DNA of 64,000 bases from Eledone cirrhosa (lineage: Eukaryota), in assembly GCA_964016885.1 (NCBI GenBank), contig OZ024744.1, positions 65,410,001 through 65,474,000 of the forward strand, written 5' to 3'. Shown one piece after another: positions 1 through 64,000 of the stretch (position 1 is its first letter; every line of letters begins with the position of its first letter). A program made the translations under genes and the position numbers. Below the pieces are notes generated by a model, which was not told the DNA's origin, made no database searches, and worked only from the letters and a program-made list of their open reading frames with translations.

Positions 1-137
1 AAGTAGTATACTTTCATCGCTTTAACATATACACAGTATTAGGACAACAACATCAACAGTGGGTCATAATATCAAAATTTATTGCTACGGTGTTGCGGTA
101 CAGCTGGCTTCTAACTCTCAACTTGAAACTTTGTTAA

Positions 138-358
138 CCCTTTAGCATTTACATTACTCTATATTTACTATTGTATTTTCATGGTAAACACTTTACCTCA
201 CGTAATTATCTCACATAATATCAAATCTATGAGATTTTGAAATTATTTATTATTTGAACAATACCTTAACATAAGTATGAGCAGCCGGTAATGGTTGGTT
301 TGAATAGAAAGAGATGAGAGAATTCTGGCTGGATACGGCCAGTTTAAATGCTAATGGG
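138..358. mobile_element. piggyBac-like MITE (TTAA TSD, TIR CCCTTTAGCATTTA)
   Basis: TTAA|CCCTTTAGCATTTA ... TAAATGCTAATGGG|TTAA, with homologs at 21782 and 27086. Confidence 0.82.
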
Positions 359-789
359 TTAATATTCTTTATGAAACAGTTGTAAAAGCCTAAGAGGAGT
401 GTCATGACATTTATTCTTCTGATAGTCATTGATAGTACTTAAAAAAGTTGAATGCACAAATACAAAGAAGCACCATCACTGATCACTATTATAACAACCC
501 CCAAACAAAAATACATTGAAGCCTATTAAATGTTAATAGAAATAGAGCAGCGCTAAAGGTTTAGGAACTGAAATGAATGGTTATTATAAACAAATCCATA
601 AAATGACTATTCTGTCTGACATTGGTTTTGATATGACTCACTCACACTTTTATGACTGCATCATCTTCATTTTGTAACAGGTAGCACTGCTACACAGTCA
701 TCAAGAGATAAACACCTTCCTGAGGAGTGCCAATAAATGTATATACTTGTCTAGACCCAACATGCTCTTCAATATAAAAACTATATTTA

Positions 790-1250
790 TCATCATTGTC
801 GTCGTCGTCTTCACCCACTTATTCCTGAAAGGGTCATGGGGGCAGAGTCCTCAAACACTCCCTAGAACGGGTCCTGTCAGAAGCAACCATCTCCAACTGA
901 TCTGGCTGGATCCCCAAGCGTGACCAGACAAGCTCATGGATGTTATCCAACCATCTTGCTCGGGGTCTCCTGCCAGTTGGTTTTGGCTGTAAAATCTGTC
1001 CAGTGATTCTTTCCAGAGACATTCTAACCACATGCCCATAGTATCAGAACTGTTATCTCTCAATTCGTAGAAGTAGTGGCTCTACCTGAAGTAACTCTCT
1101 GATCTCCGAGTTATGCATTTTATCAAGTAACATTACTCCAAAGACCTTTCGGAGGAATCCCATTTCGGTCACTTTTATTTGCGATCATATTCCTTTGGTC
1201 ACTACCCAAGATTCATGACCTTGGTTAAGGGTTCGCACAAAATTCATCAT
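790..1250 (-). mobile_element. 3' fragment of a second RTE-clade LINE family
   Basis: GHESWV...EMGFLR...GHVVRM..ERITGQIL..PTGRRPRARWLDNI. Homologous to 10845-11430, 13185-13415 and 23227-23652. Confidence 0.85.
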
Positions 1251-1594
1251 CGTCGTCATTTTTCTATGCTGACATGAGTAGATGGGATGTTTTGAGACAA
1301 TGTTTTAGATGCCTTTCCTGACACCAACCCATTTTTTTTAGTCACCTCTTACAAGACCCAGGGATATAGTGTGCCTATTCAAAAAAGTGTGATACATATT
1401 GTAAAAAAAATTTAAAAATTCAGCATTAATATCTTAAAATCAATTTTTACATGCTGGCATGGTTTAGACTCTGACTGTCTAGTTAACTGCGCCGGATCTG
1501 TCTCACAGCGGAACCCTAAAGTATATATATATTTTACAACCTAAGCATTACTGCCCTACATGAAAATTACAGTCACATCACTTTTAATACTTAC

Positions 1595-1675
1595 TGATAG
1601 ATTGTGGATGTGATGGCCACATAAGTTCTTGGCATCTACTTCTTTTTCCACTGTGATCAACATAAACACCCAATG
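1595..1675 (-). CDS. MRCK: MRCK exon: CNH ((A)LGVYVDHSGKRSRCQELMWPSHPQSI)
   Basis: CAG/GTAAGT, 81 nt, phase 1-1. Matches GIYTDCQGRRSRQQELMWP. Confidence 0.95.
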
Positions 1676-2009
1676 CTGAAAGAAGAGGAGAAAATAAAAC
1701 CTTGAAGTAAAATGTCAATCAAAATTGTTTGACTATTAACACTATTTGAGTCCTTCATTTAGTACAGTTTTAGTGTACTTATAGCACAAACCTATAATAT
1801 GAGTATGCATATATAATTGTAACACTTCTATTTTACCACCAAAATATGAATATGAGACATATTTTATTAGAATACAGGGTAGATAAAATAAAGTACCAGT
1901 AATGCCCTGGGTATTTGCTGGCCTTGTGCCAAAAGTAGAAACAATTATATTTTATTAGAAACAAAACAATTAAATAGAAATTAAAATCTATGATGTGAGG
2001 CATGATGGA

Positions 2010-2160
2010 AGCACATGGCTTAGTGGTTAGAGCATTGGCCTAGCAATCGAAAGGTTGTGAGTTCAATTCTCAGACCGGGTGATGTGTTGTTTCCTTGAGC
2101 AAGACACTTTATTTTACATTGCTCCAGTTTACTCAGCTGTAGAAATGAGATGATAGGACT
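2010..2160 (+). mobile_element. tRNA-derived CORE-like SINE
   Basis: A box TGGCTTAGTGG, B box GTTCAATTC, and CORE-like TCCTTGAGCAAGACACTTTA. Confidence 0.8.
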
Positions 2161-2827
2161 GGGGTCCATATCATTCCACTGCAAAGTGGTCGTGGAGGTG
2201 CCACAGCAAAAAAGCACCCAGCACTCACTGTAAATGAGGTTGGTGTTAGGAAGGGCATCCAGCTGTAGAAATCAAGCCAGAATCAGTTCCCGTCCCACCC
2301 TTGCAAGCAGGGTAAAAGCGAACGTAAAATGAAATGATGATGATGATGATGACCATCTGGCACCTTTTACATGCAATATGAGGTCGGCTGAAAAGATCAT
2401 AGGTTGACTATGAAGGAGTGATGTTAGAGCTGTGAAATCTTGCATGCATTATTTTCAACTCTTAATAACTGCATTGTTTCTTTCTAGGTAAACTAATATC
2501 TGATTGTTCAAAGATAACTTTGAAAGTAACTACTAACAACTTCTTGAAAATGGACAAAATTTGGCATCACCATGTTATTGAGCAAAAAAAGGGTTAGTAG
2601 CCTTAATTTTGGAGATGCAAATGGCATACAAAATCTGACCAGCCTTGTAGGGCCTACAAAACTAACCAGTTTAGGTGAGTCTGCAAAAAAAGTCATTGAT
2701 ATTGTCCTCCATTTGACTACCTTATAAAATATCCCAGGTTCCCCCAACTCCCATTTTATAAGAATACAATTGCTGAGGAAATTGATAATAACAGGGACAA
2801 TGATGATGCTGCAAATGACATATTTAC

Positions 2828-2935
2828 CATTAAAAACTAATAAGTATTCTTTATGTGACATTTCAACAGCAGCTAACGCATCAACAGGTGTTTGGTGAAG
2901 AAATTTAAGAGTAGCATCATCAGCATTCACAAGTG
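2828..2935 (-). CDS. MRCK: MRCK exon: CNH ((T)LVNADDATLKFLHQTPVDALAAVEMSHKEYLLVFN)
   Basis: CAG/GTAAAT, 108 nt, phase 1-1. Matches DHTLSFIAHQPMDAICAVEISSKEYLLCFN. Confidence 0.94.
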
Positions 2936-3009
2936 CTGAAAGAGAAATGTAAATGAAATTATTCACATCATAGAAAACATTCTTATTTCCTTATATCAAA
3001 CTTATACTC

Positions 3010-3040
<31 letters not shown>

Positions 3041-3146
3041 AATTATTGTGTACAGTGCTCAGGTGCACTACAACTCATCAAAGGTGCATGTACATAGAAT
3101 AATGTACAAATGTCAGGAAAATAAACAGTGTATGAGTCATGATATA
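3010..3146 (-). repeat. (TTA)n-tailed dispersed repeat end; inverted partner at about 10115-10230
   Basis: About 110-bp near-identical reverse complement (TGTGTACAGTGCTCAGGTGCACTACAACTCATCAAAGG...) next to a (TAA)n microsatellite. Confidence 0.75.
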
Positions 3147-3426
3147 ATAACAATAACAATAATGAAATATTGTGCACATGTAACCACATTAGCAAAACAT
3201 TCTTGAAAAATTCAAAGCAACACTATGTGTCACATTAAAAAACAAAGTATGTACTCTAGTTTACTAAAAATGTTCACTAGCCAAGATACTATAGACATTT
3301 GAATAAATGAACTTGGTTTTAGATTTTTTTTTTTTGCTTGATCATTACAGGATATTAAATGTTAAACAGATATATCCTAAAATTGAAAGTCAATGTCTAT
3401 TAAAATTGAAATAGAGATCTACTTAC

Positions 3427-3750
3427 TCATTGGTGCCCCATCTCCTTGTACACTATAAATGGCAAAGCATGAAGGATATCCCACACAAAGCCTTTCATTC
3501 ATCATCTCTAAAAACTGAACATTTCCTGGCACTTGAATATCTTTCATTTTGCGTTGGCGTTGTTTGGTTTTGGTAAGTTCGTAAACTTGAATAGTCCGTT
3601 TGATAGCTACACATAAACAAGATGTTGAACCTTGCCTGATTAACCCAGTACAAAACAAATGACAACCTTTAGTTTCAGTGATCTTGATAGGATCATTTTC
3701 AGACCAGCCTAGTGCGGACATTTGTAACAGTTTAACATGCCGTTGTTTAC
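3427..3750 (-). CDS. MRCK: MRCK exon: CNH ((G)KQRHVKLLQMSAL...ETKGCHLF...CLCVAIKR...LCVGYPSCFAIYSVQGDGAPM)
   Basis: CAG/GTAAGT, 324 nt, phase 1-1, covered by ORF 3419..3721. Contains the ETKGC, LCVA.KR and LCVG motifs. Confidence 0.96.
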
Positions 3751-3911
3751 CTGGTGAACGGTTAGAGAAAGAAAAAAGAAAAACAGTTGTTTAGTTTATT
3801 CATATTTTAAAAGTTTAACAAGTCAGGATTTTAGGAATATCTTTACATAAAATGAAAAAATAAAAATTATTAAACTTTTAAAAAAATGAATAAACTAAAC
3901 TAGTCAGGTTT

Positions 3912-4270
3912 CTAAGGACAGGCTTCACTATTTTGCCCCAATCCTTTACACATCTGATTCATGAACATCCTTGTTCTCATTTCCTCTGCCATATTTAGCC
4001 ATGATTTTCTTGGTCTTCTACTTCCTCTACTTCCTTTCACATCCATCACTCCTCTCATCCAGTTACTTTCATCCTTCCTCAACACATGACCCAACCATTT
4101 CATTCCATTTCTCTTCACAATATTCATTACAGATTATATTTCCATCATCATCTGCAATTTATTGGCTTCCTCTCACTCTCCATTCATCAACTGAACCATT
4201 TTCGTTTTCACTTTTTCCATTACCAGTTTCCTCTGCTTCTCCATGCTCATCACCCATGTCTGACACACAT
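3912..4270 (-). mobile_element. Decayed RTE C-terminal fragment
   Basis: ORF with KWLGHVLRK...GSRRPRKSW. Confidence 0.7.
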
Positions 4271-4651
4271 AAATCATGGCACATCTCACACACACACACA
4301 CACAGCATACACGTTTAGTTTCTGTCAATTAATATTGTAGGTGCCACGGAAAAAAAAGCATCCAGCTCTCACTGTAAATGAGGATGGTGTTAGGAAGGGC
4401 ATCCAGCTGTAGAAATCAAGTCAGAATCAGTCCCTGTATGAGCAAGACATGGTCAGCAGACTGGGCACTGCCCACAACAGGACAACCCGTCTAACTCATG
4501 CTAGTGTGGAAGAATGGACGTAAAATGGTGATGATCAATACCATATAGGAACTGAATTGGGATGAGCCTCCAGATTCAAGACACTAATTTTTATTCATAC
4601 CATCTGGTAGTAATAACAGATGACAAAAAAAGCATACAAGACTGTACTTAC

Positions 4652-4741
4652 CACTGATAAAAACAACTAACTGTTCTTCAGCTATTAATTCCATCTGATA
4701 CACTGCCTTTTTATCACTTTTGTCACCGATACGAGTAAAAA
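4652..4741 (-). CDS. MRCK: MRCK exon: CNH ((I)FTRIGDKSDKKAVYQMELIAEEQLVVFIS)
   Basis: TAG/GTAAGT, 90 nt, phase 1-1. Matches RVGDNKKIHQIELIPNDQLVAVISG. Confidence 0.93.
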
Positions 4742-4845
4742 CTATAAAGTTAAAAAAAATTTTTTTTAAATGATCAAATATTAATATTTTAATATAGTAT
4801 ATAGAGACAAAGCAAATTTGTTTTGAAACAGCGACCAAAGTTTGG

Positions 4846-5000
4846 AATAAAGTAGAAATATAAGCTTACACCATATTTTGACTAAAGAAATTAGTCTGAC
4901 AGAATCATCCTTTTCAGTTCAGAAGGTTTTTAAAAAATCCCCATAATCAGACTAATTTCTTTAGTCAAAATATGGCGTAAGCTTTTATTTCTACTTTATT
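4846..5000. repeat. 54-bp inverted repeat (2 mismatches, 47-nt loop)
   Basis: 4846-4899 is the reverse complement of 4947-5000. Confidence 0.9.
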
Positions 5001-5069
5001 TAAATATTTTGATTTGAACTCAACTCAGATTTCATGATTTAAATTAACAGGATTTTTTTAAAACAGTTA

Positions 5070-5108
<39 letters not shown>

Positions 5109-5491
5109 AAATTAGGAACCAATATTCACACCATCTGTAAAGAGACATGACCCAAATATTAGGATGTGTGTCTCACAATCCTCAAGCCATGGATTTGATT
5201 CCTGATTGGGCATGTTGTGTTCTTGAGAAAAGTGCTTCATTTCATATTGCTCCACTCCGCTCAGCTAAAAAAAATACCAGCAGTTGCTGGGAATTAAGCC
5301 TGCGCCAGCCTGGCATCTGTAACAGGAGCGGTTTGGTACTCTCAGTCACTTAATGCCACATAAAACACGAAATAAGCTCTGGCCTGATGAATCTAGGCTT
5401 GAGAAAGACTTTTTTTTTTATTCAGACCATCTATCTGAAAATAGCAACAGATCACACAAAAAAAAGAAACCATTAAATTAAAAAAGCATAT

Positions 5492-5694
5492 TGCTCGCTC
5501 TGATCTTTCAACAAGATCCCAGACCTCATCAAATCCATTGCTGATACTATCTCCTGGTCGCAACTCCTGTCAGAAGGATCAACATGAAATAAAGTGTCTT
5601 GCTCAAGGACACAATGCATCACCAGGTCTGAGAATTGAACTCGGAACTTTATGATTGTGAATCCAACTCTAACCACTAAACCATGTGCCTTCAC
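5492..5694 (-). mobile_element. Same CORE-like SINE family, with TSD AAAAAAGCATAT
   Basis: A box TGGTTTAGTGG, B box and TGTCCTTGAGCAAGACACTTTA. Flanking direct repeat at about 5480 and 5696. Related decayed copies at 5150-5410(+) and 26200-26495(-). Confidence 0.78.
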
Positions 5695-5721
5695 AAAAAA
5701 AGCATATAAGACTATACTTAC

Positions 5722-5784
5722 TGTCTTTTGTTAATTCAGCTATATACAGACCATCTTCAGTTCCTATGAGTAATTTGCTGGAAT
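5722..5784 (-). CDS. MRCK: MRCK exon: CNH ((D)SSKLLIGTEDGLYIAELTKD)
   Basis: TAG/GTAAGT, 63 nt, phase 1-1. Contains the CNH motif GTEDGLY. Confidence 0.93.
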
Positions 5785-6334
5785 CTATGTAATAAAATAA
5801 ATTGATATTTTATTTGCATTATGTCAACAGTAACAATTTTTTTAATTTGCTTGTCTGTTAATGAAGTGAGGGGATTATATATAATTATAGAGCTAGAACA
5901 GGCATGGGCAACCTTTCATGAGCATAGGATGTGGCTCATCCATATATATATCACATACAAAGCCTACTTACTGTCTACCTGTCATATATATAACCTCGGA
6001 GGCAACACCTTCCTCAACCTTCTCCCCTCCCATACATCTCCCTTTGCAGTAACCATCCCTCCCCTATTACCTAGATCTGCAATTTCCCCAAACTTCCTCT
6101 CCCCTCCCTAGTTCCAAGAAAAAAGTGCCAATCCCCACTGTAAAGTGGTCGTGTTGGTGACACGACAAAAAGTGCCCAGTCCACACTGTAAATGTTGTTG
6201 GTGTTAAGAAGGACACCCAGCTGTAGAAACCAAGCCAAAATCACCCCGGGTAAGCTAAACATGGTCTTCTGTCCTGATTTTCTCCCTAAGGGTCAACCCG
6301 TCCTACCTATGTTAGCGTGAGAAATGGATGTTAA

Positions 6335-8100
6335 ATGATGATGAATAATGCTGTAGATAAAACCATAAAAGCTAAAAAACAGGCATGGAAAGATTGGAAA
6401 AGATGGGACAGCAAAGAACAATATCAAATAGCTAGGAGGAACGGTAGACAACAGGTTTACATAGAAGTGTTGCCAATGTTTGGTGACGAGAAGATCAGTG
6501 GCATAAGGTATTCCAAATTGTTGGGGAAAAGTGACAGGAATAACACTGGTGCACTAGCTTTACTGATGTCCAGATGAAAAAGGCATGGAAATATTATAAG
6601 AGGTTACTAAATGTGGAGAATGTGTAGGAGAAGTAACTACACCCAGTAGTTCCAACAATTATATGGTTAAAAAGGCCATCAGGGATATGGAGAAAGGGAA
6701 AGTCGTTGGGCCATCCAAGATAGTCACAGGGATATTGAAAATATCTTGAGTTAGTCACTCTCGCATAGACAACTAGGTAATACCTGACAGTGTCATACCC
6801 AATGAATGGCATAGCAGTATAGTCAGTAACTAGGAAAAGGTGATGCGCTAGTAGAATCAGATATAGAGGCTGGTGAATCAAAATAATGGAAAAAATTTTT
6901 AGCAATACTAATTAGGGAGAAAATCAGATTAGATAAGATGCTGTTGCAATTGTGCAAGGATAGAATATAACTGACATCATCATCTTAGTGAAGAAACTGC
7001 AAGGGACGTTTCTAGCCACTATACTTAGCATTTGTTGATTTGTAGAAGGCTTTTGACAGCATACCATGCACTTTAGTTTGGTGGGCTTTAAGAAAACTAG
7101 GCGTAGATGAATGACTTGTAAGAGCTGTGAAGAATTTAATTTGCAAGTGGATGTGCATCAAGGCTGAATCTTCAGCCATCTTCGCTTTATTATAGCTCTC
7201 CAAACCATTGCAGAAGAGTTTAAGGCGGGTTGCCCATGGAGACTCTTGTACGCTGACAACCTAGTTCTCATAGCTGAATCAGTGGAAGGTCTAGAGAAGA
7301 AATTCCAGGCATGGAAACAAAATCTAGAATCAAAAGTACATAGTAAACTTAGCAAAGATTAGAGTTTTAGTAATAAGGAAAAAAAGACAAGGCTGATACC
7401 ATTAGGGAAATGTCTGTGCTTGTTATATAGAATAGGAGTAGGTAGGGAATCTATACAGTGTGCTTAATGTAAAATATGGGCACACAAGTGCAATTGCAGT
7501 GCGATTGCAGGCAGGCTAACAGAAGATAAGCTTGGTAAGTGATAGATGCATGGAGACAGTTAACAGTAAGAGCACCAGAGAAATATAAACTTTTCCAATC
7601 CAAGGAGGGTTCTATAGAAATAGTTGATAACTCTTCTAATGTAGGCAACCTAATTAACAGTGGAGCAGGCTGCTTTGAAAGAATAATAACTAGAAGGACA
7701 TGGTGGAAAAAGTTCAAGGAGATACTACCTCTGTTGGCAACAAAATGATTTTCTCTCTGAGAAAAGGGTAAATTGTATGATGCCTGCATGAGAAGTACAA
7801 TAACATTGTATGCAGGGGTATATGTGAAGGCTGGAGAGAAGTGAATCTAGCATGCTCAGTTCAATGTGTAATGATAGTGTGCATGAACGAAATAGCATGG
7901 ATGAAGTGAGAGAAAAATGAACACAAGAAAAATGAGATGCAGTGTGCAAAAAACACTGAACTTCTAGGGACATGTGATGCATATGTATGCTGATTGTTGA
8001 GTGAAATACTGTTAAGAATGTCCAGTGGATAAACATTGCCTTAGAGGGAGGAATGCATTAAGAGGAAGGAAGCTGTGTTGGAGAAGACCTATCAGGTCAT
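6335..8100 (+). mobile_element. Old, heavily decayed RTE LINE RT region
   Basis: Fragments FVDL*KAFD, GCPWRLLYADNLVL, a Cys/His finger remnant and WKKFKEILPLL, with many stops and frameshifts. Boundaries approximate. Confidence 0.85.
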
Positions 8101-8941
8101 TTAAGCACGAAAAAGTAGACATTGTCATCACCGTTTTACATCTATTCTCCCATGCTAGCATGGGTTAGACGAGTTGTCCTGTTGTGGGCAATGCTAGGTC
8201 AGGTGACCATGCCTTGCTTATACAGAACTATGATGATAAAAATGTGTGTGTGTGTGTGTGTGTGCGCGCGTGCATATATAGTTCAAGAAATGACAAGACA
8301 AACACATACAAAAACACAAATTCATCTTAGTCTCATGCTTAGGAGAAAGAGCGTATCAGACAAACCCTTCAAGAAATGGAGAGATAGAGACACAAATATG
8401 TGTGTGTGTGTGTGTGTGTATGTAAATATACATATACACACAATGCAAACAATACAGCAATAGAATGCTCTATCCTACTGTCACAAATGTTCACTTTTAA
8501 ATCTTTTTTTTATTTTATTTTATTTTATTTCTACTTTCACCTATTTTTGTTTCTTTCATTTTCACTTACAATATTCCATAGTTTTTAACATACTTCCATT
8601 TTCATTTTCACAACCCTTGTGATTAGATACCTCTGTGTGTGTGTGAGTTTTTTTCCTGCATCTGTGTGTTTTTTGTACAAGCATGTTCACCCTATTGCCT
8701 CTCTTCTACTTATAGGTGGAAATGATTTCTCTGTAATGATTTATGTATCTTTTTCCACTTTGTTTTGAGAGTTCTAGTCTAAGAAATGTGCTGTACGTTA
8801 TTTGAGGCAAAAGGCCATATGTTTAAAAGCACATTAGTTAACATATCTTTAGGGTACAATGGACTGTTTTAACTAACTTCAAGAAGCATACAAAAATAAA
8901 AATGTACATGTTCAATTAGTTGAAGAATGTTAAATATTTAC

Positions 8942-9014
8942 CTAGAACAACAGCTGAATTCGTATTTTTAACCAGAGACATAGAATTATCGTATAGCTCT
9001 TGACTTTGAAAAGG
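8942..9014 (-). CDS. MRCK: MRCK exon: CNH start (PFQSQELYDNSMSLVKNTNSAVVL)
   Basis: CAG/GTAAAT, 73 nt, phase 0 to 1. Resembles KEAYDSTLPLIKTTQAAAII. Confidence 0.88.
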
Positions 9015-10485
9015 CTGCAAAAAGTATAAACAAACAAACAGATTAAATACCAGTACAAAATTTTTAAATTCCAAACATTTCTGGGTTTCACTTTGTTACC
9101 TAAATAACAGTAACATACACACTATCTTATATTAACTATTACATAGGAGGCAAATTGTCAGAGTCATTGGAACATCACATAGAATGCTTTGCGGCATTAG
9201 TTCTGGTTGACTGCACTCAGAGTTCAAATCCCACCAAAGTCAACTTTGCCTTTCATCCTTTTGAATATACTGTTGATTTGCTGCTACTACCTCAGGTTTT
9301 TGTCATTCACCTGATCAACTACTAGACCAACACTGCGTGATATCACACCACCAATTTCTCTCACCACGCAGCGAAGCTGCAAAACTCAAATTTCAACATG
9401 TCTCAGACATGGAGAGCTAGCTGGTAACAGACATCTAGCTGGCAACTGACCCAACTGAATGTCAACCACAACACAGTCGTAACTGCTTTTGGAAGGAGCA
9501 GGGTCTCCCTGAATTGGTTATGCACAGGTGTTAGCTGATTCGATGGAGCCATGTACCACTGGGTGCTGCATCCATCAGTAGCTTTCCAGTGTGGCTCACC
9601 TCACACACTCTAAACTAGTTGCAGTGCCTGGAGGATGTCACATGATTGCTATCTCATATGAAAGAAAGAATGATTATTTTGAGATCTATATAAGTAGCAG
9701 GCCAATATTGGGATCAATTCTTCCTCTATATTTCTTTCTAACTTTCCAGAGAGGGGGATGGGCTTCACCAGATTTTAAAAAATGCCCAAGAACAGTGGGT
9801 TTAAAATGTCATGACAGTGCCTCTACAACTCCATCAGGAGTTACTAGTTAAAGAGAGATTTCTATTATGTTCTGTAAAAACAGTTTAAAAACAAAAGAAA
9901 TATTTCCAAGAAATTAAATAACTTGTGGCAAATATGAAGGAATGGTACTCAATGCATGAGTAATTTCAAACATAAAATCTTAATTTGTATTATTGAAATT
10001 AAAATAGATTTAGATTGTAAAAAGTATTGCTAATAACATAATTCTATAGTAATTAGAGGGTGTTGTTTGCTTTGCCAACACGCACGCATGTGTGTATATC
10101 ATATATCTGTGTGTATATCATGACTCATACACTGTTCATTTTCCTGACATTTGTACATTATTCTATGTACTATACATGCACCTTTGATGAGTTGTAGTGC
10201 ACCTGAGCACTGTACACAATTTTCATTGTTATATAAGTGCTGACTTTAAAAAATGGCAGCATAAAAACAACACAATATATCCTACTATGAATTAGTTTCC
10301 TCAATTCTTCTTTTGGTGAAGTGATTTTATCATGAAATATAAGGACAGTTAAACAACTCCAAGATAACATCACAATTTTCTATAACTATTGTTGAAATGA
10401 ATAAATTAAAATTTTTTTTAATTTAAAAAGTGCACAATTATATCAGAAAAGTCAGCTTTCATTAAAAAAAAAAATATTTACAAAC

Positions 10486-10626
10486 CATTTTATTGCATAA
10501 TTTACTTTTCTTTAAGTGTTTCTGAAGTTCCAGTAACGACGAAACCCATCTCTGACGCTCGTTCTCATTTTCAGCAAGTATTAACACAGCATGAGGAAAA
10601 CCTGGATTCATTCCTCTGGTTGTTAC
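10486..10626 (-). CDS. MRCK: MRCK exon: PH C-terminal helix (VTTRGMNPGFPHAVLILAENENERQRWVSSLLELQKHLKKSKLCNKM)
   Basis: TAG acceptor. The phase-0 donor GTTTGT was chosen because the next exon starts in phase 0. Contains the LAxxExExxxWV motif. Confidence 0.88.
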
Positions 10627-10844
10627 CTATTAATGAAAATTTAATTTCAACATAAACATGAAATCCCAAATGTAGTCTTTAAAAAAAAGAAAAATTAATC
10701 CTTTTACAAATAACAATAGTACCACTATTAATTTTTTTTTTTTAAACAATCCTTTCTATGCCAAGCTGCCTGAATACCCCACTATCTGATTCCACAATAC
10801 AAAAAGCTGTTTGTTTTAAAAGGTTATATTTATCTAAAAACCCA

Positions 10845-11430
10845 TTGCAACTGACTCCATTTGATTTGGCTGGGTCCCCAAGCGAAACCAGTAGAACTCA
10901 TGGATGTTATCCAACCATCTTGTTCGGAGCCTACCCTGAGGTCCCCTACCAGTTGTTTTTGTCCGTAAAATCTGTCCAGTAATTCTTTCTTGAGACAATC
11001 TTACTCCATATCCATAATATCGCAACTGTGATCTCTCAATTCGGATATGTAGCAGCTTTACCTGGAGTGACTCTTCTGATCTTCAAACTATACACTATCG
11101 AGTAATGTTACTCCAAAGACCCTTCAGAGGAACCCCCATTTCAGCCGCTTATATTCACAATTATATTCTTTCGGTCATTACTCAAGACTTATGACCATAG
11201 ACAAAGGTTGGAAAGGATACCAAATTGAAGAGAGCAGGTTTGGCTTTTACACCTACCTCCCTTCTGATTACTGATGCTGAAGCTGGCATACTATTGCACC
11301 AGCTTCTGCAATTCTTGCACTTAATTCAGCCTCCAGCCTTCCATCACTTGTGAACACTTCCACAAGGTACTTGAACTTCTCCACCTGCTTTAGTGGAACT
11401 CCACTCATATGTAGAGTGCACTGCACAGGT
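10845..11430 (-). mobile_element. Second RTE family fragment
   Basis: QVEKFKYL...RIAEAG...ERITGQILR..TRWLDNIHE. Confidence 0.82.
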
Positions 11431-11807
11431 ATACATGTTCAATATTAATAACAAGGCCAAAATGATATAATAGAAAATGAAACACCCAAGGGTTCAATTT
11501 TCTGTGGTTAAAGCAAATTCATAAAAACATTTTTAATGAAAAATGAAAAATAAATTCAAATATTTGACATTTCCCTTCATGGTTTACTGAAGAAGGAGCA
11601 CTGTCTACCTATGGTCTTCATAGTTTAGAGGCCCTCAAGGATAGTTAAGCAGGAAAATCAGAGGAATGTACACAGTATGTGTAGGAGGTGTGCAACAGAC
11701 TAGAAAAGCAGATGCTGGTTTAATAGTGGTAGATTAGGGGATAACACATATCTGCATATCTAATTATTAAAGGATACCAAATCAATTAAAATCGTGCTTT
11801 TACTTAC

Positions 11808-11889
11808 CCTGAATATACAAGGAATATCTTTTTTGTTTGCATGTATAACATCTGATGGTAATACAGCACTAACTGAAAAGTCTTCATCC
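11808..11889 (-). CDS. MRCK: MRCK exon: PH domain ([27 protein letters not shown])
   Basis: CAG/GTAAGT, 82 nt, phase 2 to 0. Near-identical to [27 protein letters not shown]. Confidence 0.96.
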
Positions 11890-12576
11890 CTGGAAACAAT
11901 TTGTTGAAGTAAAATATATTAATCTTTCATGTTAATATTACAAAAATAGACATCTTGTGGTTAGTATATTTAGTTTTCTATTTTAAAATCTTTTAATTGT
12001 AATTTGAAATTCCATTTCTGAGGAAATATTTTTAAAATAAACTTGAAAACAATGAAGTTAACACATTAAAAATAGAATGGTTATGTTTTAAAAGAATTTC
12101 AATAAACAAGATAAGTTTATTACATGATTAATAGTCTAAGAGGAAAACCAAACATGCTGGCAAGCAGAAACCTCTCTTTACTACAGTAAAAAAAAAATAA
12201 AAAAAAAAAAAAAGCCTGGTATGGAAATGTATTCTGCTACTCCCTGTCCAAAAGCTGTTCTACAAGATACAGTTGAAGAAGCAATAAACAAATAAAATCC
12301 TTGTCTGACTTCAAAGACAGGACAGGTCTTAACTCTGTGACCCTTCAATGTTTGACAGAGAACAGGGATCAGCAATGATTGCTGACAGTCAGAAAATCTA
12401 GAGTGGAATCTCAACTGACTGTGCTAGTCGCAGGAAGATGATCGGGATTATAAAAACAGCCTAGCATCTCATAAATCAAAGAACCCCATACCCACCTCCC
12501 AATTTCCAGCAAGAGGAATAGAAAATAACATTTACAAACAAAACTTAGGTCTATAGTGGATATTAGTCAGGAGTAT

Positions 12577-12607
<31 letters not shown>

Positions 12608-13184
12608 CAATTAACATCTTCCACACTTGCATGGGTTACACAGGTCCCATTTAGAAGCAAGTTGGGTTGGGTGACTGTGTCTTGCTCATATAGGGGTGTT
12701 CCTGGCTGGTTTTCTACGGCTAGATGCCCTTCCTAACACCAACCACATTGACAGTGTGTACTGGGTGTTTTTTTTGTGTCTTTTACACGTCTACTTTACA
12801 GTGGAAAAGAAAATTCATATTACAATATAGTGACTGGTAGAATTGGTAGAACACCGAAACAAAATACCTTGCACCATTTAGTTATGTCCAATAACTTAAC
12901 ATCCAGTAATGATTTAGCAGAGAATATCTAAAAGCGGGCTTGCTAATTCAAGTGTTAATTGTATCTTTACTACTGGACAGATTGTTGTGAAAATTTTCAG
13001 TAAATAAAAGTAGATTTTAATATTTAATGTGATGCAGTCAAACTGTTGTTTTGTACATTTCAAAAGCATTTTGCAGATCTGTACAAGCAAGATGTGGTCA
13101 CCTGACCTAACTAGTTTCATAAATGACAACCCATCTAACCCATGTTAAACGGTGATGATATAGATTTTTTTTTCTTTTCGACCT

Positions 13185-13415
13185 TTCCCCTTCATCGCCC
13201 ACTTATTCTTGGGAGGGTCGTGGGGGCAAAGTCCGCAAATATGCCTTCCAATGGTTATTGTCAGAAGCAACCACCATCTCCAATTAATCCGTAAATAAGA
13301 CCAGCCGAGCTCAAAGATGTGATCCAACCATCTTGCTCAAGGTCTACCACTGAGTCTCCTGCCAGCTGGTTTTTGCCTGTAAAATCTGTCCAGTGATTCT
13401 TTCCTGAGGTATTTC
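13185..13415 (-). mobile_element. Second RTE family 3' end
   Basis: Nucleotide similarity to 800-1020. Confidence 0.75.
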
Positions 13416-13789
13416 TGTAACTCAGTTGGGCCTTTCCCCACTGAACAAAAATACAGTTTTATCATGTCGTCAATTAGAATAATTTCTACCATTGATAAAA
13501 AGGCCAGAAATTGTAGTGGAGGAAACAGTTGGACATATTAGTCCAGTATTTATTTGCCGGGCACTATAATATGTCCCAGTAGGATAAATGACAAAATTGA
13601 CAGTGGCTTAATATGAATTCTGAATGTAAAGGACCATAACTAAATGCTATAAGGCAATCTGTTCCAGTGAATTGATTCTCACAATCTCTCACCAAACCAA
13701 GTATTCAATAAGGGTTTGTGATTTAGGCACAAGGCCAACAATTTTTTGGGGGAGGGGAAAATCGATTAAATCGAACCCAGTGTTACTGG

Positions 13790-14053
13790 TGTGGGTATGG
13801 TGTGACGTGCGGTGGCCGGAAGCAGGGGAGTGCTCGACCGGAAGGGTGCTTGGCCGGAAGGATGCTCGACCGGAAGGGCCAGCAGATGGGTCTCTTTCTA
13901 GTGGTGACCAGCAATGGTGCGGACGCGAGTTTCATAAATGACAACCCATCTAACCCATGTTAAGGAGTTGGAGGCACGTGGAAGAGGAGAAACCAGATGG
14001 GATTTAGCGGCGCCTATGAAAAGTGGTAAGTGAGATAGCTTTTTCTAACTACA
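13790..14053 (+). repeat. 5' LTR (264 bp)
   Basis: Direct repeat of 17683-17936 with about 14 substitutions counted by eye, 2 small indels and one replaced patch. Contains repeated CCGGAAG motifs. Confidence 0.93.
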
Positions 14054-14178
14054 AGCTATTTCGGCAATGGAAACTGAGATCTGATTGAAAAAAAAAAAAA
14101 AAAAAAAAAAAAGCTACTGGAAAAACAGAGAGGAGTCTTGTATTTTTTCTTATCACGTACCGCAAGACAAATTAGAAG

Positions 14179-17100
14179 ATGGCGACAAGACTACGAACAT
14201 GCGAAGCTATCAGGGCATTTACCGGGGAAAGTGATGTTGTCGCTTGGCTGCGAAAAGTCCGGCTGGTCGCAAGCTTGCAGAAGATAGAAGATGTGGATGG
14301 CCTCATGGCACTGTACCTCGAGGGGGACGCGATGGTACTCTTCCTTGAGTTGGACAAACACAGCCAAAGAGATGCGCAAAAGATTAAGAGGCGCATGATG
14401 GAAGCGTTCGCAGAGGGATCGTTAGCCGCCTCCGCTAAGCTGGCAAGAATTAGATGGAACAGTGAACGCGTTGACATTTTCGCAGCGGAAATACGGCGAT
14501 TGGCCATGTTGGCTGGATATCAGATGGAATGTGAACGCACGGTGCGGTTGGCGTTCATAAATGGATTTCCAGACGACACAGCGGTGAAACTGCAGCAAGT
14601 CCCGGGTTACAAAGAAATGGAAATGCGTGCACTGGTGGAGCAAGCCCGGATCATAGCAGAAGATGCCAAGAAGAGTGTTGCGGCGATAGCAACTACAGAG
14701 GCTCAAGACAGCTGGCAGCGAAATGGTGAAAGGGAGGCAACCACGGCACGCGGTCGCCTGCGAACGTTTAGAGGTCGCTGTTTTCGGTGCCAGGGCCCGC
14801 ACCTGCAGAGAATCAAGGTCGGAAATAATATGCTACCGGTGTAAGCGACCAGGCCACATTGCTATTAACTGCGACCAGGGAAACGATCCAAGGGGAATTG
14901 CTGCGCCGGTAGTTGCCCCTTACGAGTAGAGGCGCTGCCCGTGGTGGAAGTCTTTGTGAGGGGAAAGTCACAGCGAGCCCTCGTGGACACGGACTGTACG
15001 ATGACACTGGTGACCGCGGGGGTGGCGCAGAGGTGGAGAGGGAAGAGCAGTGTAAGGGCAGTCAACGGTAGGAAAATTGAATGCCGAGGTCGCAGCGAGG
15101 TGGAAATAGCAGTACGGGGAAGGAAAATAAGGCTTTCTGCCATTGTAGTAGACAGCGTGGTGGATGGGATCGGCATGGTTATGGGCATGGACGCAATTGG
15201 CCGTCTAGGAGGCGTCACAGTGAACAACGTCGGTGTGTCGTTTGGCACCGCTGCATCGGTATGCGCTGTGAGTGCGCGACAGGAGAACCAGAAGGCCCAC
15301 GAGGGGAAATACCCTGCTTACACTGTGCAGGACAAAGACTTCAAGGCCGTGTTCGATGGGCAGCGATGGGTTGTTGAGTGGTACTGGAAGGGAGAACCAC
15401 CAACACTGAAGACCAAAGTGGGCTGCTATCAACACACATTGAAGGGAAACATTAGGAGCGAGTTCGAGCGAGAGGTAGAGAGATGGATTGAGGAGGGCAT
15501 ACTGCTTCCCTGGAAGAGTATTGCCATTAATGGCGGTGGCGCAACCCACAAAGAACAAGGTGAGGCCGGTGCTGGACTTTCGGGAGCTGAACGAGCACGT
15601 GTCATGCCACACGGGTGGCGAGGTCACGGATGTCTGTGGGGAAACCCTGCGTGAGTGGAGACGCATGACGGGGGGTTCAGCAATCGTAGATCTAAAGTCG
15701 GCATACTTGCAATTGCATATAGATGAGAAGCTCTGGCAGTATCAGCTGGTCAGGGATAAGGGCCGGACATATTGCCTGATCAGGCTCGGTTTCGGGCTGA
15801 GCTCCGCACCGAAGATCATGGCGGCAGTCCTCAAGACCATTCTGGGAAAGGCCGACAAGATGAAGAGGGCCACTCCTATATTGACGACATCCTAGTGGAC
15901 GAGTCTGTGGCGTCGGCGGCGGAGCTCACGAACCATTTACAGGGGTATGGACTGGCTGTGAAGCCGTCAGAAGCATTGGAGGGAGGAGCCGCGCTGGGAC
16001 TTAGGCTACGGCGAGACAGGACGGGCGTCTTGGTATTCCAGAGGGGAAATGAGGTTCCAGAACTGGGCCCAAGTATGAGTAGGCGGGAGCTTTTCTCGGT
16101 GTATGGAAAGTTGGTGGGTCACTACCCAGTTACTGGGTGGCTCCGGACGGCATGCAGCTATGTCAAGAGACAAGCGGGAGGAGTGACTTGGAGTGACAGA
16201 GTGGGAGAGAGGACGGTGGCCATGATGCAGGAGATCGTGGGGAGGGTTAAGGCCGACGACCCAGTGCGGGGACGCTGGTATGTTCCCAAATCACAGAGCG
16301 GGACCGTATGGTGCGATGCCAGTAGCATAGCGCTGGGTGTCACGTTGGAGATAGGAGGTGTTGAGGTCGAGGATGCAGCCTGGCTTAAGAAGAAGGACGA
16401 CTGCAACCACATCAATGTGGCCGAACTGAACACGGTGTTGAGAAGGGTGAACCTCGCCGTGAGGTGGGGACTGCGCACCATCAAGATACGCACCGACTCG
16501 GTTACTGTACTTGGATGGGTAAGATCAGTGCTCACCAGTGAGAAGAGAGTGCGAACGAGAGGGGCGGCGGAGATGCTGATAAAGTGCCGCCTGGGAACTT
16601 TAGGAGAGCTGGCCACCGACCCAAGGCTGAGCGTAGTTTTCGTGCCCTTAGAGAAAAATAGGGCGGATGTCTTAACTAGGGTGAAGAAAGCCTGGATGGA
16701 AGCGCCGGAGGAGGTAGAAGATGAGATAGCTGCCATGTGTCGGCTGACCGAGTCAGATCTGAAAGGGTTGCATGACATGCACCACATGGGAGTGGATAGG
16801 AGCCTGTTCCTAGCCAGGAGAATCGACTCGGACGTTAACAGACACAGTGTTCAAAGGGTGGTTAGAGGCTGCGTCCGATGTCAGTCCATTGATTCCGCCC
16901 CGAGTGTGCATGAAACGGGAAGCCTCCCGGTGGATCATGATTGGAAGCGATTGGCGGTGGATGTAACGCACTACCGACAGGGAACGTACCTCTCGATGGT
17001 CGACTGTGGACCAGGACGGATGGCGATATGGAGGGAGATGAAGACTGGAACGGCCGAGGAAATCATGCGGACGTTGAGAGGTGTTCTTGGAGCGGGGCCC

Positions 17101-17560
17101 TGTGGACGAACTGCTGATGGACAACAGCGCAGCGTTCCGCTCGGAGGTGCTGAGGGAGATGCTCGATGGATGGAAGGTGGACCGTTTCTTCAGGGCAGCG
17201 CACAGGCCGAGCGGGAATGGAATTGTGGAGCGAGATCACCGGACGATCAAGGCAATGGCGGAGCGGGGCCACATCTCACCAATGGAGGCAGTGTTCTGGT
17301 ACAACATGTCCCCTCGGGTCGGACAGGTCGAGGAATCGGTGCCACACAGAGCAGTATTTAGATACGAGTGGCAGCACCCGTGCACCCCACCACAACGGCC
17401 AGTGGGGAGAGAGAGTGCATTCGTGCAGGTGGGCGAAGAAGTCTGGGTTAAGCCCCCAGATGTACGTTGCATATCTCAATGGGAAAGGGGAACGGAGTAC
17501 CACGTCATGTCCTGGATGTCCGTAGAATCACTGTGTCAACGGACTCCGAGGAAGAGGAAA
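14179..17560 (+). pseudogene. Frameshifted gag-pol of the LTR element
   Basis: ORFs 14179..14844, 14723..14929, 14941..15654, 15488..15895, 15772..17361 and 17081.. tile gag, PR, RT, RH and IN in changing frames. The protease DTG motif reads DTD. Confidence 0.88.
14878..14920 (+). promoter_or_regulatory. Putative -1 programmed ribosomal frameshift signal (gag to pol)
   Basis: G_GGA_AAC heptamer in the gag frame, a 6-nt spacer, then hairpin AGGGG-AATTGCT / GGTAGTT-G-CCCCT. The -1 frame is open into the protease ORF. Confidence 0.75.
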
Positions 17561-17682
17561 CCAAAAGTACCGCCCCAACACTGCGGAGATCGCAAAGAAG
17601 TCGTAAACCACCAACCTGGACAGCAGACTTTCATATGCAGAAGGACGAGGGGGAAATTGATCCTTGAGATCAGGAGGGGGTG

Positions 17683-17936
17683 TGTAGGTATGGTGTGGCG
17701 TGCGGTGGCCGGAAGCGGGGGAGTACTCGACCGGAAGGGTGCTTGGCTGGAAGGATGCTCGACCGGAAGGGCCAGCAGATGGGTCTCTCTCTAGTGGTGA
17801 CTAGCAACGGTATGGACGCGAGTTTTGGTAGCTCCCGGTGTTAAGGAGTTGGATGCACATGGAAGAGGAGAAACCAGCAGTGGGATTTAGCGGCGCCTAT
17901 GAAAAGCGGTAAGTGAGATAGCTTTTTCTAACCACA
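17683..17936 (+). repeat. 3' LTR (254 bp)
   Basis: TGTAG...CCACA, preceded by the PPT CAGGAGGGGG and followed by the TSD. Confidence 0.93.
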
Positions 17937-18498
17937 ACTGGTACCTTATTTTAGCCACCCTATAAGGTTGAAAAGCAGTATTTGTGTTGAATTATAAGAC
18001 AAATGAAGAAAATAGGTTAAAGTGACCCATTTTAATTAAAAGTATTCCCCCATTTAATTTTAATAAAATATAGTTAAATCAATATTTAAATAGTGGCGAT
18101 GTATTTGTTTTGCAAGGTTTTTTTTATAAGAAATCATGTGTTGAAACAGATATTGTTATATTCAGTGAGGGTCATGTTGTTCTAATATTGCCAAAAATAA
18201 TAATAATACAAAAGAACTTTGAGAAACTATATTTATATAATAAAAATATAAAAATATACTGAAGTGAAAACCAAACCAAACCAAACGGTGTGTTTTATTA
18301 TTATTATTGGCAGTAATAGGACAACATGACCCTCCCCAAATATAACAATATTTAAATACTCATAGAAAAAATTTGTAAATATGGGGCTAAAAAGTGGACT
18401 GTTGCCTGTGTAGATTCATTGGTAATTAAGTTTAATTAAGTTGGCCCATTTAAATTCTATAAAATTACATATAAAACGAAAAATTTATTTGAACTTAC

Positions 18499-18626
18499 CG
18501 CATATCTAAAACTTGATGTGTTATATGAGATATGTCATGTGTGGCGTCAAATAAAAATAATTTAAAATCACAGACAACAATAAACTGCCGAATCCAGCCT
18601 TTTTTTATTCCACCAGGTCTGGGAAT
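18499..18626 (-). CDS. MRCK: MRCK exon: PH domain start (IPRPGGIKKGWIRQFIVVCDFKLFLFDATHDISHITHQVLDMR)
   Basis: TAG/GTAAGT, 128 nt, phase 0 to 2. Contains the MRCK signature IPKPxGVKKGW...VCDFKLFLYD...DMR. Confidence 0.95.
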
Positions 18627-19810
18627 CTATAGAAAAAAATGAAAAAAAAAATTAAATTTGATTATTCATATATAGAGAGGTGTAGCTTCATAGCCATAGC
18701 AAAGACAACTTCATCTGGGTAGCTAGGCAATCAGAACAAATCCAACAACTAATGGAAAGGAAGACCTGTCAACTCTCCCTGTCTGATGGGGAAATATCTC
18801 ACCCACTTTGGGGTGGGTGAGAGATGTTTTCTCTTGTAAAAATGGGGTCATTATGTAAAATCTCTGCCATTTTGCCTCATTTCTCACCATTTTGGGACAT
18901 TTTTTTTTTTTTCATAGTACTCCCCGTTTGGGTTTTTAGAGGTTGGCAGGTCTGGAAAGGGTTCTGACATTACAAAGGAGATAGACTGCAAGTCACAGCA
19001 AACTGTTCAGAAGAGCAGAAAATATGAACGAAAATACACCCAGCCAACTCCAAATACTTGAATGGGACAGTCATGGACTCCATATGCTATAGTGAAGGTA
19101 GTGACTGAATTAAAAAAATAAGTGTAAAGATTGCACTTTAGTTCAGATGAGCCTCTCTAGTGCAAGTGGTATGATAAAATGCCAAAAAATATGAAATACA
19201 TAACATACTCCATAAACCCTGTGTATACAGGGTTAACACTAACCATATTTACGCTGCACACGATAATGGGGTGGCTAGTTGGAAACATTTGACCATGTGC
19301 AAAGATCCCTTAAACAATCATCAAGCTATCGCACGCTTCCTTTCAGGTCAGAATACATTCAAATAGACAGAGATGGAGAAGAGCTTCAACCTAACTCCTC
19401 ACTGGGAAAGAAAACCAGTAGAAACACATCTGGGTAGGTATTGTAGGTATAATGTGAGCAGAGCCATGAATAAATGGTGCAATCAATGCAGTTAGAATAT
19501 GTGATAGAATTTTTGAAACTTAGGCTATTTGCAGGCAATACAACAGCTATCATCTCTGCTTACACACACAATAATTGGGACTGAACAATGAAGCAAAAGG
19601 ATCACTTCTGAGGACCACCTCAATAATGAATAGCAAGGACCTTATGGCTGGCAACTTTAATAGATATGTTAGACAGCACAAGATGGCTACTGTAGAATTC
19701 ACGGTGACTATATGTACAGTTTGATTCAAGACTCCTAGAATTCTGTGATGCAAATAACCTATCCATCTGCAATGCCAACTTCAGAAAACTAGCCAGTTGA
19801 TCACTTGCCA

Positions 19811-20260
19811 ATCATCATCATCACCGTTTTACGTCCGTTCTTCCATGCTAGCATGGGTTGTCCTGTTGTGGGCAGTGTCTGGTCGGCTGACCATGCCTTG
19901 CTCATACAGGAACTGATTTTGGCTTGATTTCTACAGCTGGATGCCCTTCCTAACACCAGCCTCATTTATAGTGAGTGCTGGGTGCTTTTTCCGTGGCGCA
20001 TACACGTCCACTTTACAGTGTGGGCTGGGTGCTTTTTTAGCCGTGGCACCTCCACAACCACCTTGCAGTGGGAGGGTGTGGGGCATATTGTCTATATGCT
20101 TCAGCTTGTACCCAGGGGAGGTCGGGTACTCTGTATTACTGCGTGACGCCAGAGGTCACGGTCGTGTGTCATCGCCTTTGAGAGGTGTAATTGGGTAAGG
20201 TCGGCTTTTATCACCTCATCCCAGGTCTTCTTGGGTTTCCCCACTCCGCGGTTTCCATTG
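19811..20260 (-). mobile_element. RTE 3' end (ORF end, 3' UTR, (GAT)n tail)
   Basis: GKPKKTWDEVIKADL motif plus the shared GTTAGGAAGGGCATCCAGCTGTAGAAA 3' UTR. Confidence 0.85.
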
Positions 20261-20827
20261 TAAATCTCAATGTAAACCAGATGACTTCATCACAGCCCAT
20301 ACATTTTAATGACAAATGGTACCAATAATATTGTAGTTATAATGTAATCAATAACAAAACATATTTGAAAGGAATAAAAAACTATGTATATATAGACACC
20401 TAACTCCTGATGAGTTGTAGGGGTGTCATAGTAACAGAGTTTCTTGGGATCTGCCATGTTTTAAAAAAATGTCCATCTCCTTTCCAGGTCTAAAAACAGC
20501 TGATTTCTTTCAGAGAAGAAAAGAAAGTGAAAGAGAGAAAGTGCGATACAGGAAAAGAGGAAGAATTAACTCTAGTACCAGACTGGTACTTTTTTTATCA
20601 ACCTCAAATATATGTAAACAAAGTTTACCTCAGTTGGACCTGAACTCTAGGTGAAAAGAGTACGATTATCATAAAGCATTCTATCTGATGTTCTAATGAT
20701 TGTCAATGTCACCTCAGAAGACTAAATAGTTTGATTATCTTTGTTCATATTCTAAAAATACTTTTACCAATGTCCATTGTTGACCCAACTAAATAATTGT
20801 TTAGAAATAAGTAGAAAAATAACTTAC

Positions 20828-20895
20828 TTTTGCAAAGTATTCAAACGCAGTTCCAATGCCTTTGTCGAGACGTATACCAGGGTAAGTATGAGTAG
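20828..20895 (-). CDS. MRCK: MRCK exon: C1-PH linker ((T)THTYPGIRLDKGIGTAFEYFAK)
   Basis: AAG/GTAAGT, 68 nt, phase 1 to 0. Matches LGIDPQKGIGTAYEGHVR. Confidence 0.9.
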
Positions 20896-21781
20896 CTTCA
20901 AAAATAGATTTTAGAAAAATAACATTTAATTAATGTAGGGTTAGAGTAGTGTAAATGTTTATTGGTGGTTAATACAACTAATGTTTTGTTGTTTGAATTT
21001 CAATGTTGCCACTTGTTAGTAAAACATTTACAGATAGTGAATTCATGATGTATGCAAATTGGGAAACGTTCAACAATGTAAGAACTCTTTACTAAACTAG
21101 AACAGATTGCAAGGTATCCTGTCTGACACTAACAATTCTAGTAGGCCACCACCCTGGACTGGTACTTTATTTACCAGCACCAAAAAGATAAAGAACAAAA
21201 TTGATCTCAACGAGATATGAACTTAGAGCTCAAACAAATACTGCAACACAATCTATTGTGAATCAATTACACTATCTTGTACATATGGTGTGCAGCTTGC
21301 TAGTTTAGAGGATTAGAAGCCATCTAATAGTGGCAGAAAAAGCACACATAAGAAGTATGTCTGTTAGCAAGGGTCTAAAATAGTCTATTCATTGAGCAGT
21401 AACCATTCATCCCAATAGTTATCTTTGGAGTGTAGTCAGTGCCAGATTTACCATTATGCTTAGGTGTGCTTAAGTGCAGGGCCCTGTTGACCAGGGGGAC
21501 CCATCTTCCTGACAAAGTTGTTAACCTCATGTTCCATCCCTTCTCCCTTCTGAATACAGGCCCAAAACTAACCTAGCATTTCAAAAGGGGGTGTTCATAA
21601 CCTTAGCTAGGGGCCCATTTCAAGTAGTGTCAGCTGGAGGCAGCTGACAGTACCTGGAACTCAATCAATTCACTATTTTTATAGATAATGTTATGTCCAG
21701 TATTGAAATAACATTTCTTTGAATTGTTTCAAAGAGCCAGTGGGTAATCATCATTATCATCATCATCACATGTTCAATTAA

Positions 21782-21980
21782 CCCTTTACCATTTACATTA
21801 CTCTATATACACTATAGTATTTTTGTGGTAAAGCTTTATCTCACATAATATCGAATCTATGAAATTCTGATGTTATTTTGAGAACACTACCTTAACATCA
21901 GTATGATTGGCCAGTTATGGCCAGTTTGCACAGAGAGTAGAAAATTCTGGCTGGATATGGCCGGTTTAAATGTTAAAGGA
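21782..21980. mobile_element. piggyBac-like MITE, same family as 138-358
   Basis: TTAA flanks and colinear similarity. Confidence 0.8.
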
Positions 21981-23068
21981 TTAAAGAAAGACTCACAATT
22001 AGATGAGATTTAGTGAAACACATACTACATACCATTAATTCAACTGCCAGATCACAGCTCTATAAACACTAATTTATACATAAAACCAATAAATACACTG
22101 GTGAATATTGCCAATGAACATTTATAACAAACTGGTGAACTCACAGAATAAATAACTTTTTCCCCCCTTTTATGGACTACGATTATGGACCATCCATCGG
22201 CTTTGATAATGAGCATTCAGTTGGTCAATCAACTGAATGCCTGGCTCATTAAATTAATGAATCACTGATTGAGTATTCCTCCCACCAACACCACCCTCTC
22301 TCTGTAAAGTTGGTATCACAACATCCAGTCCAAATAAATGAGATAATGAGATCGAGATCATGTAGGTGTCACGACAAAAAAAAAACACACACTCCACGCT
22401 ATAATGTGGCCGTGTAGGTAACACGGTAAAAAGTTCCCAGTCCACACTGTAAATGTGGTTGGTGTTAGGAAGGGCATCCAGCCTAGAAAACCTGCCAGAT
22501 AGTCCTATATGAGCAAGACACGGTCACCCGACCAACCTTGCCTCAAGTGGGACAACTCCCGTCTAACCCATGCTAGCGTGGAAGATGGACGTTAAACAAA
22601 GATGATGATGATAGACATGTGTACTCTTAATTATCAGGCAAGGCAGAATCAGCACGACAGTGTGTGGCATGGATGGGCCTTAGAATTAGTTACAATCCAT
22701 CAAACTTGTTTTCACACATCTCTGTCACCTAATTTTACTCAAGGATTGAGTTTACACTTGCCCAAGTTGCCACACATCATCATCATCGTTTAACGTCCAT
22801 CTTCCACGCTGTACCATACTGTACTGATAGTATTAAATCAAATGGCACACATGTATATATTTATGTACTATCAAGAAGTAACACAAATGTAAATAATCAT
22901 TTTACATCCACTTTTCCCTGCTTGCAAGGCAAAACTGCTTCCTGTGTTGACAACAAAGGGTTTCTCCCTACAAATGAAAGGTTGGCTGTATGATACTTGT
23001 GTGCAATGCCGATGCTGCATGGTAGTGAGATGTGAGCAGCAACGGCAGAGGATATAATATATACTTAC

Positions 23069-23140
23069 TTTGTTCTTCTGGGACCGGGCATATATCTGGT
23101 ACTTTATCTCTACAATGCATATGGCAGTGATATTTACAGA
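23069..23140 (-). CDS. MRCK: MRCK exon: second half of C1 ((I)CKYHCHMHCRDKVPDICPVPEEQ)
   Basis: CAG/GTAAGT, 72 nt, phase 1-1. Completes the C1 zinc ligands and matches CGFSCHITCVNKAPTTCPVPPEQ. Confidence 0.93.
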
Positions 23141-23226
23141 CTGAAAATATATGTTTAAATTGTTTTTAGTTAATGAAACCAAATGTAAAGTACATCAAGA
23201 CAATTTTACAGTTGACTAATTAATTA

Positions 23227-23652
23227 GTCATGAATCTTGGGTAATGACCAAAAAATACAATCGCAAATACAAGCGACCGAAATGGGATTCCTCTGAAGGG
23301 TCTTTGGAGCAACGTTATTTGATAAAGTGTGTAGCTTGGAGATCAGAGAGTCACTCCAGGTAGAACCACTACTTCTCTGAATTGAGAGATCACAGCTCCG
23401 ATACTATGGGCATGTGGTTAGAATGTCTCAGGAAAGAATCACTGGACAGATTTTACAGGCAAAACCAACTGGCAAGAGACCCAAGAGTATACCCGAGCAA
23501 GATGGTTGGATAACATCCATGAGCTTGGCTTGTCATGCTTAGGGATCCAGCTGGATCAATTGGAGATAGTTGCTTCTGACAGGACCCACTGTAAGGAGTG
23601 TTTGAGGATTCAGCCCCTATGACCCTCTCAGGAATAAGTGGGAGAAGAAGAA
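23227..23652 (+). mobile_element. Second RTE family 3' end with (GAA)n tail
   Basis: Reverse-complement homolog of 790-1225. Confidence 0.82.
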
Positions 23653-23810
23653 GCCAGATTAATTGTATAGCAACTAAATTATGAGAGGAGTTTGAAAATG
23701 ATGTTTTTTTTTTATTTAAAAATTGTAACAAATAGTTTTTGTTTTCGTATTGCACCCCCACTTCTGCTTTGCCATAACATTTTTGCTTCTTGGACTACTG
23801 TTTCATTATA

Positions 23811-23887
23811 CAGGGTGCAGCAGAAAACCTCCCATATTTTACACAGTCAAACCTAAAAAATGAGGGAGGTAGTTTTGCTGCACCCTG
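23811..23887. mobile_element. 77-bp Tc1/mariner-type MITE
   Basis: TA|CAGGGTGCAGCAGAAAACCTCCC ... GGGAGGTAGTTTTGCTGCACCCTG|TA. Confidence 0.8.
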
Positions 23888-24974
23888 TATTTGTAATGAA
23901 ATATGCCACCTATGTTTTTCAATTAATTATCTTTATAATCAACAATTTGAAAGGATTTAGTAAAATAACTACTTATATTACTAAACTGAAATTTAGTACA
24001 TAACTTTAAAATATTTTTCCATAACTTTTTAAAATTTAAACAGGAATACTTTAAAAGTTTGTCATAGTGTTAGCCTCTGATTTTGCTAGGCTTAATCTTT
24101 GAATGTGTGCTAGGTACAATTAACATTGAAAAACGAACAAGAAAATATTAAAACCCATGTGCAGAAAACTGCATGTATAATTTATACATGCATTATTAAC
24201 ATAAAAAAAGGGTAAGTCTGAATCTAGTTTAGTACACATCCAGGAATATGAAGACACCTTATGATGATCAGGGCTCAATCAGATTGAAGCATTATTAACA
24301 CCATTTTATGTCAATTTTCCACAATTGCATGAGGCTTAAACAGGTTATTCTGAGACTAGACAAGTCAGATGACTATGTCTAGTTCATCGATTCTATTTTT
24401 AGCTTGGTCTCTATAGTTGGATGCGCTTCTTAATACCAAACTTTTCATGGCATGTACCAGGTGCATTTTATCGTGACACCACCACTACCACCTGACAGGG
24501 TAGACTGGCTGCTTTTTATTGTGGCACCTGTACTACCACTTTAAAGAGCGGTCTGAATGTATTTTATCATGACACCAGCACTACCATTTTACTTTATTTG
24601 TGTGTTAATTATAAACAAAATTATAGGTTTATCAAAGCCTGGAACTTGCATTGAATGCACACAAAATAAACAACGACAATGTAGAGGTAAATATTTTTAT
24701 GTTTCATCTTGAAAATGCGAGTTTAATAGACCCGAAAAATTATAATGCTGTTAACATTTAGACAACAAGTGGTAATGCTCATGTCATGATAAATGCACCC
24801 ACTCTACTCTGTAAAGTGATAATGCTGATACCATGATAAAATGCACTTGGTACACCATGTGAAGTAGTTAATATTAGGAAGGCCATATAGTTGTAGAAAC
24901 TATGCCAGATTGAAACATATGAGCAAGATGTAGTTAGGGCAGTCATATGTAAAAACCTACCTCAGCAATATTAA

Positions 24975-25205
24975 CTCTTTTGTTAACATATTTCTAATGA
25001 AACACACGCCCTATGTATTTCAATTTATTTTGAAAATAAAAAAAATCAGAAGAATTTAATAAAATAACTAACTTTTTCCATTATCAAGCAAATATTTCAA
25101 GTATTATCTAACAAAAATTTCAGAAATAAAATTATGATGGTCAGTTTTAATATTAAATATACTAATTTGAAATGGACAGTTTCAGACAGTTTGGTATCAA
25201 AAGGA
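24975..25205. mobile_element. Possible second TTAA-flanked MITE family
   Basis: TTAA|CTCTTTTGTTA ... TATCAAAAGGA|TTAA. Internal sequence resembles 23890-24090. Confidence 0.5.
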
Positions 25206-25565
25206 TTAAAAATGTTCAAATTAGAAAACATAAATGGTAGAAAAATATGTACAAAAAAAATAATCTTTATGAACTAAAACTCACAAACTTCATATAATTA
25301 TGTGTAATATAGAAACAGTAAAATATTGTAAAGGAACCCAGATGAGATCGACTCCATGGTTACATACAGGTAGTTGACCAATTATTTAACTCGGCATTCA
25401 TTAAAGAGTTTATTAGAGATGATTTGGCAATATTAACCAGGTAAACTGATTAATAAGAGTTCCATTAGTGTGACAAATAGATGTAATAAAATGATATATG
25501 AAAGACCAAGGTGTAAAAGAGGAAGAACACCTAAATCTATGCAAAGTATATAAAATAGAACTTAC

Positions 25566-25881
25566 TTTGGCAACAAACTCCTTGTCTCTGGATCCCAAGT
25601 AATAAAGAGAAGCATTGAGAGCATTTGGATAGAGTAGGGAACGAAGTAACAATAAAATGATGGCCTTTTGGTTGATTGGCAGATTTCAGTGATGTGGTCT
25701 TATCACCAAACCAAACTTGATCTAATGCAGGTTCTGTATAAAACTTAGTGCTTTGGTTATCTGAAGCCAAAGAAACATTGCTATCTAGTTCGCTAGGTAA
25801 ATCAGTGTGTGATGCGGTTCGGGAGTCATTTATAGATGAAGCATCTTCACTTGATTCTTCTACATCACTTTCATTTGCAGA
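25566..25881 (-). CDS. MRCK: MRCK exon: acidic Ser-rich linker plus first half of C1 domain (SANESDVEESS...HHFIVTSFPTLSKCSQCFSLLLGIQRQGVCCQ)
   Basis: CAG acceptor and GTAAGT donor. 316 nt open, phase 0 to 1. The HxF...CxxC...RQG.xC motif matches MRCK C1 ([31 protein letters not shown]). Confidence 0.92.
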
Positions 25882-27085
25882 CTGAAAAAGAAGAATTGAA
25901 ATAAATTTTTTTTTAAAAAGACAAGAAAAATCAAATATATTCTGAAAAGAATTTAAAACTGAACATCTTTAAATTTAACAATTACCTACACAGGTAACAT
26001 CAACTGAATACACCTGATTACAAAACAGAACAAAAGTAATTAAACTTTCATTTATAAATTTTAGTAACATATTACATGTGACAGAAGCATTACTTAAGGG
26101 CTAAAAGAATGTGAAGATCATTAATAAATACCCACAGCTCCTGGGCTGCAACAGGCAAAAGAGCAAATTAATAAATAAGTTTATAGAGGAAGAGGGAGGA
26201 GGAGGACGCTCTTTGGTCATGAATGACCATGAGGTTACATCTGGAAGGTTCCTCTCCAAAGTGCAAGCCCTAGGCAAGATGTTTTGTGGAAGATCAACAG
26301 TCACCCAAGCATGCCAGTCTCCACTCTTCATGCCACTGATGTCATCCAAGGGAAAGGCAAAGGCTGAATCAGCTTGGCACCAGTAACATTGTAACCTTTT
26401 TTTCCAGCCGAATAGATTGGATCAATGTAAAATAAAGTGTCTTGCTCAAGGACACAATCTACCACCCATTCCAGGAATCAAACTCACGACCTTAAGTATT
26501 TATATGATGGAAGATTTATCCAGCTACCTTGTAGTATTTGTAGTGTTCAACTAACAATAACCAAACTCGAGCATTTTGGTTAACTACCGTCCCAGTCATC
26601 AGATACTAAATAAAATAAGTTGTTTTGTGGAGTTTATATTTTTTGCAAATTTCATGTAAAGATACGTTCAAGACATTAAAAATCAATATGTCAATTGTTT
26701 TTTGACATTGGTAAAATAATTAGCAAATAAAGTTCAGGAACAAATAAAATGAAGTAAAAATATTTCCTAGAAGACAACTGAATGTCAATTAAAATTTTAT
26801 AGATCCACATTGTAAACAGTTGAACTAATGAGATGCATGTTGCAAACCAACAATGGTCACTGTTTACAAACTGGGATATAAAATAAATAAATTGAAATAA
26901 CAGTTTCACTTGCCTACTAAACACAAGACCAATTTTTTACTGGTTGACCAAGTCCATTATCATTTGTGACATTTCATCACTTTAACAATAATAACCCATG
27001 CTAGCGTGGAAGATAGACGTTAAACGATGATGATCATCATCATCATCACGATATCATAAATAGCAATATAAGTATGATCTTTTAA

Positions 27086-27340
27086 TCCTTTAGCATTTAA
27101 ACTGGTTATATCTGGCCAGAATTCTCTCACCTCTTTCTGTTTTAACCAGCTCTAACCAGCCACTCATACTGATATTAAGGTATTGTTTGCAAAATAAATT
27201 ATATTAAAATCTCAGATTCGATATTATGTGAGGTAAAGCCTCTGAAAAAACAATAGTAAATATAGAGAAATCATCATCATTATCATTAAACGTCTATCTT
27301 TCATGCTAGCATGGGTTAGACAATTGTAACTGCTAAAGGG
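27086..27340. mobile_element. piggyBac-like MITE, inverted relative to 138-358, carrying a ~55-bp RTE tail insertion
   Basis: TTAA|TCCTTTAGCATTTAAA ... TGCTAAAGGG, with a (CAT)n RTE tail at about 27271-27325. Confidence 0.78.
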
Positions 27341-27469
27341 TAAATTTAGGTAAAATTTCATTTTATGGGAGTGGCTCTTCTACTTGAGCCCACCACCACT
27401 CATGGATAAATTTCTTTCCACATAATTATGGGGAAAGAAATTTGTTAGTAGTTATTATTAACAGTAATA

Positions 27470-27668
27470 TCAGTAGAGCATCAGACAACATGCTTTGCAG
27501 CATAGAGTTACGTCCATTTATGTTCGGAGTTCAAATCCCCTCAAGATTAGCTTTGCATATTTCATCCTTACGGGGGTCGATAAAATAAAATACCAGTATC
27601 ACACTGGGGTCAATTTAATCAAATTTCCCGTCCCCTCAAATTGTTGGCCTTGTGCCTAAATCAGAAAC
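27470..27668 (+). mobile_element. Second tRNA-derived SINE family (central CATCCTT..GGGGTCGATAAAATAA.TACCAG domain, Meta-domain-like from memory)
   Basis: GAGTTCAAATCCC B box and GGCCTTGTGCCTAAA tail. Related copies at about 1880-1945, 9150-9262, 13480-13680(-), and 13715-13789 plus 17937-17980(-), which is split by the LTR element. Confidence 0.7.
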
Positions 27669-27939
27669 TTATCCTCTAAATTCTTATGAATCATTTTGAA
27701 CCAGGTCATTTTTTTAAAACGTCCTTTATACTTTGGGTTGTGGGGATAGTAAGTTGATTTATATCTCGGGAATACATGTACATTACAGCAACAACAAAAA
27801 TAACAATAACCAATGAAAACAATAACAGTAACAATGTCCTACACCATCTGTTGAACAATTTATCTTACGAGTTAATAGAGTATTTTAAATATTTAAAAAA
27901 TAAAAATAATTTCACAGGTGTATGTTGTATTTGGTGATA

Positions 27940-28850
27940 TCATCATCATCGATTAACGTCTATCTTCCATGCTAGCATAGGTTAGACGGTTTTGTCCCAT
28001 TTAGAGGCAAGTTGTGTCGGGTGACCATGTCTCACTCGTATAGGAGTGTTTCTGGTTGGTTTTCTACAGCTAGATGCCCTCCCAATGCCAACCCCATAGA
28101 CAGTGTGTGCTGGGTGCTTTTTGCCATGTCTTTTACATGTCCAATTTACAGTGTGGGCTGGTTTTCTATGGCTGGATGCCCTTCCTAACGCCAACCACAT
28201 TGACAGTGTGTGCTGGGTGCTTTTTGCCATCCACTTTACAGCACTTAGCCTCAGATACTCAGAAGAAAGAAGGATAGAAAAGTTATGAAAGGTTACTAAA
28301 TGTGAAGAATGTGTTGGAAGAAGAGATACTGCCTCCAGTAGCCCCAGAGGGGTCAGCTATTGAGACTGAAAGTTATATGATTAAAGAGACCAGTAAGGAT
28401 ATGAAGAGAGGAAAAACCATTGGGCTGTCTGTGAGCTAGTCACTCACATAGTCAACCAGGTAATACAAGACAGAGTAATACCCAATGATGTAGCAACATC
28501 ATTATTATTAAGAAGGTACCTTAGAAGTAGTTGATATCTTTTGTTATCTAGGTGAGCAAGTTAGCAGTAGAAAAGGTTGGTTTGAAAAGGTGAACCAAGT
28601 TCAGGGAGTATCTCTGCTGACAACAAAAGGATTCTCTCTTCGAGTGAAAGCTAGATCATATGATACCTGCATACACAGTGCAATGCTGCATGGTAGTAAG
28701 ACATGGGCACTAAATGAAAATAATTTGCGAAAGCTAGGATGTGTCATGTCAATATGCATGAACAATGAAGCAAAGATGAGTTGAAAGAAAAACTAGGTAT
28801 AAGAGGAATCATATATAGTGTAAAGGATAGAAGACCACTTTGGCAAGGAA
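27940..28850. mobile_element. RTE 3' UTR (minus, 27940-28240) abutting a decayed RTE ORF fragment (plus, 28250-28850)
   Basis: (CAT)n tail with a duplicated 3' UTR module, then KGFSLRVKARSYDTCIHSAMLHGSKTW. Confidence 0.75.
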
Positions 28851-30139
28851 TATCAAGTATGTGTCATAATTTATATTAATATCAATGTGAACAAATACAA
28901 AATGAAGTTAGTAGTATAAAAATGATTTGTCTAAATGAATAAAGCTTTGAGAACAAACTCAACAAATTAATTTCAAACCTACAGGATGATTTTAAGAGTC
29001 ATACCTAATAAAATATAGGATGACTTCAAAAGTCATTATCCTACTTAGGTTATAAATTGTGACCTATAAATATTTCAAAGGGTTGAAATAATAATAAAAA
29101 TTATGTAACAAAAATAATATGTAACAAATATTAAAAATGTATAAATTTTTTTTTTTTTGTTGCTCATGTGTGTTGAAGGATAATCGTTTCTGATGTGATT
29201 CATAGCATCTGATTGTCCTAAAAGATCAAGTTAAGAATAAAATAAATGTAAATCAATATGCTACATAATAAAAATAAAATATTTGTCAATTTATTTTTTT
29301 TTAAATTGATTGTTTTATATTTATCTGTCTTGAACTGTTCTAGATGATCCATAAATGGTTCATAACTAACCTAAACCACTTGCTTAGCCATTTTAGAGGC
29401 AAATTATCTTTAGAAATATGTTGCTAAATATCTATTCAAAACCCACAATATGCTTGATTAAAAATTCCCATCAACATTTCATTGTGTTCTTAGCAAGATG
29501 GCGAGTTCAGTTTGCCTAAATCAACTAAAAAAAAAAATTTTTTTTAAAGACATCACATTTCACTGCACAACTAATTCTTTAATTTATCCATGCTAGAATG
29601 ACAAAAAAGGAAGAAAAAAAGTCCCAAAACAGACAAATTTTATAATAATTTTAAATACACCAATTATTCTTACAATATATAGTGGTTGTGTAGGTGTCAC
29701 ATCAAAAAGCTCCCAGCACCACACTGTAAATGTGGTTGGCGTTAGGAAGGGAATCCAGCTGTAGAAATCTAGCAGAAACAGTTTTGTGTGAGCAAGACAT
29801 GGTCACCTCACCCAACGTGCCTTGCCTGAAATGGGACAACCTGTCTAACCCATGCTAGCATGGAAAGTAGACATTAAACAATGATGATGATTATATATTG
29901 TAAAAATTACAAGCTAATTTCAAAATTAGCTAGTCCACCTTGAAGTTGAATGTCATTTTAACGATACTTATTTGTCACCAATTTTCTTTTATATTTGACA
30001 CATACACTGACAAATCACACTCATACACAATGTTTATACAGCCAGACACAGACACCATCACAAACTGTTTGGACCTTCCCACCTATATATACCATGATAC
30101 ACACAAAGAATTGATAACAACACATTCACATGTCCCCTT

Positions 30140-31762
30140 TATTCTATTTTTTTTATTTTTTTAAATCTTTCTACTTATAATCCCCCGACATGTTGAACAA
30201 ACAGGTGACGATTGGTCACCGGCACAGCATTTGTCTCACAGTGACAGAAATTGCATTTCCATAAATGAACATTTTCAAGCCCTACCAACTTAGTATAACA
30301 GCATCTCGCTGTATATAGACATGTTGCTTATGTCCTTGGCTGCATATACATACATGATTGAGTCAGTCATGAGTTATTGCTGTTTATGTGTAGATGTGTT
30401 TCTAACCTCTGATGTTTGCGATGCAGGAAAATATCAAACAACACTACATGATCAAATTTTGTGTGAAATTCAACAAATCTAACACAGAAACATATAGCTC
30501 AAGCTTATGGGGATGTCACTATCAAGAAGTAAGGTTTTCAAAGATTTCAAAGAGGACCAAGAAAATGTTGAAAATGAACCTCATTCTTGAAGGCCAATAC
30601 ATCAACCAATGAATCAAACAAGGAAGTGGTGCAAGTGGTGATGGCGAAAGATCACCAATTAAGTGTTAGGATGATTCATCATCACTGTTTTACATCCATT
30701 CTTCCATGCTAGCATGGGTTAAACGAGTTGTCCTGTTGTGGACAATGCCAAGTCAGGTGACCTTGTCTTGCTCATACAGAACTGATTTGGGCTTGATTTC
30801 TACAGTTGGATACCCTTCCTAACATCAACCCCATTTACAGTGAGTACTGGGTGTTTTTTACCGTGGCGCCTACACGACCACTTTACAGTGGGAAGGGAGT
30901 GGGGCATACTGTCTATATGATTCAGCTTGTACCCATAGGAACTCGGGTCTTCTGTATTACTGCGTAATGCCAGAGGTCTCGGTCCTGTGTCATCGCCTTT
31001 GAGAGGTGCAATTGGGCAAGATCAGTTTTTATCACCTCATTCCAGGTCTTCTTGGGTCTCTCCACTTTTAGTGTTCTGCATCTTTTTATGGAGCTGTCAT
31101 CCTTCATACGCATCACAAAATTGAGCCAAATTTCTCAGATAAAGTAATCATAGGAGATGAATCATGGGTGTTCAAGTAAGATTCATAAACAAAGGAGCAA
31201 AATGAGGAGTGGCACACAATTCTCATCCGAAGAAAGCACACATGAGCAAGTTCAGGGTGAAAATTATTTTCTCTGATAACCGTGGTATTGTTCACAAAGA
31301 ATTTTTACTTCATTTAATTACACCTTCTACAAAGATGTCTTGGAATGACTTCAAATATGGGTCCAGTAAATTTGAAAGGACATTGTAGGAGATTGGGTAC
31401 TGCGCCATGATAACACACCTGCTCTCACAGAACTTTCAATCTGCCAAAGAAAAACAGTCCCACTCTGCCACATCCTCTATACAGCCCAGATCTAGCTCTG
31501 TGATTTCTAACTATTTTCTAAGTTGAAGTCAAAGTTGAAGGGTCACCATTTTGGGACTGAAAAATGTACAAAAGGTTGTAACCGACAAGCTGACACTCAC
31601 AGCAAATGACTTCCAGTACTGCTAAGATCAATGGAAAAAACATTGAAACAACTGTGTGACTTCCTAAGAGTTGTATTTTGAAGGAGATAATTTGTAATTT
31701 CATGTACATTTAGTATATATTTAAATTAAACATCAATAGCCTAACTCTTGGGACAACCCTCA
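30140..31762 (+). mobile_element. Decayed mariner (Tc1/mariner) transposon interrupted by an RTE fragment
   Basis: HTH start IKFCVKFNKSNTET, catalytic motifs IIGDESWV, HDNTPA and YSPDLA, and a terminal GGGACAACCCTC TIR-like end. Left end unclear. Confidence 0.85.
30676..31115 (-). mobile_element. RTE 3' end nested in the mariner remnant
   Basis: RPKKTWNEVIKTDL...DRDLWHY, 3' UTR and (GAT)n tail. Confidence 0.85.
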
Positions 31763-31769
31763 CACACAC

Positions 31770-32490
31770 AATGTATACAATGTAAATCTTGGGTACACAA
31801 GAGATGTAGTAGGATAATGAGTAGACTAACAGGAAAGATCGCCAGTGATATAAACCTCTTCAAGTCACAGGAAGAGTCCGTAGAGGTGGTTGATAGCTTC
31901 TATCTAGCTAACTGAATTAGCAGCGGAGGAGGATGCTCAGAAAGCATAATAACTAGAATAAGGATGGATGGAAGTTCAGAGAGCTACTCTCACTGATGAC
32001 ACCAAAAGGTTTCTCCCTACATATAAAAGGACGATATATGACACCTGTGTGCAAAGTGTGACGCTACATGAAAGTGAAACATGGGCTGTGACTGCAGAAG
32101 ACATGCGTAAACTGGAGAGAAATGAAGCAGCCATGCTTCATTGGATGTGCAATGTAAACGTGAGAGAAAGGCAGAGCTTGGATGAAGTGAGGGAGAAACT
32201 GGGTTTAAGAAGAATCTGATGTGGTGTGCAGCAGAGAAGACTGCATTGGTATGGACATGTGATGCACATGGAAGATGACCGATGGGTGAAGAAGTACCAG
32301 TGGAAGGAAGTCGTAGTAGAAGCAAACCAAGAAAGACCTGAGCAGAGGTGGTGACAGCTGACCTCAAATCAGTGAGACTCACAGAAGAGATGAAGGAACA
32401 CGACAAGTGGAGAGATGATGTGCTGGGAAAGACCCATCCAACCCATGTAAATGTGGAAAAACGGGCATAAAAACAATCGTAATGATGATG
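31770..32490 (+). mobile_element. Decayed 5'-truncated RTE LINE
   Basis: CIQCKSWVHKRCS, LHESETW, LERNEA and LHWYGHVM motifs, ending in a (GAT)n tail about 35 nt from the MRCK donor at 32527. Confidence 0.87.
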
Positions 32491-32527
32491 ATAATATAAC
32501 ATATAGAATACATAAAGACACACTTAC

Positions 32528-32580
32528 TTCAAACTGCATTGAGTAGAATATTTGTTGTTGACGTTCTTGAAAATTTGAAA
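32528..32580 (-). CDS. MRCK: MRCK exon (coiled-coil/C1 linker): (x)SNFQERQQQIFYSMQFE
   Basis: Pyrimidine tract plus TAG acceptor at 32581-32583 and GTAAGT donor. 53 nt, phase 1 to 0, compatible with the next exon. Ends in QFE like the vertebrate MRCK linker (..DQFE). Confidence 0.75.
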
Positions 32581-35500
32581 CTAAAAATATAGAGAAAAAA
32601 TACAAATTAATCTTTCAATTCAAGAAGGTATCTATGTAAACTTTTTTTATTGTATATGACTTGGTTTGCAAGGGAAGACCCATGGCCCTACATTCTTTTT
32701 AATTATTATATACGGCTTGGTTTGGAAGGGAAGACCAATGTCCATGGCCCTACATTCTTTTTTATTATTATATATGGATTGGTTTGGAAAGAAAGACCAA
32801 TGTCCATGGCCCTACATTCTTTTGTATTATTATATGTGGATTGGTTTAGAAAGAAAGACTAATGTCCATGGCCCAACATTCTTTTATATTATTATATATG
32901 GATTGGTTTGGAAGGGAAGACCAATGTCCATGGTCCTACATTCTTTTATATTATTATATATGGATTGGTTTGGAAAGGAAGACCAATGTCCATGGCCCTA
33001 CATTCTTTTATATTATTATATATGGATTGGTTTGGAAAGGAAGACCAATGTCCATGGCCCTACATTCTTTTTTATTATAATATATGCATTGGTTTGGTAG
33101 GGAAGACCAATGTCCATGGCCCAACATTCTTTTATATTATTATATATGGATTGGTTTGGAAAGGAAGACCAATGTCCATGGTCCTACATTCTTTTATACT
33201 ATTATATATGGATTGGTTTGGAAGGGAGAGCAATGTCCATGGCCCTACATTCTTTTATATTATAATATATGGATTGGTTTGGAAAGGAAGACCAATGTCC
33301 ATGGCCCTACATTCTTTTTTATTATTATATATGGATTGGTTTGGAAGGGAAGACCAATGTCCATGGCCCTACATTCTTTTATACTATTATATATGGATTG
33401 GTTTGGAAAGGAAGACCAATGTCCATGGCCCTACATTCTTTTATACTATTATATATGGATTGGTTTGGAAAGGAAGACCAATGTCCATGGCCCTACATTC
33501 TTTTATACTATTATATATGGATTGGTTTGGAAAGGAAGACCAATGTCCATGGCCCTACATTCTTTTATACTATTATATATGGATTGGTTTGGAAGGGAAG
33601 ACCAATGTCCATGGCCCTACATTCTTTTATATTATTATATATGGATTGGTTTGGAAAGGAAGACCAATGTCCATGGCCCTACATTCTTTTATATTATTAT
33701 ATATGGATTGGTTTGGAAGGGAAGTCCAATGTCCATGGCCCTACATTCTATTATATTATTATATATGGATTGGTTTGGAAAGGAAGACCAATGTCCATGG
33801 CCCTACATTCTTTTTTATTATAATATATGGATTGGTTTGGAAGGGAAGACCAATGTCCATGGCCCAACATTCTTTTGTATTATTATATATGGATTGGTTT
33901 GGAAAGAAAGACCAATGTCCATGGCCCTACATTCTTTTTTATTATAATATATGGATTGGTCTGGTAGGGAAGACCAATGTCCATGGCCCAACATTCTTTT
34001 GTATTATTATATATGGATTGGTTTGGAAAGGAAAACCAATGTCCATGGCCCTACATTCTTTTATATTATTATATATGGATTGGTTTGGAAAGGAAGACCA
34101 ATGTCCATGGCCCTACATTATTTTATATTATTATATATGGATTGGTTTGGAAAGGAAGACCAATGTCCATGGCCCAACATTCTTTTATATTATTATATAT
34201 GGATTGGTTTGGAAAGGAAGACCAATGTCCATGGCCCTACATTCTTTTATACTATTATATATGGATTGGTTTGGAAGGGAAGACAAATGTCCATGGCCCT
34301 ACATTCTTTTATATTATTATATATGGATTGGTCTGGAAAGGAAGACCAATGTCCATGGCCCTACATTCTTTTATATTATTATATATGGATTGGTTTGGAA
34401 GGGAGAGCAATGTCCATGGCCCTACATTCTTTTATACTATTATATATGGATTGGTTTAGAAGGGAGAGCAATGTCCATGGCCCTACATTCTTTTATACTA
34501 TTATATATGGATTGGTTTGGAAGGGAAGACCAATGTCCATGGCCCTACATTCTTTTATATTATTATATATGGATTGGTTTGGAAAGGAAGACCAATGTCC
34601 ATGGCCCTACATTCTTTTTTATTATAATATATGGATTGGTTTGGTAGGGAAGACCAATGTCCATGGCCCAACATTCTTTTGTATTATTATATATGGATTG
34701 GTTTGGAAGGGAGAGCAATGTCCATGGCCCTACATTCTTTTATACTATTATATATATGGATTGGTTTGGAAGGGAAGACCAATGTCCATGGCCCAACTTT
34801 CTTTTATATTATTATATATGGATTGGTCTGGAAAGAAAGACCAATGTCCATGGCCCAACATTCTTTTATATTATTATATATGGATTGGTTTGGAAAGAAG
34901 ACCAATGTCCATGGCCCTACATTCTTTTATATTATTATATATGGATTGGTTTGGAAGGGAAGACCAATGTCCATGGCCCTACATTCTTTTATATTATTAT
35001 ATATGGATTGGTTTGGAAAGGAAGACCAATGTCCATGGCCCTACATTCTTTTATATTATTATATATGGATTGGTTTGGAAAGGAAGACCAATGTCCATGG
35101 CCCTACATTCTTTTTTATTATAATATATGGATTGGTTTGGTAGGGAAGACCAATGTCCATGGCCCAACATTCTTTTATATTATTATATATGGATTGGTTT
35201 GGAAAGGAAGACCAATGTCCATGGCCCTACATTCTTTTATACTATTATATATGGATTGGTTTGGAAGGGAAGACCAATGTCCATGGCCCTACATTCTTTT
35301 ATACTATTATATATGGATTGGTTTGGAAAGGAAGACCAATGTCCATGGCCCTACATTCTTTTATACTATTATATATGGATTGGTTTGGAAAGGAAGACCA
35401 ATGTCCATGGCCCTACATTCTTTTATACTATTATATATGGATTGGTTTGGAAGGGAAGACCAATGTCCATGGCCCTACATTCTTTTATACTATTATATAT

Positions 35501-37792
35501 GGATTGGTTTGGAAGGGAAGACCAATGTCCATGGCCCTACATTCTTTTATACTATTATATATGGATTGGTTTGGAAAGGAAGACCAATGTCCATGGCCCT
35601 ACATTCTTTTATACTATTATATATGGATTGGTTTGGAAGGGAAGACCAATGTCCATGGCCCTACATTCTTTTATATTATTATATATGGATTGGTTTGGAA
35701 GGGAAGGCCAATGTCCATGGCCCTACATTCTATTATATTATTATATATGGATTGGTTTGGAAAAGAAGACCAATGTCCATGGCCCTACATTCTTTTTTAT
35801 TATAATATATGGATTGGTTTGGAAGGGAAGACCAATGTCCATGGCCCTACATTCTTTTATATTATTATATATGGATTGGTTTGGAAAGGAAGACCAATGT
35901 CCATGGCCCTACATTCTTTTATATTATTATATATTGATTGGTTTGGAAAGGAAGACCAATGTCCATGGCCCTACATTCTTTTATATTATTATATATGGAT
36001 TGGTTTGGAAAGGAAGACCAATGTCCATGGCCCAACGTTCTTTTGTATTATTATATGTGGATTGGTTTAGAAAGAAAGACTAATGTCCATGGCCCAACAT
36101 TCTTTTATATTATTATATATGGATTGGTTTGGAAAAGAAGACCAATGTCCATGGCCCTACATTCTTTTTTATTATAATATATGGATTGGTTTGGAAGGGA
36201 AGACCAATGTCCATGGCCCTACATTCTTTTATATTATTATATATGGATTGGTTTGGAAAGGAAGACCAATGTCCATGGCCCTACATTCTTTTATATTATT
36301 ATATATTGATTGGTTTGGAAAGGAAGACCAATGTCCATGGCCCAACGTTCTTTTGTATTATTATATGTGGATTGGTTTAGAAAGGAAGACCAATGTCCAT
36401 GGTCCTACATTCTTTTATACTATTATATATGGATTGGTTTGGAAGGGAGAGCAATGTCCATGGCCCTACATTCTTTTATACTATAATATATGGATTGGTT
36501 TGGAAAGGAAGACCAATGTCCATGGCCCTACATTCTTTTTTATTATTATATATGGATTGGTTTGGAAGGGAAGACCAATGTCCATGGCCCTACATTCTTT
36601 TATATTATTATATATGGATTGGTTTGGAAAGGAAGACCAATGTCCATGGCCCTACATTCTTTTATACTATTATATATGGATTGGTTTGGAAAGGAAGACC
36701 AATGTCCATGGCCCTACATTCTTTTATACTATTATATATGGATTGGTTTGGAAGGGAAGACCAATGTCCATGGCCCTACATTCTTTTATACTATTATATA
36801 TGGATTGGTTTGGAAAGGAAGACCAATGTCCATGGCCCTACATTCTTTTATACTATTATATATGGATTGGTTTGGAAAGGAAGACCAATGTCCATGGCCC
36901 TACATTCTTTTATACTATTATATATGGATTGGTTTGGAAAGGAAGACCAATGTCCATGGCCCTACATTCTTTTATACTATTATATATGGATTGGTTTGGA
37001 AAGGAAGACCAATGTCCATGGCCCTACATTCTTTTATACTATTATATATGGATTGGTTTGGAAAGGAAGACCAATGTCCATGGCCCTACATTCTTTTATA
37101 CTATTATATATGGATTGGTTTGGAAAGGAAGACCAATGTCCATGGCCCTACATTCTTTTATACTATTATATATGGATTGGTTTGGAAGGGAAGACCAATG
37201 TCCATGGCCCTACATTCTTTTATATTATTATATATGGATTGGTTTGGAAAGGAAGACCAATGTCCATGGCCCTACATTCTTTTATATTATTATATATGGA
37301 TTGGTTTGGAAGGGAAGTCCAATGTCCATGGCCCTACATTCTATTATATTATTATATATGGATTGGTTTGGAAAGGAAGACCAATGTCCATGGCCCTACA
37401 TTCTTTTTTATTATAATATATGGATTGGTTTGGTAGGGAAGACCAATGTCCATGGCCCAACATTCTTTTGTATTATTATATATGGATTGGTTTGGAAAGA
37501 AAGACCAATGTCCATGGCCCTACATTCTTTTTTATTATAATATATGGATTGGTCTGGTAGGGAAGACCAATGTCCATGGCCCAACATTCTTTTGTATTAT
37601 TATATATGGATTGGTTTGGAAAGGAAGACCAATGTCCATGGCCCTACATTCTTTTTTATTATAATATATGGATTGGTCTGGTAGGAAAGACCAATGTCCA
37701 TGGCCCAACATTCTTTTGTATTATTATATATGGATTGGTTTGGAAAGGAAAACCAATGTCCATGGCCCTACATTCTTTTATATTATTATATA

Positions 37793-38846
37793 AAAGATGT
37801 AGTGGGATCACAGGTAAGCTAACTAAGAACATAGATTTTACATGTGGCCGGTGCTCTGGTGCAATAAGTAGCAGCAAGTGCCCCAAAACTACTAGCTCTT
37901 TCAATTGCGCAGAGGGTTCTATAGAAATAGTGGACAGCTTCCGTTACCTGGGCGATAAAATCAGCAGTGGGAGAGGGTGCTCTGAAAGTACTGTAGCTAG
38001 AGTCAGAACTGGTTGGAAAAAGTTCACTATTAGCTGCTAAAGGGTCTCACTAAAAATGAAAGGCAGGTTGTACGATGCCTGCATACGAACAGCAATGCTG
38101 TATGGCAGTGAGACCTGGGCATTGTGTGCAGAGGATATACGCAGACTAGAGAGGAACGAAGCTTGCATGCTCCGCTGGATGTGTAACAGTAATATACGTG
38201 AACGGCAAAGCATAAACGAACTAAGGAAAAAATTAGAGATAAGAGGGATCAGATGTTTACTCGAGAGAAGGCTACGTTGGTATGGACACGTGATGCGCAT
38301 GAAAGTCGATAGCTGTATAACAAAGTGCAGGGCAATAAAGATAGACGGTAGCCACGGAATAGGCAGACCTAGAAAAACCTGGGACGAGCTGATAAACTCC
38401 GACCTCACACACTTACACCTCTCCAAGACAATGTCACTGGACCGAGACCTTTGGCGGTACTCAGTAACAGAGAAGACCCGCCTTGCCAGTAGGCATCTCT
38501 AACAAAATACACCCCGTCCCGCCACCTCCCCCACCCATCCACACCACCCGTCCTATGTAAAGTTATGTTGGTGCCGCGCCATCCAGGCCGAAACAAATGA
38601 GATCGTGTAGGTGCCACGACAAAAAAACACACAGTCCACGCTGTAATGTGGCCGTGTAGGCAACACGGTAAAAACCTCCCAGACCCACACTGTAAATGTG
38701 GTTGGTGTTAGGAAGGGCATCCAACTGTAGAAAACCTGCCAGACAGTCCTATACGAGCAAGACAATCACTCTTGCCTCAAGTGGGACTACCCCCGTCCAA
38801 ACCCATGCAAGCGTGGAACACGGACGTTAAACGTTGATGATGATGA
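37793..38846 (+). mobile_element. 5'-truncated RTE LINE, copy 1 in the satellite (1054 bp, most diverged)
   Basis: RT C-terminus (FRYLG, LYGSETW, RRLRWYGHVMR, GRPRKTW), 3' UTR and (TGA)n tail. Carries private 14-, 1- and 3-bp deletions. Confidence 0.95.
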
Positions 38847-40457
38847 TATGGATTGGTTTGGAAAGGAAGACCAATGTCCATGGCCCTACATTATTTTATA
38901 TTATTATATATGGATTGGTTTGGAAAGGAAGACCAATGTCCATGGCCCAACATTCTTTTATATTATTATATATGGATTGGTTTGGAAAGGAAGACCAATG
39001 TCCATGGCCCTACATTCTTTTATACTATTATATATGGATTGGTTTGGAAGGGAAGACAAATGTCCATGGCCCTACATTCTTTTATATTATTATATATGGA
39101 TTGGTCTGGAAAGGAAGACCAATGTCCATGGCCCTACATTCTTTTATATTATTATATATGGATTGGTTTGGAAGGGAGAGCAATGTCCATGGCCCTACAT
39201 TCTTTTATACTATTATATATGGATTGGTTTAGAAGGGAGAGCAATGTCCATGGCCCTACATTCTTTTATACTATTATATATGGATTGGTTTGGAAGGGAA
39301 GACCAATGTCCATGGCCCTACATTCTTTTATATTATTATATATGGATTGGTTTGGAAAGGAAGACCAATGTCCATGGCCCTACATTCTTTTTTATTATAA
39401 TATATGGATTGGTTTGGTAGGGAAGACCAATGTCCATGGCCCAACATTCTTTTGTATTATTATATATGGATTGGTTTGGAAGGGAGAGCAATGTCCATGG
39501 CCCTACATTCTTTTATACTATTATATATATGGATTGGTTTGGAAGGGAAGACCAATGTCCATGGCCCAACATTCTTTTATATTATTATATATGGATTGGT
39601 CTGGAAAGGAAGACCAATGTCCATGGCCCAACATTCTTTTTTATTATAATATATGGATTGGTTTGGAAAGAAAGACCAATGTCCATGGCCCAACATTCTT
39701 TTATATTATTATATATGGATTGGTTTGGAAAGAAGACCAATGTCCATGGCCCTACATTCTTTTATATTATTATATATGGATTGGTTTGGAAGGGAAGACC
39801 AATGTCCATGGCCCTACATTCTTTTATATTATTATATATGGATTGGTTTGGAAAGGAAGACCAATGTCCATGGCCCTACATTCTTTTATATTATTATATA
39901 TGGATTGGTTTGGAAAGGAAGACCAATGTCCATGGCCCTACATTCTTTTTTATTATAATATATGGATTGGTTTGGTAGGGAAGACCAATGTCCATGGCCC
40001 AACATTCTTTTATATTATTATATATGGATTGGTTTGGAAAGGAAGACCAATGTCCATGGTCCTACATTCTTTTATACTATTATATATGGATTGGTTTGGA
40101 AGGGAGAGCAATGTCCATGGCCCTACATTCTTTTATACTATTATATATGGATTGGTTTGGAAGGGAAGACCAATGTCCATGGCCCTACATTCTTTTATAC
40201 TATTATATATGGATTGGTTTGGAAAGGAAGACCAATGTCCATGGCCCTACATTCTTTTATACTATTATATATGGATTGGTTTGGAAGGGAAGACCAATGT
40301 CCATGGCCCTACATTCTTTTTTATTATAATATATGGATTGGTCTGGTAGGGAAGACCAATGTCCATGGCCCAACATTCTTTTGTATTATTATATATGGAT
40401 TGGTTTGGAAAGGAAAACCAATGTCCATGGCCCTACATTCTTTTATATTATTATATA

Positions 40458-41529
40458 AAAGATGTAGTGGGATCACAGGTAAGCTAACTAAGAACATAGA
40501 TTTTACATGTGGCCGGTGCTCTGGTGCAATAAGTAGCAGCAAGTGCCCACAGACTACTAGCTCTTTCAATTGCGCAGAGGGTTCTATAGAAATAGTGGAC
40601 AGCTTCCGTTACCTGGGCAATAAAATCAGCAGTGGGGGAGGGTGCTCTGAAAGTACTGTAGCTAGAGTCAGAACTGGTTGGAAAAAGTTCAGAGAGCTTA
40701 TACCACTATTAGCTGCTAAAGGGTTCTCACTAAAAATGAAAGGCAGGTTGTACGATGCCTGCATACGAACAGCAATGCTGCATGGCAGTGAGACCTGGGC
40801 ATTGTGTGCAGAGGATATACGCAGACTAGAGAGGAACGAAGCTTGCATGCTCCGCTGGATGTGTAACAGTAATATACGTGAACGGCAAAGCATAAACGAA
40901 CTAAGGAAAAAATTAGAGATAAGAGGGATCAGATGTTGTTTGCTCGAGAGAAGGCTACGTTGGTATGGACACGTGATGCGCATGAAAGTCGATAGCTGTA
41001 TAACAAAGTGCAGGGCAATAAAGATAGACGGTAGCCACGGAATAGGCAGACCTAGAAAAACCTGGGACGAGCTGATAAACTCCGACCTCACACACTTACA
41101 CCTCTCCAAGACAATGTCACTGGACCGAGACCTTTGGCGGTACTCAGTAACAGAGAAGACCCGCCTTGCCAGTAGGCATCTCTAACAAAATACACCCCGT
41201 CCCGCCACCTCCCCCACCCATCCACACCACCCGTCCTATGTAAAGTTATGTTGGTGCCGCGCCATCCAGGCCGAAACAAATGAGATCGTGTAGGTGTCAC
41301 GACAAAAAAACACACAGTCCACGCTGTAATGTGGCCGTGTAGGCAACACGGTAAAAACCTCCCAGACCCACACTGTAAATGTGGTTGGTGTTAGGAAGGG
41401 CATCCAACTGTAGAAAACCTGCCAGACAGTCCTATGCGAGCAAGACAATCACTCTTGCCTCAAGTGGGACTACCCCCGTCCAAACCCATGCAAGCGTGGA
41501 ACACGGACGTTAAACGTTGATGATGATGA
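40458..41529 (+). mobile_element. RTE LINE copy 2 (1072 bp)
   Basis: Same junctions as copy 1; YLGN allele. Confidence 0.95.
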
Positions 41530-43140
41530 TATGGATTGGTTTGGAAAGGAAGACCAATGTCCATGGCCCTACATTATTTTATATTATTATATATGGATTG
41601 GTTTGGAAAGGAAGACCAATGTCCATGGCCCAACATTCTTTTATATTATTATATATGGATTGGTTTGGAAAGGAAGACCAATGTCCATGGCCCTACATTC
41701 TTTTATACTATTATATATGGATTGGTTTGGAAGGGAAGACAAATGTCCATGGCCCTACATTCTTTTATATTATTATATATGGATTGGTCTGGAAAGGAAG
41801 ACCAATGTCCATGGCCCTACATTCTTTTATATTATTATATATGGATTGGTTTGGAAGGGAGAGCAATGTCCATGGCCCTACATTCTTTTATACTATTATA
41901 TATGGATTGGTTTAGAAGGGAGAGCAATGTCCATGGCCCTACATTCTTTTATACTATTATATATGGATTGGTTTGGAAGGGAAGACCAATGTCCATGGCC
42001 CTACATTCTTTTATATTATTATATATGGATTGGTTTGGAAAGGAAGACCAATGTCCATGGCCCTACATTCTTTTTTATTATAATATATGGATTGGTTTGG
42101 TAGGGAAGACCAATGTCCATGGCCCAACATTCTTTTGTATTATTATATATGGATTGGTTTGGAAGGGAGAGCAATGTCCATGGCCCTACATTCTTTTATA
42201 CTATTATATATATGGATTGGTTTGGAAGGGAAGACCAATGTCCATGGCCCAACATTCTTTTATATTATTATATATGGATTGGTCTGGAAAGGAAGACCAA
42301 TGTCCATGGCCCAACATTCTTTTTTATTATAATATATGGATTGGTTTGGAAAGAAAGACCAATGTCCATGGCCCAACATTCTTTTATATTATTATATATG
42401 GATTGGTTTGGAAAGAAGACCAATGTCCATGGCCCTACATTCTTTTATATTATTATATATGGATTGGTTTGGAAGGGAAGACCAATGTCCATGGCCCTAC
42501 ATTCTTTTATATTATTATATATGGATTGGTTTGGAAAGGAAGACCAATGTCCATGGCCCTACATTCTTTTATATTATTATATATGGATTGGTTTGGAAAG
42601 GAAGACCAATGTCCATGGCCCTACATTCTTTTTTATTATAATATATGGATTGGTTTGGTAGGGAAGACCAATGTCCATGGCCCAACATTCTTTTATATTA
42701 TTATATATGGATTGGTTTGGAAAGGAAGACCAATGTCCATGGTCCTACATTCTTTTATACTATTATATATGGATTGGTTTGGAAGGGAGAGCAATGTCCA
42801 TGGCCCTACATTCTTTTATACTATTATATATGGATTGGTTTGGAAGGGAAGACCAATGTCCATGGCCCTACATTCTTTTATACTATTATATATGGATTGG
42901 TTTGGAAAGGAAGACCAATGTCCATGGCCCTACATTCTTTTATACTATTATATATGGATTGGTTTGGAAGGGAAGACCAATGTCCATGGCCCTACATTCT
43001 TTTTTATTATAATATATGGATTGGTCTGGTAGGGAAGACCAATGTCCATGGCCCAACATTCTTTTGTATTATTATATATGGATTGGTTTGGAAAGGAAAA
43101 CCAATGTCCATGGCCCTACATTCTTTTATATTATTATATA

Positions 43141-44212
43141 AAAGATGTAGTGGGATCACAGGTAAGCTAACTAAGAACATAGATTTTACATGTGGCCGGT
43201 GCTCTGGTGCAATAAGTAGCAGCAAGTGCCCACAGACTACTAGCTCTTTCAATTGCGCAGAGGGTTCTATAGAAATAGTGGACAGCTTCCGTTACCTGGG
43301 CAATAAAATCAGCAGTGGGGGAGGGTGCTCTGAAAGTACTGTAGCTAGAGTCAGAACTGGTTGGAAAAAGTTCAGAGAGCTTATACCACTATTAGCTGCT
43401 AAAGGGTTCTCACTAAAAATGAAAGGCAGGTTGTACGATGCCTGCATACGAACAGCAATGCTGCATGGCAGTGAGACCTGGGCATTGTGTGCAGAGGATA
43501 TACGCAGACTAGAGAGGAACGAAGCTTGCATGCTCCGCTGGATGTGTAACAGTAATATACGTGAACGGCAAAGCATAAACGAACTAAGGAAAAAATTAGA
43601 GATAAGAGGGATCAGATGTTGTTTGCTCGAGAGAAGGCTACGTTGGTATGGACACGTGATGCGCATGAAAGTCGATAGCTGTATAACAAAGTGCAGGGCA
43701 ATAAAGATAGACGGTAGCCACGGAATAGGCAGACCTAGAAAAACCTGGGACGAGCTGATAAACTCCGACCTCACACACTTACACCTCTCCAAGACAATGT
43801 CACTGGACCGAGACCTTTGGCGGTACTCAGTAACAGAGAAGACCCGCCTTGCCAGTAGGCATCTCTAACAAAATACACCCCGTCCCGCCACCTCCCCCAC
43901 CCATCCACACCACCCGTCCTATGTAAAGTTATGTTGGTGCCGCGCCATCCAGGCCGAAACAAATGAGATCGTGTAGGTGTCACGACAAAAAAACACACAG
44001 TCCACGCTGTAATGTGGCCGTGTAGGCAACACGGTAAAAACCTCCCAGACCCACACTGTAAATGTGGTTGGTGTTAGGAAGGGCATCCAACTGTAGAAAA
44101 CCTGCCAGACAGTCCTATGCGAGCAAGACAATCACTCTTGCCTCAAGTGGGACTACCCCCGTCCAAACCCATGCAAGCGTGGAACACGGACGTTAAACGT
44201 TGATGATGATGA
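43141..44212 (+). mobile_element. RTE LINE copy 3 (1072 bp)
   Basis: Offset +2683 from copy 2; YLGN allele. Confidence 0.95.
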
Positions 44213-45635
44213 TATGGATTGGTTTGGAAAGGAAGACCAATGTCCATGGCCCTACATTATTTTATATTATTATATATGGATTGGTTTGGAAAGGAAGACC
44301 AATGTCCATGGCCCAACATTCTTTTATATTATTATATATGGATTGGTTTGGAAAGGAAGACCAATGTCCATGGCCCTACATTCTTTTATACTATTATATA
44401 TGGATTGGTTTGGAAGGGAAGACAAATGTCCATGGCCCTACATTCTTTTATATTATTATATATGGATTGGTCTGGAAAGGAAGACCAATGTCCATGGCCC
44501 TACATTCTTTTATATTATTATATATGGATTGGTTTGGAAGGGAGAGCAATGTCCATGGCCCTACATTCTTTTATACTATTATATATGGATTGGTTTAGAA
44601 GGGAGAGCAATGTCCATGGCCCTACATTCTTTTATACTATTATATATGGATTGGTTTGGAAGGGAAGACCAATGTCCATGGCCCTACATTCTTTTATATT
44701 ATTATATATGGATTGGTTTGGAAAGGAAGACCAATGTCCATGGCCCTACATTCTTTTTTATTATAATATATGGATTGGTTTGGTAGGGAAGACCAATGTC
44801 CATGGCCCAACATTCTTTTATATTATTATATATGGATTGGTTTGGAAAGGAAGACCAATGTCCATGGTCCTACATTCTTTTATACTATTATATATGGATT
44901 GGTTTGGAAGGGAGAGCAATGTCCATGGCCCTACATTCTTTTATACTATTATATATGGATTGGTTTGGAAGGGAAGACCAATGTCCATGGCCCTACATTC
45001 TTTTATACTATTATATATGGATTGGTTTGGAAAGGAAGACCAATGTCCATGGCCCAACATTCTTTTATATTATTATATATGGATTGGTTTGGAAGGGAGA
45101 GCAATGTCCATGGCCCTACATTCTTTTATACTATTATATATGGATTGGTTTGGAAGGGAAGACCAATGTCCATGGCCCTACATTCTTTTATACTATTATA
45201 TATGGATTGGTTTGGAAAGGAAGACCAATGTCCATGGCCCTACATTCTTTTTTATTATAATATATGGATTGGTTTGGTAGGGAAGACCAATGTCCATGGC
45301 CCAACATTCTTTTATATTATTATATATGGATTGGTTTGGAAAGGAAGACCAATGTCCATGGTCCTACATTCTTTTATACTATTATATATGGATTGGTTTG
45401 GAAGGGAGAGCAATGTCCATGGCCCTACATTCTTTTATACTATTATATATGGATTGGTTTGGAAGGGAAGACCAATGTCCATGGCCCTACATTCTTTTTT
45501 ATTATAATATATGGATTGGTCTGGTAGGGAAGACCAATGTCCATGGCCCAACATTCTTTTGTATTATTATATATGGATTGGTTTGGAAAGGAAAACCAAT
45601 GTCCATGGCCCTACATTCTTTTATATTATTATATA

Positions 45636-46707
45636 AAAGATGTAGTGGGATCACAGGTAAGCTAACTAAGAACATAGATTTTACATGTGGCCGGTGCTCT
45701 GGTGCAATAAGTAGCAGCAAGTGCCCACAGACTACTAGCTCTTTCAATTGCGCAGAGGGTTCTATAGAAATAGTGGACAGCTTCCGTTACCTGGGCGATA
45801 AAATCAGCAGTGGGGGAGGGTGCTCTGAAAGTACTGTAGCTAGAGTCAGAACTGGTTGGAAAAAGTTCAGAGAGCTTATACCACTATTAGCTGCTAAAGG
45901 GTTCTCACTAAAAATGAAAGGCAGGTTGTACGATGCCTGCATACGAACAGCAATGCTGCATGGCAGTGAGACCTGGGCATTGTGTGCAGAGGATATACGC
46001 AGACTAGAGAGGAACGAAGCTTGCATGCTCCGCTGGATGTGTAACAGTAATATACGTGAACGGCAAAGCATAAACGAACTAAGGAAAAAATTAGAGATAA
46101 GAGGGATCAGATGTTGTTTGCTCGAGAGAAGGCTACGTTGGTATGGACACGTGATGCGCATGAAAGTCGATAGCTGTATAACAAAGTGCAGGGCAATAAA
46201 GATAGACGGTAGCCACGGAATAGGCAGACCTAGAAAAACCTGGGACGAGCTGATAAACTCCGACCTCACACACTTACACCTCTCCAAGACAATGTCACTG
46301 GACCGAGACCTTTGGCGGTACTCAGTAACAGAGAAGACCCGCCTTGCCAGTAGGCATCTCTAACAAAATACACCCCGTCCCGCCACCTCCCCCACCTATC
46401 CACACCACCCGTCCTATGTAAAGTTATGTTGGTGCCGCGCCATCCAGGCCGAAACAAATGAGATCGTGTAGGTGTCACGACAAAAAAACACACAGTCCAC
46501 GCTGTAATGTGGCCGTGTAGGCAACACGGTAAAAACCTCCCAGACCCACACTGTAAATGTGGTTGGTGTTAGGAAGGGCATCCAACTGTAGAAAACCTGC
46601 CAGACAGTCCTATGCGAGCAAGACAATCACTCTTGCCTCAAGTGGGACTACCCCCGTCCAAACCCATGCAAGCGTGGAACACGGACGTTAAACGTTGATG
46701 ATGATGA
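45636..46707 (+). mobile_element. RTE LINE copy 4 (1072 bp)
   Basis: Same junctions; YLGD allele; one private SNP in the 3' UTR (CCTATCC). Confidence 0.95.
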
Positions 46708-49700
46708 TATGGATTGGTTTGGAAAGGAAGACCAATGTCCATGGCCCTACATTATTTTATATTATTATATATGGATTGGTTTGGAAAGGAAGACCAATGT
46801 CCATGGCCCAACATTCTTTTATATTATTATATATGGATTGGTTTGGAAAGGAAGACCAATGTCCATGGCCCAACATTCTTTTATATTATTATATATGGAT
46901 TGGTTTGGAAAGGAAGACCAATGTCCATGGCCCAACATTCTTTTATATTATTATATATGGATTGGTTTGGAAAGGAAGACCAATGTCCATGGCCCAACAT
47001 TCTTTTATATTATTATATATGGATTGGTTTGGAAAGGAAGACCAATGTCCATGGCCCAACATTCTTTTATATTATTATATATGGATTGGTTTGGAAAGGA
47101 AGACCAATGTCCATGGCCCTACATTCTTTTATACTATTATATATGGATTGGTTTGGAAGGGAAGACAAATGTCCATGGCCCTACATTCTTTTATATTATT
47201 ATATATGGATTGGTCTGGAAAGGAAGACCAATGTCCATGGCCCTACATTCTTTTATATTATTATATATGGATTGGTTTGGAAGGGAGAGCAATGTCCATG
47301 GCCCTACATTCTTTTATACTATTATATATGGATTGGTTTAGAAGGGAGAGCAATGTCCATGGCCCTACATTCTTTTATACTATTATATATGGATTGGTTT
47401 GGAAGGGAAGACCAATGTCCATGGCCCTACATTCTTTTATATTATTATATATGGATTGGTTTGGAAAGGAAGACCAATGTCCATGGCCCTACATTCTTTT
47501 ATATTATTATATATGGATTGGTTTGGAAAGGAAGACCAATGTCCATGGCCCTACATTCTTTTATATTATTATATATGGATTGGTTTGGAAAGGAAGACCA
47601 ATGTCCATGGCCCTACATTCTTTTTTATTATAATATATGGATTGGTTTGGTAGGGAAGACCAATGTCCATGGCCCAACATTCTTTTATATTATTATATAT
47701 GGATTGGTTTGGAAAGGAAGACCAATGTCCATGGTCCTACATTCTTTTATACTATTATATATGGATTGGTTTGGAAGGGAGAGCAATGTCCATGGCCCTA
47801 CATTCTTTTATACTATTATATATGGATTGGTTTGGAAGGGAAGACCAATGTCCATGGCCCTACATTCTTTTATACTATTATATATGGATTGGTTTGGAAG
47901 GGAAGACCAATGTCCATGGCCCTACATTCTTTTTTATTATAATATATGCATTGGTTTGGAAAGGAAGACCAATGTCCATGGCCCTACATTCTTTTATATT
48001 ATAATATATGGATTGGTTTGGAAGGGAAGACCAATGTCCATGGCCCTACATTCTTTTATATTATTATATATTGATTGGTTTGGAAAGGAAGACCAATGTC
48101 CATGGCCCTACATTCTTTTTTATTATAATATATGGATTGGTCTGGTAGGGAAGACCAATGTCCATGGCCCAACATTCTTTTGTATTATTATATATGGATT
48201 GGTTTGGAAAGGAAAACCAATGTCCATGGCCCTACATTCTTTTATACTATTATATATGGATTGGTTTGGAAGGGAAAACAAATGTCCATGGCCCTACATT
48301 CTTTTATATTATAATATATGGATTGGTTTGGAAAGAAGACCAATGTCCATGGCCCTACATTCTTTTATATTATTATATATGGATTGATTTGGAAAGAAGA
48401 CCAATGTCCATGGCCCTACATTCTTTTATATTATTATATATGGATTGATTTGGAAGGGAAGACCAATGTCCATGGCCCTACATTATTTTATATTATTATA
48501 TATGGATTGGTTTGGAAAGAAGACCAATGTCCATGGCCCTACATTCTTTTATATTATTATATATGGATTGATTTGGAAGGGAAGACCAATGTCCATGGCC
48601 CTACATTCTTTTATATTATTATATATGGATTGGTTTGGAAAGGAAGACCAATGTCCATGGCCCTACATTATTTTATATTATTATATATGGATTGGTTTGG
48701 AAAGGAAGACCAATGTCCATGGCCCTACATTCTTTTTTATTATAATATATGGATTGGTTTGGTAGGGAAGACCAATGTCCATGGCCCAACATTCTTTTAT
48801 ATTATTATATATGGATTGGTTTGGAAAGGAAGACCAATGTCCATGGCCCTACATTCTTTTATACTATTATATATGGATTGGTTTGGAAAGGAAGACCAAT
48901 GTCCATGGCCCAACATTCTTTTATATTATTATATATGGATTGGTTTGGAAGGGAAGACCAATGTCCATGGCCCTACATTCTTTTATACTATTATATATGG
49001 ATTGGTTTGGAAGGGAAGACAAATGTCCATGGCCCTACATTCTTTTATATTATTATATATGGATTGGTCTGGAAAGGAAGACCAATGTCCATGGCCCTAC
49101 ATTCTTTTATATTATTATATATGGATTGGTTTGGAAGGGAGAGCAATGTCCATGGCCCTACATTCTTTTATACTATTATATATGGATTGGTTTAGAAGGG
49201 AGAGCAATGTCCATGGCCCTACATTCTTTTATACTATTATATATGGATTGGTTTGGAAGGGAAGACCAATGTCCATGGCCCTACATCTTTTATATTATTA
49301 TATTTGGATTGGTTTGGAAGGGAAGACCAATGTCCATGGCCCTACATTCTTTTAATTATATATGGATTGGTTTGGAAAGGAAGACCAATGTCCATGGCCC
49401 TACATTCTTTTTTATTATAATATATGGATTGGTTTGGAAAGGAAGACCAATGTCCATGGCCCTACATTCTTTTTTATTATTATATATGGATTGGTTTGGA
49501 AGGGAAGACCAATGTCCATGGCCCAACATTCTTTTGTATTATTATATATGGATTGGTTTGGAAAGAAAGACCAATGTCCATGGCCCTACATTCTTTTATA
49601 TTATTATATATGGATTGGTTTCGAAAGAAGACCAATGTCCATGGCCCTACATTCTTTTATATTATTATATATGGATTGGTTTGGAAGGGAAGACCAATGT

Positions 49701-52146
49701 CCATGGCCCTACATTCTTTTATATTATTATATATGGATTGGTTTGGAAAGGAAGACCAATGTCCATGGCCCTACATTCTTTTATATTATTATATATGGAT
49801 TGGTTTCGAAAGAAGACCAATGTCCATGGCCCTACATTCTTTTATATTATTATATATGGATTGGTTTGGAAGGGAAGACCAATGTCCATGGCCCTACATT
49901 CTTTTATATTATTATATATGGATTGGTTTGGAAAGGAAGACCAATGTCCATGGCCCTACATTCTTTTATATTATTATATATGGATTGGTTTGGAAAGGAA
50001 GACCAATGTCCATGGCCCTACATTCTTTTTTATTATAATATATGGATTGGTTTGGTAGGGAAGACCAATGTCCATGGCCCAACATTCTTTTATATTATTA
50101 TATATGGATTGGTTTGGAAAGGAAGACCAATGTCCATGGCCCTACATTCTTTTTTATTATTATATATGGATTGGTTTGGAAAGGAAGACCAATGTCCATG
50201 GCCCTACATTCTTTTTTATTATTATATATGGATTGGTTTGGAAAGGAAGACCAATGTCCATGGTCCTACATTCTTTTATACTATTATATATGGATTGGTT
50301 TGGAAGGGAGAGCAATGTCCATGGCCCTACATTCTTTTATACTATTATATATGGATTGGTTTGGAAGGGAAGACCAATGTCCATGGCCCTACATTCTTTT
50401 ATACTATTATATATGGATTGGTTTGGAAAGGAAGACCAATGTCCATGGCCCTACATTCTTTTATACTATTATATATGGATTGGTTTGGAAAGGAAGACCA
50501 ATGTCCATGGCCCTACATTCTTTTTTATTATTATATATGGATTGGTTTGGAAAGGAAGACCAATGTCCATGGCCCTACATTCTTTTTTATTATTATATAT
50601 GGATTGGTTTGGAAAGGAAGACCAATGTCCATGGCCCTACATTCTTTTTTATTATAATATATGGATTGGTTTGGAAGGGAGAGCAATGTCCATGGCCCTA
50701 CATTCTTTTATACTATTATATATGGATTGGTTTGGAAAGGAAGACCAATGTCCATGGCCCTACATTCTTTTTTATTATAATATATGGATTGGTTTGGTAG
50801 GGAAGACCAATGTCCATGGCCCAACATTCTTTTATATTATTATATATAGATTGGTTTGGAAAGGAAGACCAATGTCCATGGCCCTACATTCTTTTATATT
50901 ATTATATATGGATTGGTTTAGAAGGGAGAGCAATGTCCATGGCCCTACATTCTTTTATACTATTATATATGGATTGGTTTGGAAGGGAAGACCAATGTCC
51001 ATGGCCCTACATTCTTTTATATTATTATATATGGATTGGTTTGGAAAGGAAGACCAATGTCCATGGCCCTACATTCTTTTTTATTATAATATATGGATTG
51101 GTTTGGTAGGGAAGACCAATGTCCATGGCCCAACATTCTTTTGTATTATTATATATGGATTGGTTTGGAAGGGAGAGCAATGTCCATGGCCCTACATTCT
51201 TTTATACTATTATATATATGGATTGGTTTGGAAGGGAAGACCAATGTCCATGGCCCAACATTCTTTTATATTATTATATATGGATTGGTCTGGAAAGGAA
51301 GACCAATGTCCATGGCCCAACATTCTTTTTTATTATAATATATGGATTGGTTTGGAAAGAAAGACCAATGTCCATGGCCCAACATTCTTTTATATTATTA
51401 TATATGGATTGGTTTGGAAAGAAGACCAATGTCCATGGCCCTACATTCTTTTATATTATTATATATGGATTGGTTTGGAAGGGAAGACCAATGTCCATGG
51501 CCCTACATTCTTTTATATTATTATATATGGATTGGTTTGGAAAGGAAGACCAATGTCCATGGCCCTACATTCTTTTATATTATTATATATGGATTGGTTT
51601 GGAAAGGAAGACCAATGTCCATGGCCCTACATTCTTTTTTATTATAATATATGGATTGGTTTGGTAGGGAAGACCAATGTCCATGGCCCAACATTCTTTT
51701 ATATTATTATATATGGATTGGTTTGGAAAGGAAGACCAATGTCCATGGTCCTACATTCTTTTATACTATTATATATGGATTGGTTTGGAAGGGAGAGCAA
51801 TGTCCATGGCCCTACATTCTTTTATACTATTATATATGGATTGGTTTGGAAGGGAAGACCAATGTCCATGGCCCTACATTCTTTTATACTATTATATATG
51901 GATTGGTTTGGAAAGGAAGACCAATGTCCATGGCCCTACATTCTTTTATACTATTATATATGGATTGGTTTGGAAGGGAAGACCAATGTCCATGGCCCTA
52001 CATTCTTTTTTATTATAATATATGGATTGGTCTGGTAGGGAAGACCAATGTCCATGGCCCAACATTCTTTTGTATTATTATATATGGATTGGTTTGGAAA
52101 GGAAAACCAATGTCCATGGCCCTACATTCTTTTATATTATTATATA

Positions 52147-53218
52147 AAAGATGTAGTGGGATCACAGGTAAGCTAACTAAGAACATAGATTTTACATGTG
52201 GCCGGTGCTCTGGTGCAATAAGTAGCAGCAAGTGCCCACAGACTACTAGCTCTTTCAATTGCGCAGAGGGTTCTATAGAAATAGTGGACAGCTTCCGTTA
52301 CCTGGGCAATAAAATCAGCAGTGGGGGAGGGTGCTCTGAAAGTACTGTAGCTAGAGTCAGAACTGGTTGGAAAAAGTTCAGAGAGCTTATACCACTATTA
52401 GCTGCTAAAGGGTTCTCACTAAAAATGAAAGGCAGGTTGTACGATGCCTGCATACGAACAGCAATGCTGCATGGCAGTGAGACCTGGGCATTGTGTGCAG
52501 AGGATATACGCAGACTAGAGAGGAACGAAGCTTGCATGCTCCGCTGGATGTGTAACAGTAATATACGTGAACGGCAAAGCATAAACGAACTAAGGAAAAA
52601 ATTAGAGATAAGAGGGATCAGATGTTGTTTGCTCGAGAGAAGGCTACGTTGGTATGGACACGTGATGCGCATGAAAGTCGATAGCTGTATAACAAAGTGC
52701 AGGGCAATAAAGATAGACGGTAGCCACGGAATAGGCAGACCTAGAAAAACCTGGGACGAGCTGATAAACTCCGACCTCACACACTTACACCTCTCCAAGA
52801 CAATGTCACTGGACCGAGACCTTTGGCGGTACTCAGTAACAGAGAAGACCCGCCTTGCCAGTAGGCATCTCTAACAAAATACACCCCGTCCCGCCACCTC
52901 CCCCACCCATCCACACCACCCGTCCTATGTAAAGTTATGTTGGTGCCGCGCCATCCAGGCCGAAACAAATGAGATCGTGTAGGTGTCACGACAAAAAAAC
53001 ACACAGTCCACGCTGTAATGTGGCCGTGTAGGCAACACGGTAAAAACCTCCCAGACCCACACTGTAAATGTGGTTGGTGTTAGGAAGGGCATCCAACTGT
53101 AGAAAACCTGCCAGACAGTCCTATGCGAGCAAGACAATCACTCTTGCCTCAAGTGGGACTACCCCCGTCCAAACCCATGCAAGCGTGGAACACGGACGTT
53201 AAACGTTGATGATGATGA
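52147..53218 (+). mobile_element. RTE LINE copy 5 (1072 bp)
   Basis: Same junctions; YLGN allele. Confidence 0.95.
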
Positions 53219-56200
53219 TATGGATTGGTTTGGAAAGGAAGACCAATGTCCATGGCCCTACATTATTTTATATTATTATATATGGATTGGTTTGGAAAGG
53301 AAGACCAATGTCCATGGCCCAACATTCTTTTATATTATTATATATGGATTGGTTTGGAAAGGAAGACCAATGTCCATGGCCCAACATTCTTTTATATTAT
53401 TATATATGGATTGGTTTGGAAAGGAAGACCAATGTCCATGGCCCAACATTCTTTTATATTATTATATATGGATTGGTTTGGAAAGGAAGACCAATGTCCA
53501 TGGCCCAACATTCTTTTATATTATTATATATGGATTGGTTTGGAAAGGAAGACCAATGTCCATGGCCCAACATTCTTTTATATTATTATATATGGATTGG
53601 TTTGGAAAGGAAGACCAATGTCCATGGCCCAACATTCTTTTATATTATTATATATGGATTGGTTTGGAAAGGAAGACCAATGTCCATGGCCCTACATTCT
53701 TTTATACTATTATATATGGATTGGTTTGGAAGGGAAGACAAATGTCCATGGCCCTACATTCTTTTATATTATTATATATGGATTGGTCTGGAAAGGAAGA
53801 CCAATGTCCATGGCCCTACATTCTTTTATATTATTATATATGGATTGGTTTGGAAGGGAGAGCAATGTCCATGGCCCTACATTCTTTTATACTATTATAT
53901 ATGGATTGGTTTAGAAGGGAGAGCAATGTCCATGGCCCTACATTCTTTTATACTATTATATATGGATTGGTTTGGAAGGGAAGACCAATGTCCATGGCCC
54001 TACATTCTTTTATATTATTATATATGGATTGGTTTGGAAAGGAAGACCAATGTCCATGGCCCTACATTCTTTTATATTATTATATATGGATTGGTTTGGA
54101 AAGGAAGACCAATGTCCATGGCCCTACATTCTTTTATATTATTATATATGGATTGGTTTGGAAAGGAAGACCAATGTCCATGGCCCTACATTCTTTTTTA
54201 TTATAATATATGGATTGGTTTGGTAGGGAAGACCAATGTCCATGGCCCAACATTCTTTTATATTATTATATATGGATTGGTTTGGAAAGGAAGACCAATG
54301 TCCATGGTCCTACATTCTTTTATACTATTATATATGGATTGGTTTGGAAGGGAGAGCAATGTCCATGGCCCTACATTCTTTTATACTATTATATATGGAT
54401 TGGTTTGGAAGGGAAGACCAATGTCCATGGCCCTACATTCTTTTATACTATTATATATGGATTGGTTTGGAAGGGAAGACCAATGTCCATGGCCCTACAT
54501 TCTTTTTTATTATAATATATGCATTGGTTTGGAAAGGAAGACCAATGTCCATGGCCCTACATTCTTTTATATTATAATATATGGATTGGTTTGGAAGGGA
54601 AGACCAATGTCCATGGCCCTACATTCTTTTATATTATTATATATTGATTGGTTTGGAAAGGAAGACCAATGTCCATGGCCCTACATTCTTTTTTATTATA
54701 ATATATGGATTGGTCTGGTAGGGAAGACCAATGTCCATGGCCCAACATTCTTTTGTATTATTATATATGGATTGGTTTGGAAAGGAAAACCAATGTCCAT
54801 GGCCCTACATTCTTTTATACTATTATATATGGATTGGTTTGGAAGGGAAAACAAATGTCCATGGCCCTACATTCTTTTATATTATAATATATGGATTGGT
54901 TTGGAAAGAAGACCAATGTCCATGGCCCTACATTCTTTTATATTATTATATATGGATTGATTTGGAAAGAAGACCAATGTCCATGGCCCTACATTCTTTT
55001 ATATTATTATATATGGATTGATTTGGAAGGGAAGACCAATGTCCATGGCCCTACATTATTTTATATTATTATATATGGATTGGTTTGGAAAGAAGACCAA
55101 TGTCCATGGCCCTACATTCTTTTATATTATTATATATGGATTGATTTGGAAGGGAAGACCAATGTCCATGGCCCTACATTCTTTTATATTATTATATATG
55201 GATTGGTTTGGAAAGGAAGACCAATGTCCATGGCCCTACATTATTTTATATTATTATATATGGATTGGTTTGGAAAGGAAGACCAATGTCCATGGCCCTA
55301 CATTCTTTTTTATTATAATATATGGATTGGTTTGGTAGGGAAGACCAATGTCCATGGCCCAACATTCTTTTATATTATTATATATGGATTGGTTTGGAAA
55401 GGAAGACCAATGTCCATGGCCCTACATTCTTTTATACTATTATATATGGATTGGTTTGGAAAGGAAGACCAATGTCCATGGCCCAACATTCTTTTATATT
55501 ATTATATATGGATTGGTTTGGAAGGGAAGACCAATGTCCATGGCCCTACATTCTTTTATACTATTATATATGGATTGGTTTGGAAGGGAAGACAAATGTC
55601 CATGGCCCTACATTCTTTTATATTATTATATATGGATTGGTCTGGAAAGGAAGACCAATGTCCATGGCCCTACATTCTTTTATATTATTATATATGGATT
55701 GGTTTGGAAGGGAGAGCAATGTCCATGGCCCTACATTCTTTTATACTATTATATATGGATTGGTTTAGAAGGGAGAGCAATGTCCATGGCCCTACATTCT
55801 TTTATACTATTATATATGGATTGGTTTGGAAGGGAAGACCAATGTCCATGGCCCTACATCTTTTATATTATTATATTTGGATTGGTTTGGAAGGGAAGAC
55901 CAATGTCCATGGCCCTACATTCTTTTAATTATATATGGATTGGTTTGGAAAGGAAGACCAATGTCCATGGCCCTACATTCTTTTTTATTATAATATATGG
56001 ATTGGTTTGGAAAGGAAGACCAATGTCCATGGCCCTACATTCTTTTTTATTATTATATATGGATTGGTTTGGAAGGGAAGACCAATGTCCATGGCCCAAC
56101 ATTCTTTTGTATTATTATATATGGATTGGTTTGGAAAGAAAGACCAATGTCCATGGCCCTACATTCTTTTATATTATTATATATGGATTGGTTTCGAAAG

Positions 56201-58719
56201 AAGACCAATGTCCATGGCCCTACATTCTTTTATATTATTATATATGGATTGGTTTGGAAGGGAAGACCAATGTCCATGGCCCTACATTCTTTTATATTAT
56301 TATATATGGATTGGTTTGGAAAGGAAGACCAATGTCCATGGCCCTACATTCTTTTATATTATTATATATGGATTGGTTTCGAAAGAAGACCAATGTCCAT
56401 GGCCCTACATTCTTTTATATTATTATATATGGATTGGTTTGGAAGGGAAGACCAATGTCCATGGCCCTACATTCTTTTATATTATTATATATGGATTGGT
56501 TTGGAAAGGAAGACCAATGTCCATGGCCCTACATTCTTTTATATTATTATATATGGATTGGTTTGGAAAGGAAGACCAATGTCCATGGCCCTACATTCTT
56601 TTTTATTATAATATATGGATTGGTTTGGTAGGGAAGACCAATGTCCATGGCCCAACATTCTTTTATATTATTATATATGGATTGGTTTGGAAAGGAAGAC
56701 CAATGTCCATGGCCCTACATTCTTTTTTATTATTATATATGGATTGGTTTGGAAAGGAAGACCAATGTCCATGGCCCTACATTCTTTTTTATTATTATAT
56801 ATGGATTGGTTTGGAAAGGAAGACCAATGTCCATGGTCCTACATTCTTTTATACTATTATATATGGATTGGTTTGGAAGGGAGAGCAATGTCCATGGCCC
56901 TACATTCTTTTATACTATTATATATGGATTGGTTTGGAAGGGAAGACCAATGTCCATGGCCCTACATTCTTTTATACTATTATATATGGATTGGTTTGGA
57001 AAGGAAGACCAATGTCCATGGCCCTACATTCTTTTATACTATTATATATGGATTGGTTTGGAAAGGAAGACCAATGTCCATGGCCCTACATTCTTTTTTA
57101 TTATTATATATGGATTGGTTTGGAAAGGAAGACCAATGTCCATGGCCCTACATTCTTTTTTATTATTATATATGGATTGGTTTGGAAAGGAAGACCAATG
57201 TCCATGGCCCTACATTCTTTTTTATTATAATATATGGATTGGTTTGGAAGGGAGAGCAATGTCCATGGCCCTACATTCTTTTATACTATTATATATGGAT
57301 TGGTTTGGAAAGGAAGACCAATGTCCATGGCCCTACATTCTTTTTTATTATAATATATGGATTGGTTTGGTAGGGAAGACCAATGTCCATGGCCCAACAT
57401 TCTTTTATATTATTATATATAGATTGGTTTGGAAAGGAAGACCAATGTCCATGGCCCTACATTCTTTTATATTATTATATATGGATTGGTTTAGAAGGGA
57501 GAGCAATGTCCATGGCCCTACATTCTTTTATACTATTATATATGGATTGGTTTGGAAGGGAAGACCAATGTCCATGGCCCTACATTCTTTTATATTATTA
57601 TATATGGATTGGTTTGGAAAGGAAGACCAATGTCCATGGCCCTACATTCTTTTTTATTATAATATATGGATTGGTTTGGTAGGGAAGACCAATGTCCATG
57701 GCCCAACATTCTTTTGTATTATTATATATGGATTGGTTTGGAAGGGAGAGCAATGTCCATGGCCCTACATTCTTTTATACTATTATATATATGGATTGGT
57801 TTGGAAGGGAAGACCAATGTCCATGGCCCAACATTCTTTTATATTATTATATATGGATTGGTCTGGAAAGGAAGACCAATGTCCATGGCCCAACATTCTT
57901 TTTTATTATAATATATGGATTGGTTTGGAAAGAAAGACCAATGTCCATGGCCCAACATTCTTTTATATTATTATATATGGATTGGTTTGGAAAGAAGACC
58001 AATGTCCATGGCCCTACATTCTTTTATATTATTATATATGGATTGGTTTGGAAGGGAAGACCAATGTCCATGGCCCTACATTCTTTTATATTATTATATA
58101 TGGATTGGTTTGGAAAGGAAGACCAATGTCCATGGCCCTACATTCTTTTATATTATTATATATGGATTGGTTTGGAAAGGAAGACCAATGTCCATGGCCC
58201 TACATTCTTTTTTATTATAATATATGGATTGGTTTGGTAGGGAAGACCAATGTCCATGGCCCAACATTCTTTTATATTATTATATATGGATTGGTTTGGA
58301 AAGGAAGACCAATGTCCATGGTCCTACATTCTTTTATACTATTATATATGGATTGGTTTGGAAGGGAGAGCAATGTCCATGGCCCTACATTCTTTTATAC
58401 TATTATATATGGATTGGTTTGGAAGGGAAGACCAATGTCCATGGCCCTACATTCTTTTATACTATTATATATGGATTGGTTTGGAAAGGAAGACCAATGT
58501 CCATGGCCCTACATTCTTTTATACTATTATATATGGATTGGTTTGGAAGGGAAGACCAATGTCCATGGCCCTACATTCTTTTTTATTATAATATATGGAT
58601 TGGTCTGGTAGGGAAGACCAATGTCCATGGCCCAACATTCTTTTGTATTATTATATATGGATTGGTTTGGAAAGGAAAACCAATGTCCATGGCCCTACAT
58701 TCTTTTATATTATTATATA

Positions 58720-59791
58720 AAAGATGTAGTGGGATCACAGGTAAGCTAACTAAGAACATAGATTTTACATGTGGCCGGTGCTCTGGTGCAATAAGTAGCA
58801 GCAAGTGCCCACAGACTACTAGCTCTTTCAATTGCGCAGAGGGTTCTATAGAAATAGTGGACAGCTTCCGTTACCTGGGCAATAAAATCAGCAGTGGGGG
58901 AGGGTGCTCTGAAAGTACTGTAGCTAGAGTCAGAACTGGTTGGAAAAAGTTCAGAGAGCTTATACCACTATTAGCTGCTAAAGGGTTCTCACTAAAAATG
59001 AAAGGCAGGTTGTACGATGCCTGCATACGAACAGCAATGCTGCATGGCAGTGAGACCTGGGCATTGTGTGCAGAGGATATACGCAGACTAGAGAGGAACG
59101 AAGCTTGCATGCTCCGCTGGATGTGTAACAGTAATATACGTGAACGGCAAAGCATAAACGAACTAAGGAAAAAATTAGAGATAAGAGGGATCAGATGTTG
59201 TTTGCTCGAGAGAAGGCTACGTTGGTATGGACACGTGATGCGCATGAAAGTCGATAGCTGTATAACAAAGTGCAGGGCAATAAAGATAGACGGTAGCCAC
59301 GGAATAGGCAGACCTAGAAAAACCTGGGACGAGCTGATAAACTCCGACCTCACACACTTACACCTCTCCAAGACAATGTCACTGGACCGAGACCTTTGGC
59401 GGTACTCAGTAACAGAGAAGACCCGCCTTGCCAGTAGGCATCTCTAACAAAATACACCCCGTCCCGCCACCTCCCCCACCCATCCACACCACCCGTCCTA
59501 TGTAAAGTTATGTTGGTGCCGCGCCATCCAGGCCGAAACAAATGAGATCGTGTAGGTGTCACGACAAAAAAACACACAGTCCACGCTGTAATGTGGCCGT
59601 GTAGGCAACACGGTAAAAACCTCCCAGACCCACACTGTAAATGTGGTTGGTGTTAGGAAGGGCATCCAACTGTAGAAAACCTGCCAGACAGTCCTATGCG
59701 AGCAAGACAATCACTCTTGCCTCAAGTGGGACTACCCCCGTCCAAACCCATGCAAGCGTGGAACACGGACGTTAAACGTTGATGATGATGA
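58720..59791 (+). mobile_element. RTE LINE copy 6 (1072 bp)
   Basis: Offset +6573 from copy 5; YLGN allele. Confidence 0.95.
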
Positions 59792-61214
59792 TATGGATTG
59801 GTTTGGAAAGGAAGACCAATGTCCATGGCCCTACATTATTTTATATTATTATATATGGATTGGTTTGGAAAGGAAGACCAATGTCCATGGCCCAACATTC
59901 TTTTATATTATTATATATGGATTGGTTTGGAAAGGAAGACCAATGTCCATGGCCCTACATTCTTTTATACTATTATATATGGATTGGTTTGGAAGGGAAG
60001 ACAAATGTCCATGGCCCTACATTCTTTTATATTATTATATATGGATTGGTCTGGAAAGGAAGACCAATGTCCATGGCCCTACATTCTTTTATATTATTAT
60101 ATATGGATTGGTTTGGAAGGGAGAGCAATGTCCATGGCCCTACATTCTTTTATACTATTATATATGGATTGGTTTAGAAGGGAGAGCAATGTCCATGGCC
60201 CTACATTCTTTTATACTATTATATATGGATTGGTTTGGAAGGGAAGACCAATGTCCATGGCCCTACATTCTTTTATATTATTATATATGGATTGGTTTGG
60301 AAAGGAAGACCAATGTCCATGGCCCTACATTCTTTTTTATTATAATATATGGATTGGTTTGGTAGGGAAGACCAATGTCCATGGCCCAACATTCTTTTAT
60401 ATTATTATATATGGATTGGTTTGGAAAGGAAGACCAATGTCCATGGTCCTACATTCTTTTATACTATTATATATGGATTGGTTTGGAAGGGAGAGCAATG
60501 TCCATGGCCCTACATTCTTTTATACTATTATATATGGATTGGTTTGGAAGGGAAGACCAATGTCCATGGCCCTACATTCTTTTATACTATTATATATGGA
60601 TTGGTTTGGAAAGGAAGACCAATGTCCATGGCCCAACATTCTTTTATATTATTATATATGGATTGGTTTGGAAGGGAGAGCAATGTCCATGGCCCTACAT
60701 TCTTTTATACTATTATATATGGATTGGTTTGGAAGGGAAGACCAATGTCCATGGCCCTACATTCTTTTATACTATTATATATGGATTGGTTTGGAAAGGA
60801 AGACCAATGTCCATGGCCCTACATTCTTTTTTATTATAATATATGGATTGGTTTGGTAGGGAAGACCAATGTCCATGGCCCAACATTCTTTTATATTATT
60901 ATATATGGATTGGTTTGGAAAGGAAGACCAATGTCCATGGTCCTACATTCTTTTATACTATTATATATGGATTGGTTTGGAAGGGAGAGCAATGTCCATG
61001 GCCCTACATTCTTTTATACTATTATATATGGATTGGTTTGGAAGGGAAGACCAATGTCCATGGCCCTACATTCTTTTTTATTATAATATATGGATTGGTC
61101 TGGTAGGGAAGACCAATGTCCATGGCCCAACATTCTTTTGTATTATTATATATGGATTGGTTTGGAAAGGAAAACCAATGTCCATGGCCCTACATTCTTT
61201 TATATTATTATATA

Positions 61215-62286
61215 AAAGATGTAGTGGGATCACAGGTAAGCTAACTAAGAACATAGATTTTACATGTGGCCGGTGCTCTGGTGCAATAAGTAGCAGCAAG
61301 TGCCCACAGACTACTAGCTCTTTCAATTGCGCAGAGGGTTCTATAGAAATAGTGGACAGCTTCCGTTACCTGGGCGATAAAATCAGCAGTGGGGGAGGGT
61401 GCTCTGAAAGTACTGTAGCTAGAGTCAGAACTGGTTGGAAAAAGTTCAGAGAGCTTATACCACTATTAGCTGCTAAAGGGTTCTCACTAAAAATGAAAGG
61501 CAGGTTGTACGATGCCTGCATACGAACAGCAATGCTGCATGGCAGTGAGACCTGGGCATTGTGTGCAGAGGATATACGCAGACTAGAGAGGAACGAAGCT
61601 TGCATGCTCCGCTGGATGTGTAACAGTAATATACGTGAACGGCAAAGCATAAACGAACTAAGGAAAAAATTAGAGATAAGAGGGATCAGATGTTGTTTGC
61701 TCGAGAGAAGGCTACGTTGGTATGGACACGTGATGCGCATGAAAGTCGATAGCTGTATAACAAAGTGCAGGGCAATAAAGATAGACGGTAGCCACGGAAT
61801 AGGCAGACCTAGAAAAACCTGGGACGAGCTGATAAACTCCGACCTCACACACTTACACCTCTCCAAGACAATGTCACTGGACCGAGACCTTTGGCGGTAC
61901 TCAGTAACAGAGAAGACCCGCCTTGCCAGTAGGCATCTCTAACAAAATACACCCCGTCCCGCCACCTCCCCCACCCATCCACACCACCCGTCCTATGTAA
62001 AGTTATGTTGGTGCCGCGCCATCCAGGCCGAAACAAATGAGATCGTGTAGGTGTCACGACAAAAAAACACACAGTCCACGCTGTAATGTGGCCGTGTAGG
62101 CAACACGGTAAAAACCTCCCAGACCCACACTGTAAATGTGGTTGGTGTTAGGAAGGGCATCCAACTGTAGAAAACCTGCCAGACAGTCCTATGCGAGCAA
62201 GACAATCACTCTTGCCTCAAGTGGGACTACCCCCGTCCAAACCCATGCAAGCGTGGAACACGGACGTTAAACGTTGATGATGATGA
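61215..62286 (+). mobile_element. RTE LINE copy 7 (1072 bp)
   Basis: Offset +15579 from copy 4; YLGD allele. Confidence 0.95.
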
Positions 62287-64000
62287 TATGGATTGGTTTG
62301 GAAAGGAAGACCAATGTCCATGGCCCTACATTATTTTATATTATTATATATGGATTGGTTTGGAAAGGAAGACCAATGTCCATGGCCCAACATTCTTTTA
62401 TATTATTATATATGGATTGGTTTGGAAAGGAAGACCAATGTCCATGGCCCAACATTCTTTTATATTATTATATATGGATTGGTTTGGAAAGGAAGACCAA
62501 TGTCCATGGCCCAACATTCTTTTATATTATTATATATGGATTGGTTTGGAAAGGAAGACCAATGTCCATGGCCCAACATTCTTTTATATTATTATATATG
62601 GATTGGTTTGGAAAGGAAGACCAATGTCCATGGCCCAACATTCTTTTATATTATTATATATGGATTGGTTTGGAAAGGAAGACCAATGTCCATGGCCCTA
62701 CATTCTTTTATACTATTATATATGGATTGGTTTGGAAGGGAAGACAAATGTCCATGGCCCTACATTCTTTTATATTATTATATATGGATTGGTCTGGAAA
62801 GGAAGACCAATGTCCATGGCCCTACATTCTTTTATATTATTATATATGGATTGGTTTGGAAGGGAGAGCAATGTCCATGGCCCTACATTCTTTTATACTA
62901 TTATATATGGATTGGTTTAGAAGGGAGAGCAATGTCCATGGCCCTACATTCTTTTATACTATTATATATGGATTGGTTTGGAAGGGAAGACCAATGTCCA
63001 TGGCCCTACATTCTTTTATATTATTATATATGGATTGGTTTGGAAAGGAAGACCAATGTCCATGGCCCTACATTCTTTTATATTATTATATATGGATTGG
63101 TTTGGAAAGGAAGACCAATGTCCATGGCCCTACATTCTTTTATATTATTATATATGGATTGGTTTGGAAAGGAAGACCAATGTCCATGGCCCTACATTCT
63201 TTTTTATTATAATATATGGATTGGTTTGGTAGGGAAGACCAATGTCCATGGCCCAACATTCTTTTATATTATTATATATGGATTGGTTTGGAAAGGAAGA
63301 CCAATGTCCATGGTCCTACATTCTTTTATACTATTATATATGGATTGGTTTGGAAGGGAGAGCAATGTCCATGGCCCTACATTCTTTTATACTATTATAT
63401 ATGGATTGGTTTGGAAGGGAAGACCAATGTCCATGGCCCTACATTCTTTTATACTATTATATATGGATTGGTTTGGAAGGGAAGACCAATGTCCATGGCC
63501 CTACATTCTTTTTTATTATAATATATGCATTGGTTTGGAAAGGAAGACCAATGTCCATGGCCCTACATTCTTTTATATTATAATATATGGATTGGTTTGG
63601 AAGGGAAGACCAATGTCCATGGCCCTACATTCTTTTATATTATTATATATTGATTGGTTTGGAAAGGAAGACCAATGTCCATGGCCCTACATTCTTTTTT
63701 ATTATAATATATGGATTGGTCTGGTAGGGAAGACCAATGTCCATGGCCCAACATTCTTTTGTATTATTATATATGGATTGGTTTGGAAAGGAAAACCAAT
63801 GTCCATGGCCCTACATTCTTTTATACTATTATATATGGATTGGTTTGGAAGGGAAAACAAATGTCCATGGCCCTACATTCTTTTATATTATAATATATGG
63901 ATTGGTTTGGAAAGAAGACCAATGTCCATGGCCCTACATTCTTTTATATTATTATATATGGATTGATTTGGAAAGAAGACCAATGTCCATGGCCCTACAT

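Follow-up and report, generated by a model that had tools for sequence, protein, structure and literature searches.

Results

The 64,000-nucleotide stretch analysed here (the window) lies in an MRCK/CDC42BP gene encoded on the minus strand. The kinase, coiled coil, C1, PH and CNH domains follow in the order of this family, and the CNH exon shows 94% identity to the Octopus vulgaris orthologue, MRCK alpha-like. Using tblastn, we recovered all exons covering aa 1-1713 in order and collinear with the protein on a single contig (C28). A tandem array of a 62-bp unit fills 97% of one intron of this gene (Table 1). The donor GT of this intron follows the exon at 68338-68440 (extended coordinates), the acceptor AG at 32582-32581 directly precedes a 53-bp coding exon, and the phase matches on both sides. 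The preliminary description, made from the sequence alone, had placed the repeats in an intron of an apparently intact gene, and the in-phase exons, GT-AG ends and exon order agree with it. Other introns of the gene hold a 6-kb array of a 30-bp minisatellite and a 5.5-kb TA-rich array, both unrelated to the 62-bp array; therefore, the intronic position of the latter is not exceptional here.

Table 1. Features of the array-bearing MRCK intron. Coordinates are window positions; those beyond 64000 are extended coordinates.
Feature	Coordinates	Strand	Remarks
MRCK/CDC42BP coding exon, 53 bp	32528..32580	-	~aa 885-902 of P0001; tblastn, splice sites and phase read
MRCK intron with array, 35,757 bp	32581..64000, on to 68337	-	
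S0, LINE-free left part of array	32641..37792	.	degenerate first unit ~60 bp from splice acceptor
Empty (pre-insertion) target monomer	34043..34104	.	J-K-A-L-C-H-M context
L1, 5'-truncated RTE-like LINE fragment	37793..38845	+	most diverged; deletions of 14, 1 and 3 bp; 8-9 substitutions vs L2-L7
S1 spacer, copy a	38846..40457	.	26 monomers
L2	40458..41528	+	A at 162
S1 spacer, copy b	41529..43140	.	
L3	43141..44211	+	A at 162
S2 spacer, copy a	44212..45635	.	23 monomers
L4	45636..46706	+	G at 162, private T at 762
S3 spacer	46707..52146	.	88 monomers
L5	52147..53217	+	identical to L2, L3, L6
S3' spacer	53218..58719	.	89 monomers
L6	58720..59790	+	A at 162
S2 spacer, copy b	59791..61214	.	
L7	61215..62285	+	G at 162; 2-3 substitutions from nearest dispersed family members
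Terminal satellite	62286..64000, on to ~67345	.	S3 head, then unique end
2683-bp tandem duplication	38754..44119	.	young; 0 mismatches
9006-bp duplication	41864..64000, second copy to 66477	.	young; S1 tail, LINE, S2, LINE, S3 head; 2 mismatches
6573-bp tandem duplication	46755..59900	.	youngest, nested; no mismatches; satellite junction window, 56 positions

The array spans 34.7 kb, from 32641 to about 67345 (65477345 on the contig), and comprises 439 monomers of 60 types, with 351 of the 439 exactly 62 bp long; LINE sequence accounts for 22% of its length. The starting point first proposed, 37793, falls within the array region, but the array begins some 5 kb earlier and ends outside the window. 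A genome-wide search placed the monomer at this locus only, since all 243 exact pattern matches fell inside the array. The LINE-free part S0 carries 14 of the 17 singleton monomer types and has a monomer order of 11 units in common with S1, whereas the maximum in 500 shuffles was 4, demonstrating that this order is not due to chance. When the monomer was compared with 12 dispersed LINE loci and 189 kb of flanks, the best hit covered 14 bp at E 0.06 and was not meaningful, so that an origin of the satellite from the transposon was rejected. The satellite flanks received no coverage from one further run (X4) or from three RAD runs of other individuals (X21-X23), a result that is uninformative on presence. 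A literature search, largely outside subscription papers, found no published description of the locus.

Minisatellites (VNTRs) are tandem repeats with units of roughly 10-100 bp whose copy number differs between individuals, and the present array has a 62-bp unit, a single locus and a position in an intron bounded by in-phase exons. Centromeric higher-order satellites extend over hundreds of kb to Mb, lie outside genes and are usually shared across chromosomes; the array resembles them in its higher-order repetition of monomer variants, but it is 34.7 kb long, intronic and confined to one locus, so that the likeness to centromeric heterochromatin suggested earlier is weak. A macrosatellite consists of many head-to-tail copies of one multi-kb unit, whereas three distinct units are nested here, each as a single tandem pair. 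The array is thus a single-locus intronic minisatellite, and not a centromere-type satellite or a macrosatellite.

Seven LINE fragments interrupt the array in the order given by the preliminary description; their 5' ends and tails are identical, as are the 40 bp to their left and their right flanks. The spacers measure 1612, 1612, 1424, 5440, 5502 and 1424 bp, each 1 bp more than first reported owing to the choice of boundary. As also reported, LINE SNP 162 (G in L1/L4/L7, A in L2/L3/L5/L6) tracks the preceding spacer. The final spacer, taken earlier for another S3, does match S3 as far as 66477, but beyond this point the array ends instead. L2-L7 differ at 2 of 1071 sites, and the 1053-bp L1 differs from L2 by 9 substitutions and 3 deletions.

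RTE-clade elements have a 3' end of short tandem repeats and not poly(A). All seven array copies end in a (GAT)n tail, as do 11 of 11 dispersed copies. One dispersed copy (L049) retains an intact single ORF of 1070 aa, in which Exo_endo_phos and RVT_1 score above the Pfam cut-offs, and in its family a PHD-type finger follows the RT match. Judged by its ORF domains and 3' tail, the LINE is probably RTE-like.

All six of the closest dispersed copies reach further 5' than the array copies, indicating that the truncation is specific to this insertion. Both L1 and L7 are nearest to one sub-lineage (L023/L025), at 6-7 and 2-3 substitutions, respectively, whereas the other 12 copies compared differ by at least 13. 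Common truncation, tail, monomer context and source sub-lineage rule out independent insertions. The insertion junction lies at the TATATA tract of one monomer and has 3 nt (ATA) in common, and ATA directly follows the tail in 10 of 11 dispersed copies, so the array target fits the preference of the family. An uninterrupted target site survives in S0 in the same J-K-A-L-C-H-M monomer context, and 34073-34797 matches the sequence 3' of L1 and L2 over 725 bp without a difference. This empty site, a new finding, dates the higher-order pattern before the LINE insertion.

L1 has no derived variant in common with L2-L7 and carries 8-9 derived changes against 2 (p 0.07-0.11), an excess that a simple single-insertion clock does not predict. 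The data do not support L1 as a copy of another genomic element: of 1254 candidates 40 were scored, and the closest of these agreed with L1 at 96-97% over 441 bp.

When three simple tandem duplications (2683, 9006 and 6573 bp) are reversed, the seven LINE copies reduce to three, a result not described before; no near-perfect tandem of at least 500 bp remains after these removals. In silico deletion of one 6573-bp unit exposes the 9006-bp tandem. The repeat offsets of 2683, 6573 and 15579 bp listed previously do correspond to exact or near-exact repeats, but the underlying large unit is 9006 bp, 15579 being the sum of 9006 and 6573. Together with the common junctions, the exact repeats and the specific truncation, these tandem duplications support the earlier proposal of one insertion followed by recent co-amplification.

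The crossover window of the 2683-bp duplication covers 701 positions (38754-39453), including satellite and the last 92 bp of the LINE. The 9006-bp junction falls in a satellite window of 51 positions and created a hybrid monomer, q, whose base at position 24 occurs in neither parent. The 6573-bp junction is offset by one monomer, which accounts for the additional monomer of S3', and its narrow satellite window rules out L5 as an L6/L4 hybrid from a LINE-LINE crossover. Neither of the latter two windows contains LINE sequence, even though the LINE offered 1071 bp of perfect homology. With two of three junctions in satellite windows of about 50-56 bp, the LINE appears to be mostly a passenger. 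The preliminary description had pictured a composite satellite-LINE macrosatellite being built, which does not suit irregular units of 2-3 copies each and youngest junctions that mostly (two of three) bypass the LINE.

Discussion

Our data favour, with a probability of about three in four, a history in which an intronic 62-bp minisatellite took up one 5'-truncated LINE, which was then likely copied passively to seven by successive tandem duplications between misaligned units. The 62-bp unit expanded in an intron of about 1 kb and gained its variant-order structure, as the same monomer order in the LINE-free S0 shows. To judge from the observed junctions, a very young RTE-like LINE then inserted once at a TATATA tract, antisense to the gene, presumably by target-primed reverse transcription. 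At least two older duplications may have produced three LINE copies. The number would then have risen to seven through three young duplications in head-to-tail arrangement, first of 2683, next of 9006 and last of 6573 bp, as both the arithmetic and the junction windows indicate. Monomers out of register with each other were likely the partners in these exchanges, by unequal crossover or strand-annealing repair. To judge from the intact exons and splice sites, splicing likely removes the array, which would then be near-neutral. The sequence does not discriminate between unequal exchange and break-induced replication.

Alternatively, the LINE itself might drive the expansion, through LINE-LINE homology or break-induced replication with template switching, making the units of a future macrosatellite. 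The 2683-bp event, whose window takes in the LINE 3' end, could have been aligned by L1-L3 homology; however, the first duplication could not have used LINE-LINE homology, and the other two young junctions lie wholly in satellite. The one unexplained base of q, which template switching might account for, sits at a common polymorphic site, and only direct repeats occur among the 80 longest self-alignments. L1 variants also found in dispersed copies would fit ectopic conversion, but these copies were picked by searching for L1 variants in a very large family, so that matches are expected by recurrence. We therefore consider a LINE-driven expansion very improbable.

The number of seven copies presupposes a correct assembly. 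It is conceivable, though rather unlikely, that the satellite and the insertion are real but at least one of the three young duplications was made by the assembler, through repeat mis-resolution or two haplotypes joined in tandem, and that the true array holds three to six LINE copies. The duplicates are exact over 3383 and 6628 bp and differ by one SNP over 9 kb, and an assembly error would look alike. Among the read-contig matches listed for X1-X3, three runs from a single sample that may be the assembly's own, satellite and LINE were both present but nothing bridged the LINE-satellite junction or the array; such contigs drop rare branches. Simulated satellite depth agreed somewhat better with a collapsed array, leaning to fewer copies: in a crude simulation the assembled array implies a single-copy depth of 2-8 (X1), below the 17-40 on the shallowest contigs listed, although depth is not a copy number and the three runs differ 2.5-fold. 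In contrast, the array is free of N gaps, the nearest lying 17 kb beyond, and its longest exact repeat of 6.6 kb (about 9 kb allowing one SNP) is resolvable if the assembly reads exceed 10-15 kb. In addition, the junctions yield new hybrid monomer arrangements, including q, and the nesting order of the duplications is consistent. Real variants separate L1, L3/L6 and L4/L7, so that a minimum of three copies does not stem from an artefact of exact duplication.

Could the array serve as functional chromatin, either as a centromere-like or regulatory domain or as a length-dependent modulator of MRCK splicing? Its higher-order structure, its position near the middle of the contig (65.4 of 136.5 Mb) and its start about 60 bp from the acceptor of the 53-bp exon, whose skipping would shift the frame, could be read in this way, and an intronic VNTR that changes exon skipping is described for ABCA7 in the part of that report consulted (PMC5954066). 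However, the array covers 35 kb at one locus within a gene, 32400-41700 gave no match to a structured RNA in Rfam at E<=1, and the arrays in other MRCK introns are unrelated, which makes a functional array extremely improbable. A broader speculation, which we regard as a long shot, is that the array is unstable, length-polymorphic and possibly Z-linked, that its multi-kb jumps, 60 bp away from the acceptor, tune the splicing of a frame-critical MRCK exon, and that the locus, with duplications tagged by the LINE and open to full reconstruction, is a natural recorder of higher-order satellite formation by exchanges at about 50 bp of homology. The literature text and supplementary file examined contained no link between MRCK and the Z chromosome.

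If the assembly is right, the locus preserves an unusually readable satellite history, from the empty site through the insertion to three nested duplications; such a reconstruction is rarely possible in large centromeric arrays. It would also show multi-kb duplications that used some 50 bp of monomer homology at their joins and bypassed 1 kb of perfect homology between LINE copies, and an octopod gene that tolerates an intron enlarged about 30-fold by repeats adjoining a splice acceptor.

Taken together, the locus is a very clean but ordinary example of repeat-array growth and reveals neither an element nor a mechanism of a new kind. In the parts of the literature available to us, truncated retroelements are already documented to co-duplicate in rDNA and alpha-satellite arrays. 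Truncated R2 copies were duplicated with rDNA units by unequal recombination in a stick insect (PMC4370867), and in Drosophila simulans 335 of 386 R2 truncations were single-copy (PMC3542110). There too, according to the sections consulted, a dead 5'-truncated non-LTR element is multiplied in a tandem array and the truncation point marks common descent; here, in contrast, the host array is a 62-bp non-coding intronic minisatellite, the LINE is not site-specific and its seven copies exceed the Drosophila figures. L1HS insertions and duplications in human alpha-satellite higher-order arrays, such as D2Z1 (PMC11451754, in extract), likewise place a LINE in a higher-order array and duplicate it with flanking repeats, but those arrays are centromeric and far larger, whereas ours is single-locus, intronic, 35 kb long and 22% LINE. 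The intronic VNTRs of WDR7 (69 bp) and CACNA1C (30 bp) (PMC13196383), like that of ABCA7, are single-locus arrays of minisatellite-sized units with ordered variants; the portions of these two reports available to us (PMC13196383, PMC5954066) describe no co-amplified LINE, unlike the present array. Compared by its description (PMC9115989, in part), octopus RTE-2_OV, a young element with a single ORF of about 1100 aa encoding endonuclease and reverse transcriptase, resembles the family found here in ORF size and domains, but is described with a C2H2 finger in place of the PHD-type finger. Finally, the giant introns of the Drosophila Y, filled with satellites and transposons and reaching megabases in the account consulted (PMC6508613), resemble the MRCK intron as mostly tandem repeat within a functional gene, the intron here being 36 kb.

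An MRCK intron filled by a single-locus satellite

The array sits in a minus-strand gene identified as MRCK/CDC42BP: a CNH exon shares 94% identity with Octopus vulgaris MRCK alpha-like, and contig C28 carries, in order, exons spanning residues 1 to 1713 of that protein. The array-bearing intron is 35,757 bp long with GT-AG ends and a phase-1 junction, across which the peptide reads D-G-K-I-S-N-F-Q versus E-S-K-I-T-N-F-Q in the orthologue; the acceptor of a 53-bp exon lies ~60 bp from the array start. Large intronic arrays are unexceptional in MRCK, since two more occupy other introns of the gene: one of 6.1 kb built from a 30-bp unit, the other TA-rich and 5.5 kb long. C28 (136.5 Mb) is placed after C27 (22.4 Mb) though longer than C5 (134.7 Mb), with C29 and C30 at ~50 kb; being out of size order, it may be a candidate Z chromosome.

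Features in and around the array (positions in window numbering, extended beyond its ends, unless a contig or locus is named; window, G000:C28:65410001-65474000 of a 3.0-Gb genome)
Feature	Position	Description
62-bp tandem array	~32641 to ~67345	34.7 kb of the intron, ending 3.3 kb past the window
Uninterrupted A monomer	34043-34104	In S0
LINE fragments L1-L7	37793-62285	
14-bp deletion in L1	38024	2-bp repeat at its edges
LTR-retrotransposon-like element	13830-17771	In a different MRCK intron; GC-rich; 16-bp repeats at its two ends match each other; Pfam matches to gag-protease and RT-like domains; ORF broken into several frames
Fragment of related LINE	31790-32490	Next intron, just outside array; older, decayed
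L001	68027-68300	Small GC-rich repeat (~40 bp) containing poly-G runs; lies 40 bp into the intron from its donor end
L003	83887-90843	5.5-kb TA-rich array adjoining a 200-N gap
L014/L013	~-39857 to -30183	9.7-kb TA-rich array just beyond the last coding exon
L011/L012	~G000:C28:65398300-65404400	MRCK intronic minisatellite; purine-rich 30-bp unit, ~203 copies, 6.1 kb, 93% matches
Full-length LINE copy	L049:2084-5296	Dispersed; intact 1070-aa single ORF

The array comprises 439 monomers of 60 types, on average 2.4 positions from the commonest. A 23-nt monomer pattern matched the genome 243 times, always inside the array (243/243); comparison of the monomer with the LINE loci and the flanks gave no meaningful match, nor did an Rfam search of 32400-41700 (E<=1). 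The array failed tests for a macrosatellite and for a centromeric satellite, the two likenesses drawn in the preliminary description.

S0, the LINE-free left part, contains the monomer run J-K-A-L-C-H-M-G-N-B-A-E-U-P. One A monomer in it is uninterrupted, and the 725 bp that follow this monomer match the 3' flank of L1 and L2 exactly. S0 and spacer S1 have 11 consecutive monomers in common (maximum 4 in 500 shuffles). Because S0 has the same run with its A monomer uninterrupted, the higher-order monomer order is older than the LINE insertion.

A young LINE inserted once

L1-L7 all have the same 5' end and tail and the same flanks on both sides, confirming the common junctions described earlier. 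Of 1362 candidate genome matches, the 40 that were scored are all 99-100% identical, 34 of them dispersed, which points to a young and abundant family. The dispersed full-length copy, within 0.3% of the array copies, has endonuclease, reverse transcriptase and PHD matches, the PHD-type finger located after the RT match, and the family it represents is likely active. These domains and the (GAT)n tail are consistent with membership of the RTE clade.

The six closest dispersed copies extend 5' of the array truncation point, and their upstream sequence also ends in ATA, as does the target; the ATA at the insertion could therefore be either a 3-nt target duplication or 5' microhomology. ATA follows the tail in 10 of 11 dispersed copies, which makes the TATATA tract of the monomer an ordinary target for this family.

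L2-L7 vary at 2 of 1071 sites, whereas L1 differs from L2 by nine substitutions and three deletions. The same dispersed sub-lineage is nearest to both L1 (6-7 substitutions) and L7 (2-3 substitutions). L1 carries 8-9 private derived changes and shares none with L2-L7, which have two (p 0.07-0.11), an excess that runs counter to a tidy clock. Several of these changes recur in more distant dispersed copies, but the copies were picked because a search had targeted those variants; the changes could stem from recurrent mutation or from short tracts of ectopic conversion. At least four dispersed copies that are otherwise unrelated (L037-L039, L041) share the 14-bp deletion of L1; either the site is prone to deletion or these copies were conversion donors.

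Nested duplications probably gave seven copies

The spacers measure, in order, 1612, 1612, 1424, 5440, 5502 and 1424 bp. As proposed, the base at LINE position 162, downstream of the catalytic motif (YADD in the full-length copy), tracks the type of the preceding spacer; the last spacer, however, had been called S3 and is not a full S3. As assembled, the array has two perfect tandems of adjacent units, one with a 2683-bp and one with a 6573-bp unit. Taking out one 6573-bp unit reveals a 9006-bp tandem with two mismatches; the 6573-bp event is nested in the 9006-bp event and later. The reported 15579-bp offset is present, but it is 9006 + 6573 rather than a separate unit. Once all three duplications are undone, the remaining array is 16.5 kb long, contains three LINEs and shows no near-perfect tandem of ≥500 bp.

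The crossover windows span 56 (6573 bp), 51 (9006 bp) and 701 (2683 bp) positions. The first two lie wholly within satellite monomers and the third takes in 92 bp of LINE; with two of three young windows entirely in satellite, the LINE serves more to mark array growth than to drive it. The extra monomer of S3' arises because the 6573-bp junction is one monomer out of register, and the 9006-bp junction contains a single base that is absent from both parents, at a commonly polymorphic site. We propose that one insertion followed by at least five duplications would yield the seven copies, the exchanges presumably being unequal crossover or strand-annealing repair; they may also have proceeded by break-induced replication.

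Part of the array may be an assembly product: the young duplicates are virtually identical (upper 95% divergence bounds 0.06-0.14%), and no contig among those listed bridges the LINE-satellite junction. In a rough simulation, the single-copy depth implied for run X1 was 2-8 with the assembled and 5-16 with the collapsed array (minus the young duplications), against 17-40 in the shallowest listed contigs; such depths give no copy number, and the three runs of this sample differ 2.5-fold on the satellite and agree on the LINE. In three further individuals, RAD runs had no coverage of the satellite flanks. However, the array is free of gaps, its longest exact repeat is 6628 bp, the junctions contain new monomers, and real variants set apart at least three LINE lineages. 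The locus is a real, well-preserved, single-locus intronic minisatellite in which one passenger LINE has probably been copied to seven.

Comparison with known systems

Literature searches found no paper on this MRCK array locus, the supplements consulted being one file. Introns of CACNA1C and WDR7 are described as carrying VNTRs whose variant units measure 30-69 bp (PMC13196383), and an intronic VNTR in ABCA7 affects splicing (PMC5954066). Octopuses are reported to be rich in RTE LINEs, which are probably active (PMC9115989; PMC10925132). The array behaves like rDNA or alpha-satellite arrays in which inserted elements are duplicated along with the repeats: truncated R2 elements are described as multiplying in rDNA through unequal recombination (PMC4370867; PMC3542110), and L1HS insertions and duplications as numbering about three per D2Z1 alpha-satellite array (PMC11451754).
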